Notes under the pieces: model-generated
The model's input: only the letters and a program-made list of their open reading frames with translations
Told to the model about the DNA's origin: nothing
Database searches by the model: none
Made by a program: the position numbers and the translations under genes
Part shown: piece after piece, positions 1 to 64,000 of the stretch
How positions within the stretch are numbered: the stretch's first letter is position 1
How the letters are laid out: every line of letters starts with the position of its first letter
Source: Epiperipatus broadwayi
Lineage: Eukaryota > Animalia > Onychophora
Length of the DNA: 64,000 nt
Assembly (NCBI GenBank): GCA_028023455.1
Contig: JAQFVV010000002.1
Span: 27,032,001 to 27,096,000, forward strand
Reading direction: 5' to 3'

Positions 1-117
1 TCCCAGAATCTCTATTAAATTCTGGTTTTATCTTTCTTATTAGTATTAAAGAAAGGAAAATAAAAGAAGCTATATTAATAAGAAAGATAAAACCAGAATT
101 TAATAGAGATTCTGGGA
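1..117. repeat. Near-perfect inverted repeat (about 45 bp arms, may extend beyond the window)
   Basis: tcccagaatctctattaaattctggttttatctttcttatta and its reverse complement at about 76-117. Confidence 0.9.
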
Positions 118-119
118 TT

Positions 120-1180
120 AGGATGAGATTGGTTTAGTTATTAAATAAGATATATAGAGGTAAATATGTAAAGAGATAATTGTTAATAAATAAGTTGGGG
201 ATGATAAAAAATGGTTAGGTTAAATACGAATATAAATTTGGGTATATTTACAGATATTAAATAATAATAAATAAATAAATTAATAAACTTAGCATAATAT
301 TTACATATAAAACAGTATAAAATTTTTTTATAAGAATTATATAAAAATAATGATAAAAGTTAAAATATATAAAATAAAAAAATATATATGTAAATAAAGT
401 TGTAGGGTTTATATATATAAAAACATATAAAGAAGTATAATATAAATTTATGAGTATTATATAATAAAAGTTAAAGTGTAAAATATATATATAAATAAAG
501 AGTTGTAGGGGATATATATTTAGTTTAAATAATATGTAATAGAGGGAGCTAGGGTATAAGATAATTTTTTGAGAAAAAAAAAAAAAACGATTTTTCATTA
601 TTTTATTTTGAAGATCAGAATAGCCTTAGTAAGTGTAAAGATTATAAAGTTTATAGGTTTTAAATATTCAGCAATAATAAATATAAAATATTAATTTTAA
701 AAGAAGAATGAGTAAGAAAATAATAAATATGATTTAAAATTAAAAGAATTTTAGTTACTAATCATAAAGTTTAAGTTCATGAAGAATACAGATAATTAGT
801 AGATTGTTAATAATAATAAAATAGATAATATTTAGATTAATAGTTGTCCTTGAATGTATATATGTATAAAGTTAAGAATACACATGTATAATTTATATTT
901 ATTTTTCATTTATGTAGTACATTTTATTTTATATTAATTGTTTTATTTGGGTTTGATTATTTATTTCAGGTTTTTAATATATATATATTTTTATTGTTTA
1001 AAAAAATTTTTATGGTGTTATTATATAGTTGTTTTTTTATTTTTTTATTTTGTTCATTATATCATAGCTCTGAAGAAGACTGCAGGTCAGTCGAAACGTA
1101 AGTGTATGTACAAATAAAGTTTGCTAAAAGTGTTTGAAGTTTGGATAAATTATATTTATATTATTGACAATATTCACAAA
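120..1180 (+). mobile_element. Very decayed Penelope-like 3' end
   Basis: Faint GIY-YIG-like remnants (KVYRF near 640, VLECIYV near 846), then an HHR at 1070 and AATAAA at about 1113. Confidence 0.35.
1064..1108 (+). ncRNA. Minimal type I hammerhead ribozyme, PLE type, core intact
   Basis: CTGAAGA-A-GACTG/caggt/CAGTC-GAAA-CGT-A; palindromic ACGT stem III; weak stem I; predicted cleavage after 1100. Confidence 0.75.
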
Positions 1181-1349
1181 ATATATAAATTATTTTCAAT
1201 CTTCAGTAATTTTATCATATCAACTACAGAGACTGAATTCATGGTATAATTTTATTAGAAATTTTATTATTTAGCAAGTAATAATTAATTATAATGTTGA
1301 AAATTTGGTATGCATTATCTCAAGGAAATATAATAAGAAAAATAACTAC

Positions 1350-1520
1350 TGTATATACAAAAATGTATAAGAGATACGCTTAAATCTGAATAAAGTTTGC
1401 AATTTTTGCCTAGTGCACTTTTGACTAATATAACTTAGTTGAAAGTGCACTAGGCAAAAATTGCAAACTTTATTCAGATTTAAGCGTATCTTGTATACTC
1501 TTTTGCATATAATTATTTTC
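1350..1520. repeat. Palindrome with about 50 bp of essentially perfect arms (1373-1421 / 1443-1491)
   Basis: agatacgcttaaatctgaataaagtttgcaatttttgcctagtgcactt and its reverse complement. Confidence 0.9.
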
Positions 1521-1559
1521 CATAATAATTAATTAATAAATAAGAGATAATGCAAAAAC

Positions 1560-2880
1560 TTATAAGTTACACATTAATATTTTTGGAAAAAAATGAGCTT
1601 ATGCATTTATAAAATATTGAATATAAATATTTTACAATTCTTGATAATTCTATTTTTTTTTTCTTTAAACAATTTATCTATCATATTTTGCCATTCATCA
1701 GAATAATATACCTATAATAAATTCTTTACATACTTATCCCATTTCTTAAATAAATACATACAAATAAATTGTTTATCTATTAACTTTGCCAAATGCATTT
1801 GTTGATCTCTGCACTTATTTCAATTTAAAAAAAATTTTTTTTTTTTTGTAATCTATATTTTCATCTATATATTGTAACTTTCCAAACATTTTAAATTTAC
1901 TTTTAATTTCTTTTATTAAAAAAAAAAAAAAGTCCACTCCATATGTACAATTCACCAAACAATGTAAATCTATTTATTTTCTTTTGTTTTCTATATAAAA
2001 CATTTCTGAATTCCTGGTTAATACAGAGTACCTTATTTCAAATATTAAAACAGGCACCATTACTCTTTTTTTTTTTCAAACAAATATTTCATATTTATTA
2101 AAAAAAAAAAAGGTTACCAGATTCTTCTCAATTCTAATTCCCAAATATCTGCACTTTCTCTTTTCATTTAATAAATATTGAATTATCTATATTTTTCTAT
2201 TTCTTAAACACAAATATTTTCCATTTTCCAATCTTCAATTTTACTCTTCCTGTTTTCATATTTTAAAATCTCCATACTTCCCTAATACTATTTGCAAAAA
2301 AATGCATACCATTTGCAAAAAAAAGAATCACTGCACTATACATTTTCCTAGTTCTATCTATAGGAAACCCCAATCCTTCTATCTCAACTTCCAATTCTCT
2401 TAGAAACAAAATAAACAATAAAGGTCAATAATAAAGGTGATAACAGAACTTAGTTTCAACTCAATTTCACATTCATCTTTCACTGATTCTATATTCCCCA
2501 ATTAATATTCATAAAAGTTATCCTTATGAAGATTCTTAATCATTCTTAAAAAGCCCAAATCAATTCTGACATTTTAAAGACTTATTAACAATACATGCAA
2601 TCATAAATATTTTTTATAAACTTTGTTTAGTCCTTGCAAGACATTTCAATCAAGTGAATGATAGTAAAAAAATTACTCTCCATTAGACTCCTTAAATAAA
2701 ACACATTCTGAATCTTTTCAAGATTTTATTATCTTCCATCCATGTTCTAACACTGTAGAAGTTATTGCTACTAATTTTTTCAAGATTTTATTCTCTTCCA
2801 TCCAAGTTCTAAGACCCATACATATATATTGATTCTAATATTCTCATGGATAAATGATAATTCATATTATCTCTGGGAGC
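1560..2880 (-). mobile_element. Decayed LINE reverse transcriptase fragment
   Basis: Remnants such as VAITSTV and LFFA(D)-like motifs; similar in character to the 8.5-10.8 kb LINE. Confidence 0.55.
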
Positions 2881-2909
2881 TTTCATGTAATAAAACATAA
2901 TAGCTAAAT

Positions 2910-2951
2910 AGTTAGCGTTTCAATACAATATCAAGTACTTTCATCAGAGCT
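2910..2951 (-). ncRNA. Hammerhead motif, degenerate stem III
   Basis: agct-CTGATGA-A-AGTAC/ttgatatt/GTATT-GAAA-CGCT-AACT. Confidence 0.55.
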
Positions 2952-3221
2952 TCTTCTTTTTCAAATTATAAGAATGTCTGGGTTGAGATTTAAAATCGTT
3001 ATTTTTTTCGTTTATTTTTTTCCTTATTCTCAAAGTCTATTGATTGAGAAGATTTAAAAAATATTTTATCCTCCAATAGCATTTTTCAAATATTGTTAAA
3101 CTATTGGAGGATAAAATATTTTGTAAAACTTCTCAACCAATAGAATTTGAAAATGAGAAAAAAATAACAAAGAAAAAAAATAACGATTTTAAATCTCATG
3201 ACATTCTTGATTTGAGAAAGA

Positions 3222-3263
3222 AGGGCTGAAGAAAGTACTTGTTATTGTACTGAAATGCCAGTT
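3222..3263 (+). ncRNA. Hammerhead motif, degenerate stem III
   Basis: ggg-CTGAAGA-A-AGTAC/ttgttatt/GTACT-GAAA-TGCC-AGTT. Confidence 0.55.
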
Positions 3264-3534
3264 ATTTAGCTATTATATTGAAATAGTATACTCTTTTGGA
3301 ATATATTTCATTGCTGTATAAATTAAGTAAATGTATAAAACAAAATTTTAATTTAAGTTTTGACATCACTGATATTTTAAAATATTGAGTTGTTATTATT
3401 ATTATTAATTTAAAGACATATATTCTTTTATAAATAAAAATTGATTCAAGAGTTTAATTTAAAAATATTAATTTTAAAGAATTGATAATTAGTTTTAAAT
3501 AATTTAAAAATTGACTATAGATTTGTTTACTGTT

Positions 3535-3687
3535 CTAATGGCAAATAGCCAAGAATGATTTTTTATCACGAAAACTTTTGATCATGTGAACAAAATCATC
3601 TGCTGTTGAATTTAAAAAAACATTGGATTTTAAACTCTCAAAACGAACTTGTGGATAGTTTTTAGCACAAGAATTTTGGAAATAAAA
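3535..3687 (-). CDS. Last coding exon of an unidentified spliced gene (FYFQNSCAKNYPQVRFESLK...FLAICH*)
   Basis: tttcag acceptor; 153 nt open frame ending in TAG; joined in phase to the next exon by a 50 nt GT-AG intron (3688-3737). Confidence 0.7.
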   Translation of the reverse strand, partial: FYFQNSCAKNYPQVRFESLKSNVFLNSTADDFVHMIKSFRDKKSFLAICH

Positions 3688-3737
3688 CTGAAATGGATAA
3701 TCTACTTCATGTTTTCATTTATCATAAATAGGATTAC

Positions 3738-3835
3738 CTCATAATCATCAATTGCTGCAAAATTATGATTTTTTTCTACATCTTCATTTAGACTTCTATA
3801 TTTCAAATAAAGCACTATAATGAAGAGACCATCTG
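3738..3835 (-). CDS. Penultimate exon ((A)DGLFIIVLYLKYRSLNEDVEKNHNFAAIDDYE)
   Basis: tatag acceptor, GAG|gtaat donor; phase 1 to 0; open frame. Confidence 0.65.
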
Positions 3836-5159
3836 CTATATTTATAAATTTGCAGGAAGACATTTAAGTTCATTTATGGATAAATGAGTTTAAAGTAATG
3901 AAATAGTTTATAAGTCTCTATTAAATATTTTCATTTATAAATTGTTTTTTATATAAATATTATGCTGATAATTATTTATAAATTGTCAATTCTTGATTGA
4001 TCACTGTGTGTAATTATCAAAGCTATATATATGCAAGTACAGTAATATTTTCAAAATGTTTTAAATATAATGTTCAAAAATAATACAGATGTAATAAATG
4101 ATAATTTTAATTTAGATTAAAAAATATATAATCTGTGTTATTTAATGACATTTATAATTTTAAATAATGATTGTTTAAATAATATTTATTTTGTATATAT
4201 GGGATTTGACTGATAATGTATGTATTGACAACTGAGACATTATTGATATGTTTAGCTTGATATTATTAGTTAGTTCCAGTTATAATTCCTATAGCTTCAT
4301 TTTGTAAGGATTTTGTTTTTGTAATGAATACTTTCTTATGCATGGGTAATGTTTATATCTATATAAATAATATAGCAATAATGAAATATTTAAATATTTT
4401 ATGTATGAAGTTTTCAGAAGTTATTTTTATACTATTACCTAGAATATTGTAATAGAGTTAAGCTTATATATAACAAGCATTTCACTCATTGCTTAATTTT
4501 ATAGCCCTCAATGTATAGGTTTACTGATACTAGGTGTTGAGATAAAGATAGCTTGGTTTCTTTTGGCAATGTCTCAGATTATTGATTATACAAGTTTGTT
4601 GACTTTTATGTATTTAGATATTAGTAACTATTACAATGAAATTATTTTATTTTTTAAATAATTTTGCTTAGTAATAAATTATTTTGTTACTTTTATTTCT
4701 GACTACAAACTGAATCATAAAATACAAAATATTTATATGCCAAATTATAGGTGACCAAATGTAACTCATGCTCGGTAAACTTGTCTTTTATTTTAAGATT
4801 TATAATTACTGGAATAGTTTCATTGTGTAATTCATAACTCCCCAATTTTTATTTGTAATTGTGACTTTACTAGTAAACTTAAACTTCTTTGTATGGTATT
4901 TTCTTATATTAATTATCAATATTAAATTACAATTGGTTATTGGAAAAAAGTCTAGTTTATTACCTAGTGGTGCCTTCTAGTAACGGTTATGCATGGAACT
5001 ATTTATCCATTTCAATATATATCAAAACTATAGAAGATATTGTAAATGGTTTATGGGCAGTTTATAATTTAAAATCTTTTCTTTTATATAATAATCAATT
5101 TTCATATTTTTCCATTAATATGGAATCTTATTATTATCTATAAATGTATTAACACTTTT

Positions 5160-6250
5160 TTAAAGCAATCCTTGTATATTTTTCCATTCCTCTCTTTTTT
5201 AAAACTACCTACTGCTTTATTCAATTCCATATCCATTATATCTATTATCTCATGAATTAAGATTTTATTATAAATTTGTTTTTCGTTTTTTTAAGTTCTT
5301 TCCTGTTCTTACATTTTCTTCTCTTTTCAGTCAACAATATACATTTCTTTATTATTTCTCTTGTTCATATATCTTCAAAAATTTTCAATTTTCTCTTATC
5401 ATACTGTTAATTTCCTCAGTACACTAGTTCCTCTAATTTTCATCTATATTTTTTATTTCTATTTTTCTTAAGCCTACTCTTTCTAATCTTTATTTCCTTT
5501 TCCATTATTTCTTGCTTTAAAGTCTTTACACTCCTTTTTTTCTTTCTTTTATACTTGCTGAACAATTTGCTTCTCTTATCTCTTATTAATCCTATTAAAT
5601 TTAAATAAATAATCATTTCCAATCTTCTTCACCATATCTATTTATCCTTCATAAATTTAAAATTACCATCTTTCATAATACTTACTATAGGATTATTTAA
5701 CCTATTCAATTCAACTTTTTTATTTTTCAATCATCTTTAAGAATTGTTCTCTAAATTTTCATATCTAATCTTTCCGATAACTTAATTCTGTCAATACAAA
5801 ATTACGATTACTACCATAACTTTATCTTCTTCATCAAAGACTTCAATTCTTTTTATCTTTCCTTTTTTAATCTAGAAAATTACAGGCAACAATTAATTTT
5901 AAATTCTGCATACACTGCTGAAATTTCAATGTTCACTCCATCTTTCTCACAAATCCTTTTTAATAGAGCCTCATTCATATTCTTCATTCCTATTTCATTA
6001 AAATAATCATTTAAATTACCTGCAATCAATATTATATCACAATTCTTTTTTAGATATCTAAATCTTTAATTCTAAACTTTCACATCCATTTCTCTTTACT
6101 CAATTTCACTGTAATCCATGTGTTCTTTACATTTTTGTTCTAAAATATCTTTTTTAATAGTAATCTATAGCCTCTCCTTTACTTTAAAAATTACTTTATT
6201 TTATTACATATGCTAAATTTATCCATATATGCTTCATATTTAAAATTACA
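5160..6250 (-). mobile_element. Decayed LINE, AP-endonuclease region
   Basis: DIILIAGNLN (IIxGDFN-like) near 6030 and KGEA(I)-like remnants; many stops and frameshifts. Confidence 0.5.
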
Positions 6251-7324
6251 ATTTAAAGTGTTACATGTAGAAATGGCATAGATGTATTTTTCTAATTATT
6301 ATTGTTTATTTGTATAACTCTCAATAGAAGTACTTAAATATATTACTACACAAAAAAATTATTCAGACGATTGCACAGCATTTTATTTAGGTCATAGTGA
6401 ATCCCATGAATTAAATAATCACTGTAACCTTATTATAAATCTTTTTTCTTTCTTTTTTTTTGGAAAATTGCCTTACATAATAACTATATAAAATGTAGAA
6501 GTGATAATGCAGCTCTTATTGGCTTTTTTTCACATGTAAAAGTTTACTTAGTAGATTATTGAAGAGGATTAAATTTGATCTTAACAATTATAGAGAAAAA
6601 ATCAATAATCAATATTTGGAAAAGTTTCTTCATGTGATCCACATAATTTATAAATTGTGTCAGCGAATCTCATTGAAAAATGTTGTAATTGGGGAAAAAA
6701 TCAGATAGAAACTTGATGTCTATATGAATCAATGATTCAACCAATAATATTTTTTTTAATAATGGATTTCCAATTGATATGATATATCGTTAGTGAGGAA
6801 TATTTGTATAATTAAGTTGTATTAGATCTGTTCATCTGCTCTCATATCTATGTAAGTTAATTCAAATAACACCAAAAATATATTTTTCTAAATTTTGCTC
6901 TATATTTTGTTTTCTTCATCATATCTACCTAGCCTATTTGATTCACATTTCTAAAGATACAGTTCATTTTTTCAATGTTTCTACTATTGCTGTGAAATCT
7001 CATTTTTTTCTCCTACAAAAAAAAACCCCTTTCCTTTAAATCTCTTAATCCTACTCTAAATCCAACTATTATTAGATTGAATAAATAATGGATATAAGAT
7101 TATAGTATTATTACACACACATCTTCAGTTTTTTTTATTTTTGTCTGTCAGGGAGAAATTTAAAATTTAAACCTGGAACTAAAACACTTATTCAAGTTAA
7201 TATGTGAAAATTAAAAAAAAAAAACTGTTTTGAAGCCAAACCCTTAAATTCACTTGCACAGTTATATAGTTCAAGCACTAGATTAATAATCATATATTTC
7301 AGTGACTTTAGTCTTAGCTAACTA

Positions 7325-7650
7325 TATTTTCAACATGTTGGAATCAAAATCATGTTAATCAAAAATAATATTTTATTGTTAAAAATTTTTTTGAACCTAT
7401 TTTTACCTGTTTGGACACTATTGACTCTCTGATTCATTACATGTTCATGAAAAGAAAATGGATATGAATTCAATCCGAGTATTGAAGTGATTTGTGAAAA
7501 AAGAAATAGTAGAAGATCAAAAAGCTAGGATTACTGCACAAAACGAATATGTAACAAAGCAAAGAGTGTCCAATAATAAGCAAAAAATTGATTTTTTTTA
7601 ATTTTTAATGGTAAAATATTATTTTTGATTACTATAATATGATGTTAATG
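7325..7650. repeat. Imperfect inverted repeat (about 90 bp arms, about 150 bp spacer), MITE-like
   Basis: aatcaaaaataatatttta...ttggacact versus agtgtccaa...taaaatattatttttgatt. Confidence 0.65.
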
Positions 7651-8259
7651 GGTTGAAAATATTCTAGTTTCTTAAATTAATTTTATACTTTATTCTCTGT
7701 TATAGTGTCTTTTTATTATTTACAATAATGGTAGAGATTCAATCTATTATAAAATATAATTTAAATTATTATAGTAAGAAAATTTAAGGCATACATCAAT
7801 GAGGGAATTAATCTTAGTCTATACAATCACAATATCCAATTTAGTGCAGAGATCAAATGAGAACCATGAGAGGCAAACAGTCCAGAATTCAAACTCAACT
7901 GCCATTTCTGGTGTCTGAATATCACGTTCTACTGAGTGACTAAACAATTTATTATTACCTATTAAGAAGATGATTCTTATTATTTTTTAATGAATATACA
8001 CACCCTGACTTATGAGTGTGAAGTCATATATATTAAGCAAAACTTAAGTACAAGATTATGGTTAGTTGGTATTGTTTTTTCCCTATTTGCATATTTTATT
8101 TTGGTGAAAATAATTATTTTTTTCTCTATAGAAATTTTCAAATTATGATTGATATATAAAAATGCTAGAGAGAAAAAATTTATTTTTAGTTTCTATTATT
8201 TTAGTTGGATAAATTTAAATGTGTTTTAGTTTAATTTAATAACAACTTATTGTTTTAAT

Positions 8260-8420
8260 TTCTATCCCCATATTTTTTTGGAATTTATCTTTAGTCCTAC
8301 TTTCTTATTTTCATCTAATAACTCTTGCAATCTTTCCTTAACTGCTGAAACATTATTTGCAAAAGCAATTACATCATCTACAAAATCTAGATGATTTAAA
8401 TAATCTCCACTTACTCCGCT
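8260..8420 (-). mobile_element. RTE-like LINE RT fragment
   Basis: SGDYLNHLDFVDDVIAFA...KKVGLKINS. Confidence 0.6.
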
Positions 8421-8489
8421 CGATGATCAGACAACCTTAATACATCGTCTGATCATCCATACCGCTCGATGGAACTGTTGCTATTGAAA

Positions 8490-10790
8490 AACAATACAGT
8501 AAATTATTGGATAATATTAATAAAAGTGGAAGAGATGGGAGTAAAAAAAATTGGAATTACATTAAAAGGAGAAATTTAAAGGAGAGAGAGATAGTATTAC
8601 TGGATTAGGAGGGAATTGAGTGTAACACTATAGAAGAATTAAAGAGAATATTGAATAGTTATGTAATGGATATAGAAAAGATGTTAGATGTGAAGGACAG
8701 AGGAATAGAAAATATGAAAGCATATAGTAATGGGAATATTATATTTACAGAAAATGAACTGAATGAGGCAGGGAAAAAAATTGAAAAGTGGTAAGGCAAA
8801 TGGTTTAGATGGATGGGCAGCAGAGATGGTAATGAATTTAGGGCATAGGGCAAAAGTAAAGTTACTATCACATTTTAATAAGATGACACAGAAGAGTTTT
8901 TCTGGGTAGTTAGAGTAATACGAGAGTAAGATTATTATTTAAAGAAAAAGATAAGGATCATAGAAAGTTAAATAATTATAGACCGATATCAGTAACATCA
9001 GTTTTGTATAAAGTTTTTTCATATATGGTGGCTGGAAGAGTTGCAAAATGGATGGAAAAAAATAATGTAGTGGGGGAAATGCAAGGTGGTTTTAGATCAG
9101 ATAGGCATATAGGAGATAGTTTATTTGTAGTTACACAACTTATGGATATGAGTAAGGAATTCAGGTAGACAGTTATATACAAGTTTTATAGATATAGAGA
9201 ATGCATATGATAGAATGAATAGAAATAGATTATGGATGAGTTTAGCAATTCTGGGAATGGATGAAGCTTTAGTGGATGTTATTAAGAAATTATATGAAAA
9301 TAATTATTATACATATCAATTAGAGGATATAGAATCAGTTAGTTAAAAATGGGATGGGACTGAGGCAAGGATGCCCTATGTCACCTATTTTGTTTGTGTT
9401 GTATTTGAGTGAAATGGAGAGAGCAATAGAAAGACTAGGAAGATGATAGAGACACCATTAATAGGTGGCAAAAGAGTATATACATTGTTGGATCTTTTTT
9501 TTTTTGCAGATGATGTCTTTTTGTGTGCAAAAAGAAGTTATACTGAGGACATGTGCAAGGGTGGGTATAAAGATATGGGGATTAAATTTAGTGAAGAAAA
9601 ATCAAATATAATGATGGTGAATACTGGGTAAAGAGAAGACAAAGATTTCTTTTTTGGGGGATATAAAGTTAAGTGTGGTAAATAGATATAGTTATTTGGA
9701 AATCATCTTGAGTAATAAGAAAAATTGCTTGGATGAATGGGAGAAAAAATTGATAAATGAAGCAAAAAAAGAGAAAGAGATTGATAAAGAAATTAACAGT
9801 GTTTTCATATAATAAATATGATGTAGTTAGAATTGTATGGAAGGGAGTGGCAGTAGCAGGGTTAACATACAGCAATGATACGTTATGTGTTAGTAAAGGG
9901 GTATTAGATTACTCAGAAAAAGTATAAAGAGAAGTAGGAAGACATGCTTTAGATGCAGAGGTGTGGACAGCAAAGGATGCAATTCAAGGAGAAATGGGAT
10001 GGTCAAATTTTTATATGAGGGATGCAAAAAGCAAATTGAAAATGTTCAGTAGATTGCAGTTTATGAATAATAAAAGAATAGCCAAAATAGTATTTAATTG
10101 GGTTACAAGTAAAGGGCAGGCAATAAGATGGGTGAGAAAGGTGGTATGCAGAAGATTTGGATAAAGAATTTATGTCGGTATACTTGTACAAAAGATGGGA
10201 TGATTGTGTTAGGAGGATTGTTGAGTGTTATAGTGGTAAGGAGTGGGATAGAAGAATAGATGCATTAATAAAGAATAGGGAGTTGGAGTGATGGAGAACT
10301 AGTGTGGAGATTAAAATGAGTTTAAATATATATAGAAGTAAACGGAACATTGGGTGTGAGTTAATTTATGATAATAGTAAGGTAAGTAGTTTATTGTTTA
10401 AGGCTCGAACGGGATCTTTAGCAACAAGGGAATATACACGTAAATGGGAAAATATGGGTGATTTAATCTGCAAGTTGTGTAAGGAAGACAGAGAAAATAT
10501 TAGGCATCTATTAATTGAATGTAAATGCTTGAAAACAGAAAGGGCACGTATAATGAAGTTATGGAAGAATAAATATGAAAAGTGATTATACAGAAAGTGG
10601 ATTATTGTTTTTTATGCTGGGTTTGGGAAAAGATATGGGGGATTTAGATATAAAGGCCATATAGTTGACCAAGATTATGTTGTGGAAATGGGATGGAGCA
10701 AAATATGGGAAAACTTAGACTGGGGAATGGAAAATAAAGTGGCTAACACTAACAGGTTTCTCTGAGCATAATTATTGAGAGATTCTTGAC
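8490..10790 (+). mobile_element. 5'-truncated decayed non-LTR retrotransposon (RT plus C-terminal Cys/His zinc finger)
   Basis: NYRPISVTSVLYK (8974), QGGFR, AYDRMNR, GLRQGCPMSPILF (9358), FADDV, CKLCKEDRENIRHLLIEC; frameshifted. Confidence 0.9.
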
Positions 10791-11147
10791 TACGTTTAAG
10801 GAGAAGCTACAGTACATCACATCAATAAATATAACGTTACAGTGCTTTTTAAAAATATATTTCTTTAAGTTTTTTTTTATTTTTTAAAATTTTTTTAAAA
10901 ATATAACTTTTGGTTTTAAAACCTTCGGCCTAATTTTTTTTTTTTTGATAATGGGTTTATTAAAATTTTTTAAAAACAAATATAACTTTTGGTTTCCTTC
11001 GGTCTTAACCTTCTGACTTTTTTACTTTTTAAATCATTCGAAATTTTTTTAAAAACATTTTTTTTTTGTTTTATTTACCGGGAGTTCAAAAATATTAACT
11101 TTTATTCATAAACAAATACATAGAATATTTGGTACCTTTTTTGGGAT

Positions 11148-11363
11148 TTAGACGTTTCGAAGGCATTGACGTGATTCGCATTCCATTTCAGAAATTTTAC
11201 ATCGTCGTAATTTCATAACACCACCACAAACACAGTCCTTTTCTGTGGGAAAAATGTTATTCTTCTGAAGGAAAGCAACCGCGTCTGCTTCTGTAGCAGG
11301 TAAATCAAAGAACTTGAACCCCACCGAATGTTGTTCTGCCATTTCCCTTTCTTTATCTCGCAA
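11148..11363 (-). pseudogene. Merlin/IS1016 (ISXO2)-type transposase N-terminal fragment
   Basis: EADAVAFLQKNNIFPTEKDCVCGGVMKL resembles the Merlin N-terminal zinc ribbon; TIRs not resolved. Confidence 0.5.
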
Positions 11364-11639
11364 AGTTCTCGCAAATTGCGTGACTTTCGCGTGAACTTTG
11401 CCGAATAGCGGGACGTTTTCGAAAAAATTATAATTTGTAGTTACTCATTAAAATTACACTGCATTTAAAAGGAAAAAAATGTTAACTGCGTACCGATATA
11501 CTTTTTCTGATTAGAAATACACACACTCTCTCATATTATACGCTGCTAACTACTCATTACTATTCAATTCTGTATTCCATTTTAATATATATAAGTTTGC
11601 CTGTTCAATGAGGTTTATCTAAATTTCTTTAATAATTCA

Positions 11640-11970
11640 CTAATGCCTTGAAGGTGAAACTAATCTACATAACAATTTATTTAGGCCGAGTGCTTTCAAG
11701 AGTTTCGTTACTAGATTGTCAACGTAATTATATGCAGAAATATTTTTTTTATATTATCCATTTTCTGGAAATGGCAAATCAAGTGCCTTTTCTATTTATA
11801 GAGTTAGTGTCGCTGGTAATAAAATAAACTTCCTTGATCTTTCCCTTGATGTTATTCCTCTCTGTACATTCTTTGTAGTCACGTTGCAATCTTTAGGGTC
11901 TATATAAACATATAGACCATATATAAAGGTGAATTTCCATCTTTATTGTTGACAACATATTCAGATTGTT
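11640..11970 (-). pseudogene. Possible Helitron/Pif1 helicase C-terminal remnant
   Basis: PKDCNVT (GLCNGT-like), LDLPF and LKALGL in the expected order; highly decayed. Confidence 0.3.
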
Positions 11971-12020
11971 ACTAATATTGGTATTGAACCATTAAGCATC
12001 ACATGATCACATTTCCTATA

Positions 12021-12056
12021 CTGACGAAGGCCACAAACCAGAAACTAGTCTGGGGA
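12021..12056 (+). ncRNA. Hammerhead lacking the 5' strand of stem I (inversion junction)
   Basis: CTGACGA-A-GGC/cacaa/ACC-A-GAAA-CTAGT-C-TGGGGA. Confidence 0.6.
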
Positions 12057-12458
12057 TATTGGATGAGTAGGCATTAGATAGGGATTTTATGCACAAGCCT
12101 TCTGGCATCCATTGATTACTCTGTTTAGCACAGGTGGCAATACTGTATGGAGAGTTTTGCTCTGTTTATCAACAATTAATGTGCTAGTATAGGAAATGTG
12201 ATCATGTGATGCTTAATGGTTTAACACCAATCCTGCCTAATAGAATAGTGGTGGCTATGGTTGTAAAAGAGCCAAAGACACCAAAATGTATGGGTGCTGA
12301 ACTGAGTTCAGATCCATATGACTATATAAGCTATTGAGCTTAGATTGAAAATATTTTTTGTGTTTTCCAATTTCATTCTCATAGTTTTGTAGTTAAGTAG
12401 AGATAAAAGGTGGTTGCTAGAGGGTTGCATTAGATCCTAAGATCTAGATGCAGTGCTC

Positions 12459-12500
12459 TCCTCACTGATGAAGACCACAAGCCAGAAACTAGTCTGGGGA
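12459..12500 (+). ncRNA. Type I hammerhead, core intact
   Basis: TCCTCA-CTGATGA-A-GAC/cacaa/GCC-A-GAAA-CTAGT-C-TGGGGA; stem I TCCTCA:TGGGGA; palindromic ACTAGT; predicted cleavage after 12494. Confidence 0.75.
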
Positions 12501-12819
12501 TATTGGATGAGTAGACATCAGATAGGGATTTTATGCACAAGCCTTCTGGCATCCATTGATTACTCTGTTTAGCACAGGTGGCAATACTGTATGGAGAGTT
12601 TTGCTCTGTTTATTTTAATATTGGTATTGTTTAAGTGTTGACTGCTTTCCCGTATTTATATATGTAATATTAATTGATTCTTTTAAACCAAATAATTTGA
12701 CTCCATACATAAAGCCACTTGTACTTTTTCTATTGGAGAGCAAATGATTTTTTTGTATTTAAAAATTTTAAATGCTTTTTAAAATGATTTTTTCTAGTGA
12801 GAATCATAAATAAGTAGCA

Positions 12820-13220
12820 GAAATTTTTAGTTTATTCCAAAAGCTCTTTTACAATGTGATAACAAGATAAACTTATTGATAGCATTTTGTTCCTGGCCTA
12901 AATTGAAACTGCTCTAAAAGTAGATGGTTCTCAACCAATGACATAATTTATACTAAGGTGTTTTTCCTAACAGTTTACAAAGAACATATAATAATGATAT
13001 TGGGATATATTTTTTTGGGATTATTGTAAAATTTATTTGGTTTTATAATTACTATAGTTTTTGCTTTCATGACAAATTTTTGAAATAGTTTCTCTATAAA
13101 TAACATTGCAAAACTCACTTTAGTTTTCTGTTCTACATTTTTTAGAAACTCTGAAAGTATGTTATCCACTTTTATAGGTTATTTAGTTTAAGGGAACCAA
13201 GGGCCTTAAAATTCACCAAC
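12820..13220. repeat. Interspersed repeat; a second copy lies at about 42330-42620
   Basis: Shared blocks ttcctggcctaaa, gttctca and tttatttggttt in the same order. Confidence 0.4.
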
Positions 13221-14231
13221 ATGTTTTTAAAAGTTTTTGAATTTAAAAAACATTTACAAATTGAAGCATCATTTATATTTTCATCTTGATTCCAAAATAT
13301 GATTTTATGTTATACAATTTTCATCTAAAGGTTTATGATTATTAAAATAGTCAGATATAGTATCAAAAATTAATTTTAAAATAAAAAATACTATTGTGGG
13401 AGCTCAAAATATGCTTCTTAATTATGTAAAGCATAATCATTAATTATTAAAACTTCAACAAAAAGAGCTATATAAATTAATGAGAAAACTTCTTTAGCCT
13501 CGGGGAGTGTCTTGGCAACATCAAAAGCTAACAATTATCTCTGTTTACATGGATATTATCTCATCATTTCTATTCTATATTGTAACAATCTATGGAAATA
13601 TTTAATCCTTTTACTCATCTACATTTGCAATCAACATTTAACATGAATAAATGAACAAAAATAGTATAAAAGTTAAAAAAAAAATTAATGCATTGAAAAA
13701 AAAGTTTTACAGTCTCTTAGTATAATAAAGAATCTTTTGGTATACATGTAATCCAAGCTTAATTTTTAGAACTTATAGAATAACATTACACCTAGTTTAT
13801 CCTAATGAAAAGATGATATCTCCAAGCCGCCTGCAATGCCATCTCTAATCATTGAATGCGTACATAGCAACAGTTTTACTATTTGCTGCAAATATTTTAA
13901 GATGCTAATATATGTCTGGATCATAAGTTATGACATGAAATGTAACAATGTGGTTCATATCTTTGAGATCATCTTTAACACTCATTCTTGTGATTCATGC
14001 TTCTCTGTTATACATAGAACATTTCAGTAACAGTTTTATCCAATTTAAAACAAAATTAATGCATTATTCCGATAAGCATCACATGATCACCATCTCTTAT
14101 ACTAGCACATAATTGTTTATAAACAAGGCAAATCTCTCCATACAGTAGTGCCACCCTGTGCAACCAGAGTAATCAATGGATGCCAGAAGGCTTGTGCATA
14201 AAATCCCTATCTGATGTCTACTCATCCAATA

Positions 14232-14273
14232 TCCCCAGACTAGTTTCTGGCTTGTGGTCTTCATCAGTGAGGA
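14232..14273 (-). ncRNA. Type I hammerhead, core intact
   Basis: Same sequence as the HHR at 12459-12500. Confidence 0.75.
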
Positions 14274-14596
14274 GCTTTGGATCTGAGAGCACTGCACCTA
14301 GATCTTAGGATCTAATGCAACCCTCCAGCAACCACCTTTTATCTCTACTTAACTATAATACTTGAGAATGAAATTGAAAACACAAAAATAATTTCAATCT
14401 AAGCTCAATAGCTTATATACTCATATGGGTCTGGACTCAGTTCAGCACCCATACATTTTGATGTCTTTGGCTCTTTTTCAACCATAGCCACCACTATCCT
14501 ATTAGGCAGGATTGGTATTAAACCATTAAGCATCACATGATCACCATCTCTTATACTAGCACATAATTGTTTATAAACAAGGCAAAACTCTCCATA

Positions 14597-14632
14597 CTGA
14601 TGAAAGCCACAAGCGAGAAAATAGTCTGGGGA
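14597..14632 (+). ncRNA. Hammerhead lacking the 5' strand of stem I (inversion junction)
   Basis: CTGATGA-A-AGC/cacaa/GCG-A-GAAA-ATAGT-C-TGGGGA. Confidence 0.55.
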
Positions 14633-15589
14633 TATTGGATGAGTAGGCATTAGATAGGGATTTTATGCACAAGCCTTCTGGCATCCATTGATTACTCTGG
14701 TTGGCACAGGGTAGCATTACTGTATGGAGAGTTTTGCCTTGTTTATGAACATTATTCCAATGTTGGTTAAAGTATGAAACGTCATATTTCATGTAAATGA
14801 CATGCTTAGGTTTTAAAATTTTTTTGATGAATAGCTAAATGATATTGTAATGCAACCCATGCATTGATTCAAAGATGGTGTTATAGAAAGTTTGGAAAGA
14901 CAACCTGTCACCACTTATTCAGCTTACATTTAACTAGCCAATTCATTCTCTTTCTCTCTCTCACTCTATTGTAGAAGCCAAAATATTGCTTCTAAAGTAG
15001 AGAAAAATATCACCATTGTCTAAATATAAATTAGTGCATAAGTAATTGTAATATACATCAAAATATCTTAAGATGTCATATGGTGGTTGAAAAGTGAACA
15101 TGTCTGCTAGTCTTTCATGCAGGAGCAATCTCCTAGGACTTTACTGAATTTAAATAATTGAGTTCAAAATATCAATTGGAGATAAATTTTATATTCAACC
15201 AGTCTATTATTATTACTTAATTTTTATGTGTTTAAATAAAAAGAATTTATTATTACTGGGTGCAACTAGTTAATATCAACTCCGAGCAATTATATAAAAG
15301 TCATTTTTCCACAATAACTTATCTATTTTATTTTCCATGTTCTTCAAAAATATAAAACTAAGATAACAGATTCTTTCTGCCTTTTTGATGACAGTATTTG
15401 TATTTCAAGTGAAAATTATTTTATTTATTACTGGCACCATATTTATGTCTTCACAACCATCATAATTCAAAATCATCAATACATTTCTTATCCTTCTTCA
15501 TCATTCACAGAGTTACTCAAAATATCATCATAAATATTATTTTTTGTTTCTAAAGACAAATAAAATTATACAAATATAAAATGGTGTTA

Positions 15590-15840
15590 CTTTTACTGGC
15601 ATCATTATCATTTTCAACCATTATCAATCTGCTGCAGGATGAAGATCTCTCTAAGTTAAATCCATCATCTCTAATCTCTAGCCTTTCTTCTCCACATCAT
15701 CCCAGCACACTTCCTTATTTAATACATACATCTCACATATGGTCTCTTTCTAGATCTTTTACAATCTTTTGGAATCTAGATTAAGATTTCAACTATCCAT
15801 CTATTATCATCTTTTCTAACAATGTGACCATAGATAAATT
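15590..15840 (-). mobile_element. RTE-like LINE 3' end fragment
   Basis: KRSRKRPYVRC-like (GRPxxRW) region; homologous to 20740-20915. Confidence 0.55.
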
Positions 15841-16192
15841 ATAATTTTTTTACCTTTTATGTTCTGCATGATTTAGTGCAGTGGTAGAACATCAGACTAT
15901 GGAGCAAAACATTCTTGAATTGATTCCAGTTCTGGAATTTGGTGCTCAAACTTATGAACTTCTGAACAATAAAGCCATTCAGTAATTTATTTATTTATGA
16001 TAACTTTTCATAGATATTTTTCATGTATATTATATAATATAGTTAAAACAAGAATTACGATAAAAAATATACAGAAGCTTATGAAATACATGGGGTATAT
16101 GAGCACAGACTTTCACACAACCCACCACCCTCCACATTATCTCATAACACTGACACACTTGAACACATATATGTTGAAAAGACAAATAATCG

Positions 16193-16234
16193 CCAATATA
16201 TGTATTTCATGCTAAACCAGTAATCATCAGTTGG
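16193..16234 (-). ncRNA. Isolated hammerhead relic
   Basis: CCAA-CTGATGA-T-TAC/tggttta/GCA-T-GAAA-TACATAT-A-TTGG; stem I CCAA:TTGG; stem III one change from the palindrome ATACGTAT. Confidence 0.45.
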
Positions 16235-16962
16235 TCCAGATTCTTTACACATACATGTTATAAGTGCTCAGATATATATTAACATAGCCAATCCTCATAC
16301 TTTAATGGACAGGCTTCAATCTACTCCACACTCCAACTCTTCAACCATCCATCCAATTGAAAATCTGATGATGGAATGCTCAAAGGCACCCTAAGGCTGA
16401 GATTCTTGTCACGCCCATGTTGGCCTAAGGTCAATCTGACCCCTCATGTATAGGACATAATCCATTTAATACATATACAAGGGATGGGTAGACATCTCTT
16501 CTATGTAATAACTGAAATACACAGGCTTATTATATATCTGTGTCTATATACTGTGTCTATATATGTAATATATAGGGTATATGAAGTAAAAAATAAAAGT
16601 ATTAATAAAATGCTATATTAAAACAAAATTGAAAGCAATGAATTGTTGAATAAAGGTCAGTAGAATAATTTTAATTTTAATGTATATTTAGAGACAAAGC
16701 ATAAATATTTTAAAAGAATCCTTCTTAAACAAAAAAAAGAGAAAAAGTTACAATAAATATTAAGCAATAAAAAGTAAATTATATTTATGATATAAAATCA
16801 TTAAAGCATCACATGATCACCATTTCCTCCTATGATTATACAAGCTGTTATAACAGTAGAAAACTCTCCATACTGTAGTGCCACCCAATGCAAACCTTAG
16901 TAATCAATGAATGCATGAAGGTTTGTGCATAAAATCCCTATCTAGTGCCTATTCATCCAATA

Positions 16963-17003
16963 TCCCCAGACTAGTTTCTAGCTCATTCTTTCATCAGTGA
17001 GAA
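16963..17003 (-). ncRNA. Type I hammerhead, core intact
   Basis: TTCTCA-CTGATGA-A-AG/aatgag/CT-A-GAAA-CTAGT-C-TGGGGA. Confidence 0.7.
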
Positions 17004-17073
17004 GTCTTGGATCTGATGCTGGAGTGTTGCATTAGATCTTAAGGTCTAGGTGCAGTGCTCTCAAATCCTAGGC

Positions 17074-17112
17074 TCCTCACTGATGAAAGTTACCTAGAAA
17101 TTAGTCTGGGGC
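17074..17112 (+). ncRNA. Type I hammerhead, shortened stem II
   Basis: TCCTCA-CTGATGA-A-AG/ttac/CT-A-GAAA-TTAGT-C-TGGGGC. Confidence 0.65.
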
Positions 17113-17335
17113 TATTGGACAATTAGGCACTAGATAGGGATTTTATGCACAAATCTTCTTGCATCCAGAATTATTAAGTCTTGCTGTGGGTGGCACTACT
17201 TATATGGAAAGTTTGCTACATATTTATGATAAGAAAAAAAATAAAGCATGAGAAAAATGTAAAATAGTATGCAAACTTATTACAACATTGTATTTAAAAA
17301 ATGGTTTATTAAAAATGCAAGATAAATGATGATAC

Positions 17336-17515
17336 CTTTATACTTAGAAATCCAAACTGCTGGTCCACAGTTCTTTAAAAAAGAGTTAGAACTATGTAAT
17401 GGGTGAGTATTTGGGCCACGAATCCAATATTTTTTATTATATTTGATGAAAACCTTAGGCAAAATCCATTCTTGAGGAGTCATATTAGTGAGCTTTGGCA
17501 AAATATAAAAAATTG
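17336..17515 (-). CDS. Internal exon (NFLYLPKLTNMTPQEWILPKVFIKYNKKYWIRGPNTHPLHSSNSFLKNCGPAVWISKYK)
   Basis: Poly-T...tag acceptor, AAAG|gtatc donor; 180 nt open, phase 1 to 1, compatible with the 3835 exon. Confidence 0.65.
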
Positions 17516-17650
17516 TCTAAAAAAAAAAAACAACAACTGAATAATGTGTGTGTATGTGCATATATACAAAAGAATTATTGATTACTGAAGTGCATACAAG
17601 TATGTGTTTGTATACCTCATTAATGAATTACTTCTTCAATTTGTCTAGAT

Positions 17651-19293
17651 CAGAGACGAGGAACATTTTTTTCTGCCAAGTACCATTTGATATTTATAAT
17701 ATCATTCACAGCCATACGAAATTATTGACTTAAATATTAGCCTGCCATATTTGATCAAGAATTTAATTTATCCCTAATTATTAAAGATGGCACCCTTTTC
17801 AACTGGAAAGCCAATTTTAACTTTTCCTTTTTAAATGAGGGTTATAATTTTTTTGTGAATTAAAACTAAAGTATTATCCTTATTAATGATTGTTCCATAT
17901 TTAATGACAATTTAATAATTTGCCTTGTAACTGTTTTTCGACATAATTATATTCTGGAATTTTTTATCTTCTGGGTAGATTAATTCTACAGCAGCTAGAA
18001 AACAGTCTTTTGTAAACTCCCCTTCAGAAAAGGATTTTGAATTTTCTGCCTTTTTTAAAAATAATGTACCTTGTTTCCACAGAATTTTCTGATGTATTTA
18101 TACTTTTTATAAAATATGTCAGCTACTTGATGAAGAGCTCTTCCAAGTTTTCTATTTTAATATTTATTTCTTCCTCGATAATTTTGTTATAATCAGAACA
18201 TTTTAATAAATAATGCCTCTTAATATTGTGTTATTTATTAATTGAAATATTTTCTAGATAATTGAAATATTTTCTAGATATATCAAGCAAATCAATTGAC
18301 TATTTCTTTCTATTAAAAAAACATGCAATGGCTTGTTTCTTTTGAAATGCCTGATTTTCTGTACCAAATTTTCTTATTTTGCTTGGTGCAGCCATCCTAG
18401 TAAAGAAATTAAATGCAAAATAATAATAATAAAATGAATATAGTTTGTCTGTGAAAATCACTATTGTAATATATGCAGTTTAAATTAAACGTACATACAA
18501 AATTATCTTTATTCTAAAATATTATTTTATTGTTAAATCTTTAAATTTTGCTACTAATATTCTAATCATAGACGTTAGCTTGAAATGCAATCAATTGTAA
18601 CAAACTAATTAAACAGATAACGAAGGAATTTAATTAGCAAAACCCAATCTAATTAAATCCCACCTTAATTTATAAGTTACTCCAGAAAACAAAAGAAAGA
18701 AAACATATAAAAGGGAGGCCATTTTTGAAAAGATCAACAGAGTGAGTACAGAGCGTTTTAAGTGAATTAGAGCAGAGCATTAGTTGCAAAGAACAGCGTG
18801 GAAATTGCGTATTACCCTCATGGGGAAAGAAGAAAAGTCAGACGTAGAAACTATACGTTCAGAATTATCGTGCGAGTATTCGTTATCGTGTGTTCATAGT
18901 GTATTTTTCTAACACAGCTGGGCGGGAATTAGAACTTTGTATAAACTGTAAATCAGTTAGTATCGATCTGTTTTGAGAATTAAACCAACTAGTTCGCAAA
19001 TTAACTTTTGTGTGCAGTAATTGAAGAGTCAATATACTGCAACTATAAAAACAACAAATGCCCTCAGATTAAATCCATAGTCAGATAGACCACCCAATAT
19101 ATTTTTTTTGGAATATTGCATCTCTGACAGAATAAACTAGAACTATTATAAAGATTGGAAAGAGACAATAAATATTTAAATAGCAGTTTTATACAGAATC
19201 ATTTTATATAAATTTTTAAATATGTCCAATGGCCAGATTAAAAGCTTTCAATGGGCCAGATTTGTCCCATGAGCCTGAAGTTCCCCACTTCTA
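17651..19293 (-). mobile_element. Internally deleted hAT transposon (SPIN/Charlie, GTF2IRD2-like transposase)
   Basis: Ends cagagacgaggaac / ttccccacttcta; 8 bp TSD gtctagat / gtctaaat; peptides MAAPSKIRKFGTENQAFQKK and KSFSEGEFTKDCFLAAVELIYP. Confidence 0.85.
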
Positions 19294-20185
19294 GTCTAAA
19301 TAAAGTGTTTTATAATTATCTGAATGAAGCATAAATATTCTCAAAATACTTTTATTAATTATTTGTTACTCAAAACAACATTTATATAATGTTCCTAAAT
19401 TTAAAAAAAAGTTTGAATTAATCATCGAATATATCAAGAATATGCATATAAATAATAAAATTTTATAAGTTTAAACTGAAAGAACTTATAAATTCGGTTA
19501 TATCGATGACTACAACTATTCAGCTCTTATGAATCTTTATAACCACAACAAAATAACTATTTTTAAGCAAAATATAGCCAATGGAAGAAAATATTAAAAT
19601 GTGCAAAATAGGTTAGAATAATTTGTGACATTTCCAACTTTAATGTGACTGTATGACTTCAGAAAAAAAAAAAATATTATGTCAAATTCCATATTTCAAA
19701 AATGGCAATTAAAAATATGGTTAATATAAATTCGTAGGTTTTGTCATCTTAATTTTTTTAAACAAATTAATTTTCATTAATTCTTTTTAGTGCTTTTATA
19801 TTTTTAACTTTGTATTTCAATATTATCTTTTGCATTCATGCCAAAAACATAAATCTGGAATCTCCAATCTTTCAAATGAATAGATATTTTTATTTGATTT
19901 TTTTTTTCTAAATTAAATATAAAAATCTTTTCTAAATCAAAAACTTATGCTGAATGTGATTAAAATTATAAACAATTATTTATTTATTATTTTATTTCTT
20001 TTCTAAGGAATTGTAATAGAGAGATAACCCTGATTATCACTGATAGTACTTTCCTGTTTTTGCCATTCAATTAAAACAATTTATTCTAACATCTCATTAC
20101 TCAAAGCTAAATTTTTATTAAAATTCAGTCGAGTTTCTTAAATACAGAATGAACAAAATTATATTTTTTTTCCTCATATGTCATA

Positions 20186-20271
20186 GCATCGTCCGGGAGG
20201 CGAACCCACAACCGTCTGCAACCAACTACTTGCTTGCAAGGCAGCTGCGGTGACCTCTCAGCTAACAACGC
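20186..20271 (-). mobile_element. tRNA-derived SINE head / tRNA pseudogene (Ala-TGC-like)
   Basis: Acceptor stem GCGTTGT:ACGATGC, A box TAGCTGAGAGG, B box GGTTCGCCTCC, CTTGCAA loop; short tail and A-run follow. Confidence 0.6.
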
Positions 20272-20599
20272 TTGTTCTTACTTTTTTAAAAAAAAATAAA
20301 ATAATTTATTCTCATTTTGAAATATTATTTTGGAATATCTATGTATATTATATGGATTGCAAATAAATATCATTTCATAATTATTGCAAATATGTACAGA
20401 TTTTTTCCTGAATTAATTATCTTAATTTAAATTTACTCTAGAAAAATCTACACACACGAATAGTAAGAATTTGCAATTAAAATAAGTAGACTTTTGCAAA
20501 AATTAACCATTTACATGAAATAAATTGAATATATAAAAAAAAGCAGTCAGAAATTAAGAGTGAGCAGTAACATAACCATAAGAAGATAGTAGCAATGTG

Positions 20600-20915
20600 A
20601 TATCTAATTAGTGTCTTAAAAGTGTATTGTGCCAGGCAAGTACAAAAGAAATCTTTGAGAGAGATGATCCATTTATGGAAATAATAATATAGTCACTTAA
20701 AACCAAGTATTGAATTGCCCAAAGAGTTTTTCCTAAAAGCATATCAACATCATCATTGTCAACCATTATCAATCCACTACAGGATGAAGGTCTCTCCAAT
20801 TCAATCCAATTTCTCTAATCTTTAGTCTGTCTTATCCACATCATCCTTGCATACTTTATTTCATCCATCCATCTCACATGTGGTCTCTTTCTGGATCTTT
20901 TACAATCTCTTGAAT
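20600..20915 (-). mobile_element. RTE-like LINE 3' end fragment
   Basis: KRSRKRPHVRWMDEIK...W..LERPSSCSG. Confidence 0.6.
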
Positions 20916-20916
20916 C

Positions 20917-21675
20917 GGTTTGTGCATAAAATCCCTATCATCTACTCATCCATCATCCCCAGACTAGTATCTAGCTTGTGACATTGCATCTAGATCTTAG
21001 GATCCAATGCCACCTTTTAGCAGCCATTTTTTACTTATTTGGTTAACTAGGATTCCAAGATGAAAACACCATAATGCTCCAACCCAAACTTGTATAGTCA
21101 TATAGATTTGAACTCAGTTCAGCATCTATACATTTTGGTTGTCTTTGGTTTTTCAAAAACCATAGTTACCATTATCCTATGAGCAGGATACTTATAAAAC
21201 CATCAAAACATCACACGATTACCATTTCATATGCTTACACATGCTGTTAATAAGAGTACAAAACTCTCCATACAGTAGTGCCACCAAGTGCAAGCCTTTG
21301 TAATCAATGGATGCTGGAAGGTTTATGCTTAAGATCCCTATCTAGTACTTACTCATTCAACATTCCCAAAAGGGTTTCTAGCTTGTGGCTTTCATCAGTG
21401 AGGAGCCTTGGATGTGAGAGCACTGCATCTAGATCTTAGGATCCGATGCCACCCTCCAGCAGCCATCTTTTACCTATTTGATTAACCTCCAGCAGCCATC
21501 TTTTACCTATTTGATTAACTATAAAGCTATGAGTAAGTACTAGACAGGGATTTTATGCACAAACATTCCTGCATTCAATGATTTCAGAGGCTTGCACTTG
21601 GTGGCACTAGTATATAAAGAGTTTGGTATTCTTATTAACAGCATGTGTAAGCATATGAAATGGTGATCATGTAAT
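20917..21675. mobile_element. Family A copy A4, head-to-head (minus arm to about 21535, plus arm about 21531-21675)
   Basis: One HHR with the core deleted (about 20956-20982), one with a mutated stem III (21364-21404); internal tandem duplication of about 33 bp at 21453-21518; no TSD seen. Confidence 0.8.
21364..21404 (-). ncRNA. Hammerhead relic, cleavage site mutated
   Basis: TCCTCA-CTGATGA-A-AGC/cacaa/GCT-A-GAAA-CCCTTT-TGGGAA. Confidence 0.55.
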
Positions 21676-22096
21676 ATGCATATATGTGTTAAAAGACTTT
21701 GTAATTCAAACACATAATGTTGTTTATAATAATATCTTGAGTGTGCGAAAAGTTAAACACACAACTAGAAGATAAATAATGGAGACTATATTTATTTTTT
21801 TATGAAATTCCAATCTATTTATTACTTTTTAATCTTATTTATTATTGTTAAATAAATTGCTTTTTTGCTACAAAACTTCTGTTAAATTTATTTCAAATAA
21901 TTGATGCTCTCCTGACTGAGATAAAATTAAATACCCTTGGGATATAGCACATTCACTGTAAAAAAGAAAAAAACTTTATTTTTTTAATATTCCTTCATTC
22001 CAAACCAAAGGATAGAAAGATTTAAAAATAATAGTTTTATTATTGTTCATATTTCATATACTAAAAAATTGTATTTAGAAAAAAAAAAAAAATTAC

Positions 22097-22178
22097 CTCA
22101 ATATCATAATGTTCCAATGGATTAAAAACAGTAAAATAAAAATCTTCCAGTAATTTTCTCAAATTTCTGACGGCATTA
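22097..22178 (-). CDS. Internal exon (NAVRNLRKLLEDFYFTVFNPLEHYDIE)
   Basis: tttcag acceptor, GAG|gtaatt donor; phase 2 to 0; 51 nt intron to the upstream exon. Confidence 0.6.
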
Positions 22179-22229
22179 CTGAAAAAATAAAATAATTGCA
22201 TATATTCAAAAAATAGAATTCTGTGTTAC

Positions 22230-22342
22230 CAATCAAATCTTACAAATTTGTGATGCATTCTACCACAGCTTGAGTTATCACTCACTATAAAATATCTCTC
22301 AGACCAATTTGTCTCACTATACATATAATTCTTGAGGAATAC
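22230..22342 (-). CDS. Internal exon (VFLKNYMYSETNWSERYFIVSDNSSCGRMHHKFVRFD(C))
   Basis: atttag acceptor, TG|gtaac donor; phase 0 to 2, matching the next exon. Confidence 0.6.
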
Positions 22343-22471
22343 CTAAATATTCACAGAAATGATGTTTAATTTTTTTCTGTTTATATGTCTTCATTACAAA
22401 GATTTGATTTTGGAGTTTGAATGTTTTAGCAATTGGTGATATAAATATCTGATACATTATATCCACATTAC

Positions 22472-22584
22472 AACATCCAGTGAAACAGAACTATGACGTT
22501 GCAAAAAATTCACATGTATTAAATTAACTAAAGATTTGCAATCAATGAAATCTTTCAGATTTGAGATACATTCTCTTAGTCGAC
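22472..22584 (-). CDS. Internal exon (RLRECISNLKDFIDCKSLVNLIHVNFLQRHSSVSLDV)
   Basis: catcag acceptor, GTT|gtaat donor; phase 1 to 0, in frame with the downstream exon. Confidence 0.5.
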
Positions 22585-22729
22585 CTGATGGATGATAGGT
22601 TTCTCATAAAATAAATCTATAATAAAAAGGAGAAGTTTTAAAAACAATAATAGTTAAACATTAATCAAGTTTGGAACAGTATGTTGTAAGTTTGAAAGAT
22701 TGGAGTGGTTATGGATATTTATCAGGCAC

Positions 22730-22792
22730 ATGAATGCAGGGTCTTATTTTTGTTCCACTGGGTGTTGTAATGTGCATACAAACTTCCTCCAT
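22730..22792 (-). CDS. Candidate exon ((D)GGSLYAHYNTQWNKNKTLHS)
   Basis: attag acceptor, weak gtgcct donor; phase 1 to 1 fits the exon chain. Confidence 0.35.
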
Positions 22793-23436
22793 CTAATTAC
22801 AAATTATAATTGTTGAAGTATTGATGGGATAAACATATTGATGGGATAAACATCACATATGATTATGATCAATTGCTACAATATTCAAGTTTCAACATTA
22901 AATTGGTTGTTGTGAAATATAAAAACAGAAAAGCCTGACTATCATCTCTATGATAATATTTAGGTGTTTTGAATTTGACAAATGTGTGTTATAGTAATGG
23001 AGATTTATCTGAAAAGCTTTGAAAAAGTGTGTCACAAATGTGAATTTTGATTGGTTACATATATTTATTAGGTGTAATAGTCAATTTATTATACTGCATT
23101 TGCCTGAAGGTTTGTGATGATGGTATATTAGATGTGATAATATGTTAGTCTATTTCCATTATCTATCATTAAATATTGAATGTATAAAAAATTTTAAACT
23201 TTTATTTAAACTTTTCAAATACAAACAACATGTTACTTAGTAATAACAACCTGTGTTGTCTTTACATACACATTATATTGTTATTAATAAAGCAAGTCAT
23301 ATATAATGTGACATTGCTTTATAAGCTTGTATTTACAAAAATGAAATATAGAGAGCATACCAATAGCTCAAACAAGCTCTTAATTGATGAGTGCGGTAAG
23401 AGAAAATATTCAAAATCTCTATCCAAAATACTCTTA

Positions 23437-23482
23437 TCTCCAGACCGTTTGATTTCAAGCTTATGGCTCACCTCAGTGAGGA
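23437..23482 (-). ncRNA. Hammerhead variant (A9U)
   Basis: TCCTCA-CTGAGGT-G-AGC/cataa/GCT-T-GAAA-TC/aaac/GG-TC-TGGAGA. Confidence 0.55.
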
Positions 23483-24017
23483 GCTAGAATATTCAAACAC
23501 TAGATCCAAAATATCAACTCAAAACCCAGCACTTATTTAATACGTAATATTTAAGTAGAAACTCTAAAGTTTTCAGTCATGAAAATGTCGTTTACTCCAG
23601 CTATTGAACTTAAATAGCTATATGGGACTGAACCAAATTCATATCTACCATATATTAATAACCTCAGCATAGCCAAAGCCATAAAGGTATACAGAGAGCA
23701 TACCAATAGCTCAAAGAAGCTCTTAATTGATGAGTGCGATAAGAGAAAATATTCAAAATCTCTATCCGAAATACTCATCCCCATGACTTGCTTTATTGAT
23801 AATTATAATTTTACCTTTATGGATTTGGTTATGCTGAGGCTATTAATATATGGTAGATCTGAATTTGGTTCAGTCCCATATAGCTATTTAAGTTAGATAG
23901 CTGGAGTAAAAGACATTTTCATGTCCAAAAACTTCGGAGTTTCTACTTAAATATTACTATAAAATAAGTGCTGGGTTTTGAGTTGATATTTTAGATCTAG
24001 TGTCTGAATATTCTAGC

Positions 24018-24063
24018 TCCTCACTGAGGTGAGCCATAAGCTTGGAACCAATTGGTCTGGGGA
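24018..24063 (+). ncRNA. Hammerhead variant (A9U, A13G)
   Basis: TCCTCA-CTGAGGT-G-AGC/cataa/GCT-T-GGAA-CCAATTGG-TC-TGGGGA; palindromic stem III ACCAATTGGT. Confidence 0.5.
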
Positions 24064-24317
24064 TAAAAGTATTTCGGATAGAGATTTTGAATATTTTTTC
24101 TTACCACACTTATCAATTAAGAACTTGTTTGAGCTATTGGTATCTCTCTGTATTGCATTATATTGTATATTCCAATAAAATATCAAATGATTCCAGCATA
24201 TATATTGTTGTTTAGTAGCATTTTTTTTTTTTACAATACAGCTATATCACCCATTATAAACTTTGACAATTAATAGTTGTCAAATGATAGTGCTTAATAA
24301 ATTCCTATCCTGACCAT

Positions 24318-24806
24318 CTTATCCAATATTTATAGAGTAATTTCAATCTTATGATTTTCACCAATGAGGAGCTTTGGATTTTGGAATAATATATGTGAAC
24401 CTCTACGATCTAATGCATTTTTTTCTAGAAGCCATCATTTATCTTTCTTTTCATTTATCAATAGTGAAAAACATATAAAGGTTCTTCAATCTTGGCCAAC
24501 TTGCTTGTATTTCATATTAATCTGAAACCAGTTCAGTAGCTATGGCTATAGTTGTTAAAAAAACTAAGGATATTGTAATATATAGAAATTGAACTGGTTC
24601 TATACAAATATACAACCACGTTGGCTAAGATAGAAAGCATTATATCTTGTTTAATTTGGGATTTATAGTTTGATAGTATAACAGAAAAATAAATAATGGT
24701 TGCTAGAAGATAAGTGCATTAGATCTTAAAGGGTCCAGATGCACCATTTTAGGATCCAAAGTTCCTTTCTGATAAGCTTGAAATTAGTCTGGTGATATTG
24801 GATATA
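24318..24806. mobile_element. Old, diverged family-A-like fold-back (A6) with HHR remnants
   Basis: gcattagatctt, ggatccaaagttcc and ctgataagcttgaaattagtctggtgatattggat in the plus arm, mirrored in the minus arm. Confidence 0.6.
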
Positions 24807-25539
24807 ATATCACAAGCAGAGATTTATAAAGTACTGCTGTCTAGTATTGGTAAAGTTCACAGTATATAGCATAGAAGTAGTGATAGAAAATGAATATTGT
24901 ATATTGAGAATCCCCCCCCTCCCAATATTTAGAGGATATGAAAAATAAATATGGGTTTACTATATAGTAGATCCAGCATTGACAGGTTACATTATTCAAA
25001 AATTAAATTGATAGTGTGACAAGGAAACAAATTTTATATTACAAATATATGGATCACTTAATTATAAGCTATGTCATTTAGCGTTGTAAAAAAAATAATT
25101 CATTTGTTTGTTTATAATTATACAACAGATATATAACTATGTATGCATTATGACTAATTAAATTTATAAAATATGATAAATTTTTTCAGTTTTCTTATCA
25201 AAAGAGGTAAAAATTATCTTTAACAATAGTGTTGATGATTGAAAATAAAAAGTTTAAGTGAGAGAACTTCAGATGCAAGACAAACTTTGCTGCTTTTTCA
25301 TCATTTAGAATAATATACATAGAAGCAAATTTACTTATTGCCACACCACATTATTACTCTTACTATAATATTCATCTATATACCACCTGGCTCCACATTA
25401 TTATTCATAGTATAATATTCATCTATATACTACTTGGTCCTACAGTAATCACAAACATAATAATATTAAATCACTGCTCTCATCATTTCCCTATCCAGTC
25501 TTCTTACTATGAGAATTTTAACATGAACTATCAAGTCTT

Positions 25540-26300
25540 TGTCACAAAATGGTTACATTAAATTGTATTACCTCTTAAGAGTGCTGACAAATTTCTTCCA
25601 CACAATTCAATTTCATTCTACAACAACTGTCATGCCTCCCTCATAGATTTATGCTTCTACTCTTCTATGCTTCATTATCATCTCAACCTAACCTTTCATC
25701 TTTCACCATTCTCTGATCACTCTCCTCAAATGCTTGTACTTAATCTCAATGGTATGAACTAATACCACCTATGCAATTCACCAAAAAAAGTTTTTCTGCA
25801 GGCCCAGCTGCACTTCTATTTAAAACAATATTGAATTCCTTTAGAGATAAAAAAAAAAAAATGCTCAAATGGCTGTCCAAAGTGACAAGGAAGCTACATT
25901 TGATTCAGTCTTTGCTGATATCTTAATCCAAATACTTCCTAATGCAGCAAGACTCCGAACCACCTTATATCTATTAACCAACCTACTACTAAGCCAGGAA
26001 ATTCACATTACTCTCAGTGGAAGATCATCATCTTCATTTGTTCCCAGTCAATCAGCATCACAAGGTTCATCATTTAGTGCCTTATTATTTGTGATGTATA
26101 TCAATCCCCTCATAAATAAAATACAGCTAAAAATTCCAAGCATACAAATTCCACATACTCAATTATCTATATTATGCTTAGCTTATATGGATGACATAAC
26201 CATCTTTCTTGCCTCTAAAAAACTTCTGCCTATCTTACAAAAAATCCTTAATGATTATACTACTGACTTTAAGCTCAAATTTAATGTTAATAAAATTTAA
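25540..26300 (+). mobile_element. Internally deleted LINE (endonuclease end fused to RT)
   Basis: IDLCFY and FSDHSP (endonuclease), then TFDSV, SQGSSFSALLF, YMDDITIF and LKFNVNK. Confidence 0.75.
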
Positions 26301-26337
26301 ACAAGACATTTATTTTTTTATATAGCGTGATGTTTTA

Positions 26338-26608
26338 TTTTTATAATCTATAATATTAATAAGCCAATAAGCTGATACACATGCGCTTTGCAGATGTCAC
26401 TTATATAAATGAATACTCCCACTTTTTCAAACACTTCAGATTTGCCCATACATATATGGTTGGGTCGAAAATATAGGTGGATTCATTCTATATTTTCTTA
26501 AAGACTTTATCTTGGGTTTAAAAAAGTGGGAGTATTCATTTATATAGTGACATCTGCAAAGCACATGTATATCAGCTTATTGGCCTATTAATATTATAGT
26601 TAATAAAA
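26338..26608. repeat. Inverted repeat (about 95 bp arms, about 85 bp spacer)
   Basis: taagccaataagctgatacacatgcgctttgcagatgtcac...ctcccacttttt and its reverse complement. Confidence 0.85.
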
Positions 26609-27804
26609 TTTCTGATTGGTTTCTCTATACAGTAAAACAACAGACAAATTTACCAAGGAAAACTCTATTGTTTTTCTTTCCCGTACTTTTAAAAAACACT
26701 GCATTGAAATGTCTGTTTGGGGGAGAGGATTGAATAAGCTGTTTTTCAAAATGCATGACATTGAGATGGAATTAAGATAAAGATCAGATAGAGGTGGTTA
26801 AGTTATTTTACAAAAAACATTCGATAACATATAAAAAGGATTGTGGTAATAAATTTATATAAGAATACATTTTACTGACAGAAAGAGAGAGTGTGGATTA
26901 AAAAAATTTACTGTGAAGACCAATCTATATACAAAAGATGGCCGAATATTATAAAGATTCCCTTACTATTTAAATACGCATTGACTTCACATATATATGA
27001 TTTAAATTTTACCAGAATAGTCTGCTAAAAGCTAATCTGATTCATCTCTTAGCAACATAGCTTCTTCATGAAGGAAGAAGTAACAACATTCAGCATTCAA
27101 GTGAAAAATGCCCTAGCATAAAGAGGAAAGCATGATCATTCTACGCCAACTCTATCTTATGTGTTTATCTTTGTACGTCTCCCTCAAGAAAAAAGAAAAA
27201 ATCTATTGATGCTTAACAATTACACAAACAAAAGTATGACAAATTCCTAAACCAATCACATGACTGGCTGGTGTAAAAATCCTGCAACCTATTTATACAA
27301 ATAGAGAAAATGTTAACTGTTTTGCAACTGTGTATATTCTACAACTGTTATAAAAATCTAGTAGATTAAATTGCCCAGCTTCAATATAGTCAAAAAATGT
27401 ATAGAAATAATCAAAGGATCAAAACTCATACAACTTCGTTGACAAAATGGGAAATAAAAAAATCTTGAGATTGTTACAGTTGGAATGAGCGTTTTATTTT
27501 TGATGTAACCACTTTTTGCCAGCAAAAAATGAACAAAACTAAAGAAAAATTTATTATTTTCATTATTATATATATATATTTTACTTTGGTTAAGCATTAA
27601 TATGTATCAATTTTTTTTTTATTTATACTAATCTACCTACTCTAAAATATTATATCTGTTTGTTTAGAGTAAGATGTATATATTGTTATCTACTACTATT
27701 CAAATATATAATTAAAATCTTGATCAGGCATCTAGGGTAATAAAAATAACTTTTTTCTATATTTTATCTAAATTAATAAAAAAGATAATGTAATTTATCA
27801 ATAC

Positions 27805-27841
27805 CTAGTAACGCTGTTTTGTCAAGGATTGTAACATCCAT
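27805..27841 (-). CDS. Candidate start exon (MDVTILDKTALL)
   Basis: AAACAATGG start context, CTAG|gtattg donor, ends in phase 1; short, so could be chance. Confidence 0.25.
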
Positions 27842-28826
27842 TGTTTGAGAGGATGTAAGTACATGTTATTATTACATGGAACAAAATTGTTATATATTTT
27901 TTGCTTTATTCATTTTTCATTTATGCATTTTCACAAAAGTTAGGTGAATACTACAAATCAGTTTCATGACTTCTCAAGCGATGGTTCAGTACTAATGAGA
28001 TGTCCACTAAAGGGGTATAAGTTCAAACCTGGGTTGCTAGTGGCGCCATTATGGATCTTCAATAATGTAACTGGACCACACTAATAAATATTCTACACAC
28101 CTTAGGCATCATAATTTATATCCATATGATGAGCAAGAAATATTACTGTTGTGAAATTAACATTATCAGCAGTACTCTTCAGTTATGTTTATTATAAATT
28201 ATGATTAGGTCAGTAGGCTATCATCTTATACACTTGGAGTTTAGTTACACTTGTTGCTGTCACATGGCCCAATGGACTTTCAAAGCATCCAGTTCAATAT
28301 ATATATACACACATAATATATCCACCAACAATAATTATCTTTAAAAATATGTCTATGCTTCACAATTCTTTCTTCTGATAAAATTCTAATATATTTAAAA
28401 CTTTGCATTATTTTATGTCATCAATACATCTTAAATTACAATTTTTTTCTAGGTTTCTTTTTGTTTTTATAATTCAATTTAAAATTGTCATTATTCAATC
28501 ATTTCTAATTTTTTTCATGTATCATGCATGAAGCTAATTAACACTTTCAATTTACAATGCCTAAACATGCTTTTTTTTAACGTAGTTTGTAGTTTTTAGA
28601 TTGCTTTACCTACATTAATATTAATCTCAATACTACTTTTTTTTGTAAATTGAATTAGATCCAATTTTCATTGTGATTTATTTTAGAGATCTTACTATTT
28701 TCAAATGTCTTTTTAAAAATATTTGCCATTTTTTTATTGCTAATGTCACTGTATATTCAATCTTATGAGGAATGTTTTGTTACCTGTTTCATATTCATCA
28801 AAAGATGTATTCATAATGGTATAAAA

Positions 28827-29398
28827 CAGAGGTTGACAAACTTCTTCAATAACAAAATTTCTTTGTGGGCCAATTTAATCACTAGATACTATAATTTAAT
28901 TACTTGACTAAGGCAAAGTTTATAATATTGTATGAAAACTTCCACTTTTTTTTTAATACTTCTATGAAATTATGAGATAGTCAAAATCTTGAGGCTTAAT
29001 TTTAATATTTTTTGCTGTCTATACACGCAATTTTTAATATTATTCATAAAAAATCATTTTCTCTTCATTGTCTTTTATAAAATGTTCCATTCATACAGCT
29101 TTAACCTATTTTTAATTAAAAACAATATTAAGGTTATTCATCTTTTCAGGAAAAATAAGATGATTTATATGTTTTTCTAAACAAAAATAAAAAATTTATC
29201 CTGGTTTGTGCTGGAATCTAGAGTTTTTTTCAGTTTCATTTTCTGATTGCCTATATTCTATAATTGAAAAATAACATTGTACTTCATTAGTTATTATAGC
29301 AAGATAATTTCATTCTAAGAAGTGCGGCATGCCACAAACTGAATAAAATCATTTTGCATGCCAGATGTGGTCTGTGTGCCAAATTTTGCTAACTCCTG
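28827..29398. mobile_element. hAT-type MITE, 572 bp
   Basis: Ends cagaggttgacaaac / tttgctaactcctg; 8 bp TSD gtataaaa / gtatagaa. Confidence 0.7.
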
Positions 29399-31617
29399 GT
29401 ATAGAATACACTAGTTTTTGTTCAATCTGATACGCATTTTGTCTAATAGTAGTTGTTATCCTATTGAGCTTGATGGTATCAGGCCATTATGAATAGTGAT
29501 AGTACTAAATATTATAATTTTCATTATTTTCATTATCTACTATTTTCAGAATTAGCTATTTAAAAAAACCATCCATCTATTGCACACAACTTACAAAAAA
29601 AATAATAATAATAATACACTTATAATTCAAAGAATATACATGCTAATAATTAGCCAACTTAAAAAAGAAGAAAAGATATTTATTACCATTCTGTTTGATG
29701 GACTAAAATGAAGAGATTGCTAGTAAAAGGAAAAAAAAAATTGGAAATATGATGTAAGTTGAGATAAACTTTACAAGAATGTTGAGAAAAATTAAGACAA
29801 GTACAATTAAGGAATCAAGTTCAAAAGACCTATGAATGTGATGAGATGAAATATTAATGTGTTGAAATGCTCTATTTTGGATAACATCTAGCAGTCAAAG
29901 AGTAAACTGAAGTGTTCCAACCCTGATGTGAAAACAGTATTCAATGGCAGCAAATCAAAACTTTATATAAGATAAAAATCTTTGAAAAATATAAAATAAT
30001 TTTTATTCATAGAAAAAAGACCAAGTTTTGACAGAATTTTGGTAATACAGAATATATGTCATCAAGACATTTTTTTTTTTTTTGTTAGAGAGAGAAGACA
30101 TTATTAATTTTGGTTAAAAATAAATATGACTAATTTTGCAATGAATAATTGCTTAAAGATCACAATTTAATAAAAAGACAGATTATTTAGCAGAACATGA
30201 TAGAATAAGATAAATACTTTAAAATAACTATAAATGAAGAATGCCATCATAAAAACCATTACTGGGATTGGATATATAAGAATGATAATTAAATAAATAA
30301 ATAAAAAAGAGAGAAAGAACAGAGCTTTAAATTATTCACTATTAGTAACTTGATTATTGGGTTCTCATAGATATATTAACAGTGATTCTCCCTCAAATGT
30401 ATCTATAAGGAGCTTCTCTTTCTTTTCCTTTTGTTTAATCTCTGTGAGAAATTTAAACAAAAGTTTTTCCTTTACCAAATTCTATCCTTAAAATCCTTTC
30501 ATCCTATATTTTAAATACATTTAATTTTCTTTCAAATATTTCTCACATAACCCAATCATAAATGTTTAGGAAAATAATATTAATAAAATAAAATTGTTTT
30601 CTATGGTGACATGAATATAATCATATATGGCTCTATACAAAATACACAAAAATATTAAATAATATTTTTTAACATAATAATATTTTACAACATACTTGTT
30701 TTCCAAATACAAATTAAGACAGCCTTTTATGATGGAATTCTTATCCATAAGTTTTACTAAGTTGAATTTCTCACAAATTTCCCACAATTTATGCAGGCAA
30801 AGTTGAGCAAAAAGCCTAGTTGTGAAGTGTTGAACCATGCACCAAGGCAACACTTTTAAAAAGGCGTCATTCAAAAATTCTTCCTAAACAATGATAAAAA
30901 TAAAATGATTTTAAAACAAAAATCATTAGAACCATTTAAAAATATACAGCAGCAATATGCAAATTAATTTATAAATGATTCATACTAGAGATATTCCTTC
31001 AATTTAAATAATCCTTGTCTCAATAACAACAAAACAAAAATTCTTAAACTATTAAAATCTAATATAAATGTATGTGTGGGTGCATGTAAATCAATTAGTA
31101 AATGGGATTTCTGATATATAATTGAAGTTAAATTCACAGCCAAGATGCAGTGATGTGCAGCAACCAATAAGACCAGTTCTATAGGCTGAATGAAAACAAT
31201 ATCCAACCTGTCCAAGCTCCTACTAATCAAAAGGAGGCCTCTTGTGAACAATCACTCACATTGTGTAACTGGACATACATCATGAATAACTAATCAAAAA
31301 AGCTTCCTTTTGATTAGTAATAGTTTGGATAGGTTTCTATTGTTTTCATTCAGCTTGTGGAAGTGACCTGATTGGTGGCTGCACATCAATACACCTTTGA
31401 CTGTGGATTTAACTTCATATATAATGGTGATCCCATTTACTGATTAATTTACATCTATATTAACCATTACAAATATTACTTTTAAATGCATAACATATAT
31501 ATTATCAACTAGCAATTAATAAATATAAAAATATACTAAAATAAATTAATTATATATATATTTTTATATGTAGAACTCACGAATAAGCTCTTAATGAGCT
31601 TTTCAGAATATCCCCAA

Positions 31618-31653
31618 CCCCAGACTGATTTCTGCTACTGGCTTCCTCAGTGA
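31618..31653 (-). ncRNA. Hammerhead motif
   Basis: TCA-CTGAGGA-A-GC/cagta/GC-A-GAAA-TCAGT-C-TGGGG. Confidence 0.6.
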
Positions 31654-31663
31654 TATCCTAGCA

Positions 31664-31701
31664 CCTCACTGAGAAAGCCAGTAACAGAAAACGGTCTGGG
31701 G
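31664..31701 (+). ncRNA. Hammerhead relic (G8A)
   Basis: CCTCA-CTGAGAA-A-GC/cagta/AC-A-GAAA-ACGGT-C-TGGGG. Confidence 0.5.
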
Positions 31702-32930
31702 TTGGGGATATTCTGCAAAGCTTGTTAAGAGCTTATTTGCGAGCTCTATATATAACATTTGTAAAACAAGCTAGTTAAATTAAGTCATGTGACATATGGT
31801 TTGATTTCTTTGTAATTTTATATATATATAAAATTGAAGACAATCTATTAATAGTTTATTTGAAAAAAAAAAACATAACACGATTTAAAGTGCAGTCTAC
31901 TGTAATAATATAGAAGTATAATTTAAAAGGATATTTCTGAATTCAAAGTAAATATAGATTTATTAAAGTTTAATGTGATAAGGATGAACAAAGACTTAAT
32001 TTTTGTTATTGTTGAGCCAAGAACAGAATTAGTATCAAAGACGACTTGATATTAAGATATTAAATTTTTATATAAATATGTATAGTGTGGTGTATTATTT
32101 GCCTATAAAATGACTGTTTTAATAAATTAAAAAAAAGCTATTACCTCATTATTTAGAGATAAGTTTATGCTTTTATTCTGCAAACTTGTGACTAAATAGA
32201 TTCAAACATGTACATTTGAGGACATTCTTCAATTATTCTAATTTCTTGTGTTTATTCAATTTTTTTAGAGTTGGAAAGCAATAATACAATAAATTATTTA
32301 GTATTTCCACTTGTCATTATATTATATATACATACTGAACGTATAACAAAAATTCCTATGTATTTACTTAAATACATTTTAATTAAGATATAAATGCAAT
32401 CAGCTGATTAAAACTATCAATTAGAAACTAAAATTGTGCCATTTAGTAATAATATTTTTATTGGCTTACTTTTTGTAAAATTGGAAAATCCCATTATACT
32501 TTCAATATTTTATTCTATGAACTCCATAAAAATCTTCCAATTGATATCTAATTATATATATTCATTTCACTAAACATATATTTAATTAATTATTAACTCA
32601 TCCTACACTTTTGCTATTTTTTCTCTCCATTTTCTTACAATCTATAATCTTTCAATTGAATTATATTATTTTCAACTTCATTTTAAAATCTTTTTGTTTC
32701 CAAAACCCAACTTCTCTAATAGTTATTTAAATTATATAAATCACTATTTTAAAGCAATTGGTGCATATGTTGAGTGATACATTTATCATAGAGTTTATAA
32801 TTTAGAATACCATTTCTGTTCTGCTACAGTTAAGGTTCCTTCCTTCCATGCTTCTGTTTTTATCTACTTTCTAATATTGATCTTAACTAATCTTTCTTAT
32901 TGCATTTACAATGCTTTAATTACAACCCTC

Positions 32931-32969
32931 TTTGACAGTTTCGATTTCCCCAGCAATCTTCTTCAGAAA
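32931..32969 (-). ncRNA. Hammerhead motif, core intact, minimal stems I and III
   Basis: TTT-CTGAAGA-A-GATT/gctgggga/AATC-GAAA-CTGT-C-AAA. Confidence 0.6.
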
Positions 32970-32978
32970 TTTTATTTA

Positions 32979-33017
32979 TATCTGAAGAAAATTGCTGGGG
33001 AAATCAAAACTGTCAAA
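32979..33017 (+). ncRNA. Hammerhead relic (G12A)
   Basis: CTGAAGA-A-AATT/gctgggga/AATC-AAAA-CTGT-C-AAA. Confidence 0.45.
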
Positions 33018-34859
33018 GAGGGTCGTAATTAAAGTATTGTGAAGCAGTATTAAAGTGAATAGATGATCTAATAATCACATTTATTTAACTTTTTTTTAAT
33101 TTTCATTATTCTAACCATTTTTTTTATGAAAATCACCTTTCTTCTAATGTTATATTTTTGGAAAGTGACTTATAAATTCCAGTTATGCTAATAATTCTGG
33201 AATGAGAGTAGGCTGTTACTATATCATGTCTAATTTATTTCTTCACATATTCATATTACTGGCATCATTTTTTATTCTGTATATCTTTTTTTTTTTTTTT
33301 AACCTAACATAAATTATGAAAATGCTTTTATATCATTTCCCTGATAAAATCAAATCAATGTCTCATGATGGTTTTTGTTTTTTAACAAAATTTCCTATAA
33401 ATTCTGATTTTAAATGTGATTGGTCTTTTCTGAATGTGCAGTTTCTATTACTGATATTATACTGATTTATATAAAGCCATTCTTTCTAGCATATTTATCT
33501 AAGTAAACTCAGATCTAAATTTAAAAAATGTAATAAATATAATTCCAATGCACTTCATCTTAATTATATATCTTCCAACAAATAAAAAAGAATAACTAAA
33601 TCTTTAACTCCTGTTAAAAGTCAAAAACAAATACATATTTATTATTAATTAGACTAAGAAAGTATTTGATGAAAGCATCGCTAATAATTTTGTTGTCCTC
33701 CTCTAATAGCAGACATTCTTTTTGGTGTCTAGCTTTCAAAACAATCAATTGAAATTTAGAATCATTTTTATCTTTTTACAAGACTTTTTTTCTTTTTCTA
33801 AAAAAGAAAAAAAAATTTCTTCATTGAATTCTATCTTGGATTCCGATGGCTACTCTTCCATTTTTTCTTTTTTAATGGAACCGATTTATTTTTCAATTAT
33901 TCTTTTATTAAATTTATTCTTTTAAATCATGATACTATGAATGTACTCTAAAAATTAAGAAAATGTTTGGAAAACAGTGCCAAAATTACTATTCTGTTCA
34001 GATCTTTTAATTTTTAGATTAAATTATAACCTTTCACCATTCTTAAGAAAAGACAATAAATTAGCTTCTTTTTTTAATTATTAATCTTTTGCTCTTGTAT
34101 TCATACTATTTACAACTATGTTAAAGAACAGACTTTTAAATTATAGACAATATAGTTTTAGTACCATGAACTGTTTAGCTCTGGCATTTATCGAGTTCAT
34201 CCAAGATATTTTACTGACTTTGTCATAAAACATTTGCAAGATTTCTTTACAAATAGTCTTTTACTTGAATTCTATAAATAGATATCTAGTTTCTATCTTC
34301 TATAAATTTGAATTTTCTTTATATATATATATATATTTGTGCATCTAATCCAGTTTCTAGTTTTGTTGAAAATGATTGTATTAAATCTTTGTTAATAAAT
34401 GTATTGTAAATAAAAATTGCATGTAAAACAAGTGTTTATTAGCAGATTTTTTTAAATCATATATCAAAGTTTAAGTAGAAAAAAGGATAACTGTAACTAC
34501 AATTAAAAGATTAATAAAAGATTGAAAAATACCTTAAAAGATACAGGTATTATGTGACCAACATGAATTATAATTGCAAATAATGAATTTAAACTTCCAA
34601 TTCTTTTTTCACCAGCCTAAAAATAAATAAATTATATATATATATAGTAAAATAAATTTAAATTCTGTGTTATGTATATATGTAATATAGATTGAGAATA
34701 TTAGTAAACTATGGAGATAAATAATTATAACTGTTGGAATAAACAGACTTCTTTTACTAAACAAATTACCATTTCTCCCTTATATAAGTCTTTCAATCAG
34801 TAGAAGTACTTTATTAATTCCTTAATCCTCTTCAACTGTTGTTAAATTCAAAAAAACAT

Positions 34860-36050
34860 AACAGAAGCAAGCATAATCAACTCAAATCTCATGAATCCCA
34901 AATTTTAATGTTAGCAGCTTGTCTATTAATTATATTCATTTTATTTCTATTTATTAAAATTGCTTCCTTAATTTTTCTTTTATTATGATTTCTCTCTCCA
35001 TAAAGAATCTTAACACTTTCAATATCAAACTTCTGCAGATTGAAAGACTGTATATAATAATTAATTACCATTATATTTATTACTTTTATTATTACAATAA
35101 CTTTTTTAATTAACTGACTTTTTATTTGTATATATATAATTTATAGTTGTATCTTAAGAATAGATTCTTAATTACATTTTAATATTTTTATAATAAATCA
35201 TAGGAAAACAACAATACTATGATTGTAATATATATATAATTAATACATTACACACTGTGAATCTTAGGGTCATAGTTTTAATTCAGAGTTTGGTTATTAT
35301 AGTGTGTGTAGGTATATATATATATATTAGTTAAATAACAATTTATTGAAGGATTCTTAAATGCTCTTATTCATAATAATAACACAGTACAGGTATGGCT
35401 ACTTAAATTTCTAAAATGTAGAGGCTTAGTTAAAAATACAATAGTCCAATAGTTTGGCATATAGTCAGATCTATTGTGAATAAGAGTTTTCTCAGTACAA
35501 GATATTCTAAAAAATATTCAGTTCTCTTCCTAGCTCTGTAATGGGAAATATCTTTTATATAGACATTAAATTATTAAATGTTTCTGTGATTTATCATTTA
35601 ATATATGCCAATCATTATCTGTAAGCTGTGTACAAATATTTTGAAAAAATTGATTGCTAGTGTTTGAAAGATCTTTCCTGATTCTATTTACCTTTATTCA
35701 TACTAAGAAAATAATTAGTCCCCTATCTGGTATATCTTGAATAACAAAAATAGCAAATCATCTGCATACTTTTACTAAGCAAGCTCTCGACATGTTATCG
35801 TGTTCATAGTATTTGTTATATGTCAGATTTGATACTGCTTAACCATTCACATACATTATTGTTTCTGCTTTGATGAATTATGGGACAAAAAATTTCGCAT
35901 ATGAATGCTTTAACCATTCTAACAATTCATCCATATATACTAAAAAAGAAATGGCCATTTCATAGAACAAATTTATAGCAAGCATAGATGTGCTGTCTAT
36001 CCCAGAGCAACCTACTTTCAAAAGTAGTTCTCTCAGATTTATTCGTATAA
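34860..36050 (-). mobile_element. Decayed Penelope-like element (RT remnant plus GIY-YIG C-terminus)
   Basis: VALG / LAINLFYE and KYADDL remnants; FDIESVKILYGERNHNKRKIKEAILIN at about 34940-35030. Confidence 0.6.
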
Positions 36051-37134
36051 TAGAGTTATCATCAAGTATCCATTAATTTCTCAGGATTAGAATAGATGGC
36101 TCTTTCTTGTTCTAATATTTAATTAATTTTTCCTGGCATTGTGGTAAAAATCTCTTTCAAGAAAATGGACATGATATTTCAAGTTCTAAAATTTGAAAAA
36201 CAAGAACAGATGCATAAAAAAATTGAGTCTACCAAAACAAACTATTCCCATTTTGATTTTTTTTTTCCTTTATTGAAAGCAACTCATAAAAGAATAAACT
36301 AATTATAGTAAGTTTTAAAACAAAGTGCAATCAGCAAAGTGAAGATAATAATTCAATTTCAAGAAATTATACTGAATTCTAAAACAAACTGCAATTAGCA
36401 AGATCAAAATTTGTATGAGAATAACTATTCAATTTTAAGTCAAATATGTATCAACTTGGAGATTTCTGCTATATATCAAATAATTTATACTTTATTTTTA
36501 TTGATGATTATGAATGCTCATTTGAAAATAACTTATGCATACCCTATTTTTTTAACTTATTAATATTCAAATTATTACATGTTAATTTAAATTTATATTT
36601 ACAATAATTTTTTATTGGTATTGAATATTGAATTTTTATTGGTATTATTATTATTATCTATGTAAGATTTTTGCATATATATATATACACACACACACAC
36701 ACAATAGCTTTTAATTAGCGGACATTTTATTTGTATATATATAATTTTAAATTCAAATCTATGAAAGCAATGACCTTAATGAAGAAAATAAATGTTGATA
36801 TTTATATTCTTTTTATTTGTAATTGGTTTTAGGATATTCTCAGTGAGACAAAAAGCTTTGGAAATTTGATCTGTAGACCATACCTACTTGAAATCATCAA
36901 CAATTTCCACTTGACTTTTTTAATGCTGTATTTAATAGCTTGTGGTAGACATTAGGCTTTTATATTAATTATGTACACCTGATAAGTTAGATTTTAGTAT
37001 CTTAGTAACTTATGTCCAAAATCTTTTACTTTCAATTAGACACTGTCATAAAAAGTTGGATTTTTCCATAAGATATCTTATGACTAAAAAATATCTTATA
37101 AATACATTTGGCGAGTTAACTATATGGCCTCTTT

Positions 37135-37205
37135 TTTTTTTTCATGTGTCAAAGCATTGGCCAGGAAGCGAAACCCTGTGCTGACCACTCAGCCACTAAC
37201 GCTTG
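37135..37205 (-). mobile_element. About 70 nt internally deleted tRNA-derived SINE with poly(A) and TSD
   Basis: Homologous to 20186-20271; TSD actatatggcctcttt at 37119-37134 / 37206-37221. Confidence 0.75.
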
Positions 37206-39559
37206 ACTATATGGCCTCTTTAATTTCAAAACTTTTGATTGAAAAAAATTTGTTAATCCCAATATGATTTGAGGCTATTAATAATTTGGATATATACATA
37301 TCAATAACTTAAAAATTATGTTCTGTAATATATTTCCATTATTTTTTATATTAATGATAGACATTGCACATTACAATATCTGTAGTTAGATAATTTAATA
37401 ACATAAACGAAATTCAGAAAAAAATCTGTATAGTTGCTAGATGATACAGTAGTATTTGAGGATGATGATCTAGAAGATATTTACTGTTGTAAAGGACTAA
37501 AATATACACAATTGATTGCTAAAACTTCGTAGAAAAGTTATTTTTCTTTGTTAGAAACAGAATTGTAAATTTTTAGGATTTCAACAATAAAAAATAAATA
37601 GTCATTAAAAAAATTTCAGAATGAAGATGGCATTTAAAAGAATTATGATTTACTATGATAATCATGATAAAAAAGGTTTTGATTGCTGCAGTTTGAATTA
37701 TTTTTATTGAGACAGTAAATGTTCAGTGAATGTGATTATTTACATTTACTGCTGTACATGAAGTTTTGGATAAGTAATAGTTATCACTTCTATGTCTATT
37801 TTAATGATATGAAACATATTTCTTACAACTCATTTTCTTAGAATTTCTATGCGACTCCTAAAACTTTTTGCCTAATTACAAAGTATAATAAAATATATAG
37901 TTAATGTAAAATTTGTACTCATAACTGCTTCCGCATGTGGTATTACATTAAGGATTGCTAGCTATAAATCATTCAATTTATTAGCAATTAATTTTGAGAA
38001 GCCAGCTTCACATAAATAAAGTGATGCAAATTAAAACCTTTATTGTTTTTTAATTCAATTCAGGATAACTGTTTCTAATTGAGAGACAAAATTTCTAACA
38101 AAGTGAAGATTTAAATTAAGTATACAAATGTTTTTTAGCTCAAAAGATTAATTGTCCTTTTTTTAAAAAAGTGATGCTACAATTAAAAATATCAATAAAA
38201 TATGCAGAAGTGATAATTGAAATATATAATTAAACAGCCAGTATGATTAAAAAAGCACTTCAATGAACGTAATAAAAAATTTAAACACATAAGCAAAACA
38301 AACTGTACTTCCATCTTGACTTTAAATATTTGAATTCATTTATTTAAACCAAAAGTGGTGCAAATTACATGGTGGTGGAAACAAGATATCACTCAGTCAT
38401 ATTACTATCAAGTTAAACTTGTCCAAATGCTTCGTGATAAGACATAAATGTGATATTTCTTTTACTATTAAACATTTAACTTTTTATCATTAAGTAACTC
38501 TCAAAAACTCTTCCACAACCCTTTAAGAGATTATGAAACAGAAGTGGGCACCATCATTCTCACCTTATTGAAAAACTTTGCATTGTAAATATATTTAATC
38601 TCATAATATTTAGTAGTTATCTTAGATATGCTATTTTATTAATAATCTATTAGTATCTAAGTTCAGATTATTTTCTGCCCAATAAAAGCAAATGAAAAGT
38701 ATTCTAAAACAAAAATACATAATGCATTTTAGATTTTTTTCTTTCTTAACTTGTTACTAACTGATGTAACTTTTTATCTTTTCATTTTTTTTCTTTTATT
38801 ACTACTATCTATTACTGAAGTGTTATAATTCAATTTCTTTAATGATTTTTTCCACTGAGCTTATTTCATTTGTAGCTATTTGGCAATGCACTCATATTTA
38901 TCTTAAAACAATGACTTATAGTCAGCATAATATAAGTATAAATGTTTATGGCTAAGTGAGCCAGTTACAAATATTGTGACAAACAACCATAGAGTACAAA
39001 ATATTGTGACAAAAATTCACTATCAATCATTAATGTGATTAAAAATAAGTAACATGCAAAAGATTAATAAATATATAAATAAATGTATGATGTAAAAATG
39101 TATTAGATAGTTATCTCTTTGATTTTTATTTTATTTTTATGGAATCAAAAGGGGGAAAAGTATATAATATTTTGAGGCATTAAATAGTATTACATTCTTT
39201 GGCCTCATAATGTGAATATTTTTCTTTCCATTACCCTGTTATAACACTTGGATAAATTTGAAAATATAGGAAGTTAGACAATTCTATTTTACAAATTAAT
39301 TAAATAAGATCATTTATTTTCTGCACTGATCAATCTGCGTATAAAATAGACAAATTCCATTGCGATCAGAACCTTCCACTACAAGCAATAAGTAATAATT
39401 TGACTGATAATAATTTCACATCTAAACTATTTATAATACAAATGTTTAATATAATAAGATATTGATCTATACTGATATATATGTGTGTGTGTGTGTGTAA
39501 CATATTAACACATTTTGAAGACGATTCAACTTAATTAAAATCAATAAGAAAATAACCAA

Positions 39560-40160
39560 TGTTCTACTAACAACTGTGACAAAGATCACCTATGCAAAAA
39601 AAAAAAAGCAACAATTCTGAAGTAAAATTTCAAACTGGCAAGAAAAGAAGGAATATGAAAATATTTAAAATTGGTCCATTAAAAATTAAATATATGGCTT
39701 TATGTAAAATGGCACAAAAAAGAGTTAACGATATGAAAAAATATAATTGCAAATTGATAAAGAAAGATATAGATGAGAATAAAAATATACATAAAATCTT
39801 AATATTGGAAGCTGTTACTAGTAACAAAAAGAAATGATGAAAGTAATATCTTAAAACATGTGGGGGAAAAAAGAGATAATGATATAAGAAAATATAACTG
39901 CAAATAGGTAAAGAAAGGTATGAGAGAATAAAAATATACATAAAATCTTAATATTGGAAGCTGTTACCGGCAACAAAAAGAAAAGATGAAAGGGTCGTCA
40001 TAAAATATGGGGAAAGATTCAATAAAGAATTATATGATATAGAACAAGAAAAGAAAATAACCCTTACAAATATCTCTGAATTGCTGAATATTTTAAATAA
40101 TAAGATGAGACATGTAATTAAATCTATGAAGGAGGGGGAAGTTCCATGAAATGATGGAAT
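39560..40160 (+). mobile_element. Decayed LINE fragment with a tandem duplication of about 149 bp
   Basis: ataaaaatatacataaaatcttaatattggaagctgttac occurs twice; GEVP*NDGI (KxPGxDGI-like) near 40140. Confidence 0.45.
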
Positions 40161-40252
40161 TATTATTTATTTATTTAGTGTATATTACTGTTAAGCTAAG
40201 ATTAATAGCTAAGGTGAAGCTATAAGTTTGTTATTAGTGAGCCTCTATTTAT

Positions 40253-40297
40253 GGACTCAGCGCTTTTGGAGCACCTACAGCTCCATAATCATAGTCC
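40253..40297 (-). ncRNA. Inactivated hammerhead at the PLE 3' end
   Basis: GGACT-[ATGATTA]-T-GGAGC/tgtaggt/GCTCC-[AAAA]-GCGCT-G-AGTCC; perfect stems I and II; palindrome AGCGCT; core mutated. Confidence 0.6.
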
Positions 40298-41207
40298 TTT
40301 TTACATGCTGTTGATTCTATGCAAATGCATGCAAATTATAACATCCATCTTTTCGAGATCGCGAAGCACGTGTCTTTTCTATTGATTGACATGGCATCGC
40401 TGGTGATGTAACATGCCTCCTTAATCTTTCTCTTAACATCGTTCCTCTCTGTGCACACGATATCGGCTTTAGACGGCTCAAATCTATGGCTTTGCTCCTG
40501 CTGATGATCAGCAAATACTGATCTGCCCTCTCCTTTAGTTGTGGCTTTTGTATATATATATATCTATGCTGAGCCAGTCTATTGCTCACTGTGGCCCGAG
40601 TTTCCCCATAATATACCGAATCACATCCTGTCTGCGGGCACACAATTTTATAAATGACATGGGGGGTTTCTTCTATATTTCTTTTATCTTTGGTGTTGTT
40701 GATGAGCCTATTTGTGTTTGGAGGGGTTCTGAATCCAAGTTTGAATTCCTTCTGTAATATTTTACTGAAATTTTTAGCTACTGTAGATATGTAGGGTATA
40801 ATTAGATGTTGTCTGTTATCTTTTGTGTTTTGTTGTAGTCTTTTATGAAAGCTTGCAATCCTTTTGGTTATTGTTTTGTGATCAAACCCACGTTTATTAA
40901 GTCACTGATGTAGCTGGTGATGTTGTTTTTCCTGTCTGACTCCAATTTGCACAGGTGGTGATTGCGAAATAAAAAGGCAGACAGCCCTGCAAGTTTGGGT
41001 GCTTTAGGGGATTTTGCGAGCGGATGGATGTAGCTTCGGACGCATAAGGGTTTAATTATCATGGAATAAACCAATGCTAACTTCTCTCTTTTAATTTTCA
41101 AATCCAAATACTTGACCGTGTTTTGCTCATCTTCGTGTGTGCAATTAAATGTGAGGTTGGAAAGAGCGTGGAGTTCATGTAAAATCTCCGTGATAGCATT
41201 TAGTGTA
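40253..41207 (-). mobile_element. 5'-truncated Penelope-like retroelement (RT C-terminus, GIY-YIG endonuclease, HHR)
   Basis: LTFNCTHEDEQNTVKYLDLKIKRE...IIKP; PHVIYKIVCPQTGCDSVYYGETRATVSNRLAQHR; HHR relic just downstream. Confidence 0.85.
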
Positions 41208-44200
41208 TGAATTTTTTTTTTGTCTGCTTAATTATTATCAAAATATTATTTTAAAAACATGTAGATTCCAACCAGGAAATAAATTCATTAATGAATTTAT
41301 TACGTGTTTCAGTTCTGCTGTAGCCATAGATTTGACAGTCATTAACTATATAGCTTATGCTTAATCTTTGTTCATATTTACATAGGTCAGTTGCTGGTAA
41401 ATGTCATTTTAAATGAACACAATGACCAATGGATTGCACAAATTTATTGATTAAGTCTAGTTGTGTCTAGGAAAATTAAATCTAACTTGCTTTATTGTTA
41501 AATATGGAAAAAGAAATATGATAACTTTATAATTAGTCACCTTTTACAATTTGAAATTTTTGGTAAACATGCAAAAAGGGGGTCTTGATTTTAGTAAAGT
41601 TGTGGGTGACGAAGGTCTGATCTGCTTAACACCTTTTCATACATTTTCTGAAAGGTAACTTCTTTTCTGATATTTCATGGAGAAATATGTAAAAAAAATA
41701 AATAAACCAATGTAAAAGAATAGTCTTTAGTGTCCTAGTAATATTTGTCATGGCAATATTTTGTTGAATATCTGAAAGTTGATATGGGAATATTTTTTCT
41801 ACAATCAGAGGCATAGTATCCATTAGAAGAATAAGATAGTGCAAAAGAAATGTCAATAAAGTTCTTGTATCACAATCCCAAATAGTGCCAGTCAACTTTC
41901 CAAGTAAGTTATTCCTAGAAATTAATTTTAATCTAATTTTACATTCAGATTACAAGATAATTTTCTGTTGATTAGATAAAAAATTGAACATACTAATTTC
42001 ATTTGATCCCAGTATTCAAAGATTTCTAATTTTTTCATATGCATATTGAGTGACTTTTCTACTTCAGTTAAAGGATCTTTTTTTAAACTCAAATCAAAAT
42101 CATATGCATTGATAAATTTTTTGCAGCTAGAAGACCAGTGATGAATATATTAAATAAAGTAGGTAAAAGAACTGAATTTTGATGTAGATTGCTCTATAAA
42201 ATTTTGTATATACTATGATACCATTTGGCATCTCTTGAATTTTTCTATTGGAAAGCATTTTCTTAAATAAGTCAATAATCTAGATCATATTTCAGAAAGA
42301 AGCATAAGCTGAAATTAGCCAATTAAGGTAGCACCAGTCTAATTTATTTTGAAAACTTTTTTAAACTAGTTGCTAAAAAAATAAAATTTATTTACAGTAG
42401 CTTCTTCCTGGCCTAAAATCAACCTGTTTTTGGAGGTAGCTTGTTCTCATCTACTGGCAAAATTATCATTAATAATTTTTCAAATAACATATAGAAAAAA
42501 AAAAGATGATAATTTTTTGAATCATTGCTAGGTTTATTTGGTTTAAAAGTGCTCCTAGAGCCTTTCTTGGTTTAAAATATTTAAAGAATGAACTCCTTTC
42601 TTGGTTTAAAACATCAAGAGAAAATTCCAAGATATGATAACTGTAATAGACATAAAATTATATAGAGCAGTTTATTAGAGAATAGACATCTACAGATTTT
42701 ATCAAATTGATATTATAAAAGAAAACCTTGCAATTCTGCCTAATGTTGTTGTTTTTTACTCTATCAATCTTGGGTTTAGAAATATGACGTATAAGATTGA
42801 TAAAAAATTATCAAATCTTATGATTAGATCATGTAAAATTTTACTTCTTTATGGTTTCTCTCCACTTCTCTTTTCTAGCATCATTCAGTGATTTTACAAG
42901 TTTATCAGCAGTTTCTGGATCTTTCTAAACAAAAATTAACTATAAATAGCACTGTTTCATTCCAAGTGGAAGTAAATTGATTCTGATATCCACAAAAGAT
43001 GAATTTTCTGTATGTTATTGTGTTTTATAAAGCTATTATAGTATGAAAGAAATGGGGATTGTATTAACATTTTGTTTAGTTATTGACTTCATTGACTCCA
43101 GTCAGTTTTTCTTTAAATTTTATCTTAGAATAGAATAACTTTCAATGTATGAATGTGGATTCCAAGAATGATTAGACTTGATTTATATGACTGTGAAAGA
43201 AATTGTGCAATATTAACAATAGTTAGGCATTGGTGAATCAAACAAGCATAAATCAGTTGCTGCTGCTGTTTCCATTTGTCTGAATATTTCTCCTTGTTTG
43301 GCATAAGTGCTTGTTATTTAAATCCAGCCATTCTAAAAGTTGACGGCTGTTTGATTTTTACATATTCTCAAAGACTACTGTGAGAATTAAATGTAGGAAG
43401 ATTAGGAAAAATAGTGTAAAGATAAGATGTATTGGAACTGAGGAGAGGGATTGTAAAATGTGCATATATAAATATTACCTATCTGAACAATGATTGAAGT
43501 TTCACACGAACTATCTTCAATAGAAATTATTCACTTGACAAGATAGTTTGAAACAAAAGTGGCTATAGTATGTTTAGAAAGGATTCATCAACAACCAATA
43601 TAAATCCAGGAATTTTAAGATGATATGTGTTATTAGGAAAATTATAAGTTTCTTAAAATACAATTACACCAATGTTGTGCTGAATAATTAATTTGCAGAG
43701 GATCTTTATTATTGATATACTCTTAATGTTACATTAATTATATTGTTTCTTAGACAAAAAGAACATTGAATAGAAGATAATCTAGAATTTGAGGTGTTTC
43801 ATGGTTGCCAATATCATGTTAATTTTCATTTCAAAAGTTTAGAAACCTCAAATCTAGTTTTGGCATAGCTATCTCCCATAACATGACTGAAATTCATGTT
43901 AGCAGTTTTTTTTTTTTGTTGTTTTTTTTTTTTGGTATTTTCAAAATTTCCTGTCTTTAACCAGAAATTCATCAAAATGAAATGTGCTATATTCACTTTG
44001 CATGCTGCTTGAAGAGTATATATATATTGTAACATTATAGTATCATTGTAAATTGGCTATTATAAATTTAAACTGTAAAAATATTTATTGGCTTTAACTT
44101 TTATAGTTAAGCAAGTATATTCATCACTGTCATTGATTATATAGCTAGAATATAATCATTATCATATTTAAATAGTCTCTCATACTAATGTTTATGAGAA

Positions 44201-47200
44201 ATATATAATTTTATAAAGCATTTTTGAATGGCTTTCCAAGCAGGTTTTTTTTTTATAAACTTCTATATTTGTATAAAGAAAATACGTATGTTCATATTTC
44301 AGTGTTATTCTTATTAAGGAACAAAGTTATCGAATTGTATAAATTAAAAGAAGTGTTCACACACATAAAACAAATAATTCAAAAATAGAAATATAGAATT
44401 ATAAATCCAACATTACAACTCTAAAGTATATTGATGAGGGATAGAACAAACAGCTTTTACATTTATATTTTGTGTGCATGTGTTGACACTTATGTGTTTA
44501 ATTTTTTTTCATATATAGCAACGATTGATTTAGTTTACTAGAATATTTATTGATATTCATTAAAATATTAATTTAAATTCAATTGAATAAATATCTGAGA
44601 ACTATAAAGTTTTATGATTTATTTTAAATGCTTGAAGAATTATTTTAAAAACCCAGAAATAAAAGTGAAGCAATTAAATATTAAAATTGTTATTTTCTTT
44701 TTTTCTTCATTTTTAAATATTATTTCTAAAGTTTTACAGCCTTGATTAAAAAATTTTAGCATCAAGCATTTTGCCCATTAAAAACCATGACAACTTCTGA
44801 TATTTCATGGATAAATAAAGAAACTCCAATGCATGATGGAATCATGTGATAACTAGTATAAAAGCTGAAGTTTGGAAAACCTATAAGTCATCACAAATTC
44901 TTATTGTATTCAGGACCCTAAATAGATTCAAATTTTTAAATAGACATTTTGTTTCCACCTACATGGTGACTGGCTAGATTAACTAGTCAAGTGTTTACCA
45001 TGACTAGGCAAGGGACCACATCATTCTAGGAGAAAGTTGGATAGCAATAAATAAATCAAAAACCATCATTAATTAATTCATTAATTATTTAGTTCAAATA
45101 ATCTCATTTATTACTGTCAATTGTTAGTGGGGAAATGGACAAATTGACTTATGGAATGCTGTCTCACAACTTCAACAATAAATCGCTAGATTTTTTCAAT
45201 TGAAAGTAATGGTTTTAATAGCTGATATATTTTGGAAAATTATATTTATTAATTTCAAATAAGGTGATGATGTTTATTTTCAAATTATTGTAAAATAATT
45301 ATGTTCTTCACTACAAAAAAGGATGCGTATTAAATCTCAATAGTTAATAATACGCTGATGCGTTGCGATGAAACTTTTTATGTAATAATTTGTAGGCTTT
45401 TGTATATATATTCTGATTTACAGACTTAGCACTTTCAGAGCCCTTGTTGCTCCATATTCATAGTCTTTTCAGATTATTAGTTATATGCAAATGTATGCAA
45501 ATCGCCTCCGTAAATTTATCTCATCTTTAATTATGTAAGGAAAAACTTTAAATAATAATTTTTCAACTCAAATATGCCTCTGTATAAACTTGTTGCTTAG
45601 AGAAATAAACTTTGATTTAAAAAATATAATGAAAATCGCTTTTGTTATGGATGGTAAACTATTTGCTTTATCAGAGATAGGATCAGAATTACTGGCATAA
45701 TGAATTGAAAATCTACAAATAATTATATATCTTAAATTAAAGAAGTAATGACACTAATTTTTTGGATAAAACTATAGCACCTGCTCAAATGAATTAAATT
45801 GCTGCATGGAATAAACTACAAATTTGTATCCGGTGCTTAAGAAATTGCATTATGAATTATCAATGCTAAATATTTAATAACATTAAATGGATAATGGATT
45901 AGAAAACCTAAATATTAAAATGCCATTCATGAATTATGGATTATTAAGGCAAGTTTTAATTGTGATAAACATACAAGTTATAAGCAATCTTATAAAATAA
46001 TTAATGTGTTAAATATAATTACCTTGCATTAACAAGTGTGCTAAGTGAAATTTATTAATCTTTGTGTTTTGATCCAGAAATGATTATATTACAAAGTGAA
46101 ATTATTTGTGCTTTACATAATCTGTGATGCTGTTATTTTAAAAATATTTGTAAAGTCCCAAGAACTCTGAAATATTTTGCAAGTATTAATTGTTCAGTGG
46201 GATAAATTTTAAATTGTCACAACCATTAGAGAATTATTCAATGCATTTTTATAAAATTGTTTCTTTCTTAGTTAGTTAATATTATAGTTGTTACTAGTGT
46301 AATAAAGTTTTCTCAGATATTACTATGCTCAGGTACAAGAAATTTATTGTTGCTATTGAATGGGATTAAATATGATTTACCTTAGGTTTAGGCTCTATAA
46401 ATGTAAGTAATTATTAAACTTATATAAAACTGTGCTTCATTTCAAATATTATATGTTTTATGGGTTCTTAAGTTTCAATCTCAAAGTTAAATGGAGTTAA
46501 TCATCTTTATTTAGATAATTAGATCTGTAAAGAATATTTTATGCATCACTCATATGTTAGTATTAATTTTTCATTGTTATATAATATGTAATAAGGCATT
46601 CTAATGACCTAATTATAATTTGTTAGTGGAGTAGCACTCTTAATACTTAATTCTGCAAATGAATCCAGTAAAGAATCTTGAGACAGAATAAATAAGCTCA
46701 ATATAATAGATATCATCTAGGTATGTTAAGCAATGATTTGTACTTGTTTCTATTAAAAGAGTGAAAACTTTTCTAGCATTATTAAGTAAGGTTGATTAAT
46801 AATTGTTTAGTTAATTAAACAAACTATTTAAGGACGATTATACAACATTTATCTTTTATCATTATGATAATAATTATTATCCTCCAGTATTTAAACAGAG
46901 AATTAGTTTGAAATAATAAACAACCTATTCTTATTTAATGTTAGTATCTTCACAACACTGTCTGATAACACACTTTTCATATCCCAAGTTCAAATTGGAT
47001 TTAGAAAATTAATAGTAATGTTTATTAGATATTTTATATAACTTTCTTATTATCATTATTCGTTTTTATCATTTATTGTATATTGTGTAATAAAGTGTTA
47101 ATTTTTTTTTAATATTTCTTGTATGTCACTATTAAAGAAACATCATCATTGTATATTGATAAAAAAGATCATATTTAAGATAATAGATTACGCATAAAAT

Positions 47201-47416
47201 CTATGTCGATTAAATACATCATTATTGTATTGATGCTATCTGAAATATAAAAGTATTGGGCTTAATGGTGTACATAAAATTCCTTTCACATTGCCATATC
47301 CTAAAATGCATAAACACACTTTATATCCATGTATTTTTTTCTTATATAATTCTGAGATAAATCATTAATCAACTTCATATTTAAAATTTCTAGCCTTAGT
47401 TTTGTAGCCAGATGAT

Positions 47417-48067
47417 AATCCTATGGGGCAGGATTGGTATTAAACCAATAAACATTACATGATCACCATTCTTTATGCTTACACAAGCTGTTTACACAGA
47501 GGTAAAATTCTCCATATAGTAGCGTTACTCAGTGCAAGCCAGAGTAATCAATGGATGAAGAAATGTTTACTCTGGCTTGCACTGAGTGGCCCTATTGTAT
47601 GGAGAGTTTTGCTTCTGTGTAAATAGCTTGTGTAAGCATAAAGAATGGAGATCATATGATGTTTATAGGTTTGATACCAATCAGGCCAATAGGATTATTG
47701 TGACTGGTTATTAAAGAAACAAAGAGATCAAAATGTATGGATGCTGAACTGGGTTCTGATATGACTATATAAGCTGATGAGCTTGAATTAAAAACATTAT
47801 TGTGTTTTCATTTTGGACTCAAAGCTTTATAGTTTGCTAATAATGTAAAAGGTGGCTGCTGGAGGGTTGCATTAGATCCTAAGTGCTATGTGCAGTCCTC
47901 TCAGATCCAAGGCTTCTCACTGATGACAGTCACAAGCTAAAAACTAGTCTGGGGATATTTGATGAATAGGCACTAGCTAGGGATTTTATGCACAAACTTT
48001 CCTGCATCCATTGATTACTCCGACTTGCACTGAGTGGTGCTACTGTATGGAGAGTTTTGCCTCCGTG
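47417..48067. mobile_element. Family A copy A5, head-to-head (minus arm to about 47563, plus arm from about 47567)
   Basis: TSD ttgtag(c/t)cagatgat at 47402-47416 / 48068-48082; HHR at 47914. Confidence 0.85.
47914..47955 (+). ncRNA. Hammerhead relic (G12A)
   Basis: TTCTCA-CTGATGA-C-AGT/cacaa/GCT-A-AAAA-CTAGT-C-TGGGGA. Confidence 0.6.
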
Positions 48068-48848
48068 TTGTAGTCAGATGATGATATAACAAGATGTTAA
48101 CTAAATATAATAATATATGATATGATCACCACTTTTTATGTGTATGGAGAAAGTGGCTACTGTTCTAAAAAGTAATATAGTTATACAAAATCACATACAT
48201 AATCATTTAAGACACATATATATATATATGTAATATTATATATACCTTATCAATTTGTGAAATAACGTTAGGTGCCAATAAAGGATTTTTATAGACTATT
48301 CTTATAGAAATCCATTCAATCATCAAACGAACAGAAGGTTGTATAGCATCTAATGAAAGGACAACTAATAGCTTATTCAATAACTCCGAATAGTGAATCT
48401 AAAATAAATACACATTATAAAATGCAGAATATATTTTCAGTTATTTACACAACCATTTTAAATGGAAAATGATTATGCATATAATTAAAGCATTTCTGCA
48501 TGGTTATTAATAATATTTATTTTCACTGTAAATACTTTCTTGCTTTAATATTATTATACTAATTAATCTACAATGTATATTTTATTTTAAAAATATACAT
48601 TTACATTTATGAATCTGTCATAAAAGATCATTATTAGATAATATGCTTTGTTATTATACTCAGCATTGATAATAATTCTAACAATAATTCAATCTATAAC
48701 ACTCTATTACAGAGCTATCTATAAGAGCATGAATGTAATCAATGAACATCAAATGATAATACAACCAGAAACCCAAATATTTATCTGTGGGAAACAATGG
48801 ATTATGAATATATATTTAATAATTAATAATATAGTAATTTATATGTCT

Positions 48849-49018
48849 GTAATATTATGAAAGAAACTATTCTTCACACATGCGCTAGAATTGACACGCA
48901 GTCTCTTCTGTCAATAATTGTTTTAAAACCGCCTATGGTTTTAAAACAATTATAGAGGAAAGAGAATGTGTGTCAATTCTAGTGCATATATAAGGAATAG
49001 TTCCTTCCACAATATTAC
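48849..49018. repeat. Palindrome (about 80 bp arms, 6 nt loop)
   Basis: ataattgttttaaaacc-gcctat-ggttttaaaacaattat at the centre. Confidence 0.85.
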
Positions 49019-49975
49019 AATCTAATTTATTATGAGGAAATACTGAGAACTCATCGGTGAAAGTTTTGTCGCATTTAGATCTTCCATCAATACTATCATT
49101 TTTTATAATAATTTCATTTAAATTCTCTAAATGAAGTGAGTAAAACTATCTCTATAGCATATCAACTAACTGATAAAAGTTTTTTGGTAACAAAATCGAA
49201 TCCTAAAAATGAATCTTCATTAATTCTAGAAAGATGGCATCTTCGGCATTAATATGTAATTCGCATTTTAAAGTTCATTTTTTTAACACATTGTAATTTA
49301 CAAATAGTAATAAAAATGTATTCTTGTTGAATTAAAAAATATATTTTCTCTTTACTCTTCAAGGTTTTTGCAAACACTAAAATTTCCTCTTATTAAGTCA
49401 TCATTACTTTTCTAATTTAAAAACCAGCAATAATTAATTTCCAAAAGTGTGACTGATGATTGAGGCACAGAAAATTTTCATTTCATACTCTTTTCTATTT
49501 GAATATGTTTAATCACATGAATTAATATAAAAGTAAATCTTTTTCTATAATAATGCAAGAAAATTCTTCTAGTGATTATTTAAAAATAGCATTACATTAC
49601 CTCAATGACTTTAAAATAAGATTCTATGTTTATTTATAGATTTAACGTACTGTTTCTGACTAAATATTATTTGTAAAGCTTGCATTATCATTTCCAATGA
49701 TTTGTATTAATTTTATAATTATTTTTAAATAAATAAACATCACACTAACTTAGAGAAGTAGTTATGTCCTGAATATTAAAAATATTCATTGTTTGTTATG
49801 TAATTACATTTTCTCAGCTTAGAGTATGAAAAAAAAATTAACTAAATGATAATCTTTTATTTTTTTTCCAATCATTTCTTAAAGGATTAACATATATATA
49901 ATATTTAACGTATGTTAAAATGAATGTTCTCAGAGGCAAAAGATGTTTTATAAAATATGTTTTCAAGAGCAATCA

Positions 49976-50226
49976 TATTTAATAAAATAATATTAAAGTA
50001 AATATACTGACATTTCAACAAAATAACACTTGTCTTCAACTGAGTGAAAAAACAGTAATAATCACATGGTAGTAGCAGAGTCATCTGTATCATGTGATAT
50101 AACAACCATGTGATACAATTGCCTCTGCTACAACTATGTGATTATTACTGTTTCTTCACCTAGTTGAAAGTAAGTGTTATCTTGTTGAAATATTAGGATA
50201 TTTACTTTAATATTATTTTATTAAAT
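49976..50226. repeat. Palindrome (about 120 bp arms, about 10 nt loop)
   Basis: aataatattaaagtaaatat...cagtaataatcacat and its reverse complement. Confidence 0.85.
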
Positions 50227-53200
50227 ACAATTGGTCCCGAAAATATGTTTTAAAAAAAAAAAATTAACATTTGTCTATACTATTTAAAACTTAGGTCGAT
50301 TTTAATAAACAATATTAGAAACTCTTATCCATTTTTATTAAAAACAATTAAGCTGTTTATTTTTTAATTACTATAAATTCTTATTTAACTTACTCTGTTT
50401 TTTAATCTGTCTGTCTAAATAATTTCGTTTACTTCGATTTTATTCCCATTTCCCAATTTCTAATTTAATTGAAACTGTACATACAGATGTAGTTTCCATG
50501 ATAATACATTTTTTCAGTTTGCAAATAATTTTAACAAAAAAAAATTAAATTAGATTCATTTCAAATACATGCTATTTTGTTGTAGAAACAAAAATTTAAA
50601 AAAAAAAATTATTTATGTAAATGTGCAAAAAATTATCTTTAAAAAAATAAATGCTGGAAATTTAATGTTATTGCATCTTTGCTCCAACAATTACTAAAAA
50701 GTAATATACTGTATATAAAATAATTATTTCACAATTATATATTTTCAATGAAAAGGCGGAGAAAAAATTCTGACTTTTCTGTTATTAAAACATTTCCATT
50801 TACTATCACAGTTAAACAATCAACTGCAGATTTACCTATCATATTTTTGTGATGAATTAATTTGATATATTTCACAATTATGAATTTTACATATCACAAA
50901 ATTTTTGACTAGGGAAAAAAATTTTAAGGTAAAAATCTTCCCAGAAAAATGCTAATAAATATGTTTTCTTAATAATATAATGATTATAATTTATAATATA
51001 AAGGATACATTTTTTTTTAATTTATTAAAAACTTGATGTGATTGAGTAATAGATTTACTAGAGCAGTTTCAAACTGTAATTCTAAAGAGAAGGTAATCAA
51101 CCCTTTACATATGTACTTTACTGTTATATTAAATCAACGTTGACTCAGTAAATAATAAAATTTCTTGAGTGTTAATATGTGTAATAAAGTAAATGGAAAT
51201 AAAATGAAGATTATAAAATCTTCATGCTCTTGGCCTATAAAATTGAATTTAGGTACAAAGATAAAATGGCCGCTCTTATCTTTTCAAAGTCTGTAACTTG
51301 TGCCTTGAATCAAGAACTTCCTCACATTTAACAAAAATATTGTTGATTTAATATAATAGTACAGCGCATGTTAAAGGGTTCATTACTTTCTGTTTAAAAT
51401 TTAAAATTTGATTATAAATATTCTAGAAAATTATTTAAATACAAAAAAAAAAAAAACATTCAAAAATAGAAAAACCCATTCAAATAAAAGACACTCCTAA
51501 AACAAATATAAATATATCAAGAATTTCATTTACTACTTAAAATTAAAATATATAATCAATTTAAATACTGAAATTTACCGAATCAATAAATGGCTCTAAA
51601 ATCAAAATAAGCTGCCAAATTCTGTGTTTTTGTCGATGAATAAAAGAATTACCAAAATATCTGCTTTTATTTCTTATAATTTCTGCATCTCTAATAAGCA
51701 AATTTTGTAAAAAATCCCAACAGAATTCCTTGTGAGATAGATTTTCTGTACTTAAACTGGTTATAAAAGTCACAACAAAAATGCGAACTGCTTTTGAATC
51801 ATCATGATCTCTGTATTACAAAAAAATTAATAAACTTATTGCTAAATAAAAAAGAATACATAAAATGAATAGAAATAATAAGATGTAAAATATCAAAATT
51901 TACCAATACAGTATATATATATGAATGCACATGTATGTCAGCATATATATATACAGTTAATCTTACATAATTTAATATACCAATGTTAAATATCTAGGTA
52001 AATATTAGTTACAGACTTAGCATGTGTCTATTTACATAAAAAAAATGCTTAGTTAAAATAACTGAAAATAAAAATATTGTTGCTTGAAAAAGAAAAAAAA
52101 ATACAAGTTTAATATTTAATTAAAATATTCAAAGAATCTGTTATATTATTTATTTCAAATAATATTAAATAATAATTTATAAATAAGGAGTGAACACTTT
52201 ACCATTCGCTGAGAGATAAAACTTATTGCTTGTATTGTTTTTAATAATACAGATTAAATATTTATAAAAAGATTTTATAATATGTTCCACAATCACAGTC
52301 CAAAACCAAATTACGAAAAATATATTGTGGAAAAATCAGATTGTAAGTCAAAAGCAATAGATTTATATATATACACATAACCTAGAAAAATAATAAAAAT
52401 ACGTCTTACATAATCTGTTGAAGATAGTAATGAGTGTGAAGCAGAATACAGCTAATATCTATTTAGACATATAATAATGATATATTAAATTTTATATGTT
52501 AACTCCTGTTTAATTTTATGAAATATATACATATCTGACTTTAATAGACCATCTGGCGGTTAAAGAAAATGTAATAATTTCTAACCTAATAAAAAATGAG
52601 TTCCGATTATTTGTGCATATTAGAAAAATGTAATATACTGTATATAAATTTTATATAATATTAATTACATAAACTCAAATGCTAAGCATATTTCTGATTC
52701 ATTGATTATAAGAAGTGATATATACAGGGGTAAAATTAAGATTTACCAGCTGTATATGTATCTGCAATTTTAAATAAACACCAACAGTAACTAAAACTTG
52801 CTGTTAATGAAAATAATGATAAATTAAAATGAATGAAATTATTTGACCTTCTTTAAGCAAGATTAATAGCCCACATAATAAACTGTTCATACACACAATA
52901 ATTTTATTTAAATAAGTTCATTATTTGTGTGTATCTACATTTACTTCTGTATTAACATAGATATTCTAGTCATTTGTCTAATAACAGTCTTTAAAGCATT
53001 TTATTTCCTTACAATGATTAGCACATATATTGCATCTTTTCTTCTTATGAGATTGCACAATTGCTGCTCACTCCATTGTATTAAACTCTGCTCTGCACCA
53101 CTAGTATGTATCCAATTATATTTATCCAGTTCAAAATACGTAATAGGGTTTATTTACATATTGACCTTGCTCAATATCGACTCCAGATTTTCAGCTTTAT

Positions 53201-54819
53201 GCTAATTTTCTAAAGTACATTTGTGCCAATAATAATTTTAGTGTACTGTCTGTAAGTAAAATATAAGATTTTAATTATTTACACTAAATATACATATATA
53301 TGAACAGAACAGTTTATTCCACTTCCACTTTAGAAAACTAGCTCTTCCCAGTTACAAAAAATACTCGTGCAATGTTGTTGGTTGTCAAAGACCTTGGTGG
53401 ATCAGGTGAGAGGTAAATCTCTTTCTTTCTCTTGATTATCCATTACATCCGCTGGATATGGTTGTATAATCTGATTCTGTCATTATATACTTGTTGCACT
53501 AGATCTGCTTGATCAGCATTATTAGCTATGGGCATTTCTTTATTTTGTATTTCTGAGGAGATGACAGAACATTCCTCTTCTTCATTAGAAGTTCGCAGTT
53601 CACTCTGCAGAGATCGTAAATGGTTGACATGTGTCTCTTTAAAAATTTTTCCATTATTCAAGTTTAGCTACCCGAATATACTTAGAGAGAACTTCGATCA
53701 CAACAACAGAAAAGCATTTTCTTTTTAATATATAATGACTCCACGCTAGTTTGCTGATTTTAAACTTTGCAACATCAAAATTATTATTCACAATAACTAC
53801 CAATAACTTCCATATCTAGTAATATTTTTGTTAAGTGTGTGTGACACTTGAGATGCAGCAACAATTCCCAGATGTGTTTTCATTGTTGACACCCTAGGGG
53901 AGAAATGTTGATAAAACATTGTGTCAAACAAAGCTTCATGTATATCTTTGTGAGATATTTTATTCAGTGTCACTTTCAAATGTTCCACTGCCTTTTCAGC
54001 TAAACCATTTTTCTTGAAACTCGTTTGGAGCAACTGTAATCCCATATGGGAACTTGTTGCATTTATAAAGTCTCAGATGAGTAATGATCGTTAGCAATTC
54101 AGCAGTTCTATCTGTAATGGATATTTGATGAAAAGCTGACTTTAAATCAATTTTTGTGAAAAATTCCACCTCCTAAAGTGATGATAAGACTTCACATACA
54201 CTTAGTATTGAATACGCTATTTTATTTATGAATTTATTAAGTGTAATATGATCATCTCTACACAATCAAATGTTTCCATCCGGTTTCATAGCTACAACAA
54301 CTGGTGTAGCCCAAGATGAATCTTCAACAGGAGACAAAATACTTTTATTGACCATATCTTTAATAGTCTGTTCAACTTTGGGTTTTAAGCCAAATGGAAC
54401 CTTATGCAGTTTGCATACTATAGGCTGAGCATCACTTACTATTTCAATATCCACTGGCCATGTTTTTAATTCAGCTAATCCTGACTTAAATAAAGGAGGA
54501 AACATCTTTCTAACTTCTGTTTTCAATTGAACTCTCTTAATTATTTAAAACTATTCCCAATGGACAAAAACAATTCCTTCCTAGTAGAGGACTTATATTA
54601 TTTTTCACAATGAGTAATGGAAAAATAACAGCTTTATTAACTTCCCCACATATGTCAATTCTGTTGCCATTCACATCTGTGGCTAATATTTGCATATTTT
54701 GAAGCATGCATTTTCTATTACTGCTGCCATTAAATTTTATCCAATCTTTATATGACAAAAAAAAACTATCACAGACTCTAATGTCTTACACAATATGGCC
54801 ATCATCTGAATCATTAATC

Positions 54820-55357
54820 TTGTTAACAGATTTTTTCCCTTTTAATCTGCCTCACTGCAATTTAAAGTTTGGACTTGACTGCATTTCGCAGCTCTTGTTT
54901 TTGTTTCTGCATACATGAGTGAAATGTCTTTTAATTTTACAAACATTATATTTCTCCATTTTAAATTTACAAAATTTTTTGACATGGCCTTTTATACCGC
55001 AGCAAGACTACATCAAACATTCCTTTGCCATCTTCGAACTTGGAACTACAACTTGTACTCTATTTACAGGAATCAACTTATTCTGCATTGTTAACAGATT
55101 TTTTCCCACTTAATCTTTCTTACTGCAATTTAAAGTTCAGACTTAACTGCATTTCACAGCTCTTGTCTTTCTTTCTGCAGACATGAGTAAAATGTCTTTT
55201 AATTTTACTAACATTACATTTCTCCATTTTAAATTTACGAAATTTTTTGACATGGCCTTTTATACCGCAGCAAGAACAGATCAAACTTTCCTTTGCCATC
55301 TTCAAACTTGGAGCTCCAGCTTGTACTTTATTTACAGGAATCAAATTATTCTGCATT
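54820..55357 (-). repeat. 268 bp tandem duplication of the gag zinc-knuckle region
   Basis: ttgttaacagatt at 54820 and 55088, with collinear diverged copies. Confidence 0.85.
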
Positions 55358-55949
55358 CCGATTGAAGTCTGAAATTCTGATGCTTCTTCTAACATTACTT
55401 CCTTAGCTAAACATTTTCCAAGGATTGTCCTGTAATTCTGATTTGGTTCACTCAGCAAAATTTTCCTCAAGCTATGGTCAAACATTCCAAACAGTGGTTG
55501 GTCAAGCAACCTGTCTTCTAACTCGAAGACAAATTGGTATTGTTTCACAAGTTTAAGAAATGTCATATCATAGTCTATATAACTCTTGATGTAATTTCTT
55601 ATCCTAAAACACGGACGAAATACACATTTCAAAGTTGCTGGCTAGAAATATGTATTTAATTTCTTTTTCATTTCTTCATATGGACTATAATCACGAGTTT
55701 TAGGTTCACCCAATTGTTTTGCGACTTGTGAAATGTCCTTACAAAAGCATAGCTATTTTGAGTCTGTCTTTGCTCTATTTTATTTATTAGCATATAACAC
55801 TCAACATGCTCAACATAAACTTTCCATGCTGATATGTTGTTAAAATCAAACTCGTGAATACTACTGCTCAACATTGCCATTATTTATCAAGAATAACTTT
55901 AAAAGATTCTTATTTCATGAAGTGATTATTACAGCCATTTAATTTTCGA

Positions 55950-56046
55950 CTTGCATCATTCTACTATCAACTTGAGTCATTCTACTATCAACCTGCGCAA
56001 TTCTATTGTCAACCTGCACAATTCTGTTGTTGAAGCTGTGCCATTC
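55950..56046 (-). repeat. About 21 bp tandem array of PBS-like units
   Basis: GAATGGCAC / GAATTGTGC / GAATTGCGC / GAATGACTC / GAATGATGC, each followed by AG(G/C)TT-like sequence. Confidence 0.7.
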
Positions 56047-56999
56047 TGCTATATACAGGGGTAAAATTAATGTTTGCCTACTGTATATATATATCTGCAA
56101 TTTTTAATAAACAACAGCAGTAACTAAAATTAATAAAAATAAATTTATTTACTTCTGTTAATGAAAATAATGATAAATTAAAATAAGCAAAATTACTTGG
56201 TTTATTAAGAAAGATTAATAATTGCCCACATGATACACTGTTTATACACCCAATAGTTTAAATAAGTTCCAGTTATTTGTATGTTTTGTTTTAACATACA
56301 GACCTTCTAATCATTTGCCTAATAACAGTCTTTAAACCATTTTATTTCCTTACAATGATTAACACACACATTGCACTTTGTCTTCTTATGAGATTGCAAA
56401 ATTGCTGCTTACTCCATTGTATAAAACTCTGATCTGCACTACTGGTGCATATCCGGTTATATTTATCCAGTTCAGAATACATAGTAGGGCTCATTTACAT
56501 ATTGGCCTTGCTCAATATCAAATCCAGATTGCTAATTTTCTAGAGTATATTTGTACTAATAATAATTTTGATATGCTGTCTGCACATAAAATGCAAGATT
56601 TTAATTAACTTTATTTACCCTAAATATACATATATATGCACAGAACAATCCAAAAAGATATTAAAAATTCTGTCTTCAGGCAAAAAACTTAACTTATATT
56701 TTGACTATGTGTGCTCACTGACTGAGATACATTCTGTCAGAAATATGTCTGATAACTCCAAAGAATTTCTTGGCAATAGAATGAAGTAATGTTATTTGTG
56801 ATTGTTGTAATGATGATAGTTATTATTTTTTAAGAAAGAAATCTAAGAAAACTGAAAACATTTGATGTATTAATCTAAAAGTTGCAATTAACTTACATAT
56901 ATGTGAAGATTTGCTTTTTTCCTATCAGTATTAAGTTTCTAAATAATAGCTTTGAATCCTAAAAACCCCTTTTTGTTTAGATCATTAATGACCTACTGC

Positions 57000-59750
57000 A
57001 GGATGAAAGTCTTTTAATTTTAATTAAATGTCTCTAATCCATATAATATATTCTCCCCATTATTCCAACAAACTTTTTTATTTAATCCATACCCCTCTCA
57101 TATGTGATATTATTCAAGTCTTAAAATCTTTTGGGATTCAGTTTAATATTTCAATTATCCATCTATTATCAACTCTTCTAGCAATATACTCAGACCAACT
57201 TCATATCAGTTCCTTAATTTTTTCAATAATGTTAGTGTTATCTATTTGTTCTTTTACCAATACTTTCTTCAGCTTTTGATCCTTCCTTATTAATTCTCAA
57301 CATACATCTCATCTTACTTCATTGTGTGGTTTGAAGTCTATGTTTTACTCTTTTATTAAGTGTCCAAATGTCAGATTCTAATGCAAAAACTGGTAAAACT
57401 CATAGGCATACTTTCTTCTATTAAATTATTTCTACAAAAAACACTTCTATAATTAATTTCATGTATTACATTTCCATCTGTATTAATAATTTGACAAGGA
57501 TAAGAATGATAATCTATCTATATTTGTTTCAATGATAAGCTTTATTTGTTTTAAAGGGTTATAAAAGTTTTCATAGCTTAGATTGCTGTGTTTACATGGG
57601 CAATCTGTAGTCGTAGGTTTACATATATAAAAGTTGATTTATTGTTTTACACAGGATTATAGGAATTTTTACATGCTGTGGATGTTATCTTATCAATCTA
57701 TATTTTCTGTTGTAAAAAGCTATTGAATATCAATTCAGACTTACTAACATTTATCTTAAGTCCTATTTTCTTGCTTTCATATGATAGCTTTTGCGATAAT
57801 TCCTAAAAATCTGAAGAATTATTTGGAAAAATAATCCCATCATCTGAAAAATGTAAATGATATAAATAATTTCCATGTACTTTTATTCCCTTAGTTTTCT
57901 ATTTTCCAGAAAATATTTTTGTAAAACTTCATAAAAAGGTTTGGAGATATGAAATCACCATAATCTATATCTTATATCAATTCACTATAATCTAATCACT
58001 GCATTTTGATATTCTTCAAAATATGACAATATCAAGGTCTATATATTTTATGGTTCAAAGTTTTATTACTGTGAAAATGCCTATAAAATCAAATGACTTT
58101 TTATAATACCAAATTCAAATCATATGATAATTCAAACTCATTAATTCTTTCCATAACTTCTCTAATAACTTTAATATGATCTACTGTGCTAAGACTATTT
58201 TTAAATCCACTTTCTTTTTGTAATTAATTTGAGAGCAAAGTTCATGAAGACAAATTATAATTATCTTGGGAAGAGGGCTGTAATTTCTATTATCTTCTTT
58301 TTCACTTTTCTCAAACATCAAAATCATTATTACATTCTTCCAATCAAATCTTTATTATTTAGATATTTTGTCAACAATTCTTCCATTTCTACACCTAATT
58401 CAATCAGTTATTAAGCTTTTCTCTTCTTTAGATTTAATTGCATGTCTCATCTCTTCATATAAAATGTTTGGCAATTCAAAAAATGTTATAATTGTTTGAG
58501 ATACTTTGATTTCATGTTCTTTTTACTATATAATTCTTTGTAGAAATAATCTATACTTTGCATAATGTTATCCCTCTTTTTAGTAATAATTCCATCCTTT
58601 CTTCTAATTATTGAGATCACTTTATTTCCAATTCCCAGACAATGATTTATACTTCTGAGACTTTTATTCCCTTCTATGGCTTTCCTAATCAATGAGACTC
58701 TTCTTACTAAATATTACTTTTTCTTAATGGGTTAATTTTAAATATTTTCAAATTTCTCTTTTTTTTTTTCATAGTGACTTGATCCAAATTAAAATTCACT
58801 GGTAAATAACAGATTTTACTAGTTATCTGTATAACAGCTCTTAGTAGAATATCAGTTATTTTCTTGCTGATCTCAGCAGCATCAGAAAGACTGTCAAAAC
58901 CTGTTAATATTTGAAAAAATGCAATTTCTAAATTATATTGACTGGAATGTTTCTGAAGATTAGGAATATCAACTGTTAATAATGACTTTCTTAATAGTTT
59001 TTGTCTTTAATTTTGCACTAACCCTAATCTCTTGTTTTGCATTAATATTTCATTAATTGGTAATCATTACATGTGTTAAATCTATCAATAACATTATAAT
59101 CTTGAAATTCTTCTGCTAGTCAAAGTATAATCCAATTCTTTTGTACTTTCATATTTTAATGCCTCCACGTTGATTTCCATTTAGCATTTTTCTCAGAATT
59201 CATACTAAATAGGATTTTTTTTCTTCTAAAAATTCCACAAGTCTTTAATCCTCTCTCATTTTTGTTTCCATAAAATATTTTCATCTTTCAATTGTTTTCC
59301 AATTTTAGCATTAAAATCTACCATAATAATATTAATTTGCATCATCAAAAGCATTTTTTTTATCTATATAAAGATCTTTTACTTCTTCATAACAATGGAA
59401 AACTTGTTGGGACATGAATCAGAATTATCTTCAAATAAGTTAAATAATTAATCTTGCCACTCTGTCTGATACACTATTAATCTCCATAATGTTGTTCTTC
59501 CACTTTGTATTTATAATAAATCCCATTCTACTTATGTTTCAATATTTGTAACTTTGTAGTAAAGTACATGTCCACTTTTCAAATCAATTGTCCTCTTCAC
59601 CTTTTCTTTTAATGTCACAAAATCTGATGTCTTAGTTAATATAAAATGACTCTTCATCCAATTCATACAATCTTCCATGGAAATGATTTGCAGTTGTAAG
59701 CATTTAAATAAAAGATTATTATCAAATGGTAGATTAAGTTTAAAATCAGA
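57000..59750 (-). mobile_element. Decayed RTE-clade LINE (endonuclease plus RT)
   Basis: IIMVDFNAKIG, ELDYTL, FYKELYS, GDFISPNL, FSDDG, ESKKIGLKINVSK and a WxxxIxRRxDNRW-like 3' end. Confidence 0.8.
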
Positions 59751-60559
59751 TTTTTAGTACCTTCTGTTTTGGTAATGATTTTATAGCATCATGGCAATAA
59801 GTGCTATAATTTAGTTTTGTCTGTCATTTCAATAAATAAGTAGAAAAAGATTGTTCACATGTATTCATTCTACTTTTAAGAAAATTCAAATGATATTTCA
59901 GTTAAGAACTATTAGACAATTATAGGAGAAAGACCATTGTATGTTTTGGTCTTACACTAATAAGTAAAAAGTCAATAAACTCATTATGCAGGTTGATGCA
60001 TGTTGATGAGCAGCTCATCTATGTTTGGTTACCATATGAATAACCATGCTGTAATAACAGTTGCAATGACAAAAAATGTATGGAGATTAAGAATCTGTCC
60101 TGCTAGTTCCTTTAAGGTTTCAAAAAGAAATCAAATCTCTCCTAAAATTAATATCAAATTCTTTTCTGCAGCCTGTTTTAGATATTCATAACAAAGTGAA
60201 AAATGAGTCTCTACTCCTTTCTTTTCTTCTTTTTAAAATTAAAACAGTACAATGCAATATGGTGTATATTTCAAAAAATTTTAAATTCTTTATAACTTTT
60301 TTTTTTTAAGAATTAGATCTGTTTCTAGATCTGTTTCTATATATATATGGAAAGAAAGCTGATATATGGATAAATAATACCAATTTACAAAAACGGTTTA
60401 TTAATACATTGTACAGGCTTAAACCTGCATTTATATATGTAATATAGGCGGGATTTGAACTCAGACTTTCACAAAAACGGTTTATAAAAATTAATGTGTA
60501 GTATCTGCCATATCTCATATCGCCTTTAAATAATTGACTAGTCCATATTCCAACTAAAC

Positions 60560-60960
60560 TAGATCAGATTGAACATTCACTGCCTTTAACCCATAAACCT
60601 CATTTTAACCCAAAATTAAACTCAATTTTAAAAAAATCTAATTATAAAAAAAATATAATAAACAAAAAATTAAAATATAAACATTACCACAAAATAATTT
60701 AAAAAATATTTTCACATTTTTAAATCTTTATTTTAATTCACAAACTCTCAATTTTAAATATACCTAAAATACAATTTCATAACACTTCATCCATTCCATA
60801 AAATCAAAAAATAATATATAACATACCTACCTATAAATTTAATAAAAACCATTTCAATTTCTTTTCTACACCCTTATTCTATTTTCACAGTTTTTTCTCC
60901 CTCTTCGATATCTATTAAAAATTTATTAGAAAATTTTATGGATCAAAAATAACATAAATT
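60560..60960 (+). mobile_element. Possible G-depleted Penelope-like remnant
   Basis: LNSILKKSNYKKNIINKKL and KIIYNIP (VVYKIPC-like); weak. Confidence 0.25.
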
Positions 60961-60999
60961 TAGTAAATTAATTATGGGATAAAAATAATTACTATATTA

Positions 61000-61720
61000 T
61001 TGAAAAATCATCTAAATTATCATTATTAATAAAACCATACAAAATATTATAAAATAATAAATATCTATAATAAACAATAAAAAAAAATTCTATACATTAA
61101 AAAAATATAATTATTATATCATATAAGTATAAATTATATATATAAAACCATATAAAATATATAAAATATAAAATCTCAATATTAAAATAATAAAATATCA
61201 AATAAATAATAAAAAAATTCTAATATATAAAAAAAACTAATTATTAATATCATGATAGTATAATACATTATTAAAAACATATACAATATCTATCAAATAA
61301 TAAAATTATCATATAACATAAAATAAATTCTAATAAAAAAAAATTACTACATTATTAATATCATGAAAGGTAGTAAATTATCATTATTAATAAAACCATA
61401 TACAAAACATCAAATAATAAATATCTAAATAAAAAAAATTAAATTCATACATAAATAATTATACAATTGAATATCATGATAATGAGTAATATATTATTAA
61501 TACAACATAATACAAAATTATAAAATAATAAACTATCTCAAAATCTATAAAATAATAAAAATATCTAAATGAAATAATAAAAATATAAATTCTATATCAT
61601 TAAAAATAATATTGAATATCTGAAAGAAAATACATTATTAATACAAACCATAATACAAATATATAAAATGAATAAAAACTATCTACAATAAATATAAAAA
61701 TAAATAAATAAAATAAAACC
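61000..61720. repeat. Degenerate tandem repeat, period about 115-140 bp, almost no G on the plus strand
   Basis: attaata(a/c)aaccata recurs near 61025, 61141, 61270, 61386, 61495 and 61636. Confidence 0.65.
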
Positions 61721-62069
61721 CAAGATAAACAATTATTATATATCAGTGGGAGATGATGATGATAATTTGAATATTAGTAATGATACTCAAACAAACACTC
61801 AACAATTTAGATCAATATCATAATTTTTTATTTTTATCTTGATAAATCTAGAAAAAAAAATACAAAATTAATAATTAAAAAATCTAAAACATTCACAAAA
61901 AATAAAAAAAAAGAAAAAACATATTTAAAATTAAAAATGTATATACAAAGAGATAACACATAGCCAATGGTAAGAACGGACTAATGGGCAATGTTGCTCA
62001 CTGAATCCAAATATTTTCATTAAGAATGGGGATCTGGTAATAGTCTTTTTGAAGGCAGGGTCAGAGAAC

Positions 62070-62160
62070 TACTGTCACATAGCTGAAAGGCAGAATCCAC
62101 TTTCTCCAGAGAACTACTGTCACAGAGCTGAAAGATAAAATCTCCTTTCTCCAGACAATA
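62070..62160. repeat. About 46 bp tandem repeat, two copies
   Basis: cagagaactactgtcaca(t/g)agctgaaag occurs twice. Confidence 0.8.
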
Positions 62161-63149
62161 GCAGTTAAGCTAAATGGTTAACATAGCAACTTACGTCAAT
62201 GTTCAGGTCTAAAAGCTGCTAGAACGAAATGTCACATGAGGCAAGCTATCAGTACATCTGAAAGTAACACTAGACCTATTCAAAAGGCAAACTGTCAATA
62301 ATGGCTGGAAGTGATAGAGAAACCTATAAGGGCACATGCAGTCCCTTCTTTCATAGTTCATCCTACAATTAAGGCTATATCTCAAGAATGATAGCAGGCA
62401 AAGTATAGCTATTTGTAAATAAAATGTAAATAAACAATGACTTTGCCTCTCTTACCATCTATATTTGATTGATCATACCCTATCTGAATGAAACTTATTA
62501 TCTATAATTTACTGAGATGGCTGTATAGTTTCCATAGACTCGGATATAAGTTCTTTCCATTCATCTCCCATAAAAAATATATATAACTATAAATATATTT
62601 ATATGAACTCAGCAATAATCTTTTAAAATTCCTCATCAATATTTCTCTATCAGCATATTTATGGACATCAATATAATCCGATTGCAAGAGCCAACTCTAC
62701 GGTTTACATAGGAATTATCCTGATGAATTAATATAGAGTGATGATAGTGCAATAATAGAAACCCGACCCTAGCTAGTTCACTTAGGGCAGGTAGTATTTA
62801 TATTGACGGAGATATGTTAATAAAAGAGTAGATCGCACTGAACTATGTGAACATGCATGTGTATATTTTAACTAAGCTAACCACAAAAATAATAAAAAGA
62901 AAATAAATAATGGTGCTCATTTGTTTTAAATAAAATGCAAGCATATATATATATTTAATGGATGGAAAATTATTATTTAATACATATAATAGATATTTTG
63001 TTTTAAAGTCATTTACATAAATTAAAATACGAAGAAATTACGAACTGTACATAGATGACTTATACTTCGTAAGATTATAAATTAAGATAAAACATAAAGA
63101 TTACCTTTAGTCGCCAGGAACTGAGATCATTCATATACATATAGCTTGA

Positions 63150-63460
63150 TGAGGATATGGCCATAGAAATTGCCCAAAAATGTCTTTTTGGACTTTTGAT
63201 GAAATGTTATACTATTTTACGAGACGAACGGGTTGGACGTGGTCTTCAATTTTGGTAGATGAAACGATCATGTAGCATATTTCCTCTTTGTGGGCAGTGG
63301 GATAAAGCTGAGCATGTCTAGGACTTTACCCCCACATCATCATGTTGGCGCACATATAATTTTCTTCCAACAGCATAATTCAATTTAATTTATGGGCAGG
63401 CAAATTTTATAATTCTGGGGGAAATATTTCTACAAATGATGGTTCTACCCAGTCTCCCCA
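63150..63460 (+). pseudogene. Possible hAT (ZMYM1-like) transposase remnant
   Basis: SSILVDET and AGKFYNSGGN (GQxYDGAxN-like) motifs; broken frames. Confidence 0.3.
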
Positions 63461-64000
63461 TGGCTTCATTCTCCCATTTTTCCTTTTCTCCAAAACGTAT
63501 TAAACTTTCAAACAGCACAAGTAATAATCAACAGAATAATAATCCCTGATTTCTTGATTTCTTTTCTATTTATATATTTTTTCTTTTATTCTAGAAAGTT
63601 CTATTCCTCTCATCTATTGCAATATTGCCCATCACTCTGGAAAATGTTTGATATTTTTAATTTTTTATGAACCAATCTAATCAGTCCTGCATATCACTGT
63701 TTCAGATCCGGCTTCTTTTGTCTTCCTCTTTTTTTTTGACAAAAGAAAACCTTTTAGCAAGTTTTTTCTCAAAACAATCCATTCAGGAATTATAAAAATA
63801 ACTTTATACAACAATTAATGCAAATAGCATTTCATACATAAAACGATTCACTTTTCAGCAATAACATATTTTCTTTTAAATAAAAATAATAATAAAAAAA
63901 CTAATTTTACATAAAAATGTAAATTATATATTTCCAGAAAGTTCTTTTTACATTTGGTTATATAATAATTTATATACACACATACTATATCAAAACAATA

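Follow-up and report, generated by a model that had tools for sequence, protein, structure and literature searches.

Within a stretch of 64,000 nucleotides from the onychophoran Epiperipatus broadwayi (contig JAQFVV010000002.1, positions 27,032,001 to 27,096,000; hereafter the window), a short non-coding repeat that carries a hammerhead-like motif recurs in copies built of two opposed pieces. The question raised by this locus is what kind of element the repeat is, and which machinery inserts it in such a form. A reading made from the letters of the window (here the sequence-only reading) had counted five clear copies and one old copy of this repeat, which we call family A, and had proposed that the family is dispersed, non-autonomous and mobilised by Penelope-like elements (PLEs). 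A BLAST search with one family A unit against the window yielded exactly this set, five clear copies (A1-A5) and a decayed one (Table 1). The internal period is 444 nt in A1, 454 in A2 and 439-448 in A3-A5, and the youngest genomic subfamily has a period of 466. The unit measures 444-466 nt and is non-coding (longest ORF 42 aa). At least 965 candidate copies were found in the genome, including tandem arrays with an exact 466-nt period.

Table 1. Family A features in the window. Positions are those of the window; TSD, target site duplication; S and L, short and long outer end; unit, position in the family A unit.
Feature	Position	Strand	Remarks
A1, whole copy	11987-12615		
A1 left TSD	11973-11986	.	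TAATATTGGTATTG; 14-bp perfect direct repeat with 12616-12629
A1 inverted arm	11987-12022	-	36 nt; inverted repeat with 12186-12221; mapped to natural reference unit; outer end L, unit ~181, bears the tail
A1 forward arm	12020-12615	+	1.33 units; 150-nt direct repeat, spacing 444, 97% identity, and mapping; 5' end at unit ~436; outer end S, unit ~119-122
A1 complete hammerhead motif	12459-12500	+	Motif scans; stem I 12459-12464 with 12495-12500; core CTGATGA at 12465; predicted cut after 12494
A1 second hammerhead copy	12021-12056		Truncated at the arm junction, hence no 5' strand of stem I
A1 right TSD	12616-12629	.	Pairs with 11973-11986
A2, whole copy	14074-14749		
A2 left TSD	14062-14073	.	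CATTATTCCGAT; 12 bp, 1 mismatch against 14750-14761
A2 inverted arm	14074-14587	-	1.1 units; L end at unit ~174
A2 intact hammerhead motif	14232-14273	-	Within inverted arm
A2 forward arm	14590-14749	+	160 nt; 5' end at unit ~430, S end ~122; arms 92% identical over 160 nt
A2 right TSD	14750-14761	.	Pairs with 14062-14073
A3, whole copy	16793-17219		
A3 left TSD	16781-16792	.	ATATTTATGATA; 12 bp, perfect with 17220-17231
A3 inverted arm	16793-17012	-	L end at unit ~184
A3 hammerhead, variant stem II	16963-17003	-	Within inverted arm
A3 forward arm	17017-17219	+	S end ~114; hammerhead 17074-17112
A3 right TSD	17220-17231	.	Pairs with 16781-16792
A4, whole copy	20917-~21680		
A4 inverted arm	20917-21533	-	~1.3 units; internal 33-bp duplication; outer end early, unit 49
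A4 hammerhead, decayed	Core box at 21398	-	Motif scan
A4 forward arm	21529-21680	+	Continues through tail; L end near unit 172
Old relic	24267-24803	.	(-) piece 24267-24380, (+) piece 24715-24803; 68-70% identity to unit; ends and TSD not resolvable
A5, whole copy	47417-48068		
A5 left TSD	47403-47416	.	TGTAGCCAGATGAT; 14 bp, 1 mismatch against 48069-48082
A5 inverted arm	47417-47557	-	141 nt; outer end at unit ~207
A5 forward arm	47564-48068	+	1.1 units; S end
A5 hammerhead	~47917-47955	+	Inactivated: AAAA in place of GAAA box
A5 right TSD	48069-48082	.	Pairs with 47403-47416

That every copy consists of two opposed, 5'-truncated pieces had also been claimed, and this is what we find: in each window copy a (-) arm is followed by a (+) arm, with the 3' ends pointing outward and the variable 5' ends meeting in the centre. 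The TSDs claimed for four copies are likewise present (12-14 bp); they are perfect in A1 (14/14) and A3 (12/12), and have one mismatch each in A2 (12 bp) and A5 (14 bp). The flanks of A4 contain no TSD, and its left arm ends early; as its L end is on the forward arm, the polarity of A4 is opposite to that of A1-A3 and A5. A5 belongs to an old lineage and has a longer tail than the others.

A genome-wide check of orientation, TSDs and end points bore out the same architecture. The (-)arm/(+)arm fold-back was present in 30/30 loci fetched, in a sample chosen by similarity to one full unit, so that its arm lengths are biased. TSDs are 11-15 bp long and targets are AT-rich; perfect TSDs of at least 11 bp flank 15 of 26 insertions (58%), compared to 0.15% of 648 mismatched flank pairs, and the family A TSDs are not due to chance. 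A correction to the sequence-only reading is that the two outer ends differ: all 20 classifiable insertions combine one short end (S, unit position 112-132) with one long end (L, 168-184), which has a probability of about 1e-6 if ends are chosen independently, and the pairing leaves a tail of 44-70 nt on one side only. Neither outer end bears a poly(A) or simple-repeat tail; both consist of unit sequence that stops raggedly. Best matches were reciprocal between the two arms of one insertion in 14 of 22 comparisons, and those of A5 share 86% identity, against at most 78% to any other copy; since sister arms are usually mutually closest, each fold-back is a single event. One array of 10 units with an exact 466-nt period has a short inverted arm and a TSD of 9-13 bp around the whole, and its units alternate between variants. 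This alternation, together with the finding that only 1 of 44 arm 5' ends lies at the predicted cut site, speaks against the view that a self-cleaved circle of one unit usually serves as template.

The hallmark of PLE insertions is an inverted neighbour copy, truncated at its 5' end, together with a partial tandem and a tail at one end (Craig et al. 2021, PMC8557442). Family A shares with them 5' truncation and partial or multiple tandem units (Evgen'ev & Arkhipova 2005; PMC8557442; PMC11167929), as well as the inverted 5'-truncated neighbour copy, the tail at a single end, AT-rich targets, TSDs of variable length, and a hammerhead ~100 nt upstream of two reverse transcription (RT) start windows (PMC8557442; PMC11167929). 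In vitro, a purified PLE protein was able to nick both strands and to extend from them, with RT beginning at two internal positions that delimit the tail; hammerhead cleavage was dispensable in this system (Frangieh et al. 2024, PMC11167929). Family A thus has the insertion signature expected of a non-autonomous PLE derivative. The suggestion that the fold-back plus TSD architecture might be undescribed does not stand, as it is the textbook structure of a PLE insertion (PMC8557442) with a published in vitro mechanism (PMC11167929). Because the signature is the published one, the architecture is not new, and family A represents a known kind of element, here well documented. It differs from PLEs in that it lacks an RT/GIY-YIG ORF and has a unit of only 444-466 nt, in its tail of 44-70 nt, where PLE tails are usually quoted at 30-40 bp, and in that an inverted arm and one S plus one L end seem to be obligatory (20/20), while they are found 'often' in PLEs.

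The genome of E. broadwayi offers a direct comparison, with more than 10,000 GIY-YIG candidates and one coding PLE family with intact ORFs of 875-901 aa; a tblastn search of this genome's PLE proteins against the window gave no match. Three insertions of this coding family have resolvable ends, and all match the family A signature. In one of them (L034) the inverted arms are 100% identical, with a 12-bp TSD and a 46-nt tail on one side; the other two (L045 and L049) have TSDs of 12 and 14 bp, one S and one L end each, and a tail of 52-60 nt. Family A and the coding PLEs of its own genome are therefore alike also in numbers (12-14 bp TSD, roughly 50-60 nt tail in the coding PLEs). The insertion anatomy, together with these matching coding insertions, implies that family A is mobilised by PLE machinery, and gives good support to the dispersed, non-autonomous, PLE-mobilised family proposed at the outset. 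We put the probability that family A is a non-autonomous retroelement of the PLE system, with a non-coding unit and a minimal type I hammerhead, at roughly 80%.

The alternative that survives best, though we consider it unlikely, stays within the PLE world: the copies could be solo or partial pseudo-LTR fragments of a coding PLE and no independent family. As PLEs have their hammerhead and RT start sites in the pLTR and at the beginning of the ORF, extreme 5' truncation would give short non-coding pieces with identical anatomy (PMC8557442, PMC11167929). However, arms longer than one unit run into another identical 444-466 nt unit and never into an ORF; one array comprises 10 units; no ORF in the unit exceeds 42 aa, and PLE coding sequence was found inside the insertion in 0/30 loci. 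The sampled PLE families moreover have no sequence in common with the unit: among 19 GIY-YIG loci fetched, three PLE ORF families and twelve further loci included, there was no real similarity to it, and these bear a different, non-canonical hammerhead-like box. A 34-bp AT-rich match was judged spurious. That the loci compared include no autonomous PLE with family A sequence is also a point against the main reading.

It is much less probable that family A is a SINE-like hammerhead element comparable to Sm-alpha, for which a LINE provides ordinary target-primed reverse transcription from a single strand, with fold-backs arising from occasional twin priming. A LINE-type RT fragment does lie in the window (25869-26300), and TSDs of 11-15 bp are also typical for LINE-driven insertions; but the outer ends have none of the tails expected of such elements, no tRNA (ARAGORN) and no tRNA, 7SL or 5S head (Rfam) was found inside any copy, the fold-back is obligatory in 30/30 loci rather than occasional, and two fixed internal start windows with a one-sided tail are PLE features. 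In L1 twin priming, as reportedly set out by Ostertag and Kazazian in 2001, both target strands are said to prime cDNA on the element RNA, and the cDNAs are said to be joined via microhomology, resulting in an inverted 5' part. The second priming of L1 is occasional and occurs at arbitrary internal positions, and it gives an inversion, not two arms with fixed 3' ends. Family A would resemble it in having cDNAs primed from both strands and joined by microhomology, but here double priming is the rule, and both primings occur at defined start windows. An origin at the DNA level, as a fold-back or MITE-type DNA transposon or as a satellite spread by recombination and segmental duplication, would fit the long inverted repeats in each copy, the existence of tandem arrays and, through unequal crossing-over, the higher-order variant pattern of the array, but is highly improbable given that the arms are unequal and no two copies have their junction at the same unit position, that only the inner ends vary, as in 5' truncation, and the outer ends keep a fixed place in the unit, that TSD length varies (11-15 bp) where a transposase gives a fixed length, that the tail is always at one end, and that the entire array, inverted arm included, lies between TSDs.

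The hammerhead motif is consistent with a PLE affiliation of family A. Its stem I strands (TCCTCA/TGGGGA) enclose CTGATGA, 13 nt of stem II region, and GAAAC-TAGTC, which includes the ACTAGT palindrome. A1, A2 and A3 have intact core boxes in type I order between their TCCTCA/TGGGGA flanks, and this layout predominates in the fetched loci, where 84 motifs were compared. The type I hammerhead with palindromic stem III described in the sequence-only reading is thus laid out as stated, and the predicted cut site after 12494 was placed rightly. Rfam, by contrast, left the motif undetected: its hammerhead models reported no family in the 64 kb window at the gathering threshold, and a covariance search at E<=10 found no hammerhead in 13 kb, nor in 101 nt centred on the motif. 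Helix II would have 3 bp with one A on each side, and helix III 2 bp. If both flanking A's are taken as unpaired, the first helix II pair is G-C (GGC/GCC) in 73/76 motifs; older copies (A4) have A-U instead. The minimum-energy structure of the isolated motif is not hammerhead-shaped, and a co-fold of two motif copies, via the ACUAGU palindrome, is 5 kcal/mol better than two monomer folds.

In the minimal hammerheads of PLEs, one additional nucleotide sits between A9 and 10.1, helix III is palindromic, the G10.1-C11.1 pair is conserved, and helix II is 6-8 bp long (Cervera & de la Pena 2014, PMC4209133). The family A motif resembles them in its CUGAUGA/GAAA/GUC boxes, in the extra nucleotide after A9 (an A following CUGAUGA), in its perfectly palindromic helix III (ACUAGU), and in its closely spaced repeats; it differs in its 3-bp helix II, in a second unpaired A 3' of that helix, and in the A-U first pair of older copies (PMC4209133). 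That family A carries a minimal PLE-type type I hammerhead is a well supported prediction, and the palindromic helix III would imply a dimeric active form.

We suggest that family A insertions arise as follows. Loci with more than one unit would be transcribed into multimeric or circular RNAs that span hammerhead sites, a step that is shown in part and inferred for the rest. A PLE RT/GIY-YIG enzyme, as we infer the agent to be, would act in trans on an AT-rich target and nick its two strands at sites ~11-15 bp from one another. The 3'-OH at each nick would then prime cDNA synthesis within the RNA. The outer ends show two fixed windows for this, S lying ~112-132 nt and L ~168-184 nt past the hammerhead cut site; each insertion uses S once and L once, which leaves the templated tail on one side. 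Both cDNAs extend variably, from 36 nt to 10 units, and, as the junctions show, their growing ends are joined centrally through 2-7 nt of microhomology or a short filler, with a head-to-head fold-back between TSDs as the product. Going by the literature, the hammerhead may need two copies to form helix III via the ACUAGU palindrome and probably trims multimeric RNA to circularisable units; the insertion anatomy suggests that cleavage is not required for insertion. One reading of the strict one-S-plus-one-L rule and of the sister arms, which we put forward only tentatively, is that a PLE ribonucleoprotein acts as a dimer on the two nicked DNA strands at once, with one multimeric or circular RNA as the template for both; each internal start window would then serve exactly once per event. 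If so, family A would be a natural, high-copy in vivo record of PLE dual-strand priming, and its A/A-flanked hammerhead with a 3-bp helix II would be a functional dimer-only variant instead of a decayed motif.

Family A also invites comparison with metazoan non-LTR retrozymes, with which it shares low GC (38-39%), non-coding tandem units that each contain a single type I hammerhead, TSDs of more than 4 bp (11-15 bp in family A), a strongly self-paired unit RNA (-166.6 kcal/mol, z = -6.3 in the computed fold), and co-occurrence with PLEs, the proposed retrozyme mobilisers (PMC7229834; preprint 10.64898/2026.07.22.740005). Retrozymes have canonical hammerheads with normal helices and loop 1-loop 2 contacts, and minimal motifs have been assigned to PLEs rather than to retrozymes (Cervera & de la Pena 2020, PMC7229834). 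The predicted family A motif is of the minimal PLE type (2-bp helix III, 3-bp helix II flanked A/A), its unit is at or above the upper limit of the reported size range (150-450 bp), and rather than forming long arrays, the majority of its copies are scattered fold-backs of 0.4-3 units. Retrozymes are expressed as self-cleaved RNA of unit length, linear and circular; for family A such RNA is a prediction, with the strongly self-paired fold as its only indirect support. An inverted arm plus tail is not described for retrozymes in PMC7229834, where the word 'inverted' is absent, or in the preprint (10.64898/2026.07.22.740005; Li, Clavereau & Pollet 2026), where 'tail' does not appear and the sole use of 'inverted' is in the title of a cited work. 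We call family A retrozyme-like: it has the unit traits of a retrozyme, but its predicted hammerhead is not canonical.

The high local density of copies had been considered noteworthy as well. Five copies are found within 13 kb, compared to a rough genome mean of 1 per 20-27 kb, but in a genome of 5.6 Gb about 100 family A clusters as dense are expected by chance; allowing for selection among many windows, the density is unremarkable.

The reading of family A, a non-coding hammerhead-bearing repeat with a unit of ~450 nt, as a non-autonomous family mobilised by Penelope-like elements (PLEs) holds: the coding PLEs of this genome share with it a one-sided tail, a target-site duplication (TSD) and short and long ends. 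Copies were located by BLAST of one unit against the window, and then mapped onto a natural 466-nt reference unit (L028:1370-1835, from a genomic locus outside the window), in which position 1 is the first base past the predicted hammerhead cut. The five copies and the old relic named in the sequence-only reading are all recovered in this way, and the fold-backs occupy ~6% of a window that is AT-rich (27% GC; the source genome has 5.6 Gb). The unit has a GC content of 38-39% and a longest ORF of 42 aa; the internal periods of A1 and A2 are 444-454 nt, and the unit of the youngest genomic subfamily is 466 nt. The separate 342-bp sister repeat, family B (window 23271-24166), was not matched by the family A unit in BLAST (E<=1e-4).

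Family A copies, coding PLE insertions and an RT fragment. Positions are those of the window unless a contig is named; loci L027-L049 lie outside the window.
Feature	Position	Strand	TSD	Description
A1	11987-12615		14/14	BLAST and mapping to reference unit
A2	14074-14749		12 bp, 1 mismatch	BLAST and mapping to reference unit
A3	16793-17219		12/12	BLAST and mapping to reference unit
A4	20917-~21680			BLAST and mapping to reference unit
A5	47417-48068		14 bp, 1 mismatch	BLAST and mapping to reference unit
Relic of family A	24267-24803			68-70% identical; BLAST and mapping
RT fragment adjoining relic	25869-26300	+		143-aa ORF, RVT_1 E = 5.6e-13, YMDD-type motif
Family A array (L027-L029)	G000:C12510:794593-799828		9-13 bp	10 units of 466 nt, short inverted arm
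Coding PLE insertion L034			12 bp	tail 46 nt, one-sided; inverted arms 100% identical
Coding PLE insertion L045			12 bp	tail 52-60 nt; short end unit ~424-432, long end ~483
Coding PLE insertion L049			14 bp	tail 52-60 nt; short end unit ~424-432, long end ~483

In all window copies a (-) arm is followed by a (+) arm, with the 3' ends facing outward and the variable 5' ends in the centre. The same fold-back build is found at 30/30 genomic loci, including the ten-unit array, which opens with a short inverted arm. TSDs accompany the fold-back at A1, A2, A3 and A5, as had been described from the sequence; A4, the left arm of which ends early, has none at its flanks. Perfect flanking repeats of at least 11 bp are present in 58% of 26 insertions, compared to 0.15% of 648 mismatched flank pairs used as a control, and the target sites are 79% A+T without a strong motif. 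In 14/22 cases the two arms of an insertion match each other better than any other copy, and those of A5 are 86% identical to one another vs <=78% to anything else. Each fold-back is therefore a single event drawing on one template lineage, and not a nested pair of insertions. At the arm junctions there is a 2-7 nt overlap in ~14/22 insertions, and a 2-7 nt filler in ~7/22.

The outer ends, classified after trimming to the TSDs, fall into a short class (unit 112-132) and a long class (unit 168-184). One end of each class was found in 20/20 classifiable insertions, with no short/short or long/long insertion among these 20; the difference between the two is a templated tail of 44-70 nt on one side only. 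This tail is on the left arm in A1, A2, A3 and A5 and on the right arm in A4, so that a single polarity for all five window copies is rejected. As for the arm 5' ends, just 1/44 lies at the predicted hammerhead cut and many arms continue across hammerhead sites; the templates are thus mostly uncut at the hammerhead. An excess of 5' ends at unit 422-452, right at the 5' margin of the hammerhead core (8/44 arms vs ~3 expected), may be real, and could reflect transcription initiating there or the RT pausing at the ribozyme. An apparent 5'-end hot zone at unit 47-116 was discarded as largely a product of picking loci with a full unit.

The units of the array follow the order c-a-b-a-b-a-b-a-c-a, where the variants are distinguished by T or G at unit position 174 and by a five-change variant, and this pattern constitutes a higher-order period. 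Because the units alternate in this manner, the template does not appear to have been a monomeric circle, and rolling-circle copying of such a circle is disfavoured as the source of the array; the order suggests instead a template that was at least dimeric, or the copying of another array.

The hallmark of PLE insertions is a partial tandem accompanied by an inverted copy, truncated at its 5' end, and by a tail that is confined to one end (PMC8557442), and family A and the coding PLE insertions share this structure. The fold-back architecture, which the sequence-only reading considered possibly undescribed, is therefore not new, and a mechanism for it has been studied in vitro: purified PLE protein nicks and extends both strands, RT starts at two internal sites bounding the tail, and the reaction does not depend on hammerhead cleavage (PMC11167929). 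In family A the outer ends are fixed and the inner ends vary, fold-backs with TSDs arise in one event, and templates span more than one unit. We propose that a PLE enzyme acting in trans would make staggered nicks 11-15 bp apart, that each of the two 3'-OH ends would serve as a primer on family A RNA, the one at the short-end and the other at the long-end position, and that the two cDNAs would then be joined via microhomology.

A six-frame search returned >10,000 GIY-YIG candidates in the genome. One PLE family has intact ORFs of 875-901 aa with a C-terminal GIY-YIG, and a 3135-bp tandem behind an inverted arm. The proteins of the intact ORFs are extremely K/N/I-rich, and hmmscan against Pfam reported no family for them, despite the GIY-YIG matches that the six-frame search gave in these ORFs. 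Three coding PLE insertions (L034, L045 and L049) have resolvable ends; coding PLE ends lie ~90 and ~145 nt downstream of the hammerhead-like box, compared to ~120 and ~180 nt past the hammerhead in family A. In the search for an autonomous partner, none of 19 GIY-YIG loci, including three PLE ORF families, had any real resemblance to the family A unit; in L034, 34 bp of AT-rich sequence do match it, but in the wrong position, and this match was dismissed. Within the window, tblastn with the PLE ORFs gave no match, and the RT fragment next to the relic was rejected as a PLE, as with its YMDD-type motif it looks by inspection like a LINE-type remnant. A hammerhead-like motif is present in the PLE pseudo-LTRs of two coding families (L043:7296-7345 and L034:2880-2930); its helix II is perfect over 5-6 bp, position 9 is followed by one additional nucleotide, and it contains GAAAC-GU-U. 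Its 5' box is UUGAAAA instead of CUGANGA, that is, U3 and A8 replace the C3-G8 pair, which may be a natural covariation of this core pair in an AT-rich genome.

The family A motif itself consists of TCCTCA, CTGATGA, A-GGC-CACAA-GCC-A and then GAAAC-TAGTC-TGGGGA; its layout is type I, none of the three core boxes is missing, stems I, II and III are of 6, 3 and 2 bp, and stem III includes a perfect palindrome, ACUAGU. It matches the minimal PLE hammerheads, in which A9 is followed by one additional nucleotide and helix III is palindromic, and which are believed to work as dimers and to be weakly active in vitro (PMC4209133), whereas published animal retrozymes have canonical hammerheads (PMC7229834). 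Rfam covariance models, the check suggested for this motif, reported no hammerhead in three scans, even with 101 nt alone at E<=10; weak miRNA-like Rfam matches at 16947-17128 are simply the A3 fold-back. In folding predictions, the minimum-energy structure of the isolated motif is not the hammerhead fold, and two copies would pair well via the palindrome. The first stem II pair is A-U in older copies and G-C in young ones, a difference that hints at compensatory change but no more, and A5 has lost the GAAA box. We therefore consider activity of the predicted ribozyme no more than plausible. The unit RNA is predicted to be strongly self-paired (z = -6.3), its 5' part pairing with a segment just upstream of the hammerhead; this would be compatible with retrozyme-like circles, but is not evidence of them.

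At least 965 candidate copies of family A emerged from a genome search, and sequence was retrieved for 30 loci; extrapolation from the observed densities gives, very roughly, 10^5 insertions. The family is also abundant in low-depth sequencing runs labelled as 4 different organisms (thousands of short contigs in each, at 85-99% identity), and since its contigs occur in four differently labelled runs, it is common to a group of related species. The high local density had been thought worthy of note, and the cluster of 5 copies in 13 kb is indeed ~9x a rough average of 4-5 copies per 106 kb of loci picked for other reasons; yet chance alone would produce ~100 clusters of this kind in 5.6 Gb, and we do not regard it as remarkable.

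To our knowledge, PLE integration is the least understood among the major retrotransposition mechanisms, and we know of a single biochemical study of it, in which priming in vitro took place on both strands and RT started at two internal sites. Family A insertions, being very many, short and easily aligned, are an in vivo record of the same events: priming of both strands, two start windows each used once per event, a templated tail, probable microhomology joining of cDNAs, and multimeric templates. They are of value as an extensive natural record of how PLEs prime on both strands, down to the strict pairing of a short with a long end, and their anatomy is direct evidence, beyond co-occurrence, of PLE enzymes moving non-coding hammerhead repeats in animals. 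Repeat annotation tools that make no provision for inverted and tandem composites will probably mis-model these fold-backs.

Hammerhead-like motifs of other families also occur in the window, at 1070-1105 (+), 2947 (-) / 3226 (+), 31650 (-) and 32966 (-) / 32982 (+), with two sets forming head-to-head pairs. The first is a clean minimal hammerhead-like motif, in which helix II is 5 bp long and the palindrome is ACGU, while that at 31650 (-) has a short helix II with an A on each side, again as in family A. Lastly, ARAGORN calls an 89-nt tRNA-Ala (TGC) at 20184-20272 (-), ~650 bp from A4 and outside all family A copies, where Rfam gives a weak tRNA-Sec-like match (E = 0.04); this may be an intron-containing tRNA gene, or the head of a tRNA-derived repeat.
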